From Trichoplax adhaerens (lineage: Eukaryota > Animalia > Placozoa), in NCBI RefSeq assembly GCF_000150275.1, contig NW_002060980.1, positions 130,467 through 194,466 on the forward strand: DNA of 64,000 nt. Direction: 5' to 3'. The notes beneath the pieces were generated by a model. The model searched no databases and was not told the origin of the DNA. It saw only the letters and a program-made list of their open reading frames with translations. Of the stretch, positions 1-64,000 are shown piece after piece (position 1 is the first letter of the stretch; each line of letters starts with the position of its first letter). A program made the position numbers and the translations under genes.

Positions 1-12500: not shown

Positions 12501-15500
12501 TAACCCAATAGATGTAGTAATGCTGACTTGGTTATTATTTCTAGTATGGTGCTATTTGATTGCATAGGAACCCATCCTACTCTAATAAAAGCAACTGTTC
12601 AATGCTTCATGCTTGAAGCTATGATGAAAATGATCAATCTGGTATGTTAAAGGCAATTTATCATACATTACTGATATTTACTGCGTAAAGTGCAAGTATA
12701 GTACATGTAATGCATACGTTAATCAAATGATCTTGCATCAACTAGTGAAAAATCATTCATCATTAACTTTTTGATTTCAGAATTTTTATTCTTACCTCTC
12801 AGTTCATGCTCTTATAACAATTGATTGTATTGCACTATTCAAACTAGCCTATTTTTAATATTTGTTTACTAATTTTATTTTATAATCAATGTGTTTATCT
12901 CTATTTCAAATTCCTTATTTGTTTGCAGCAAAATACATCGTTACTAGATATAGCTAATTGCCTTGTGGTGTTTCGTAAAGAGGAATGCTTTGTTAGAGGA
13001 AGATCTTTATGGCTTAAAGTAATTTCGAGATTAGCAAGTTACAATTCAGCATTGATAACAGATATTTAGTTCACTGTATAATAACTTATTATAAGTAAGC
13101 TAACTTTCATTTTTATAAGGTTTGCAATTGGTTAAATGTAGCCTCACCCGATACTTCTTGCCTTCCGAATTGCGTATTAAAAGTGCTCATAAACAAAAGT
13201 GTAATGGTGGAGTTTTTAAGAACTTCTGTCGCTGATGTTATGGATAATCAAAACCCGGATATAAGTCCGCCCTCTAATAATCTTCGGATTATTAGTATAC
13301 CTGCCTTAGCTAGACTCCTAGTTTTAATAGGTGACTGCTATACTTCAGAATCAGAGAGTCAATTAAAAGAAGAAAGGAAAGATAAACTACCCACGTTACC
13401 CTGGCAAATTATTCTGGAACCTGCGATTTCAATAATTAACAGTTTAAAAAATAGCACCTACATATCGCAGGAAAAAACACAAAATGCTATGATGCTAATA
13501 TTTGCTATTTTATTGGAACTAAATCGTAAGTAATTCCATGCATAGGTTTTAAACTATCATTAGCCTTGACTTGAAATATGATTTTTTACGTTTACAGTCG
13601 ACGATGCTATTATCCAACAGCCACCGTATTGCATTGTGAATAAACAACTTCAATTAGTTTTTGCCCCTTTAATATCTATTCTGCTACAGTATGCTCGTTT
13701 ACAATTACCTAATTCTGATGCTCAGGTATGTACCCTCATATTGCTGATATAACACATAAATTTCCTTACAGTATTAAGTTTGCAAGAAATATACGAATAT
13801 ATATATTTATTGTACGTATACTGCTCAGATACTTGTATTATTGATAACTTTATTAATTAATAATGTAATCCCGCTGTACTTTCGTATGCTCAGAGATTTT
13901 CATTAGTATAAAGCATTAAATTCGAAACGCAAAGTGTAAAGATAGAAGACTACTAATACACTATTTTATTAGCTTTTATACTTTAGATATTTTATTTTGC
14001 AGATTGCTGCCAGATTTAAAAGTAGTCGACTTTGTCTTAATGTCCTGGAAGAGTTAATGAAGCTTTTGTGGAAAGAAGACATCGCTAATGATGTCTTAGC
14101 TGATAGTGCAAATGCTATATTCGCTCTGACAGCATCATGTTTTAAGTCGCTTTCAAACACAGAAGCTATTGAGGTATTATGTTTTGAAAACTCTGTTGAC
14201 ATTATAATTACAGTAATTCTTTATTTCTACGTAATTTATTTACTATTGTAGCAACACCATTATTGTTCACTTATTTGTGCCTGTATTTTTTTAAGCAAGG
14301 GCCATTAGACAACATCAATTCAGTTATGACAGCTGCATGGACTAGTAAAATCTTAACAGCAGGCTCTACATTAGATTTCGCAAAAACTCCCCATTATCTG
14401 CAAATTATTACCTACATTAAAGAATACATTCCGAAGGTAATCGTTATAAGTGATTATCGCAAGAATTATGTTGATGTACATTCCCAGGCAGAAAAATCAT
14501 TCAAAGGCTTAGTAACGGCTGAATATATAAGATGTCAATGGCAGTGTATAGCATTCTTGATTAGCTTGGCCAATAATAAATCCAATAGTGATAGCACATC
14601 AGCGTCGACGATGTCGCTTATAGAAATATGTTGTAAATCTCCAGTGGGACTACTAAATGATGCTATTGATTCCTTGGATGTTGCTCCTATTAACACTGCT
14701 GATTCTATATTACAGTGTATCCAGCTATTGTTGCCAATGGTATATGATGACACTTTCATTTTTTGAATTAGCTTTATTATTATAGCATTTGCAATGAACA
14801 GAATTTTAACGCTTGATGGATATTTACTTCTCATAAATAATTTTTTTATGTACTAACGACAGGCTTTCAATGAAGATGAATCAGTCTGTCTACATGCAAT
14901 TGACTGTCTATGGCAGCATGTCAATTACTGCAAGCAAAGTCATGATAACTTTTGGCCTGTATTGGCCTCATTTATTGCAACGATATTACAATCATACTTT
15001 ATCCAGTGTATTAATTTAGATTCTATTCACGTGATGATTACGAAATATATCACGAAATTATTAGAAATGAGCAAGTCTCAACAAGGTGTATCGAACTATT
15101 TAGTTAGCCAGTTTAATTTGGTATGGACGGAGTTATTGTTGCAGCCAAATCAATTAAGTTCGTTACATAAAAATGCAGAAAATTTTGTCAAAACGGTTTT
15201 ATTGTGGGCTTGTACTCATGGAAATAGCTATAGGAAAGATATTATGTACGTTGATTAATGCTTTTAGTAAGTGATTTTAATCGTTATCTGTTAATATAAC
15301 TAAGTAATACTAATCTGATAGGCATCTGCAAGACTCGATATCATTCATAAGGAGCTTAGGACAAACATTTCCCGTTAATCAGTTATTTGCCGTGTGAGAT
15401 GTCTATTTATCGCATTATCATAGAAATAGAAGATTTGATATACTGTAGAATTCAATCGATTTATATTTTAATGCTTTACCATCACAATGTGTAACGTAGG

Positions 15501-18192
15501 GGTATGGTAATATATTCTTTATTATATTAGAACAAAGGATCGATGTGACTATCTCGTAAGGGTCCAAGCAATTAATATGTTGTGCCAGCTATCAGTTAAT
15601 AATGAAGGACACAGAAAATTTATTCAACAATATATGCTGCATTTACTTGAAATGGTATACTGTGTAGTATTTTATATCTTTGGTGGAGTTTTACCGAACG
15701 TCGATGAATAATTATAAAGCCGATGTTAAAATAAACACTTTTAATTTTAGGATCAGAAAATGCACAACTCCAAGAAAAGATCATTTATTAATTCTCATGT
15801 ACATTTCACAAGGTATCGGATATGGCAAACTGTTATGGTATTGGTCCCTTTTATTGATGAGGTACTATAATTATGTGATTAAGGAGTGATCAGCTTGCTT
15901 GTGATTAATATACATGGTTTATAATAAAATTTTTATATTAGAGCTATGCGGAAGTATTTCTCTGCAAGTCATTGAAACTACTACACGGTCAAATTCAACC
16001 TTCAGTCCGACGTATGATTGAGTGGTCGGCGATTTTATTATTGCGTAATAGAAGTTTACATCATTTATTACAGGACTATTACTCTACGGTATAGCAATAG
16101 TGACGATTATGTAACAAATTAACGCTAGATACCAAAATTTACTTAATACTGAGCTCTAAAACAAACTCAATCTTAAACTTAAATTAGGCAAATACTGTAA
16201 GCAGCTTATGCTCATACCTTGGGATGATATTTCATGTCAGTGTTGCCGCATCTGAAGAACATCAGGTAAGTTATGTATTTAAGTATGATGTAGTTTCCAC
16301 CTTCAATGTTGTATTACATCACGAATATAACTAAGTAAATTTACTAGCATATAAAACGTTTGCGCGTACAAGTTTAATCATTCGTAATCAACCTAGCTGT
16401 TATTGTATCCTATTTGAACAATCATTAAGGCATCTATCATCGAGAAAGCTTTACCACTGATTCTACCACTTGCTCTAGCGAATAATTTCGGAATTCGTTG
16501 TTTTGCACAAGCAGTTTTACAGAGAATCTGGCAAATTTGCTTGCAAAACAATTTAACGTTGATTCTAGAGCGCTTTTCCATGATCAAACTCTTATTTGCA
16601 GATAAAGAAAATAATTTAGGGTATATTGGTCAATAAATTAAATTGTATCCTATTATTTATATTTAAAGTTAGAAGTTAAAAATTTTAAATACTTCTATAA
16701 TCTATAATGTGAAAGATATTCGTTTTACAACGTCATTTATGCGTAATTTTTCAGAGATTCTACTAAACAGCGTCAGAAAATCTTAGAAAATTTCTACTTT
16801 TCAACTTTCAATCCAATTGAACATTATAGCATTCAGGTATGAATAAATTTTATTTATATACATTCCCTTATTTTTGTACACAATGTTATACGATTCTACA
16901 TTAGTATTGACTTGGAATTACAGACAATCTTTCAAACGCTTCCTCGGCTAACTTTGGTTTGCGATGACGAATGGATATCTCCAGAATCGTTTATGCAAGT
17001 TGATCCATCATTATGGAGTGGAGAACGACAAATAGCGATTTTTAATAGAGATTCTTCCCTTGAAGTTTGTCAACCAGGCAACTTTAAGACTAAAAACGCT
17101 GTGTCTAACGATTCCAAGATGACTAATGTATCAGATCTATCAGCAAATGTACAACAGAAAATCACTCCGTGGAAAATATTTCCTACGGACGATGAAAGTT
17201 TACTTTCGAAACAACTTACTTTAAGCAACGGTAAAAGCCGAGAAGACGGTTTAATCGTAGTAGCCAGTTTAATAGATAAAGCTGCCAACCTAGGAGGTAA
17301 GCTATGATGTGCTAATCTATACTATTTGAATTAAATAGATAACAGGATTATACTCTTCTAGTCAGAGACAATCGTAATTTCTATAGTTTTACTTTTAGTT
17401 TATCGGTAACTAGATTAGATAACTTAGATGTATTTATGACATAAATCAATATTATCTAATAATATCTAAATCTTTTATCTTATAAAAATCAGGATTATGC
17501 AGGACTTGTGAAATATTAGGAGTATCTCGGCTTGTAATAAGTAATAAAAATTTTATAGAAAATCGAGAATTTCAAAGTCTAAGTGTAACAGCTCATAAAT
17601 GGATACCAATAGACGAGGTAGTGCGATATTTTGAAAGTACAGTAATGCCTTAACGCGATTTTAAAAATTTTAACAGTATCAGCACCGTGTGAGATTCGTA
17701 CTAATTACATATGTGCAATTTACTAATATACTAATACATAATTTTTAATTTGTGAAGGTACGGGTGGAAGAATTAGAAGAATACTTAATAAGTATGAAAC
17801 AGTTAGGCTACTCCGTTGTCGGGGTAGAACAAACTGCCAATAGCGCTGATTTAACGAAATATGACTTTGCTAAAAGATCGATATTATTATTAGGGTAAGT
17901 AGAACAAAATAAGTTATCATTTTCATCATTCCATGATTTTTTGGGCGATCTATTACAAAATAACTACAGAATAAGTACTATACATCGATTGCAATTGATT
18001 TGGATAATTTCATTTGTTAAAAGTAACGAAAGAGAGGGTATACCGGTTCCGTTATTAAAAATGGTGGATGAATGCGTAGCAATACCTCAATTAGGAACGA
18101 TACGATCATTTAATGTACACGTTACCGGAGCAGTTCTAATTTGGGAGTATAGCAAACAACATCATTTTTCTAACTCCTTCGAGATAAAATAA
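9506..18192 (+). CDS. TARBP1: tRNA (guanosine-18 2'-O)-methyltransferase TARBP1/Trm3, multi-exon
   Basis: Exon 1 ATG 9506-10475; spliced [15 protein letters not shown]|IHIIKPVL; C-terminal SpoU/SPOUT domain over four exons: [16 protein letters not shown]|[18 protein letters not shown]|..[15 protein letters not shown]|[30 protein letters not shown], stop 18190-18192. Not every internal exon boundary was resolved. Confidence 0.93.
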
Positions 18193-18619
18193 GTCAGTAA
18201 CGATGCTATTGATAGATATGCCTGTATATTGATTATGCTATAAATAAATAATATCAGGTGCTGCTTTTGTTATACATATGTTGTTCTTGATTGACATCGT
18301 AATGTGTTTAAAATGTATGATCCTGTATTATTGCCTTGTAGTAAGATCATTCGCCAGATAAAGATCAATCTTTATCTCCGATGTACTTACTGTACGTATA
18401 TATCTTATACTGTACAACTGTACATGCTATATACTTGTCACAAAATTAACTTGCGAACTACTACCCTAAACTAATAGATTACTTATTCCTATCTCCGCTA
18501 CACCTGGAGATCTATCGTGTGATAGACTGATAGTCCTATACTACTTACGGTCACACAGGGATAAGACTGTTCTAAGAGTCTAGTATACTTTTTTTAGTAG
18601 AGTAGCCGAAACGCTTTCT

Positions 18620-18900
18620 AATCACGAACGAACAGAGGAGCTGAGCATTCACTCCTCGTTTTATACTCTACCACCAAACTTGTGGTGCACACATAGTAAT
18701 TTAGCAACATAACATTTACAGGGTTCGTATAGGGAACAACCCTCAATAAACTATATAGTTTACTGTAGATACAACTAGTAAACAACTTTAATTGGCTATA
18801 ACTAATAAATAGCCAATTAAACGAACGAGGGAGGCCAAGCATGCTACTCGCACGTTTCTCGCACTTCGCGGCGGGTGCTAAGGCGACGCCAATATCAGTA
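18620..18900. repeat. GC-enriched, hairpin-containing island; possible non-autonomous transposon remnant
   Basis: 13-bp perfect inverted repeat TTTAATTGGCTAT (18787-18799) / ATAGCCAATTAAA (18809-18821) next to a CpG-rich tract. Confidence 0.3.
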
Positions 18901-19959
18901 TCTATAAAGATTATACTAATTAATTTCAGAACATGCTTACAGTACATCTTTGTAGTCTAACAAAACTATACACGATTAATATTCATAATTACTGTTTACC
19001 GCGTACAGTATAGCTAGCTACATAACTGAAATCTACCTAATTAGCATGTACGGTGATTTGCTTCGCAACAATACTGTACAGTGTACATGGGACTGATTCA
19101 TCTACCTGTAGGAATTTAAAAATATGTTTAATTAAAACAAATGAAATATTCGTATGCACCATTTTACTAAGTTAAATGTGTGGCTAAACTGCCGTTAGTT
19201 CTTGCTTGTTGGTCCAAATCTGATCTATCATAAATTAATGTACAGCTCGGTCAACGAATCTAATCTAATTTCAAAGAAGCAGCAGAACACTAATCAACTA
19301 TGTATTTCTTTTTTGTAATTATAATAAGGTACTATTTCCAGCCCTACTATGAAATAGTAACTCAATAATTCGTCTCACAATGTAACGGTTAAAAGGAGTT
19401 TATTACTTCAAATTATTGCTGAATACTACAGTACTAAACTTGTTAGACTACCTAACTACACTCAGCTAGCTCTTAGGCTACAGACTGAACTCCCCCCTAA
19501 GCCGACTACCGAGGCACCATGCATTCTCACCTAAGGCTACGCCTATCGTCTCTAAAACTATCCATTAACAGAATACGACTATCTTTACGCCTAATTGTAA
19601 TCTTTGGCACCACTAGTCTACTCAGGTCTAGCGCCGTTATCTAACTTATGATTACCAGTGGTCTCACTATAGAATCTATTTTCCTAAAGTAATCATATGA
19701 ACGAAATTATCAAAATCGAGTTACAACACCCTAGAACATTCCGTAAATGAAACCATACCGCATTCTAGCGTTAGCTTTCTAGAAGCGTGATTTTGTAGCA
19801 ACATGTTAACTATATTGAGGAAGGATCCATAAATCAAAGATACCTAATTATCCTTCAGCTCTTCTAGTTAACAAATTTGAATTATCAATTAACTCATCCA
19901 AATAATTTCGTGTATTCGGTAGTAATTCATTAGATTTAGAATTTATACATGAATGGAAA

Positions 19960-20370
19960 TGATGAATCGATGATTTCAGAATAGAAAAAGCATCAGATAT
20001 TTTATTCAACTGGTGTCAATAGAAACCTTAGGGGGAGTGTGCTTAAAATTAAGCTTTAATAGAGATATCTTGATTCGAGGATTTCAGAAAAGAAAAGTAT
20101 TTGATCATTTATTCAATCAGTGTCAATAGAAACCTATAGGAGTAGGCTTGATATTAAGCTTTCATAGAGATATCTTGGATCGAGAATTTCAGAATAGAAA
20201 CGTATTAACAGTACATCATTTATTCAAGCGGTGTCAATAGAAATCTGAAGGAGTAAGCTTGAAATTAAGCCTTCATGGAGATATCTTGAATCGAGAATTT
20301 CAGAATAGGAAAGTATTAAATCATTCATTCAACCAGTGTTATCGGTAAGCTAATGGAGTAGGCTTGAATT
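19960..20370. repeat. ~105-110-bp tandem repeat, about 3.7 copies
   Basis: atttcagaa..attcaa..gtgtcaatagaaa..ggagt..gcttga..ttaagc..gagatatcttg units start at 19973, 20081, 20186, 20297. Confidence 0.88.
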
Positions 20371-21082
20371 TGCGAACAATTAATTGACGTCAAGAAATAC
20401 GAGTGGACAAGCATTTACATCTTCTGAAATGCTGATTAATATCAATCGTAATTACTAATTGGGATAAACTATTTATAATGGAATGCTCATGAGAAGAATA
20501 GGACCTGGACTCTATTCATTGGACTCTATTCATGATCGAACAATTAATTCGGGGCGCCCGAGATTTATTTGTTACTTTTTGTGTTATAGTAGCTAACCTA
20601 CAACGAATAGCAAGCTATGGACTGACTACTGTGTAACGTACACCAATAGGACACTGGCAGAAGATTAAAAACTCTTCACTATCGTTTCAGCCCTATAAAT
20701 ATGCTCTTAGTATGAGAAGAATTTTACTTGTGGCGAAGTGAATTCCTGTTGGCTATGATCGTTACTACCTGTAGGTAGCTACCATAAATAGTATTGGAAA
20801 GCATCATCATCAAATACTCGAAACTATTTGACTTATAGTTTTATCGTTTGGACTCTTAAGCTTCAGTTACCGGTACTGTTACATCGCCGTCTCATTCTAT
20901 TAAAACTTTTCAAAAATATCTCTATACTTTAAGGACGTACACTTAGCTTCGTAGTCTATCATTTTGTACACATTTAATGTCGACATTTCAACACCGTAGT
21001 TAAGAAAATATTAATCTAGTTTGGTAGCCGATATTCTTCTAAGGTAACATTCAATCTGTATTTACAGTTTACAAATAACAAA

Positions 21083-24000
21083 ATGGATATCAAGAAACCA
21101 AGATTTACTATTGGCATTAAATTACTCCTTTTAATTTTAATGGTTACCCATATCGCTGATATGAAAGTCACTACTTCTACGGAGAGTTATCATTATCCTA
21201 ACCCTACGAATGAACAACTAATGCAATCGTTAGAAGGATTTGTTCAATACTTTGAAAACAACTATAAATCTTTCATATTTGGTGCTTATTATGGGCTAGT
21301 TCGATGTGGAGGTGTTATTTTTAAAAATTTAGATTAACAGTTAAACAAAAGTTGCGCGTTATGTTATTGTAGGAAGGAAGTTCAGTGTTTTAATTTTAAG
21401 AGTTACAACAGCCGTAAGTTTACTCAGGGACTTCTATGAGAAGTCTCTGATTTACTCTTTTCTAGCAGTCTTTAATACGTATTATGGACAACATTATCGT
21501 CATTTACGTATCGAGATGAACATAGAAGTGAATATTTTTATCGCTAAATATCGAAAGAACTCAATACAGTAACGGCATGGAGCTAGTCAATATATGATTA
21601 TACTTTAGTTACTACATCAAGTTTTTACTATTGCGTGTGAAACATATCAACTATTCTGTATGAACGATTACAATCATTGTAGAGTGGTACTATTCCCTAT
21701 GGAGTTTTAAATCTATAGAAGATGTTGCGAATGTACGCGTATGTGTTAGGTTATAATAAAGAAGAAAGAGCTGGAAAAGTAGTTGTTCACTTTCAGCTTT
21801 CCTGTACGATTTCTACAGTTAGTTAGTTACCGTAGATAGATTTTAATCATCACCAGTTTACTTTTAACTTAATCAGTGAAATAGCATGTAATACAGTATA
21901 TAAGGTGCTGACCTAGGTATTTCTAATGAACTCCGTAACTACTGTACTGTACTGTATACAGATATATTACACAAACTGTTAGCAACTGAATTCACGCACA
22001 GATTAATCAATAGCAAATGCCTTATTACTAAATCAGTAAAACGTTTTATAATTCGTAACCATTCTGCCTTGACCATTTCTTATTGCCTTAATTAACCGCA
22101 GCATATACGTATATACGAGTATCTTTATGTTTATAAAGTCACCAGTCTGTATCGTGCTTTGATGATTGTAGAAGTAGTCTTTTAGTAACAATCTATAGAC
22201 AGAAATCGATTCCAAAACAATAAAATAAACTTCAGAAGACAACAGTAACTAACGTATTGAAATGAAATTTACGTTACGAAAGTTGGAAATAAGAAAAATG
22301 AATTAAGTCAATCAGGCCGATATTAGATTGAAGTATTATGTCTGTTTAGCCTTAAAAAAATAAAGCATTTGATTAAGTAAACCATATTTAGATCATTCTG
22401 TTTTCGGGTGATTATACTTTATTATCTTTCATTCATATTTTATTTCTTCTACTATATTAGTCGATCTTGCACACCTATTATTAATGATTGACTTACGGGC
22501 GATTTTATTCAATTTTATTTTTATTTTTCAAGAATACGTAAAAGCAACTCTTGACGACTACTATCGCGGATTATCTATTCTAAATGTTCAACAACTTAAT
22601 CGTATAAAACAAATCCATAAAAGAATTATTGATGTATCGAAGAAAATTCAACCAATTTTGGCTAAGAACTCACAGTCCTATCGCCAGCTTCATAAATTGA
22701 CACAAACTCCAATTACAGTGCCAGAAGGACTCGTTAGTCTAAATTTTACAGAACTTCATCATGTTGTACTCCACGACGGCTCGCCCGAATCTAAAAATTG
22801 GGAGAACATTTCGGATTCATATTTGCATATGATTTCAGGTTCAGGAAATTATCAAGTGTGCACAATTACAAGTAAGCTGATAATTATTATTAAATATTAA
22901 TTACGTCATTTCTTCTTCTTCTATTTTCCGTCAGTCTAAATATAAAATATCAATATCAATTAGTTTCATCAACCTTAAATTATATGTAAACTCAATTTGA
23001 CTTCTCTTTATTAACGAAGATACCAGTTGGGCAGACATAACCAATTATCATACTGACGGCTATATCATTACCCATCAAATGTTAAATATTCTCACTGGTC
23101 AGCAATTTAACTGCACTGAGAAAATGGATAAGCTAGCTAAAGACTTAGGAGGAATCAAAAAAGTGACAGAAGTACTATGCACTCAAATTTATAATGAGAT
23201 GCAGCAAGAATTAAAGAAAAGCTTAACATTTGTCCCGCTACAAGATTTATTTTTAGAGCAAATGTATACGTGCGGAGCTTGGGGCGGTTACCGAGAATTT
23301 CTGAACATGGAATATTTATCTATGTTTTTAAATTGGCAAACTACAGCAGGATGTATTGCAGCCTATTATGGTCCATTCGTTAGTTTACATCCCAATATGA
23401 CTAAAGAGTATGTTATTGCCTTGAAATAACTAACAGCATCATCATTTGCGATAGATTATATTAATTTCGCATACCAGTATCCATACTTAATGCAGACTTT
23501 ATTTCATATAAATTAATGTTCGATAACTATTAAACGTCGACAATGAATCATTTGTTATTCGTATTTTCTATAGCTATACTGAAGATGATAGCCGGTATTT
23601 ATTTGCGTCTGATCAGCTACTAATAGACAAGACTATAACAGGTAGAAATTAACTTCTAATCAATTGTAATATTTTAATTCAGATGTACAATCACTGTAAG
23701 ATCACATGCATATTCGTTTAGATTAGAGTGATTAGCTTAAAAAGTAAATGCAATTTCATGATATTTTAGATTTTTTTCCCTTAGATCAATTTAACTATTA
23801 ACTTTAAAAGTAGAATCTTTGATAAATATACCATCATGATAGTGATATATTATTGGATACCTTGTAAACCTATCAAGTTCATAGAATAGGTTGCTTATCC
23901 TAGCTAACTTTATATCGTGTTGTAACATGAGAAGCAATTGATAGCTCATTTTATTATTTTAATCTTGAATGAAAGTGCCTAAAATGAAATTTATTGATTA

Positions 24001-24316
24001 ATGTTGCAGTAATTGTGTTAATTTACCTTCAAAAATTATAGGTGATTGCGATCAACATACTACGGCTATAGGAATGAGTCTAGTAGCCGCATTCTTACAT
24101 TTAGGTTCTCTTAAAAATCAACCGTTATACTTACACACACCGAAGACTTCGGCGATTCCAGCTCATAACAGGACGTATCTAACATTTATTATACTTGGTG
24201 TTACTATTGGTATAATAGTTATCATTGTAATGCTTATGGTATTTTTAAAGGTGTACTCCCGTTATTCCCTTCGTAATAAAGAGTACGCTTATCAAAAAGT
24301 GAAGAATAAAGAATAA
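21083..24316 (+). CDS. C16orf89/UPF0764 (DUF4735)-like type I membrane protein, copy 1 (~432 aa)
   Basis: Exons 21083-21311, 22533-22871, 23020-23407, 23574-23641, 24042-24316 splice in frame (1299 nt); signal peptide, YIITHQ, QDLFLEQ..CG, WQTTAGC, GDCDQH, TM helix, YQKV tail. Confidence 0.88.
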
Positions 24317-26545
24317 ATATTTCATGTAAAGAAATAAAGAGCTAGATACAATGTACGGTACTAGTCTTCTATATCAAAATTATGCCTACTACTGTCTTGA
24401 TAAATTGATTGTAATATCTTTTTTTTAACGAAAAGTAACACATGCACAAGAAATAACTTGTTCGGTCGAATTTCGTCTTCTATAATTTCCAATTTAATAA
24501 CCATCTGTATAATAAACTGACGAGACGAAGTAAATTTATAGTTTTATAATTATTAGACCTAAATACGCATAAACTCGGTAATAACGTGCTTTCTAAATAT
24601 CGTAATTAATTTAGGTAGTATCTCGATAAACAAAGCGAATTTTATATTAGTGCATATAAAATGTTACAATAGCAATTAACTTAATCATCTCTCTTTTAAT
24701 TTATTATATGAATTGCTGATGTGTCATTCGAATATTGTATTTTCAATTGTGTTCTTAAGTTATATCTTTTATTAATATGTAGTTATAGTGCTTCGTTTGT
24801 AACGATAAATTTCATCAAAATCGCGTTAGAAGTAAATTTCACATGATTTATATACACGAATGTGAGGTATTTGCCTCTGGGTTCCCTGGTTGGCATATAC
24901 TTCAAGCAAATATTTGAGTATTATTTAATCATGTATTATTTTTCAATAAAATTTATGCACTACTGATGTTTACTAAGTAGGAATTCAATTCAACTGAAAA
25001 GGAAAAGCAAGCAATCTAATATTGAGACTCTAGCTATATAGAGAACTATCTACGCATAAAACAAGTTATTATCGTTATCTAAATTTAGATTTTATAGCAG
25101 CAATAAATAATTAAAAGCTTCTCTTACATTATCGTGCATCTCCAAAGTCTCTTATCTAAATTAATATTTCGGGTCTCAATATCGAATATGTAATTACACC
25201 CATAATATCAAAGCATACTAATAACAGCTTCTACTCTAAAATTAATATTAATAACCAACGCCACCAAGTACATAGGGACTGTTTTAGTCATTGATTTCTT
25301 ATGGTTAATAATAATCTAGTAACTTTAATATTTTGTAAAATCAGAATTAAACAAAATTATGTACATTGAGGGCATCTCGAATGAAAACTTTAGAGTAAGA
25401 ATAATTCCACTAGTATCAAAGTACCTCATCTACAGTAGTCTTGGAGTCAATGGTACCTATATAACCAACATTAAAATATAATGTACGAATGCAGTAATAT
25501 TGCACGATACTATTTTACACAGCAATATCAAGTGTAACATGGCATAGTACGGTGTCTTCGGCTAAATGCAGCTCGTTAGCAAAAATCAAATCTGTACTAT
25601 CATGTTATCTAGTAGCTACTGTACGAAATCATTGCTGGGCAAGATAAATAAGATTGCCCTTAACATGAAGGATGATTAATAAGACGAATGAGATGATAAA
25701 AGTATGCATTATCAGAAGCGCCATAGTTTGAGTCTGAAGAGGTTATAAGTTACTATGTTATAGTTGAGTGTACAGGAGTTGACTAGTATATCGAAAAAAT
25801 AATTATGATCCATTAATATCTAATGAATATGCTAATGTAAATCGATCATTTAAGCTATTATATACAGGATTATCATAGAAACAATAAAAGCCTTAGTAAT
25901 GTCGGAAATGGAACAATGAAATACTTGTCTATAAGAATAATTAAAATTTGGACTATATTCATCATTGAGTAGGGTAATTAAACTAAAGGCCCCCTCGGGC
26001 TAATTCGTCATAAATCACGTCATTGTAGAAAAATCTCACTGTGGTACGAAGAGATGAAGTGATTGTTAAAAAATATTCATTAAATAATACTATCTTATTC
26101 TTGTCTACTTCAATAGTTAGATGTAAGGCTCTCCATTGGTATCTAGAAATAGCCCTTTTAGTGTAACAGCAGTTTTGTATACGGCGAACTTCGATTAATA
26201 CTAATCGGCGCTACCTGTAGATAGTCTTTCCTATTAGTCTATTTTAACCTTTTACTATCCTCGTATTACCAGTAAAGTGCTCTAAATCAATTAAAATATA
26301 CATTCTTTCATATAGCAGTATTAGTTTGTAGTTCGATAGTTTATAGATGTGAAAGTTAAGTCGCAGTCACTAAAATTATCCTACTAGTCTCTCATTTAGG
26401 TAAACCATAACTATAGCTTATCGTGTAATCATCTTCTATACGTTCAAGTTTGATATACAACGTAATATTAAAGAAACATATTGATATAATTCACTAAGTG
26501 CTATTCATAGGAGATAATTTAATTCTGTGTGACACAAAAAATAAA

Positions 26546-29500
26546 ATGGATGTCAAGAAATTGAGATTGACTTCCACCATAAAGTTATTTTTCTTAATTT
26601 TTATGATTGTCGATCTCATTGATATCGAAGCTACTACTTCTACTAGCAGCTATCACTACCCTGTAGTTACCAATAACCAGATGATTAAATCTTTGGAAGG
26701 AATAATTCAATACTACGAAAATAATTATCAACATATCATACTTGATGGATATTTTGGATTTACTGGAAGTAAAGGTATTCTTTTCCGATGTCTAGATCGA
26801 TATTATTAATAGCCAGTAGCATTCTAGTCGTAAACGTGTGATTTGACGAAAATGGGGGATTTCAGACTATAACAGTACTAGATTTTTTTCTTTCTTACGA
26901 TATTACATAATATTATATCATAGAATATACTATATTAATGATTATTATTACTCATAAATCTCAACTTATACAGGAATTGATATTTTTATCTTCTGCTAAA
27001 TATTTATTATAAGCAAAGTTGTCAAGTTAATGTGATACTCAGTTATAATTATTAGGTTTATTTATATTGTGATCATAATATAGTGCAACTACAGCATACA
27101 GAGTACAATCGACACGATTGTAAAAGTATTCTCTACGGACCGCAAAACAAGTTTTAATTCTATAGGGAGTGATTAAAAACTTTAGATTAGACTATATTAC
27201 ATGATATTATTTGTACAAATCTTCTTTAGCCTACAATAGTAGAAATAACACAGAATATAGTTGCTCAGGGTCAATTCCTTTTCTATCATGGGAATGATAG
27301 AATCACTAATACTGTAAAGAAGAATTGACGATTATCAATTTACTTATACCTTGATCGGTGAAGAAAGGCGTTGTATACGGTCTTATGTTAAGTACTACTT
27401 ATTCTATCGATAACTGAAGTAATATATTCCGCTATATATCAGCACTGCACATTTGTACAGCTTTCTGCCTCTAAACTCATCGATCAGTGTAATAATACAT
27501 TCGATTGATGATCTTAGTGAATATTAAAAAAAAGTGCAAGACGATAAATTACTGACTGGGCATAAAGTTTCGAACAATTCTAAAATAGCCTAGATTATAA
27601 CGTAATGTATCACTAGCATATATCCGAGATAGACATGGAGAACTGAACTAGTCATAAAACTATAAAATATCATTTTATCATTCCTTGATTTACTGTACAT
27701 TACAAATTTAAAATTATTTGAAGTTTTCATGCACAGAAATAGCCTCTCAATAAATTTACCTGTTAAGATATTAATTAAAGTACTGTAATTTGCTCTTTGT
27801 GACGTATTTTTGAATAACATAGAAGTAAATCTTTAGCAATAGTTCAAAGTCTAGCCGTTATAGGTACTTTGAGAATAATTTAGAATCACAACCTAANNNN
27901 NNNNNNNNNNNNNNNNNNNNNNNNNNNNNNNNNNNNNNNNNNNNNNNNNNNNNNNNNNNNNNNNNNNNNNNNNNNNNNNNNNNNNNNNNNNNNNNNNNNN
28001 NNNNNNNNNNNNNNNNNNNNNNNNNNNNNNNNNNNNNNNNNNNNNNNNNNNNNNNNNNNNNNNNNNNNNNNNNNNNNNNNNNNNNNNNNNNNNNNNNNNN
28101 NNNNNNNNNNNNNNNNNNNNNNNNNNNNNNNNNNNNNNNNNNNNNNNNNNNNNNNNNNNNNNNNNNNNNNNNNNNNNNNNNNNNATATTCTTACAATAAA
28201 ATATAACACTTAAATATTAAATTATCAAAAATTACATTACAATATACTGAAAAAAGTTGCAGCGTATTTTGTTATGTTTTATATCATGATACTTTAGCTA
28301 TTAAAGTCTATCTTACATCAAGTAATTTGATTAAATTTGATTTTATTTACTCAAGGTTTTATTCGAGCGACCATTAAGAATTACCATGATGGATTATCTA
28401 CTTTAAATACTCAGCAAATTAATCGTGTACAACAAATCTATCAGAGAATTATTGCTGTTTCAAAACGGATTGAACCTATATTGGCAAATAACTCTATGGC
28501 ATACAACACAATTGGTAAAATAGTACAAGGGTCACTTCCAGTACCGAAACGATTGGTTAAGCTGAATTTTACTAAACTTTACAATGTCAGCAGTGACGAA
28601 ATTTTATCTCCAAAATCGGGCTATATGAATATTTCAGATTGGTGTATAGGAAATATCATAGGCTCAAAAGCTCTCCATGTAGCACCGTGCACAATTAGTG
28701 GTAAGTTCTTGATTTTATTATAGATTCAATATTACAAATTCAATACTACTGTAGTTACGTTATATATACGTGACATATATAACGTATTTTTGCGGTTTGT
28801 TGATTTTAATTCTTAATTTTATTGTAGATTCAATGTTATAAATTCAACACAGATATAGTTACATTATACATAGATAAAATATTTTGGCCGTTTGTTGAAT
28901 TTTATTTTTGATTTTACTACAGATTCAATATTATAAGTTCAATACAGATAGAGTTACATTATACATGCGTGACATATTTTTGCCATTTATTGATTTTCGT
29001 TGATGTATGCCATTACTTGCAACCTGTATATATATACAATCCAAATTCAATTGGTTTTTTTCCATTGCTGAAAGATACTTGCTGGACAGGCATTACCAAC
29101 TACCATGGAGGTTATTATGGAATCACACATCAATTGATAACTATTCTCAATGGCCAGCGATTGAATTGCACAGAGAAAATGAATAAATTAGCTAAAAACT
29201 TAGGAGGAATTCAAAAAGTAAAAGAAGTACTATGTACTCAAATTTATTATCAAATGCAGAAAGAATTAAAGAAAGGATTGAAGAATATCCAGATGCAGGA
29301 TCTATTTCTAGAACAAATTTTTGTATGTGGAGGCTGGATTGGCTATCAACAATTTCTGAAAGCACAATATTTATCGATGATGTTAAAATGGCAAACTAAA
29401 GCAGGCTGCTTTATACCATATTATGGTCCATTTATTAGTTTGCACCCCAAATTCAATAAAAAGTATGTTGCTACTATATTAAAATAGCTAATACTATCAC

Positions 29501-30245
29501 ACTAGCCATAAATTATATCGAATTAAAGTAGGGATGATTACTATAAATTTTCAATCATAAGAACTAACATATGTCAAGTATTAAAAACTTATAACGAGTC
29601 CTTTATTATATAATGTTGCATAGTTATACTCGAGATAGCAGCCAATATTCTTCTGCAACTGATGAACTACGAACAAATCTGATTACACCAGGTAAAATTA
29701 GACTAGGAAAATTACAGCTTTTTCTCTTTAACTATTGATATGTAACGCGTTTAAATTAGTATTATCTATGAAAATTTCTGTAGAATTGAATTGCGAGTTT
29801 TGTAATTAAATTTTCATGATATTATAGCTTTTGTTTAGATTTACTATAGTTATTATTTGTGCTATTTAACTGATTTGCTTAGCATATCAGCACGCTGGCC
29901 ATTTTAAATAATACTAGATCTTGTATAACATCCTTCAACCCCACTAAATAGAGTATATTATGAATTAGGCAGGCATATCGCTAGTAATTGCATATGATCA
30001 TTTAGTATTAATATTAGGAGCCATAAATTTTATATTGTTAGCACAATATGCTATAGAAAGATATCTTAAATTAGTATTGTAAATGATTATGTTTCTTCCT
30101 TTCAAAAATTCTAGATGGTTGTTATGAACATAGAACTTCAGTAGCTTTGATTGATGTATCGATATATTTATATTGGAATTCGCATAAAAAGCAATCATTG
30201 CATTTATCAACTATGACTACATTGACATCGACAAGATACAAGTAG
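26546..30245 (+). CDS. C16orf89/UPF0764-like, copy 2 (~386 aa; frameshift removes the TM anchor, relic TM/tail frame to 30396)
   Basis: Exons 26546-26774, 28356-28700, 29075-29462, 29624-29691, 30115-30245 (1161 nt); same motifs; TAG at 30243-30245 precedes a TM helix encoded in the +1 frame. Confidence 0.85.
27897..28184. other. Assembly gap (288 N) inside intron 1 of copy 2
   Basis: Run of N. Confidence 1.
28721..29000. repeat. ~100-bp intronic tandem repeat, 3 copies
   Basis: agattcaat.tta.aa.ttcaa.ac...agttac.ttata at ~28722, ~28826, ~28921. Confidence 0.8.
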
Positions 30246-32372
30246 TAGGAGGCTATTTCTAGCATTTACTGTATTTGGAATCATTGCAATTGGATTAGCG
30301 GTCATTATGGTCTTCGTTATTATTTTAACCATGTACTATATATGCCCCTTTCGTGGTAAAGCCTATCCTTATCATAAACTTAACTATGAAGAATAAAATT
30401 TACTAGTGGCAAGGGAAATTAAGGCTGTAATTAATAAGTATTAGCTTCTCATATATCGATCGTGGTTCACTGTAGTTAATGAAATTGAATATATAGAAAA
30501 GGATGCAATTTACCGGATTCAGTTATTATCATTTTCTATATCAAGACCTTTTACATGTATTATTGACAAGGATAATTAATTCTAAAACTAATTTTGTAAT
30601 TGCTATACATAAATATGACTCTCTATTCAAGGTATATTTAAACCTGTTTAAATTGTTACGATACGGATTAATTTGTACCAAAACGAAATAAATTTAAATG
30701 TGAAGAATAGCTGGCACAATTAATTACTTTTAAAACTTTTGGATATGAATTAAGTTATAAGACTTTAATTTCTTACATATAATATGTTAAATATTATCCT
30801 ATTGGATTGATGTTACACTTTCAACCACTAATATGGAGATAGGAATAGCACTTATTCATTTGAAACAATTCTATTTCTCACTAAATAACAATATCGTCAG
30901 ACCGTATTTAATTGACATTTTATTTATGTACTGTAGCGCAAGATATCTAATGTTTATATCGTTTCCATCGATTTACACTTACTTAAATGTTTACCTATAA
31001 TCTAACTGTCAGTCAATATTATCTATTTAATTAAGCAGCATGCAATACTTTATCAAGGCAGTTGGAATAGCGATGTTTATTCATAGTAATCTAAGTAGTC
31101 TATTTATTAAAGCCTTCCCTTGACAATTTGTCCTTCTATGACATTGATATCATGTCCAATAAATTAATCCTTTTAAGCGAAGAGATTTTCTTTCGCAATC
31201 ATGAGTGATTGCGAGGGTTTATTGATAGTTATGATACTGGATAACTCCGTAAATAGCAATTATTAATACGAGTAAAACTTTTTCTTCTTTAGCCAGTTTG
31301 GTAAGCCAATATGAAGTATGTACAATTGATTTATATATCAATTCTAAATGACAAATTAAATACTTATAGTAGGATAGAACCTGATGGCTCATGGTAAAAG
31401 GACGTGTGATTCATAAAATAGACTTTTCGAATTTGTAATTGAACCGTATCTTATGGTCGATATTTGATCGATTACCAAGTACAGCTGAAAGTTGCGCCAG
31501 CATTTTACACTAGAATGGAATAATTCAACTGGTGCCAATAAAATCATTCAAGGATTAGGCTTGATATCGATGATAATTAATCGACGTTAAAAAGTACTTG
31601 AATTATTTATTAATATCACGTGAACATGCTATTAATATTAGCTAATGAATAGTTACAAATAAAATTGATATAAGAAGAATAAAAGCTGGAACAGAATTGT
31701 TGGTTTAACAATTGAAGAATTACTTATAGGGAGAATAAAAGTTTTAGGGTATTATTCGTGATTGAATACGTTAATTAAAATAAGATGCCCTTCGGCTAAT
31801 TCTTCATTAATAAAATCTTTATGAATAGTTTTCATTCAGTATAAAGTAGAAGACTAATTGTTATCCTATATACCGATTATAATACTGTCTTACTTTTGTA
31901 TGTCTTCAATAATTAGATCAAAAGCTCGTTACAATTATCTGAATATCAATTTATCTAGCACGATAGTTATTCCATCTACGACCCATTTCGATTAACTTTT
32001 GATCAACACCACCTGTCGATAGTTAGCTTTCCTGGTACATCATCTTCTGCTAAAATGTACCTATAGCAATAAAATACTTTAAATAGCTTGATGTGTCTAT
32101 GGAGTACATAATACACTCATAGTTTTATGATCTTATAGTTTACAGTTCGATAGTGTAAGTTACAGCTACCAACGTTGTTGGATCGTTCTCACATTCCGTA
32201 AACTTCCAAAGATAGCCAACTCCTACGGAAGGTATGGTGTCGTATCTTGGTAGATTAGACTTTTACATGATTAATTAGATATGCATCTTAATATTATCTA
32301 AAAACTTCAATTTCATTTATTAGTAATAATTCATACAAAGTAACTTGAAACTTGTATTCTCCCCAAAATTAG

Positions 32373-35300
32373 ATGAATATCAAGAAATCAACAACGATAA
32401 TTGGCATAAATTTACTTTTTTTGCTGTTTTTGGCTGTTCATATCGCTAACACAGACGCTGCAACTTTTGTAAAAAGTTATCATTATCCTATTCCAGCTAA
32501 TGATCAAATAATTAAATCATTAGAAGGATTGATTTACTACTACGAGAAACATTATCAATCCATCATATTTGACGCGTATTATGGACTCATCAGAAGCGAA
32601 GGTATTATTTCAATCTTTAAATTGATAGTTATCTAGCTAGTAGCACGGATCTGGCAAACAAATGTATGAAAATTGAAGGTGTTTTAAATTATAATGACGA
32701 AAAGTTTACTCTTTCTAACGATCCTACGTAATATTATATAGTTAATTACTGCTATATATTTATTAAGATTAACACAGGAATTGATATTTTGACCCTCAAT
32801 TAAATAATTTTAATAACTTGTCGATATCAAATCAATTTAGTACTGGTATATGATTGTAGTAAATACGTTTAGTTATATTGTTAGTCGTAAACATCGTAAA
32901 CACTTTGCAAGTAAACTATTATCAAGACGATTGTAATCGTAGTCTCCATGGAATTAGAGTACAGTTTCAAATCCATAGTGAGTGGTTTAGAAAACTAACA
33001 TCAAGCTAAAATGGTAGAAAATCGTAAATCCATAGGGATTATTTATGTAAATTTACCTTAGACTAAGTCATACCTCCTTTATTTAGGCTACTAAAAGTGG
33101 TAAAAGCATATAATGTAAGTTTTACAGTGTCAGTTTTCGTATGGTTTTAAGTTAGAATCATTAACGCATGTAAAATTAATCGTAACCAGCTTACCGTAAT
33201 ATAACTAAATCAGCAAAAAATTACTTACTGCGTGAAACGTTGTTCTAAATTTTCTCGCTTTTCTTAGTAGTTAACATGTAAAGGATTGCATTATCAGCTA
33301 CCGAATACAGAGACACTAATGAATAATAATTAAAATGATTAGTAACTCAGTGAATTTTGCAAGAAAATTTCTATGATAGATGAAAGACAGCTGACTTAAC
33401 GCTGACTCCAATGGTATATAAACGATATTGAAGATAAATCGTTATCATCTAGCTTGTAATGAAATTAGTCACCGATATACTCTTATTCAAGACTAAGAGG
33501 GCCATAAAGTCCTGAAATATAACTGCATCAGTTTTAAAATACACTTTAGAGCAATATAATTGAATCACCTTCGCTCATTCATACTAACTAAAATGGATAA
33601 AAATCATTTCTGACTATTACTGTACAGTATCCTTGTTATACGTGTATTAAAATAATTCATTTGGATTTTGCACATAATGCGTATTCGCAAAAGTTAGATT
33701 TTTATTGATTAAGCGTTTATGAAAATACAGTATACAGTATCACTGGTTCGCCATAATCCTTCTTCAATAGTACTTTTATCGTGTATAGTCGAAAATGTTA
33801 TCTATCGCCAAATCTTTAACAAATAAACTAAAATATTTATTTAAATTTTGTGATAATACAGCATGAACTATACAGAAGATATACAGGCACTGATTATATA
33901 ATTGTAGTTACTCAATGATGAATGATGGCACAGGAAACTTCTGCATAAAGTATGGGTGTAATCCAGTAGTACTATTAAATTATTGTAAAAAATTGCCATA
34001 GACATCCCAAATTGTTCTACCGAACTCCGTACGATAATCATCTTTCATTAAATTATTACTCTACCTATTTTTGGTTCATTTATGATAGTTATTTACTGTT
34101 AATACTCATTTCGATTGGACAGAATCATGGACTACTAGATTTATCCATGATGTGTCTAGTTAGGTAGTCCATGACAGAACCATCCAGAATTCCTAATGCA
34201 TCATTGGTAAAATTACAAATTTCAAATTTTTACTGGTACATATTTATAGTATTTCAGCAAAGCGATCAACGTATATGGGATCGATTGGCATCGTTCTTAG
34301 CATTCGTTAAGAATCATTTAGAAACAATCACCAAAGATGATAAAAATTTGTTACCAGTTTACGAAATTACCCCATGTTTCCGTATTTCGTTAACATCTTT
34401 CATTTCACTTGATCCTCTTGTAAGAGATGTGTATTAACTAGTTATAATTTAGATATAGTATAACAGTTTCAAAAGCCTTCAGTAAAGGTCAATTTTCATC
34501 CTACTTTTTGTAATATAAGTATAAGCTCGTATATTGAAATTTAAAATCTTACTATGCTCGATTTAACCTTAAGAATTCTGTTTATTCTTCCTTAAAACAT
34601 GGAACACCTTGAACAAAATTTTAAATCATCATAAAATATTTTATTTTTGAAGATTTTATACTAGCTACCATTAAGGATTATCGTAATGGAGTGTCAACGT
34701 TAAATCCTCAACAAATTAACCGTGTGGAGCGAATTTATAACAGGATCGTGGCTGTATCAAAACGAATTAAACCAATATTAGCAAATAATTCCACTCCGTA
34801 TTCTAGTCTTCAAAAAATCGTACAGAAACCAGTTCCGGTAGCTAAACAACTGGTTAAGCTAGATTTTACTGAACTCTATAATGTCAGCAGCGATGAAACG
34901 TTATCCGAATTTTCGGGTTATATGAACATTTCAGATATATGTATAATGTCCATTATAGGCTCGAAAAAGGTCCATCTGCCCGTATGCACGATAAGTGGTA
35001 AATTTTTGATATCATTTGTAAATTAAACATAGCTGTAGACACCTACATAAAATAATCTTACATTTCTTCTACTTCTTGTCAGCTTTGAAATAAGCGTAAA
35101 TAAAAACAGTTTAATTAAACTTTACGTAAATCTAAACTCAAATTGATTTTCATTGATGAAGATACTTGCTGGGCAGGGATTACCAACTATCACAGTGGCT
35201 ATTATAGTATCACTCATCAATTGCTAACAATTTTCCATGGCCAACAATTGAACTGTACCGATAAATTGAACAAATTAGCTAAAAATTCAGGAGGAATTCA

Positions 35301-36840
35301 AAGAGTGAAACAAATATTATGCACTCAGGTTTATCATCAAATGCAAAAGGAATTAAAGAAAGGCCTAAAAAATATCCAGATACAGGATCTGTTTTTAGAA
35401 CAAATTTTCGTATGTGGAGGTTTGGGTGGTTACGAGCAATTTTTAAAACCACAATATTTATCGATGATTTTAAAATGGCAAACGAAAGACGGATGTTTTA
35501 CTCCATATTATGGTCCATTCGTCAGTTTACATCCTAAATTTATCGTAAAGTATGCCATTATTAGGGTGATAGTATTTAAATTAATATTTAAATTAGCATA
35601 GATCATATCAGCTTTGATAAGTACTAAATCCGACTTTCTGCGTAAAGTGATGTAAATTTTCTTTCTTGTAAACTAATACATGTTGACTATTGCAATATCG
35701 TGATAAAGAATCATCCATTATACTTCTTTTTCATAGTCGCACTAGAAATGCTGGCCATTATTTATCGTCATCCCATCAATTACGGACAAACCTGATTACA
35801 CCAGGTAGAAATTTGTTGCTATTAATCATTGAACTAGATCTCGATACGAAATATAGAAAGATGATGTGAACCTTTAGTCAATTTGTGTTATTTAGCTTAC
35901 TGAATCAAAGATATACCTGCTAACTGTATTATTTAAGTCTCTTACTTAATCATATGCCGTCATGATAATAATTATTTAATAATATATTAGCAACTGTTAT
36001 TTAATCCTCATTCTAATAGGTAAGCTACCTGTGAGCAATATCGAGTTAGTATAGTTTGTCACAAGTAATTAGGTCTCGATATAGTATGATGAGGTGAATC
36101 CTTTTGTCAGTTTGAGTTATTTAGGTTACTGAATCAAAGATATTGTAGCTCTTAACTACATTATTTAACTTTTTACTTAATCTATCGTCACAATAGTTAT
36201 TTGACGTCATATTAGCAAATATTATTTAGTATTCAGTTCTAGCAGATAGGTTACGTATGATTAATATTGAGTTCGTGTAGTTTTGTCTCTAGTAATTTTA
36301 TATTACTCAATAGGAACTGAAGAGACAGATAACACATTATGCCGCATTAAAAAATACTATTCAATCTTAAATTCTAATGGCTATATTGAAATATACTGAA
36401 TTAGTAGAGTTTATTACAAGTAATTTTATATACTTATAGTGCATTAGAAGCAATAGCATACTTTATACTTTTAATTTAATGTGGTATGGTCTAAAATGAT
36501 ATTCTAGATTACCATAGCAATTTCTCTGCTTATTTTTTTTACAAAAATCGTAGATGGTTGCTATCAGCATAGAACTTCAATAGCGTTTGGCTTAATATCA
36601 GTATATTTATACTGGAATTCTCTTAGCAATCAATCGCCTCATTTATTAACAACGACAATGTTAACGAATGCAAGTCCGAAGTGGGTGTCTGTGTCTATTA
36701 CTATACATATAATTGATAGCATTGCTATTGGATTTGGCCTTGTTGTAATAATGATCATAATTTCAACAGTAATAATGTATTTCCTTTTCTCTCGCCATCG
36801 ACGAAGACATGTTTATCGAAAACTTAGTACTAACGAATAA
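32373..36840 (+). CDS. C16orf89/UPF0764-like type I membrane protein, copy 3 (~438 aa)
   Basis: Exons 32373-32601, 34653-34997, 35162-35549, 35737-35804, 36554-36840 (1317 nt, in frame); DGCYQH, TM helix, YRKL tail. Confidence 0.9.
35837..36297. repeat. ~230-bp diverged tandem duplication in intron 4 of copy 3
   Basis: ttatttag.ttactgaatcaaagata and flanks occur at ~35890 and ~36120. Confidence 0.75.
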
Positions 36841-38670
36841 CTATTACAACTAAGGGGGGAAGTAAAGGAATCTTTGAATATTAGTTTGTCGCATCTTGAT
36901 CATGATTCAATATCATTAACGATAATCTATATTCCATGTGTAAAATGACACAATTTATCGAATTATGCCTATGGTGACTATAATTGTGTATCTATGTGCT
37001 AGTTACATGTAATGACAATGAGCAAAAAGGAAAAATTAATTTATATATATATATATGTATCGTTTTGGATAAATCTACGTCATATTTTTACATAAATTAC
37101 GATAAATTAAAGTCACATTTTGATTACATTTTCTAATGTAAACCGTATCCAAGTATAATTTTAGATGTTATGGTACAATTCAATCATTCCTTATTAAAAT
37201 TAAAATATTAAGCGACATATCGTTAAATTAATATCACATTCCCATTTGTTTTTTCGATTTCCTTTTTCCCTTGTAATATATAAGCGCTGGTTAGTAAATG
37301 ATAAATACAGCTATAAATTGCATTAAAATATCTTTTGTTATCTTGTGAATAAGATATATGTCAATACTTTCTTAATCGATTGATATTTACTAATACATAA
37401 TTATTTAACGCATATACCGGGTATAACTATATAAACAGAAGATAACGTCGATGCTGTTTGGGCTTTATTCTGATTAATTATAAGTTAATGGTATAAATCT
37501 TAATAATGAGGAAGCTAAAAATAAGACTAAACAGCTGAAATAACGTTATTTAAGATATAGTAATATATACTGTGATTCAATTATTTATCCTCTGATTATG
37601 AAAACGTAATGTATTTTAGACACAATAATTAAGTATTTTCATTCACTGTCGTTTCAATTTGCTAAAGTCTTGTAGATGATAATGATATTTGTTACTTTAA
37701 TAAACTGATATCATTCTTAAAAATACCTCTCTTATTATACGGGTAGTATAAAATCAGCTTGTTACTTTATTATAACTGCAAAAGTAGACATAACTGAAGG
37801 AAAGTGCTTGTGCATCATATTCCTAATAGATTGTCTTTGAGTTATTTTAAACTCAGATTTATTTATTATAGTACACTAAATATAATTCATTAAATATGAT
37901 TCAAATAATATTAGCTCTATACTATATCTTATATGTTCACTTTTACGTATACGTATCATGAAATTATTTTCTATTATAGCATATGCTATTAAACTTATAT
38001 TTTATACAATTTAAAGCAGTTAAGATCAATAGTATTGAAGGTATGCTAGTTAAAATTATTATTACGAAAGTAATTTGTCCATAGAAGTCACACAAACTCT
38101 ACTTGATTCAATGATAATAGATTCGCTACAATCGACTTTCAGACAGCTAAAGTAAATGATGATGTTAGATATTCATTTGTTATTTGGGACTAATAGCATC
38201 CATAGATGAATCTTTTAATAAAAATTTAATATCGTCTGCCTAAATAGAATAATGCAAAAACTATTATGCTAAGTAAATTATATTTATTTACAAAACAATT
38301 ATACACGAATATAATTTATGAATATATTCTTGATATGAAAAGATATTGCCTTTATGAAAATTCATAGATGTTATTTTACAAATTCTACCACTTGATTCAC
38401 ATTAATCAAGTTAGCAATTGTAATCTCATGCCTAAATGATTTAGAGTTTACTTACTAATACAATCAAATTGCGAAATAACGAGGAATTATAATACATTTT
38501 AAGTATAGCTAATACCTTAAATACCTGGCAGGCTTTCTAAATTCTATTACAATTAGATTCGCCAAGAATTTGAGTACTGATGAGAAAATGCATGCTAGAG
38601 ATCCTAAGAAGAGCAAAAGATAGACTATCACATATTAATAAACTACACTAAGTCATTTAACTTCAAAAAT

Positions 38671-41220
38671 ATGGATATTAAGAAAAAAAGAACATTTAAA
38701 ATCTCACTGGTGTCTTTTACTCCTCTTCTCCTTGCCTTACCTATTTTTTCGGTTGCAGTAAGTAATACTATCACCAGCAGCTCTTACTCTCCTCCAACTT
38801 ATAATCAAATGATGCATGCCTTAGAAAATTTACTTCAATACTATGAAAGGAATGCTGAACATATTATCGTAGATGCCTACTATGGATTAAAAGTTACAAC
38901 CGGTAAGTAGGATTTGTAACTACTGTACTGTACTTCAATCACTGTTTGTATCGTAATCAGCAAAGAGAAAATATGAAAAAGCTTCATATCGAAAAATGCT
39001 TGATAATATCGATGGACGCCATGACCTTTAACTATACCCTAAGCTGTGACAAAGTGTTAACTCTAAGTATAATACTTTATATCCATGTGTTTAACAATTT
39101 AACTATTACACATTATTGCATGTTTAGGATACTTACATGACCGTTATGTCGTTCATCTAGTTTTTGATATTCTGTAAAAGCTTGAGATAACTGTAACTGA
39201 TCATTGCATCTTAACACCTTGCTACGATGTTTGACGATAACATTGACGTCGTAATGGGGCTAGCTTAAAATTGTCATCTATAGTCATTATTTAGACAACT
39301 TTACTGCATTTCTCGCACTTAAATTCTAAAAGGTATCATTACCTGCAAGCCGATTTAATATTATTGTACTTATATGAGAATTGCAAGCATTTTAATATTT
39401 AACCAATAATCATTTAGAAGGGCTATAAGAATCTCTTAACGTATAAAATGTAATCTTGTAATAGCTAATGATACTTTTATTGTCTATTCATCAATCCGAC
39501 ATGTAGCATTAATCCAACAGACTATTCACAGCTATGAGAATGGAAAATCGAAACTGGAAGAGAAACAAATTGATCGTCTTAAACAAATTTATCAAGATGC
39601 CCTCCGAATTTCAAAGCGAATCGAAGAAACATCAGGGCGTAATTCTTCAGCATATATGAAGCATAGTAAAATGCTACATACATCTTTCCCATTCCCTGAA
39701 CGATTAGCCAAGTTAGAGTTGGTCAAAGATACTCCTAATAATAGTGGCAATAGTTCCATAGATTTTATTAAAATATCTGATCAGTGCTTGTGGGATATGA
39801 TGGGTGGAGGACTACGTCATCCACCAGTTTGTACAATTAACGGTAAGTCATTTATTGGGCGTAATAATATTTTACTATACCTATTGAGTCAATTTAGTTC
39901 GCAATTTCAAAATGCTCGTACGACTCTATAGTCTATCTATGCTATACTAATATATCTACGTATAAAAGATTAATTGAAACGAAGTAACCGAATTTACTGC
40001 TCTGTTACACACTGTTAAAGATTCTTGCTGGCGTGGACTGACGGATTTTAGTACAGAGGGCTACATAATAACTCATCAATTTTTATTAATATTTGTTGGT
40101 GAGCAATTTAACTGTACTGAGAAAATGAATCAACTCAGCCAAAATTTAGGTGGAATTGAAAAAGTAAAACAGGCTCTGTGTACTCGTATTTACTATCAAA
40201 TGACGAAAGCTTTAGAAAAAGGTTTAGTTACTGGAAAGATGCAAGATTTATTCATAGAGCAGATCTATATCTGTGGAGGTACTGGTGGCTACCAGCAGTT
40301 CCTTCGTCCTGAATTTTTATCTATGATCCTAAAATGGCGAACCAAAGATGGATGTTTCTCGCCCTACCATGGACAATATATTAGTTTACACCCCAAATTG
40401 GCTAGGAAGTAGGTTATCTATTAGCCATAAATTATGAAACAATAGTATCTAAAAAATAGCATTGCTATTCTAGTATTGGTTTACGGAGAACTCTTTAATA
40501 AATTAAAATCCTATTAAAAATTGAAATGTAACATTTGCTAACGATGCATAACTTGCATTTCTTCTACCAAAAGTAGCGGTGGCATAAGTGACATCTATCA
40601 TCTTAGGAAAACCCGAAAGCTACTAGCTAATCTAATTTCACCAGGTAATACAGATACAGCTTTATCATTTATTATCCGCCTATATGAAGTGGCGATCTAA
40701 AAATGAATTTTTTACTATTAATTCGTTATTCTATTTACACCATATCGTTATTAGTCAGTCTTTTAATTATATAATTACATAAGTACTACATAGGTTACAA
40801 TGTGACTGATTCGATAATTATCAATAACTAAGGGTAAAATGTATTTCTATTAAACAGCGAATACTAGTATTTATCTTTCATTTAGTAGTATCTAACCTTT
40901 GAAACCTATGCTTCCATTTAATTATAGATGGATGCCATGAACATATGACGGCTTTAGCAATGATTGATATCGCTCTATATTTACGTTGGCTTTCGTTCCG
41001 GGAGCAATTACTAACAACCACTTTTACTTCAGTTACAGACGTGAGCAAATCTATTTCAGTAACAAGCATAAGCAAATCTGCTTCTTTATCACCAGGCATT
41101 GTAGCTGGTATCGTTATTACCATTGTAGTCATTGCTGTCATTATTTCACTACTATTCGTTTACTTTGCTAATCCTTTCCATCGCGAAAGACAAGGCTATC
41201 GAGTTATCAGTTCAAGATAG
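38671..41220 (+). CDS. C16orf89/UPF0764-like type I membrane protein, copy 4 (~439 aa)
   Basis: Exons 38671-38902, 39507-39842, 40021-40408, 40574(or 40577)-40644, 40928-41220; DGCHEH, Ser/Thr-rich stalk, TM helix, GYRVI tail. Confidence 0.9.
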
Positions 41221-44091
41221 CTTAAGTTCAGTTATTAATAATACTACTGAAGGTAAGACATTGTGTCTAGCTAGCTTCGTTATATGAACACCTTCATTAA
41301 AATAGCAATTTCAATAAAATTGTATTTAAATGTGTGTATGAGCGAGTACCAATCGAAGGAATAGAGCAACATTTAGACTGTCGTATAGCCTAGATTCGCA
41401 AAGACTATGTAGATCGTACAAATATTCGCTGTCACCATGGCGTAAGAGTTTATGAATAAAGTGATCAACGTAAGAAAATCTGAACAGAAAAAATTAATAG
41501 TCCTTGATTGTTAAATTGATGATAGTTAGGGTGGCAAATGCTTGAGTTTATATGCAATCCCTATAAATGCGGTCTTTAACATAAACTTTATTCTACCCTA
41601 TCACAATTCGTGTTCTATTTGCAGTTCAGTGCGGATACTTAACAAATTATTAACATGATAGCATAGCTGCATTAAAAAAGAGTTTCATTATTTGTCTTGA
41701 ATTAGTTGCTACAAGTTTAAGGGTTATCGTACGAAAATTATAGATTCTGTCCTATTAAAAACTTAGCATTAGGAGTATATGGTAGCATAAGAGTAACAAG
41801 TACGAAGCCCTATTATACCGTTCTTCTTATAACGATAGTAGATTGATTATACTAAACTTGCTATCGTATCTAAGAAAAAAATCGAGTTAGATTGAATCCA
41901 TCACCTGTCGATATCGATAATGGTATATAATCTGTAGTATAGTTGAGAATACTGTAGATGCATGGGTTAATGAGATTCTGTTAATAGACTGTTACTTGTA
42001 TCTAGATGAATTGTGTTAATAGTTCAGTTCAAAATTGGTCATTTCTAGCAAATATTAAAGACAGTAGAAAGAATAATATGAAGAATACAACGGTGTATAT
42101 AGTAAAAGTTGATGATAATGGCAATGAAGTAAAATATAATCCTGCAATTTGAAGCTTTGAAGACAGTCATAATTACCTTTCTCTGATGTCATACATGTTG
42201 AAATATGCAGCCATATCTAAGCCACATATTGCTACAATCTACCAATTGCAATATCTACTCATATAGTAGTAAGACCATGGTTAAGTCTTCAGATAGACTT
42301 AATGCAGCAATACGGAACTGAACTGCTACATGGTTTATAAATTTTATTGCAATTTATAAAGAGACGTATACTATAATACAGCAAAAAAATATGTTTAAAA
42401 GTAGTTCTGACATTATGAGCTTCAATCATTGGGTACAACAGTGGAGTATTGACAAATTATGGTAAAGTAAGTACCGACATTATCCTATTCTTGTATTCTA
42501 TGTAGTAAACTCTCATAAATATAGTCTAGTTGTTAAACTGATGACTTACTGTTGCTGATGAAAGCTAATATGGTTAATACTATGTAGATATAAAAGCATT
42601 ATATATTACGCTTAGATAGTATACGATAAACCTTACGATAAGCTATACATTCTTACATAATAATCTATTCTTTAGCTATTTATATTAGTAAGTAGGACTA
42701 ATGGTTCAGCATCCGTGCTTACAATTATACAAATGTAGTCAACTTGCATTAGTGTAAACCTGTGTCAATAAGTATGAGACTGGTCCTGAAAATTAGAATT
42801 ATCGTTTTAGCTATAGCTAATTCGGTACGTTAAATAGCAACATAGAAACTACTGAAATCTTTAGCTGATTATTCATGAATCGAAAATTTTTGACCTTTCT
42901 TTATATTTTTAGTATTATAGAAAAGTAGAAATAATACATAGTAATTGATCCTCGACGAACATTACTGTATTTACTTGAATCAATTAACGGTATTAGGTAA
43001 ATTGGATATACTACCTTAATGTATAATTAGTACATACAATTAAATTGATCACTTTATGAATAATTTACTTACATACTAGTTCCTTCAGCCGTGTAATTAA
43101 TATCCGGCAATTTCTTTATACCTATTCAATATAAAAAAATGAGTGATGATAGTATTGCATGGGCTATTTAAATGGTAGCCTTTATTGAGATCAATGCTGT
43201 ACTAAATGGTATTTAAAACACGGTACAGTATTACTCTAAGGGTTGATTATAAATTTCGAATATTAAATCTGGAAATAGATACACATCATGGATTAGATCG
43301 TGACAAAATTTGTAAAGGGAGTAGATTTTATGATATCCTTTATCTTCTCGTAAACTCATCAGAGGAATTTAGTAACGAAGAAGCTCTTTAGGTTGAAAGA
43401 AAGGAGTAGTCGGGATAGTATAGGGAAACATTTACTTTAGCGATCGGAAGATTAATAGTACACACAAATAATACTTTGCACTCTATCATTATACGTTAGA
43501 GTAAAAGTGGAAAACTATTGTCGTTAATTAAGTTTATCAAGTGGTCAAGATTCGTAGCAGCTGTATACATAGATTACAATGCATGAGATTGAGAGGATAA
43601 TTTAACACCCTGAAGCATATAATTTTACTACAACAGTTTCAAGACAGATACAGTATAGCCGCAATGGTGTTCCACTCATCACAAATACTTCCAATTAACG
43701 TTCGACAGCTTCCAATTTAATATAGCTCAATCTAATACACAGATGTAATTAAGAAGCATTCTATTTTTAAATGCTGTGCAACGGTTCCTATGCATTTTTT
43801 TGTTTTGAAAGCCAAGGGCATAAATTATTAGATTTAGTCTATTTTTAGCAAAGAATATATTGTATTCAACTCTATAAAGAACAGAATTACTAATGCATTC
43901 ATTCTTTATGTGCCAGGTTTAATAATTAATTTTCGTAGCAATATAGGTGGTATTGATATGGATGTTGCATAATTTCTGGACGGATTGGTTACGGTACAAT
44001 TTAATGTGTGTACATATATTAAGTTAAATCGTTATTCTTCAAAAGCTTTCTTAGCTATTTAACTACATTAGAAGCGATTTAATTAGCTAAA

Positions 44092-46690
44092 ATGGTAAGA
44101 GCGTTTAAACTTTTTCCCGATTTCGTTCTTATATTAACTTTACTTATTAGGCAAAATCAATGTGCTCACATCGATTATGATCGAATGATTTACGCCATCG
44201 AAGGTCTGGCTGACTATTACAGCGCAATCAAGCAAGAGATAATCATTGATAGTACCTTGTCATTTCATTTTACTAAAGGTAAGATCCTAGTAATATACAA
44301 AAGGCGAATCCGAGAGATAATTTAAGTTCAAACTCTGAACTGGCTAAATTTTCACAAGATCACGACAGTTAATGATAGAGAAAATATGTATAAAAATGAT
44401 TCGATTAACGTTGGTAGAATTGTGTTTGCTGTTAGAATGTTCCTGTATTCTGTTATTTTATTGTCGAATACAGATTAGGTTACCATTTTTAGATTAACTG
44501 ACTTCAATTTACCTCGTAGAATGCAAAATGTCCTTTGACAAGTCTTTTATTAGTCTAAATAAAATTCCCTTACTGAATTATTATTAGCTTGCTTGCCTCC
44601 TAAATCTTTTTGTAGATAGCGACTATACGTTATGAAATAGATAAACTATTGTAATATAAGATAGAAATATAGGTATTATGTTAGTGAATGTCACATAGGA
44701 TGTTGCTTTAATTTATACTATAAAATTGTCATCAAATTTGCTAGGGTACTTAAGAACCATTTTAGAAGATGCATCTAGAAATGAATCGTTATTAAGTCAT
44801 AATCAATTGGATCGTGTGACAAAATTATACGATAGGTTTAGAGGATTGATAGAAGATACTGCACCCACTATCAGCCAAAAACACTACCAGTATAAATTTC
44901 TGATACCGCTTTACGTTAGAAATTTTAAAGTCCCACGAAAATTACGAAAGCTTAATCACACCTATGTACAGCAAAGCCAAGAACATTCAGTGTCTCGTCA
45001 TTATTCCAATCAATGCTTATGGGAGATAGTTGGATCCTGGCCATATTATAGACGACCATGTAATTTATCAGGTGATTCTTGACCGTACTAATCTTAAATT
45101 GGTTACGAAAGTCTGTAAGCTTATGAAAGCAATTTACCATTATCTAAAAAGGATTGGACTATGTTAAAAATGCAATATAATGTTCCCAATCAATAGCATG
45201 CAACATGCCCATACTTGTGCTATGTTCTCGATTTATTTATTTTTATGTGTTGCATCATGGTTACATACGTATACTGTACGTATAGTTGTATACTGTATCT
45301 GGTTCTTATAGACGTATAGTTCATATAAATTATGACAACTAAGTAATAGTTCTATTTGATTCTTTGATTTGTTCCAGATATTTGCGTCAAGTTTATTTCT
45401 CAGTTACACAGCAACAATTATATAATTACACATCAAGTATTGGCATTATCATTTGGTCGCCAATTCCACTGTCAACATCAGATTGCCCCCTTATCTTCAG
45501 CTTTTGGCAGTGTTGGTAATCTAGAGGCTATTCTATGCTCAAGAGTACATAAAGAAATGTACAGCTCTCTGTATAAAGGCCTAACTAATTTAAAATTACA
45601 AGATTTATTCACTGAACAGGTCGATGTATGTGGCTCTTTAGAATTTTTCGAAGATTTTATTAATGAAACATACGTTGACATGGTGTTAGAGTGGCAAACA
45701 ACTCAAGGCTGCTATATGCAATATAATGGAACTTACACATCCATATTTCCTAATGAGAGGTACTATTATCTTTTTGTATTGCTAAATTTATTTTGAATTA
45801 TAAATGGTAACTGCTACTGGTATATAATTAAGACGAAAATCTCCATCAACTTTAAAGTAGAGAAGTAAGGTATCCTATTTCGTAATAGTCCAGTCTTTCG
45901 AAGAATTGATATTGACAACAAATGCCGTTCTATCAGCATAATTATCTACGGTTGGCGACTAGTTTACTGTTCTATTAATATGGCAGATATTTTATTTTAT
46001 ATTACTTACATTTGAACATTATATATTGAGAGAGCACAGTGCCATCGATGTGGTTATGTTAACAGTAGCTTAATCATTTAATGATAAAAAGTTAGAAAAG
46101 TGGTAACATAATGAATTGATATAGTTACTTGATCTTCTTTACATGATTTAACTGAATCCTAGTAACGGCACCAAGTTAGCGCCATACTATTCACGAAGCA
46201 AACGAAGCGATAGCACTGGAACAGGTATTTGAAAGTAAAGTACTTGCGTCATTTAAAGTTTAAATGGATTTTAGCTAATGTGATATTATTACTTACAGTT
46301 ACTCAGAAATATCGTCATCCGTTACATCATAATTCTTCACTTAGAATAGTAAAATTTATAAGCTTTCCGCAATAGAAATTAATTGAATGCCTAACTTTCT
46401 ATTACAAAAGGTATATTATTGACTCGAATTTCGATTGTTTTATTTAAGATGGTTGTCATCAGCATATCTCCTCTACAGCTACTGTGTTGATTGTTGCTCA
46501 TTTGCGTTGGTTAACTTTAAAGGGTGAACATAGTCAAGCAAGTGGAGCCAGTGGAAAATTAGTACCAAATTACATTCTGGCAGTGGTATTAATAATAATT
46601 ATGGCTTCTGGTGTAGGAAGTGTCATCTTTTTATATATCAAACGAACAATTAAGAGGAGGCACTATCATCTGGTTAAGCAACAAGAATGA
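44092..46690 (+). CDS. C16orf89/UPF0764-like type I membrane protein, copy 5 (~399 aa, most divergent)
   Basis: Exons 44092-44278, 44745-45071, 45378-45759, 46163-46224, 46449-46690 (1200 nt); RSKR site in exon 4, DGCHQH, TM helix, YHLV tail. Confidence 0.9.
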
Positions 46691-47631
46691 AATTACTTTT
46701 AACGTATAGGAAGGAATAAACGGCAATACATGAATAATAAATTACTGCATGACACTATGCTGCTTGAAGTTACTGAATAAGCAAAAGGGTAGTTAATGCG
46801 ACGGTCATACATGTCGTTCCATGTCGAAGATAATTATTATTTTGCTGCCAATTGATAGAACAAGTATATTGTTAATCATTGTAATGTAATCATTTCACTG
46901 ACACAACGTGTACCATACAGTATAATGTATATTGTCCAACAAGGAAAATTCAAAACAGGATTAGCGATTTTAGTTATCAGGTTTCATTTAGAAGATAAAG
47001 CACTACAGTAAATGGGTATTTACTTACTTGGAACGCTATGTACGTCGGGTGAGACGATAGTATCTTAGCCTATAGAATATCCATACGCGCAATATGCGAT
47101 TCTGCGATGACATTGTAAGATAATTTACTAGTCTGGTTCGGATGCTGTATTGGAAGTGTTTTTAATAGGCTCGTATAATAAGACGACAAATAAATTCCCA
47201 TTATGAATTAATTATGAATTAGGATATGATTTTTAATCGTCATTTCCCTGCCATGGTATGGCTCAATTACAGTGCACGTGTACTGAAACGCTATCTGTCC
47301 AGTACTTCCGCATTGGAAAGATTTACAAGTAGGAAACTCTGCCTTAATATATAAACTTGACTTCACTGTGCAGATAGGCAACATTTTTAACCCTGTGTCT
47401 AGTGTAACAATGTCATGAATCGGCTCTGATACTTAATTTCATAAGTTCTACATCTATAATTTGGAAACGTCATAATGCAATTAATGGAATTATTGAAATT
47501 GTTAACTAATTTGGAAGCAGTTGAATGCCAGTAAGTCAATGAAATAGACAAGTTTAAGCAGTTTTGTAACGACCTGTATTAGTATGATAGACACAACACC
47601 TACATATGAGGATATTACATGAAATAAAGTA

Positions 47632-47769
47632 CAGTTGTCAGAATAGTTTCTTGTGAACGAAATACCAAAAAATGCGTTCGAAAAAGATTCGCGATTAGAT
47701 AAGTTATCGATGGATGCGAGACTTGCAAGTATTAATGTAGGTAGACGCATTGATATCAAAAATGTGTAA
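47632..47769 (+). pseudogene. Possible leucine-rich-repeat relic
   Basis: Frame reads VQLSE*FLVNEIPKNAFEKDSRLDKLSMDARLASI, resembling one extracellular LRR, with in-frame stops. Confidence 0.25.
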
Positions 47770-49427
47770 TTAGGAAAAATATCTCCCTCAGATCGTGTTA
47801 ATGTCTTGGCAACATAGGATTGTATTTAAAATTGGCACTTTATCACAGTAAAGTCATGAAGAATTTCCTCTAAGAAGTCCCTGATTTATTGTCTATTCAT
47901 GAGGCAGCCTTTGATGAAGTGAGTTGTAGCAAGTTAGTGATAGTTGTCCTTTTTTTTCTCTAGCGCACGTGCACCATTCTATCCGTAGTAAATATTTGAA
48001 TTTGTATTTTTGTACCTTGCTTACTCAGAATAATAAAGTACAATTCATGATTTATATATAACTTGTATCGCATTTTGGGATAAAATGAATATGGTACAGA
48101 GAGTCATACTGAATAGTACTTGTATATTGCAGGTGAGGTTAATATTTTTACGTATCGTGTTTCACATTTTTCCGTGATATTGTTCTATCCGATTTTGCAC
48201 AAAGCATTACTTTACCGAAGATTGAATTTGTAAATCAGATATTTCGGTGCAGTATATCAATTTATTGCGCTGTTTGGCTACTTAGGCTAGCCAAGATGAT
48301 GGACGCCTAAATACACTATATGTAATTATATAATTTAATTACTCATGCAATTTGACGGTATTGCTTGGACTGTGAAATTCTATTCTTCCATGACTGAGGT
48401 AATATACACTCACTTCGATTATATTATAACTATGTTTTCATACATAGTCATAAGAAGAGTTTTATTGCCAATCAATATACCAGTCCTTTGTGGAAATGAG
48501 CCATTTTTTTATTGCAAAGAAGTACCTTGAAACAAGAGGTGATTTCTAAACAAATACCACGGGAAAAATTACAAGCTGCGGGAAAATCCACGCGTGTGCC
48601 CAAGTGAGCACACACTATGGGTTTTGATTGGGACACAATTGGTTGTTAACTGTCATTAGGGCTGTCAGAGTTTGGGCTTTCGATTTTAATCTCTTGCGTG
48701 CTTTTCAATAAATGGAATACCCCCAACAACCAGCAATGACTTTTTTTTTTATCTCCAGCGTCTGTACCGTACACAGTCGATAAGATATTCATCGATCCAT
48801 AAAGGCGAAGGTACGATAAGGTAGACTACCAATGACTGCAGTATCCGTGAGAAGGGTAATTGACTGAGGACTAGAAGATGCAATTTTTACCAATGGTAAC
48901 TCATGATCGTATTTGAAATGGTCCTAATTCAGTAAGCATTTCCAGCGATGACAGAATTGATAGAAGCCATCTTTCAGTCCTTGCTCAAGTTGAGCACTAG
49001 CAAATTTGTATACTACTCCTAGCAAAGAAAGCAAAATGATTTCATTGCTGTGTGCTTTCGTATGCTAGTTGAAGAGTATTTTGTAATGTTGTTATCGTCC
49101 CAATGCTGTCCGGTCAGTACGATAGCCTCGGTCATGCATAGTAAGCAATCAGTCGTAATAGCCTATCGTAGGTCAAGATCCGACGACGCTTTCAAGGTAC
49201 AATACAGGCGATAATGTTTATCGTTGAAGATTGCGTTATTCTATCGACACCCACTTACTGATACCAACTGATACAGGTGAAAATCTCTATCCCAGGTACG
49301 CCCATGACAGTCCCCAATCATGCGTACAACGTCAGATACCGTCGCTATCTGACGTTTTTGTTGATCTACTGGACTGCCTTGAAAGATAGCGTCAATTGCG
49401 TCTAGCCTGAGGTGAATAAACTGACGG

Positions 49428-49435
49428 TATAAATA
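49428..49435 (+). promoter_or_regulatory. Candidate TATA box of the DMRT gene
   Basis: TATAAATA ~100 nt upstream of ATG 49533 in a relatively CpG-rich context. Confidence 0.45.
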
Positions 49436-49532
49436 CGAGCGTGATTGAAGGTGAAGGGATCCATGCTTCAAGTGCGCTATTGGTTACGCGTCGTGATTGC
49501 TCGAATTGCAAAGTGGGAAGCTTGCGTTGGGA

Positions 49533-51516
49533 ATGGCGGATAATTATCGTAAAGTTCATAGCATTAAGCCACAACAGAAACGTAAAACACCCATGTGTGC
49601 AAGATGTAGACGACATGGAATCGAGATTCCAGTTAAAGATCATAAACCCACTTGTCCTTACAATGAATGTGATTGTGATAAGTGCAAAGAATATTTTAAA
49701 AAAAAGCGCAACTCTGACTCGTACAACTCCAATGAATTCGCTTCACACGGTAGGTCTTGATAAAACGATACAAACTATACCTTTCTTCGGAAAATGCCTT
49801 TTAATAAAATAAAAATGCAAGGTTGTTGCCTAAAGGAAATATGGTCATGATGCATGTCTTATTACAAGCTATACTTTACTGAATGCTTTGTGATACAGGT
49901 AGTGACAGTACTCTTTCAAGCTGTAGCATTTCACAAAATTAAATTGCACTTTGACTTACTTGATAGTACATTGAATTCGAACCTCCTAATTATCCTCTAT
50001 TTTTGTCAATTAACTGCTGTAAATGGCTGAAATGAACTGCATAGAGGATTGTTCAGGGTTTTTTTAGTATTATATGCTATTCTACGCTTCAAAGTAGTAG
50101 GGGACGGTATCTTGGGAGAGTCATTTCATCGAATAGATTTTATTTCAGATACTGTACGTATTTGTATTTTTCACTGTATTGTGCTATACGCGTAAATTGA
50201 AATACCACGTCGTAATACGTATATACTCATTTTGTATACAGTATATGTATACAAAATTTGTACTGTTGGTATTCTGCCGGCTAAATTTCGTAGAAATTTT
50301 CGTCATATATTGTCATACATCAACAGCAGATAAACAATTAAGACGTCCCGAGCTAATCTATTATCCATAGGATTGTTGGAATTGACAATTTGGCAATACT
50401 GTACATAGGTGCTATTGTGAAATGTTCTACTAGTACTACGCGAATTAGCCTGTGATTTTTGGAAATTTACTAGTATATCTCGTCAGGTATTCAGCGGTCT
50501 GTCTAGAGAATTTCAAAACACTGATGGGAGAAATTTACTACTGTAACATCAAAGAATAGGCAAATCAATTTATGGACCTACTATTAGCTAGTAAAACATG
50601 GTAGACATTCTAGCAATTAAGTCTATCGTAATGCCCAAGTCCAACACGGTAATGCATTGTATAGGTGAAAGCTCGCTTGGCTTATTAGTTATAGCTTCCA
50701 ATTTGCTAGCCAATCATACCGAAATGCTAATATAGAAAAATATTAGCGCCTATGATTGATATTATTCTGAAATGATCTTTGTTATTGCTTAGCCAAGTGA
50801 ATAATAATGAGCTCTAATGAAGATCGACAATAAAGAAATTTTACGAGATACTGTCATTTTAAGCTGTTCGCGAATTGTCAGTAGTTGAGTTCCTTTTCGG
50901 TAATTTTTGTGACGTTATCACTATTTCTTTACAGTATACTGAAATATGAACAAAACATATTGAAAAATTGTTTACAAATTTTAAGAAAGCGCAAGTAAAC
51001 TAAATATCAACTACAGTAATGGCGATGACAACTATTTTCATTGTCGTTCTTATGCTACATTTATTTCAAAGTGTCTTGGAAAATAAATAAGGAACTTTGC
51101 TTATCTAATGTTCAAAGTTGGGAGCGCTTAGTTATACATCTCTAAAATGTTTATGCGACTATATTCAGTTGGTAACTTGCGAATCTAGTACGTTTATAAA
51201 ATAAATATTTACCTTTATATTCATAGAGGATGGAAATTTCCCAAAAGATGACGCTTGTTATTATTGGTGCGAATGGTTAGGAAAAATTTTTCCCGAAGTT
51301 CCACCAGAACGAAGAGAAGAAATCCTAATCCGATCTGGCATGGACGTAATGAAGAGTATATTGCATTTAAAAGTGAATTATTATAGGTTCCAACACCCAT
51401 ACAGTCAACAGCTAGCGAATCTTCCTAGTTTAATGATGAAGCACCCATATTGCAGTAACATCTGCAATTCGTTCCTTCGATCACCTCCATTTTTAGAAGC
51501 AAATGGTTCCAGCTAA
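49533..51516 (+). CDS. DMRT: Divergent doublesex/mab-3 related (DMRT) transcription factor: DM zinc module plus DMA/CUE-like domain
   Basis: Exon 49533-49749 KTPMCARCRRHGIEIPVKDHKPTCPYNECDCDKC has all 8 Zn ligands; phase-compatible exon from 51227 encodes WLGKIFPEVPPERREEILIRSGMDVMKSILHL (DMA-like, missed by the ORF track); stop 51514-51516, alternative end 51613. Confidence 0.8.
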
Positions 51517-54069
51517 TCAAGCAACGACGAGTCCTTCGGTAGCCTCTCAAACGGACGCTGTTGCAGCGCTTATGTCTTTAACTAGAGTCAATATGAAAAA
51601 TTTGGGTAGATAAAAACTAATTGCTTTAAATAATTTATCAGTGTTATACAGTGCGCAAATGTATAGTACTGTGGCTAAATACATTGATTGTTAGCAATTG
51701 AAAAGTAATTTTGTATGCATAATTTCCATTCAATCTCATCAACATGTTCTATGCATTGAAACCATTGCTTTATCAACTACTGTGTACTATGGGGTTCAGA
51801 TACAAGTGCAGTATAATGCACAGTTAAGTTAGTTTTGCTAGTGGAAGAGCTGTATTTTCTTCGATACAGCGGATGATTTTTGCGGGAATAATTTTGAGAA
51901 TCAGTTCTAGTAGGACGATAACACTTAATGACTGTACAATATGAAGTTTGTTCTGCAATTTATTATGGTGATGGAATTTTGCTAGTTTTTTTTGATTGTC
52001 AACTGTATTTGGTTATTATTTACTGAAGATGCAGTTATAATCTTTTAATGCCGCAGTTGGTTTGTTTTATTAAATATGCGATTAATTGCAACGATTGCAA
52101 CATTTTGCCCCTAAAGTATGGACGTAGCAGTAGGATGCTTCAGATGGAAGTATTACTCGTCATCAGGATTGTTATCCTCTTCAGTGCTGTAATTGTATTT
52201 TAATAAGCTTTCTTGCTATTGACATAGACATATACTAAATGTTGTTGTTCAAGCCAGGCACATGTCGTGATCGCTTCGAGTCTGGATACTTACCGCTAAA
52301 CACTGGCAATAGTTATCGTAATATGTTCAAGTTATTTTTTCTTCGTAAAACTAAAGACTACTTTCATTTCTAATTCATTATTATACATCACATAACAACA
52401 TAGAGTACCTGTTTTTCAATTGAAATCAAAATAATGATAATAAAAAGCATGTTATTTTTTCATGCAAGCCTTCAAATGCAATGTATTCGCGGCTCTTCTT
52501 CAATCAGCACATTGGTACAGGGATCTTGATGATAAAAAGAGAAAACTGATAACAGTCCGATACCACTGCAATATAACAATGCCAATTATTTATTACACGG
52601 GCATAAGTAGTTTATCTCTTGCAAATGCACTTTACTTCCGGTTTATAAAATCAGGGCTATATTGTACTACTTTAAAAAGAGAGAGATTATTCCAGATGTC
52701 AAGCACTGGTACAGCCGAGTAAGTAGTAGGATAGAAGCATTTCAAGAGCTATTTATCGGACTTACCAAAAGTAAACTGTTTAGTGCAGTGGGACAGTCAA
52801 ATTGATATGCCGCTGATCGACATGCTGTAGGATAAACTGCGATAAAACGACAATGTATCTTGGTGGCAATCCTTTCCTTCGCTGATATCATTCTACACAG
52901 GCATGTTTCTTTTCACCTAATTCAAACAACCACTATCACGGTCAGTCATTGTATCGGTCTACCTATTTAGGCGTTAGATTTTATTGCAATTTGTTAGACT
53001 GCTTGATGGCTATGGCCATCGTTCTAGGCGACATAAAAAGATATTGCCATCGGACTATTCAAATCAATTCCAGATGTCCATAGCTAGACTACACTTATAT
53101 TAACTAAAGTTTGTACTGCATAGGCCTCATGCTATATACGATACAATGGAGTACTCTATGTCAATACGAGTAGTCTGCTATTCTGCTGGTCAATATGGAA
53201 TTAGAATTCATCGATAGTCGCTCGTCACTGTACGATATTAGCATGGCAGACAGTATCGCCCTACCGAGCAATAAAATCCCTAAACTGTCACAAGCAATTT
53301 CTTGAAATACCTCCAGAATTTAGTGCCAATTTTGATTGATTTATACCGTTTCCACCTATTACAAATCAACTGATTTGTTTATACTATCAAAATTAGATTA
53401 AATTAGCATCAAAGACATGAAAATAAGATCAAGATCGGATTGCTAAGGATAGAAATTTATCTGCTATCGCATACCGATAAATTATTTCTAGCGCATATTT
53501 CGTTATCATGCTATCGTCTTGGCTGTGAAAACGAGAAACTTTGATACGATATAAAACTATTCTAAACTACAGTACTGGACCCATAGTGGATGAATCTGGC
53601 CAATTTTGCCGCCCTTCTTCCTGCTGCTGAAATCTCTCTAGTCTATATCGCTAGAAATGCGACGTTCGCCATTTCTTATCACACGCAACAAGAGTGTGGG
53701 ACGCCCAGTATTGCCACTATACGGTTATCAATGAAGATAGGCTGTGATCGAACCAAGTAGGACGCTGCTCAAGGCTAACATGCAATTTGTCCGCGTGGAA
53801 AATTGAGAAATTTTTCTATCTTGAGTTAAGTTATTTACTTACATTTAGGTGCAGTTCGTGGTAGCAAATAAATAGAGTTATACCAATGTATTTACTCCCA
53901 ATAAGGCGATATAATTATACAGTCATCATCAAAGTTGATGAATATCATTCAAATTTATCAAGCAAATTCAATCATCGACGATAAGTTTAATTTAGTTTTC
54001 AGCTTTTGCAAACCATAATCCTACAATTCGTAGTAATTCTGAATTTGAATAAATTGTATGGGTAAATGA

Positions 54070-55260
54070 AGTAGTGAAAGATTTGATTTCAATGGTGCTT
54101 AGATTCAGCCCTTTAAAAAATGATATTAATGGAATATAGCCGGATAACGTCATGACGGCTTTGATTTCGATGATGTTTAGTTTCAGCTCTTTGAAAAAAT
54201 CATATCATTCCGTCATTTTTTAACCTATTCTAGTCAGATAGTTCATTGAATACTTTGACTTCAAGGATGCTAAGTTGCAACCCTATTAGAAAAATTACAT
54301 AATCCTTTTCAGTTACCATACTTCTTAATGTAATACTTGTATAGTCCGATAACGTAATGAATGCTTACTTTTAGTCCCTAGAAGAAATCATAACATTCCT
54401 TCATTTACTAATCAAATAGAGTAGGATATAGAAGTCAATGCTTTGATTTCAATGGTGCTTATTTTTAGCTCTTCGAAAAATCACATAATCCCCTTCATTG
54501 ACTCTAATTCTTATTGCAATGCCGTTGGATAACGCAATAAATGCTTAATTTACCGTCATTCTTAGCCGATGAGAATTATGGTCAGATAACGTATTGAATA
54601 CTTTAACTTTCAACCATGCTAAGCTGCAGCCCATATGGAAAATTATAGTACATAATTCCTTTCACTTAATATAATTCTTAAATGTAAATATAGTCGAATA
54701 GCGCAATAAATCATTTTGATTGTAATGATGCTTAGTTTCAGGCCTTTATAAAAATCATATCATTCCTTCATTGGCCATTATTCTTATGGAATATGGCAGG
54801 ATAGCATAATGATCAGTGGATCCTTTAATTTCAATAACATTTATTTTCAGCTCTTTGAAAAACCACATAATCCCTTTCATTTATTGTAATTTTTAATGTA
54901 CTGTAATAGTGTAGGATAACGCAATAAATGCTTAGATTTCAATGGTGCTCAGTTTCAGCCTTTTGAAAAAAATCATATTATTTTTTCTATTTACTATAAT
55001 TGTTAATCTGGAATGATCAGATACTGTAATAAGTATGTTAGCTTCAATTATTGCTCACTTTTAGCCCTGTGAAAATCATACTATCCCTTCTATTGACCAT
55101 AATTTTAGTTTAAAGAGTCAGACAGAGCGAACAAGGCTTTCCTTTAAAATTACGCTAATCCCTCACTTGTTAGCTTCGGCTCTTGGAAAACTTACCTACC
55201 CAGTAATGTGCTTATTGACTGCCATTCCTAATCGAATGGGGTTAGATAGCACAACGAATC
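54070..55260. repeat. Degenerate ~100-120-bp tandem repeat, about 10 copies
   Basis: Recurrent ggataacgcaat.aatgct, ttgatttcaatggtgctta.tttcagc.ctttgaaaaaatca.ataatcc.ttca. Confidence 0.8.
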
Positions 55261-56199
55261 AATTTCATATAGATTTACCTTCTCTTGCACTAAATTGGAG
55301 AGTAGAGTAGAAATAGCCTCTTGCTGATAAATATGGTGATATGCGACTGCATAGTCAGTAGGATTACTTTACTACTGGACTGACGTAAATCCATGTGCTC
55401 ATAGCAGACAGATAATATCATACATCTTGGCATTTCGTTCTGCGATACAACTACGACATTTCTATAATCCATTTGAATCAAGAAACAATAATCATTGGTA
55501 TACCAATAAAACTACCACGATGAACAATCCAAGATACTCGATGATGTATGTGCACCGTGAAAGCAGCAGCAATAACCCGCTTCAAGGTAGGACCACGGTA
55601 GAGCATGGAAAGCTAGAATTTTTTCTTGGTCGATGGTTCGATTGAATAGAGTGTAGTCGTAGATAGCTAGCATCGAAGTCTACCACGGAATAGAAATATC
55701 ACCGATTCAATGATGAATTACATATCATATCGCCTGTCATTAATGGGGTTGAGTTTTATTATGTCGATGCAAATAATTTGGAATCTGTATTAACTTGAGA
55801 AAACTCAACCACTTTTTAGCTCGTCCAGCCTTAATTTTGACACGTGCTTTCCTTATATCGATTCAGAGCAAGGCTGATTAGTTCCAACATAGACTAAAAA
55901 TACCGGTGTTTTAGTAGCTCATGGTTGCGATAAAAAGGAAAAGAATTTTGTAAATTATTGTTGTGCCTATGGCATAGATAAATATTAATTATTTCATTCT
56001 AAGCTAGGCCTATTTTCTACACATATTTGTTTAAATGAAGGAAGTTGTTGTAGTCGTGAAAATAATATCGTTAGCTATAATCAACAAATACTACTAGTAA
56101 CAGTATTGACCGTACTTTATTCATCAATAACATGCTTAGCACTATATAGATCTGTCGCAACTATTTGTTGTTGAGCAAACATACCATCATCCGGCCCTT

Positions 56200-57534
56200 G
56201 TATATTTTACCTAAATTAGACCCCGTGGATATCGACTGGTTAAGCTATCGATTGCAAGATAGCAAGCATAGCGAATGAGATGATGACCTATGCGTATATT
56301 TGCATCAATGCTAGTTGCTATTTTGACATGTTAATTCGAAGTTATCAGACCAGTTTGTATGGGAGATTGTAGGGAGTTGGCATACGTTAGATTCCTATCC
56401 TTGCCAAATCTTAGGTAAAGTAAAATGGGATTTATACACGTATATACCTCATGCTTTATAGTGAAAGAGATGACTTAAATTGAAAGATTCAAATAAAGAA
56501 GCGCTCGGTATGAAATGATGGAAAAACTTTCACCCTGACATTCTTCATGGTAACTTGGATAACTGAACAAAATATGCATTGCTATTCTTTGTTGAAAATC
56601 AATATTTTTTAAATTGAAAAATTTTATTACTGTATTAGTATTATACTATTGTACTTTGTAGGAAAATAATTTTCACTGACATTAGTAAGAGTGCAATCAT
56701 TCAATAAACAGAGTAGAATCTTTTTATTAAAATTAGAAATGGCATGATCATTGACCTAAGAAATTATAAAATATTTTACCTTATATTATAATCTTGAATG
56801 ATTAGGAAAAAGATCGCAGTAAATATTCATAACAGCTTTTTTAAGCGATAAGTCGGTGTTTATAGTCGGTATGATTGGGATTAATATCGTGGTTATTGAG
56901 TCTAATTTGCAATGGAATAGTACTATGAAAGAAATACTTTTTCGATTTTCATTAATGATAATTTCGATTTCGTTGTATCACAATTTAATAATAATATAAG
57001 CATTCTATTGAAAAATCGTCCAGAAATAAAGTTATTCGGTGAAATACATAATAATACGTTTATAAATCATAATCAATTAGAATGCTTATTGCTAAGATTA
57101 GTGCATGCCGTACATCGCTGAATTTCGAAAGTAGCAAGAAATTATACATGTACAATTTTTTATGATATTGTTACTGTAGATTTATTGCTTTGATATTCTA
57201 TATTAACTATAAGATTCATTGTGTAATACTAATACATAAATTCTTAAAATTGTTCTAGATGGCGGTTACTAACATTTATCTGCCTTAGTGACAAGCAACA
57301 TTGCAGCCTACATTAGATGGTCGTCATCAAAATCTCGTCGCGAAGTAAAAACCATATCTACTCCACACCCTGAATCTAAGTCGCTACCATTTGGTGTAGT
57401 AATCGCATTCATTAGCGTAGGAGCAGCTATAGCATGTACCTTAGCAATTGGAAACGACTATTACGCATACTCAATTAATTAAAGAGCCCAGAATGGAGTG
57501 GTTACTATCCCATAAAACCTACTGAAGATCAATA
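56200..57534 (+). pseudogene. C16orf89/UPF0764-like pseudogene (copy 6); exon 1 relic possibly near 55710-55910
   Basis: Exon-2 relic RLVKL (56233) and, in another frame, LSDQFVWEIVGSWHTLDSYPCQIL|GT (56342-56414); last-exon relic from 57259 reads DGGY*HLSALVTSNIAAYIRW, then a TM helix and a frameshifted SGYYPI tail; exon 3 not recognisable. Confidence 0.8.
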
Positions 57535-58223
57535 ATATTGTTGTTGTGAAAAGTTATTTTCGATCTGATATACTAAATTTACTCACGTATTGATAATGCT
57601 ATGTTGTATTTTAATGTTTAAATTATCTAAAGCTAAATATATATATATGTAAATTCGGGTACTAGATACCAATACTGTATTAGGTGTAAAGAGGAATATT
57701 AAATTATGGTGTAGTCATAATTTGATTTATTCTTTCTATATAAATGACGGAGTATCAAGAATATGCTACGTTCTTACAGTATATTATAACATTGCAATAT
57801 CTGATGTGCCATGATAAGAAAAATAGTTAGTCATTAATGTAATTCTTTACACAGGAAATTTTTATTCACAGGTATAAACTTTTACACCGTAGTCAATGAA
57901 TGAATAGTAGTAGTAGTAGTGTGATTTTGTTGCCGCAAGGATTGTACACCATCGTTACTTCAAAGGTTCACTACGAGTAGTGTTGTCTAAATATGTACCA
58001 AATATATATGGCATATAGATAAACAACAGGGCATAAACTTCATCAAATTGCCCTAATAGCAACCTCAAACAACAATCAATATACATAAAAAGTTAAGCTT
58101 TACACCCGATGCTACATATACAAATATACTTTAACATCGCGAGTTGACGAAAATTGCACTTAGTAATATACGTAATCGAAGAGCATCATCCTATAATGTG
58201 CTCAACTTATTCTTAATACTGAA

Positions 58224-61200
58224 CTAAACCCACGCTTGCCAACCGTGAAATAATTTTGATAAATTTTTAGGTTCTCTCGCTTCATGAATTAGATGATTAA
58301 CTTGCCCGCTAATACTTAATACGATACCATTTTCTGTACCGTTTAATTTTTGTCTAACGCGTAAAAGTGCTCGTTCAGCCATTTTATTTCCAGAAGATTT
58401 ATCTTGGGTAGTTTTATCTCCACGTTTATAATAATCAAGTAATTCTTCATCACCAGAAGGCGTGCCAGACGAATCTTCATTGCCAGTGTTCTCCGTCGAT
58501 CCATGATCTTTGCTACGCCGGCGTTGTAGCGCAATTGCTTTCAATGGACTAATATTCCAAGCGTATAGAGGATCATATAGCAAAACTTCTAAAATAGTTA
58601 GTAAGGAATCTTGGGAATGACGCATAACTGCCATTGTCTTTTCACAGCATCGACGAAATACACCTTCAACTCCAGTTATACCCATACCATCTACTATATC
58701 TCGAGTTAAACGAAATGGGACAGTCTCCGGTGTAGGTAGTACACGTCCTTGCTCGAATGCAATACCAAAATCAATGTGAATTAACTCTGCTGTAGTTCGG
58801 TCGACCAGGATATTTTGTACATGGCGATCACCAAGCCCGACAACGTAACCAACAATTGAAGATGCTGCTACACTTCTTGTATAGGCTAAACGCCTTTCAA
58901 ACCATTCAACAGGATTTAAAAAGTTTTCGAAAAAGAAGTGACGAAATACCGGATGAAAATGATCGGTAATTTCATGATAAGAATGAAGTTTATTTGTTGA
59001 ATTTGCAAGCTTTCTCTTACAATCCATCGAAGCCCAATCCTTTGGGTTATAACGCTTATGTGCACCATGAAGTTTAATATCAGATCCACCTAACAAATAT
59101 TGACCTATAGGTTGAGTATTTTCACACCATTCAACGATACCAGAACGTTGAGATAATGGAATTACCTACAGTATTAAAAATTTTTTAAATTACTTTCCAT
59201 ATTTTATGAATGTACTACGAGCGTATTACGCCCATAAAGGAAAACAATAAAAATTGACATCATTTGAGTTTATGTGAGAAATATAAGAAAGGTTATCCGA
59301 AATATTTTTTCAACAATATGTGCACTAATAACGTACAATTCCTACTCTGTTTCATTTTTGTGAACATCTTAAATTCATTACTATGACCCTATGAGCCATA
59401 ATGCTGTTATCAACTACTGGCATGTCAAAATTAGCATGGTGACTAAGATGTGGTTTTTACATATTGTGCTCTAATGACTGTAGTTGCAATTAGATTAATT
59501 ACATCAAATGAATTAAAATGTACTGCTTAAAATATTAGTGCAACTAAGTTCAACGGCAAGAGTACTACTGTACTCTGATATAGAATAGATAGCAATATTG
59601 CGATAATCTAATGCATTTAACTTACTTTATACGTTCTTATTCGGAGCTTACGCTTCGACGCTTCGACGTCACTTGATAGTAAGATATTAACTAAACAAAA
59701 CACTTGCTGCATAACAGCATCCTGTCGTAAATCATCTTTGCCTTTGACTAATTGTTGTCTTGTTACTCCATCTGTACCAATACAACTTATTATCTTTGGT
59801 AAGTTAATGCCACCAACCAGGCGAAAATGGCTCTCAATTTGTTCAATGTAAATGACATTTTCATATTCACATGTAGGGTCAATTTTGATATCACAGGTTA
59901 ACATTGGCGCTTGGTGACTAGCATTAATTTTAAGTAATGCTAAATCAGATGGAATTGGAACTGATGTCCGCATATACCTATATTGATGAGGTACTTCAGA
60001 ATATGCTAGTTCAATGTATGCGTTGCAAAGTCCTTCTAACGTATCAATTAAGTTTCCAATTTTACTAAAACTCAATCTAGCAATCATATTCCTAGCAGCA
60101 TCGGTCAGTTTTTGATCAACTAGTAAGCTATCGCGTTTATTAGTATTTGACCGTGCTTTAAGACTTTCGCTTGAATTTTTACTCAAGCTGTCGCCTATAT
60201 AAGTAAAATCTTTTTTTGCGTTGCTTAGTGCTAATATCACTGGTAAAGTATGAAACGGGTGTTCTTGCGCAGTGCGAAAGATAATTTGATTAAGGCTATC
60301 AGTAAATAGTTTTTCTGCCGTAGAACTACCCATTCTAGCTGCTAGTTGATACATTAATGGAAGAAATTTCTTTGATTGTATTTTTAGTTGTTCTTGACCA
60401 ATAATTTCGTTGATATTGTGGTACTGCCAGTTTTCAAACCATAATGAGCATAAGCGAAATACACGCACATCATGATCGTCACCAAATTGTAAGCAATGAA
60501 TGTAATTAGTAATTGCAAGTTTTAGAAATTTGATTTTGTCATCAAGCAATTGCTTCTCTTCCGATTCGTCAATTCTACTTTGTATTTCTAACAATTTCTT
60601 ATATCGTCTAGCATTATCTTGTGTATTAACGCTCTTTGTGCCTTTTAGTAATTCTAAATCAGATTTGGATTGGCGAATCAAGTGCTTTTTTTCTTCAAAT
60701 TCATTCGATTTTAAATAAGTTACAATTTTTTGATATTGTGCATCAGCATAACAACCTAGCGATAAAAATGCATCAATAGAAATACTTTGCATTTCTTCGA
60801 TACTATTTTGTAATAGCTGTATTGATTTACTTAAGTAATTTTCAATAATATTGTTTGGATTTTCGGAATAACTGTCTCCCAGCCATTTGCCGTACAGACC
60901 TAATGCACGACAATACAATGCTTTAACATTGTTGTCATTATAACCATTTGATTTCTGTTGCCGTTCTATATCACTAATTAAACTCTGTATAATGCATTTA
61001 CAAACATCTTGTTCACCTTTAGCCCAAAATAACTGTGATTCTTCCAATTGGCAATGCCAATTACTGCAGATATCTACTTTATCTTGGTTGTACTTAATGA
61101 GTAATTGCTTCCAACGAAATAAGACATTTTCTGCTAACTGATATCGACCAGCTTGTCGCGCCAACTTTGCATACATTTGTAGGTGTTTGGTTAGAGCGTT

Positions 61201-64000
61201 TAATATCGGCGCTACTTCAACTTTATATTGAGGATTACTGATATTGTATTGTGGATAGTTAGATGCAAGTATTAAATTTAGCGAAGTACAACGAAGTGTA
61301 ATGATTGGCTCTATTAAACTGAAGTCGCTTTTAAGGTTATGAGTCGATAATCTTTGATCCCATTCCTTAAACAAATCAGCTAAGTCTAATCCGTCAAATA
61401 TGTAACGGCCAAATTCTTCCAACTCTAGTAGCTGTTGTAATTTCATCATTGAATCATACATTCGAGTAATACTTTCTAAACTGTTTTCACTAATTTCCTT
61501 CATAATACCTGATCTTGATTTCTTTATTAAAGTGGTTAATGTTAATTCATCTTTATCATCAATAGCACGGATAGACTTATACAAGTTACAGTGGAAACCG
61601 TCGGTTGGAATTAATTTTTGAGTATCTAATGAAATTTCAGTCCAACAAGTTGAACGCCAAGCATTTTCATATAGATATTCAGAAACTTCTGAAGATTTAT
61701 CCGGGTACCTAGTTAATAATGTAGTCAAGCACATTTCCATGGAATGGTATAGCCCTGCGTTTCTCATAGAATCAATTAATGTTAAGTCATGTAATTCATT
61801 CGATGGCCTTGCTGCTGAAGGATATTTAATCGCATATTGTGATTGAATATCGTATACACTTAATGCTTGATTCCACTTGTCTTCATGTCGATACATTTCT
61901 ACTCTACCAGCTAACGATGCTAGATGTTGTGATTCAATGCCGTAAACATAATCGGGCTCACCAATATTGCTATAGGCTTTCGTAAGTAAAGAATGATAAT
62001 TTGTTTCATCCAATTCTTCATCCTCATCCCTATTGGTAAAATCGATTAGTTGAGCTAGAAATTTTATAATTTATCTCAGTAAACCATTCTTGACTGTTGC
62101 TATTATGTACAAAGCTAGTAATGATTGACAGACGTACAACATACTATAACAGTATATTATAGTATGTCACTTACAATTCTTGACGATAATTGTGCCATAT
62201 TTCAATGTATAAAAGAGAAGTATAATAAGCATCGCAACTTTGTGCGACACGAGCTAAATCGAGAAAATTTAAATCTAACCAAAAGTTATTTCCCCATGGA
62301 GTTTTCGATCTAAAGTAGTAGCAAAATAAGACATTAGTTTCTAGGCTTAAACTTGGTTAGATAACCAGTGTTGCGAACAATGCACAAAGCTTTGAATCAT
62401 CATGAAAAGAGTATATTGAAACAGCGATTACAATATGTTCTTACCCAGGTTTTTCTTGCGTTCGTAGGTAATTGATCATATCTAAGATTGCTTTGTAGGA
62501 TTCCTTGTTAGAATTACTCACTACTTTTGTACTATCGCTCTGTGAATTTTTGACGACATTATAGTCGTTACTAACACCTTTAACATTAGCTTTAGATAAA
62601 AATGTTTGCAAGGAATGTGAGAAAATAGCTCGTGCGTCATGACCAAAGGATGAAACAATATCTTTAACTAAATATGGAAAGCTAAATTCAGCAAATTCTG
62701 CCTATTTACAAAATAAAATTAAGAACGAAGGGGAGAGCATAAGGATAACACACTTGCGATATATTGGAGGAGATATATGTTAGCACTCACTTCGAGAGCA
62801 TAAAGGGAACCCAAACGTTGTAAGATAGCATCTTGAGCACAACTTGCTAGCTCACTTGTCAACTGTACAATCCATTCAGAATGAGGGATGGACAGTTTAG
62901 AGTCAAAAAAACGACGAACAACCCGATTCAGAGCACTTAATTGATAGTCACTATTAGGGCTATCTATTGAAGTACTTGGTGCAAGCTAGGTATCACAAGC
63001 AAGAAAGGAATTAAGAGTGCATCAATAACTGTCATAGCTCTAGTTCATCATTATTTTAATACAGCCAATTGTAAATATGCCACTACGTGTCAATCTTTAC
63101 TAATTACTAGCTGATATCCTGCAGTATATGCCGCTAAATACTCCAAGCTGCTATTACATACCATATCAGTAAACGGCGTTAAATACAAATTTAACCCGTA
63201 ATGATGAAGCCGACTAGATACAAGAAGCTCTTTACATTTTGGTAAGGATAAAATTGATTTCAAACATTTCGATGCCGCTTGGACGATCTTAACACTAACG
63301 TAAATAAATTGTTTAGTATAAATATGTTGATAGACAGTATTCGAAAAAATCAATGTAATTTCACGTACTCGTGATTTATAAGAAAATTGGATAAGTAATT
63401 TAATAACATAACAGTTCGCTTTTCTTCATCGTGAGATGAATTAACTTCCAGTTCATAAGACTCTATTTCGAAAACAGATATCGAGATGATGATATCTACA
63501 TCCTTTCAAATGTTTTTAGAAGTATATCAGAAGCATTGATATGATCTAATTTCAATAACTTACTTTTACATGAATTTAAGGCAACAGGATTTAAGCTGAC
63601 TGCACCTAACTCTCCCAAACATCGACTAGCCTCTTCCTGGATCTGACAGCTAATGTCAGATACATTGGTCGAGAAGAGATTTGTCATTTCTGAACTTCGA
63701 TTAAGTTGTAGTAGCTTGTGAATTACTTTGGCTAACAGTTGATCTGTTATTAAAGAAGTCAGTCATGATATGGTACGATTAAGAAATAATGTAACATAAT
63801 CTGTACATCATTATCCATTGATTTAACAATACGAGCGCATTTAGTATAATATGCATTCAGATTAAATTAACTTGAAAAGATATTAAGGAAGCAAATCAAC
63901 TTATCTGACCGTATTCAGGACTGTCTAACTTGACAAAATCGTTCCTGGATCTTTCTAATAATTTCTTAATAAAGCGAATTCCATCAAGTCGATATGCAGA
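58224..64000 (-). CDS. ATM: Serine-protein kinase ATM, 3' part (FAT, PI3K-like kinase, FATC); continues beyond the window
   Basis: [79 protein letters not shown]-terminal [14 protein letters not shown]; exons include 58224-59165, 59626-62029, 62175-62309, 62445-62701, 62791-62985, 63162-63294. Confidence 0.97.

What the first reader, a model, noticed from the sequence alone, without database searches (positions are those of the whole stretch)
21083..46690. Tandem array of membrane-anchored C16orf89/DUF4735 proteins: candidate undescribed cell-surface or endolysosomal system
Five co-oriented genes share a 5-exon plan (intron phases 1,1,2,1), a signal peptide and up to 8 conserved Cys. Motifs match human C16orf89 as recalled (SDxC..PC..C, GYxxSHQ, DIFME..CG, WQ..GCF, DGCSSH), a secreted protein of unknown function. 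All copies here add a stalk, a TM helix and a short tail (in copy 2 only as an out-of-frame relic). Graded divergence (2 and 3 closest, 5 most distant) plus a pseudogene indicates birth-and-death evolution, as seen in digestive ectoenzymes or recognition receptors.
Basis: partly seen in the sequence, partly recalled or inferred. Interest (0 to 1): 0.8.

Follow-up and report, generated by a model that had tools for sequence, protein, structure and literature searches.

The report
Placozoan tandem array of C16orf89-family genes
Five neighbouring genes of the placozoan Trichoplax adhaerens encode membrane-anchored relatives of the human orphan protein C16orf89; the genes are real and already in public databases, a membrane anchor is common in this family across invertebrates, and the domain is predicted to have the barrel-of-helices shape typical of sugar-cutting enzymes.

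Summary
Window 21083-46690 (+) holds five intact paralogous genes. Each has 5 exons, GT-AG introns in phases 1,1,2,1, and strong exon-by-exon hits to Pfam DUF4735. The genome is Trichoplax adhaerens; copy 2 is TRIADDRAFT_62294, residue for residue. The N gap lies inside intron 1 of copy 2; Trichoplax sp. H2 has about 89 intronic bases there.

Exon 5 encodes the last domain helix, a stalk, a TM helix and a short basic tail. Copy 2 lost the TM frame through an 11-bp deletion that H2 lacks.

The novelty claim is not supported:
- Stalk, TM and tail also occur in amphioxus, hemichordate, crinoid, mollusc and flatworm homologues.
- H2 already annotates the same array as "UPF0764 protein C16orf89-like".

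New here:
- The genome holds 11 loci, and 10 form a placozoan-specific clade.
- 10 of 11 tails carry a YxxΦ sorting motif.
- An AlphaFold2 model (pLDDT 85) matches only (α/α)6-toroid proteins (Z up to 13.9).
- A conserved D/E/H/Q/W/Y set points to a pocket.

Best reading: type I ectoenzyme-like glycoproteins cycling between the cell surface and endolysosomes. The substrate is unknown. An overlapping first-reader note of this scan (s1-775927) reached a similar reading. This is a new member of a known kind, of moderate interest.

The parts
21083..24316 (+). Copy 1 gene (432 aa). Exons 21083-21311, 22533-22871, 23020-23407, 23574-23641, 24042-24316. TM about 24185-24241; tail carries YQKV.
   Evidence: The H2 gene call has identical ends and length. 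This copy lacks the Asp67, Cys173 and Cys194 equivalents and has GDCDQH instead of DGCxxH.
26546..30245 (+). Copy 2 gene = TRIADDRAFT_62294 (386 aa, ends before the TM). Exons 26546-26774, 28356-28700, 29075-29462, 29624-29691, 30115-30245.
   Evidence: P0001 is identical to the model. PF15882 full length, E 3.9e-88.
27897..28184 (.). Assembly gap (288 N) inside intron 1 of copy 2.
   Evidence: the flanks are collinear with Trichoplax sp. H2, which has about 89 bases of intron there.
30226..30393 (+). Out-of-frame stalk end, TM (about 30271-30327) and tail (YHKL) of copy 2. The 11-bp deletion relative to H2 lies between 30233 and 30234.
   Evidence: The 53 residues downstream are 100% identical to the intact 440-aa H2 orthologue P0151. 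The deletion is flanked by a short direct repeat.
32373..36840 (+). Copy 3 gene (438 aa). Exons 32373-32601, 34653-34997, 35162-35549, 35737-35804, 36554-36840. TM about 36721-36777; tail carries YRKL.
38671..41220 (+). Copy 4 gene (439 aa). Exons 38671-38902, 39507-39842, 40021-40408, 40574-40644, 40928-41220. TM about 41098-41154; tail carries YRVI.
44092..46690 (+). Copy 5 gene (399 aa), the most divergent. Exons 44092-44278, 44745-45071, 45378-45759, 45889-45950, 46449-46690. TM about 46574-46630; tail carries YHLV.

Best explanation
This is a tandem array of five paralogous DUF4735 (UPF0764/C16orf89-family) genes of Trichoplax adhaerens.

Each gene encodes a type I membrane glycoprotein with these parts, in order:
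- a cleavable-looking signal peptide;
- an ectodomain of about 320 aa, predicted to be an (alpha/alpha)6 toroid stabilised by up to four disulfides;
- a Ser/Thr-rich stalk;
- one TM helix;
- a cytosolic tail of 11-26 aa, basic next to the membrane, with a YxxPhi motif.

The family-wide near-invariant polar residues are Asp67, Asp171, Tyr206, His210, Asp267, Glu271, Gln272, Trp297, Gln298 and His349 (P0001 numbering). Most of them sit at or near the N-terminal ends of alternate helices, which in a toroid is where the central pocket forms. I therefore read the ectodomain as an enzyme, most likely acting on a glycan or another extracellular or luminal substrate. I read the tail as an AP-adaptor signal that cycles the protein between the plasma membrane and endosomes or lysosomes.

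The array arose by repeated duplication within placozoans and is kept under purifying selection. Copy 2 of this strain recently lost its anchor through an 11-bp slippage deletion. That allele would give a soluble, secreted form if it is expressed.

Shown: the gene structures, family membership, the TM and tail, the motif enrichment, the fold class, the duplication history and the deletion.
Inferred: catalysis, the substrate class and the sorting route.
For: - Family: PF15882 hits for all copies and a full-length hit at E 3.9e-88.
- Gene models: corroborated by public proteins and the H2 contig.
- Anchor: a TM with KD 2.8-3.25 plus basic tails in the window copies, and in all six other genomic loci. 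Exon 5 encodes both the last toroid helix (DGCxxH, residues 348-365 of the model) and the TM in one open frame, so a complete domain implies the anchor.
- Sorting motif: YxxPhi in 10 of 11 tails, starting 8-15 residues into the tail as cut by script; shuffled mean 2.1, and 0 of 20000 shuffles reach 10.
- Secretory-pathway exposure: 4-7 NxS/T sites per copy and 8 conserved Cys.
- Fold: AF2 model with pLDDT 85.4 and pTM 0.83, about 12 helices. The VIA-align list is dominated from the top by (alpha/alpha)6-toroid proteins (GH9, GH88, GH105, GH76, terpene cyclases, TEP/A2M thioester domains, transcobalamin, LanC-type and AGE epimerases). Matches cover residues about 38-366, top Z 13.9 with 241 residues aligned at 3.5 A.
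- Conservation: near-invariant polar residues across 72 sequences whose mean column identity is 14%.
- Selection: dN/dS 0.09-0.43 between paralogues. H1 and H2 differ at 12 of 4711 exon bases against 120 of 18879 elsewhere.
- History: 10 of 11 genomic copies form one clade, aLRT 90.
Against: - There are no expression data, so transcription, 3' ends and cell type are untested.
- No SignalP or TMHMM tool was available; calls rest on hydropathy.
- There is no sequence-level link to any enzyme family: the PDB profile search was blank, Foldseek gave nothing at E<=0.001, and no Pfam family other than DUF4735 recurs.
- The tool warns that helical models often reach Z of about 13-14 without homology.
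- Toroids also serve as pure binders (transcobalamin, thioester domains).
- Copies 1 and 5 have lost some conserved residues.
- The 11 tails are related by descent, so the shuffle test overstates independence.
- Non-placozoan tails mostly lack YxxPhi.
Confidence: 0.55

Rival explanations
1. The proteins are non-catalytic receptors or carriers. The toroid is a ligand-binding scaffold, as in transcobalamin/haptocorrin or the thioester domain of TEP/A2M. The array diversifies recognition specificity for food or microbes, and the YxxPhi tail drives uptake of bound cargo.
For: - Transcobalamin, intrinsic factor, haptocorrin and TEP1/A2M domains are among the structural matches at Z 9.4-10.4.
- There is a lineage-specific expansion with graded divergence.
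- Copies 1 and 5 have lost some otherwise conserved residues.
- An endocytic motif suits a cargo receptor.
Against: - A set of ten polar residues stays nearly invariant across phyla at 14% mean column identity, which is more typical of catalysis.
- There is no thioester GCGEQ-type motif.
- dN/dS is 0.09-0.43, with no sign of diversifying selection in the segments tested.
- The higher-Z matches are enzymes.
Confidence: 0.25
2. The domain is a metal-dependent, LanC-like or otherwise Cys/His-based enzyme. Cys303, Cys346 and His349 (GC ... DGCxxH) would bind zinc rather than form disulfides, for thiol-ether or redox chemistry on luminal substrates.
For: - A LanC-type cyclase domain (8car) is among the toroid matches at Z 9.8.
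- The C-x-x-H arrangement at a helix start and a conserved 'GC' resemble LanC zinc motifs. This resemblance is recalled from general knowledge, not tested.
Against: - No LANC_like Pfam hit in any of 72 members.
- The even number of conserved Cys (8) in an extracellular domain fits four disulfides.
- Copy 1 lost Cys173 and Cys194 together, as expected for a disulfide pair.
- Known LanC-like proteins are cytosolic.
Confidence: 0.07
3. The mature products are soluble secreted proteins like mammalian C16orf89. The TM would be removed by shedding in the stalk, or would not be expressed.
For: - Soluble forms exist in the family: Lottia, Arion and one Branchiostoma paralogue end about 20-28 residues after DGCxxH.
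- Copy 2 of this strain is already anchor-less.
- C16orf89 is detected in body fluids in proteomic papers.
Against: - The TM and tail are kept in frame in 10 of 11 loci and in H2, and the tail motif is conserved, which would be pointless without a membrane-bound stage.
- The TM is in the same exon as the last domain helix.
Confidence: 0.08
4. The array is an assembly artefact or a set of decaying pseudogenes.
For: There is an N gap in the region and a frameshift in copy 2.
Against: - The copies are only 30-67% identical to each other.
- All have intact frames and splice sites.
- The array is present collinearly in an independent assembly of another strain at 99.3% identity.
- dN/dS is well below 1.
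- The gap is intronic.
Confidence: 0.02

Closest known systems
UPF0764 protein C16orf89 / Pfam PF15882 (DUF4735), animal orphan family
   Same: Full-length HMM match. The same conserved motifs are present: ISDxC, PC, C(W), YxxTHQ, DLFxEQxxxCG, WQxxxGC, DGCxxH. There is an N-terminal signal sequence. Function is unknown in the literature.
   Different: There are eleven copies per genome, five of them in tandem, rather than the single genes seen for the few named homologues looked up here. A C-terminal stalk, TM and YxxPhi tail are present. The mammalian protein is described as secreted (general knowledge, not tested here).
TM-anchored C16orf89 homologues of invertebrates (e.g. Branchiostoma belcheri XP_019624679.1, Saccoglossus XP_002741761.1, Ptychodera XP_070576732.1, Antedon XP_071962248.1, Schistosoma japonicum TNN11056.1, Patella KAK6183530.1, Babylonia XP_076464882.1)
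   Same: The architecture is the same: signal peptide, DUF4735, spacer, TM and a short basic tail.
   Different: Their tails mostly lack YxxPhi; molluscs share a tail of the ...RFIKKRRIHIRY type. Mollusc proteins have spacers of 200-350 aa. No tandem expansion was examined in these species.
(alpha/alpha)6-toroid (six-hairpin) enzymes: GH9 endoglucanases, GH88/GH105 unsaturated glycuronyl hydrolases, GH76 mannanases, class II terpene cyclases, AGE-type epimerases
   Same: The predicted architecture matches over the whole domain: Z 9.4-13.9 with 202-262 aligned residues. Conserved acidic, His and aromatic residues lie at helix starts.
   Different: Sequence identity is 3-10%. No profile-level homology was found. 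The catalytic motifs of those families could not be mapped. The domain is disulfide-rich and animal-specific.
Lysosomal/endocytic type I membrane proteins with short YxxPhi tails (LAMP-type sorting signals; general knowledge)
   Same: There is a single TM and a short tail, with YxxPhi near the C-terminus and a basic juxtamembrane stretch.
   Different: The luminal domains are unrelated. The motif starts 8-15 residues into the tail and is followed by 0-11 residues, so the strict LAMP geometry is not always met. Sorting has not been tested.

Membership tests
Pfam PF15882 DUF4735 (UPF0764 / C16orf89 family) | Match to the family HMM above the gathering score (31.2 bits) | tested here: met
   Exon 3 of all five copies scores 94.6-158.3 bits. 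Exon 2 of copies 1, 2, 3 and 5 scores 50.6-76.3 bits; copy 4 exon 2 scores 21 bits on its own. The copy 2 protein P0001 scores 296 bits over profile positions 1-283 of 283.
Pfam PF15882 DUF4735 (UPF0764 / C16orf89 family) | Family-wide conserved Cys and polar residues (8 Cys; D67, D171, Y206, H210, D267, E271, Q272, W297, Q298, H349 in P0001 numbering) | tested here: met
   The 72-sequence alignment A3 and the five-copy exon 3 alignment A1. Copies 2 and 3 keep all of these residues. Copy 4 has Arg at Gln298. Copy 1 lacks D67, C173 and C194. Copy 5 has N at D171.
Pfam PF15882 DUF4735 (UPF0764 / C16orf89 family) | N-terminal signal peptide (entry into the secretory pathway) | tested here: inconclusive
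   There is a basic N-terminus followed by a hydrophobic core with KD 2.35-2.99 over 12 residues. No SignalP-type predictor was available. NxS/T sites and conserved Cys agree with secretion.
Type I single-pass membrane protein | A C-terminal hydrophobic helix of about 19-23 residues followed by a positively charged cytosolic tail | tested here: met
   KD 2.78-3.25 in copies 1, 3, 4 and 5 and in the copy 2 relic. KD 2.35-3.28 in the six other loci. The tails start with K/R-rich stretches. This is hydropathy only, with no dedicated TM predictor.
Six-hairpin (alpha/alpha)6 glycoside hydrolases (GH9/GH88/GH105/GH76 etc.) | (alpha/alpha)6 toroid architecture | tested here: met
   AF2 model with pLDDT 85. 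The leading VIA-align matches are toroids, Z up to 13.9 over residues 38-366. This is architecture only; Foldseek gave no match at E<=0.001.
Six-hairpin (alpha/alpha)6 glycoside hydrolases (GH9/GH88/GH105/GH76 etc.) | Sequence or profile homology to a CAZy family, with its catalytic residues in place | tested here: not met
   There are no Pfam GH hits in 72 members and no PDB sequence hit below E 0.6. The proteins are therefore not filed as members of any GH family.
LanC-like zinc enzymes | A LANC_like profile match and a Cys-Cys-His zinc site | tested here: not met
   No LANC_like hit. Zinc-site geometry is not testable with these tools.
YxxPhi-sorted endolysosomal membrane proteins | A YxxPhi motif in a short cytosolic tail, recognised by AP mu subunits | tested here: met
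   Present in 10 of 11 tails, against a shuffled mean of 2.1 and 0 of 20000 shuffles. AP binding and the sorting route are not testable here.

The most novel reading that the evidence does not exclude
DUF4735/C16orf89 is an unrecognised, animal-wide family of membrane-anchored (alpha/alpha)6-toroid ectoenzymes, in effect a new glycan-processing or related hydrolase/isomerase family. Its ancestral form would be TM-anchored, and the secreted vertebrate C16orf89 would be a secondary soluble derivative. In placozoans the family expanded to about ten YxxPhi-tailed copies that serve extracellular or lysosomal digestion by the feeding epithelium.
Probability: 0.25. Interest if true: 0.6.

Novelty: new member of a known kind. 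Interest (0 to 1): 0.33.

Why it matters
C16orf89 is a conserved human orphan protein. It is seen as a thyroid, lung and body-fluid marker in many omics papers, but no biochemical function for it appeared in the library searched.

Three results give that orphan family a concrete, testable hypothesis: an ectoenzyme with a defined candidate pocket.
- The family is predicted to be an alpha/alpha toroid.
- It has a nearly invariant polar residue set.
- Its invertebrate members, including those of one of the earliest-branching animals, are membrane-anchored.

For placozoan biology, an 11-gene family with endocytic tails is a candidate component of the feeding and endolysosomal apparatus.

The array itself is ordinary gene-family evolution. 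It is already present in public annotations.

Tried and rejected
- I redid the step with coordinates only.
- **Joined models.** Searches used exon references. Full-length work used database proteins: P0001, which equals copy 2, and P0151/P0003.
- **PDB by sequence.** A profile search gave nothing below E 0.6.
- **Foldseek against PDB.** No match at E<=0.001.
- **Pfam at E<=1 on 72 members.** No second recurrent family.
- **ESM Atlas.** The best scores were 0.78-0.86, to unnamed bacterial clusters and to DUF6895/DUF3541. These are below the tool's trust line and are kept only as a lead.
- **Literature.** No paper mentions DUF4735. None links C16orf89 with Trichoplax or names TRIADDRAFT_62294 or TRIADDRAFT_60908. 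One multi-term query was too loose to be useful.
- **Tree.** The careful tree search did not finish in the time allowed. The quick IQ-TREE result on a region of about 125 columns is what I cite.
- **dS saturation.** dS is saturated for copy 4 against copies 2 and 3, so no ratio is given for those pairs.
- **Left out.** Two hits with a DGCSSH motif (P0140, P0150), possibly vertebrate, were left out of the alignment that was folded. No contig taken for human was met.

Full report
**What is there.** The window is AT-rich (about 30% GC) and eukaryotic. A tblastn of candidate exon peptides against the window finds exactly five copies, all on the + strand, and nothing elsewhere. Open-frame pieces of every copy hit Pfam PF15882 (DUF4735). 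Exon 3 scores E 1e-26 to 4e-46. Exon 2 scores E 3e-4 to 4e-21.

Reading the codons at the ends of each piece gave splice sites, which I then checked by coordinates:
- all 20 junctions are GT-AG;
- intron phases are 1,1,2,1 in every copy;
- each CDS is a multiple of three without internal stops;
- products are 432, 386, 438, 439 and 399 aa.

Searches were exon by exon. For full-length work I used public proteins returned by the searches.

**Identity of the genome and independent support for the models.** A profile of the five exon 3 peptides (A1) was searched against 1.84 billion representatives. It found only 356 clusters at E<=1e-3, so the family is small.

The top hit, P0001, is 386 aa and identical to my copy 2 model. 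It is XP_002118251.1 / TRIADDRAFT_62294 of Trichoplax adhaerens, on a contig of 314,745 bases, the length of the window's contig. Its 90% cluster also holds RDD37306.1 of Trichoplax sp. H2 (P0151, 440 aa), named "UPF0764 protein C16orf89-like protein".

The H2 contig (L019) carries the same array downstream of a TARBP1/SpoU-methylase gene, with products of 432, 440, 437 and 452 aa. The two assemblies are collinear at 99.3% identity. All my exons of copies 1-4 map without gaps, apart from the deletion described below. H2's copy 1 gene has exactly my ends and length.

**The assembly gap.** The N run at 27897-28184 lies in intron 1 of copy 2 (26775-28355). Aligned to H2, both flanks are collinear and over 99% identical. 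H2 has only about 89 AT-rich bases where the 288 N stand. Exon 1 and exon 2 of copy 2 abut exactly as in the other copies and as in P0001. The gap therefore hides no coding sequence and does not affect the frame.

**C-terminal anchor.** Exon 5 begins with the DGCxxH motif (GDCDQH in copy 1). It continues in the same frame through a Ser/Thr-rich stalk of about 40-55 aa, a hydrophobic stretch (Kyte-Doolittle 2.8-3.25 over 19 residues) and a basic tail. In the AF2 model the DGCxxH motif starts the last helix of the domain (348-365). A transcript that encodes a complete domain therefore also encodes the anchor.

In copy 2 the frame ends at 30245, and the TM and tail lie in another frame at 30226-30393. 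The DNA alignment with H2 shows an 11-bp deletion between 30233 and 30234, flanked by a short direct repeat. Only one other substitution is seen in 300 bases. The 53 residues of the relic are 100% identical to the intact H2 protein. This is a very young slippage deletion or an allele. It is not an old pseudogene.

**The family in this genome.** A six-frame search of the whole assembly (105.6 Mb, 1414 contigs) with PF15882 finds 11 loci:
- the five in the window;
- two more on the same contig, 118 kb upstream and 15 kb downstream of the window, both on the other strand;
- one each on C1397 (= TRIADDRAFT_60908, P0003), C1394 and C1398;
- a divergent copy on C1403, with most of the domain (all but its last helix) in a single exon.

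All six extra loci also end with a DGCxxH-like motif, a TM (KD 2.35-3.28) and a basic tail.

In a quick maximum-likelihood tree of the exon 3 region (137 rows, 125 columns), ten of the eleven copies fall in one clade (aLRT 90). Three unnamed short database fragments fall in the same clade, each pairing closely with one copy. The C1403 copy lies elsewhere, on a long branch.

dN/dS on ungapped exon segments is 0.09-0.43, with dS near or beyond saturation. Between H1 and H2, exons differ at 12 of 4711 bases, against 120 of 18,879 in the rest of the aligned region. The copies are therefore maintained by selection.

**Is the anchor special?** No. Among the 150 best hits, the C-terminal Cys/His motif could be located in 75. 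About 28 of those have a further hydrophobic segment (25 with KD>=2.0, 3 borderline) followed by a K/R-rich tail.

Named examples with an anchor come from Branchiostoma belcheri, Saccoglossus kowalevskii, Ptychodera flava, Antedon mediterranea, Schistosoma japonicum, Patella caerulea and Babylonia areolata. Anchor-less forms also exist, in Lottia, Arion and a second Branchiostoma paralogue.

Anchoring is therefore widespread and plausibly ancestral. No publication describing this was found.

**What may be particular to placozoans.** Ten of the eleven tails carry YxxPhi: YQKV, YHKL, YRKL, YRVI, YHLV, YSRI, YDEL, YQKL, YLRI and YRRL. The motif starts 8-15 residues into the tail as cut by script. 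Shuffling each tail gives a mean of 2.1 tails with the motif, and 0 of 20,000 shuffles reach 10. The tails share descent, so this overstates independence, but little else in them is conserved.

YxxPhi is the classical tyrosine signal for AP-adaptor-mediated endocytosis and lysosomal targeting (general knowledge). An overlapping first-reader note of this scan (s1-775927) reads the tails the same way. I found the motif before seeing that note.

**Fold and likely mechanism.** An alignment of 72 family members (A3; mean column identity 14%) shows eight conserved Cys. It also shows nearly invariant D67, D171, Y206, H210, D267, E271, Q272, W297, Q298 and H349.

AlphaFold2 on P0001 with this alignment gives pLDDT 85.4 and pTM 0.83: an all-alpha domain of about 12 helices. 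The only poorly predicted internal part is the exon 4-encoded loop, residues 311-335.

Foldseek against the PDB gives nothing significant, and a profile search of PDB sequences is blank. The exhaustive VIA-align search returns a list dominated from the top by (alpha/alpha)6-toroid proteins, aligned over residues about 38-366:
- GH9 endoglucanases (Z 13.9, 241 residues, 3.5 A);
- GH88, GH105, GH76 and GH154 enzymes;
- class II terpene cyclases;
- TEP/A2M thioester domains;
- transcobalamin, intrinsic factor and haptocorrin;
- a LanC-type domain;
- AGE-type epimerases.

The tool warns that helical models reach such Z values without homology. I therefore claim the architecture, not membership of any of these families.

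Most of the conserved polar residues sit at or near the N-terminal ends of alternate helices: 66-87, 205-220, 263-280 and 348-365. In a toroid these would be the parallel inner helices whose ends form the central pocket.

A near-invariant Asp/Glu/His/Gln/Trp/Tyr set, held at 14% overall identity, argues for catalysis rather than mere binding. The substrate class cannot be decided here; a glycan is the commonest substrate for this architecture. Copy 1 has lost Cys173 and Cys194 together, which suggests that they form a disulfide.

**Verdict.** It overstates novelty, because the genes are public predictions, H2 already names them C16orf89-like, and a TM anchor is common in the family.

- the genome-wide count of 11 loci and the placozoan clade of 10;
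- the YxxPhi enrichment;
- the exact nature of the copy 2 lesion;
- the intronic placement of the gap;
- a toroid fold assignment with a candidate pocket for an orphan family that includes a human protein.

I classify it as a new member of a known kind, of moderate interest.

Noticed in passing
window 58227-62070 (-): Two long open exons encode FAT (E 6e-32), PI3_PI4_kinase (E 3e-48) and FATC (E 3e-12) domains. This is a PIKK-type kinase gene (ATM/ATR/TOR/SMG1 class) running towards the window's end.
   Followed up: partly
window 34171-34437 (+) / L019:17435: The Trichoplax sp. H2 annotation starts copy 3 at an 88-aa ORF inside what I read as intron 1. It does not use the signal-peptide exon at 32373-32601, which is homologous to exon 1 of the other copies and 99.6% identical in H2. 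One of the two models has the wrong first exon, and RNA data are needed to decide.
   Followed up: partly
G000:C1403:775074-775901 (-) (L001/L018): A divergent eleventh DUF4735 gene has most of the domain (all but its last helix) in a single 261-aa exon. It has a long N-glycosylation-rich stalk, a TM and a tail ending in YRRL. It lies outside the placozoan clade of ten, on a long branch.
   Followed up: partly
P0001 / P0003 (copy 2 and the C1397 copy): ESM-Atlas feature searches and one weak Pfam hit (E 0.078) point repeatedly to the bacterial DUF6895/DUF3541 families. All scores are below the tools' trust lines. This is a possible lead to a bacterial relative of DUF4735.
   Followed up: no
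window 1-19500 (+): By collinearity with the H2 contig, the gene upstream of the array is a large TARBP1-like SpoU methyltransferase (1639-aa product in H2). Six long open frames at 6381-17304 gave no Pfam hit on their own.
   Followed up: partly
window 3732-3781: A second, short N run (50 bases) lies outside the finding.
   Followed up: no
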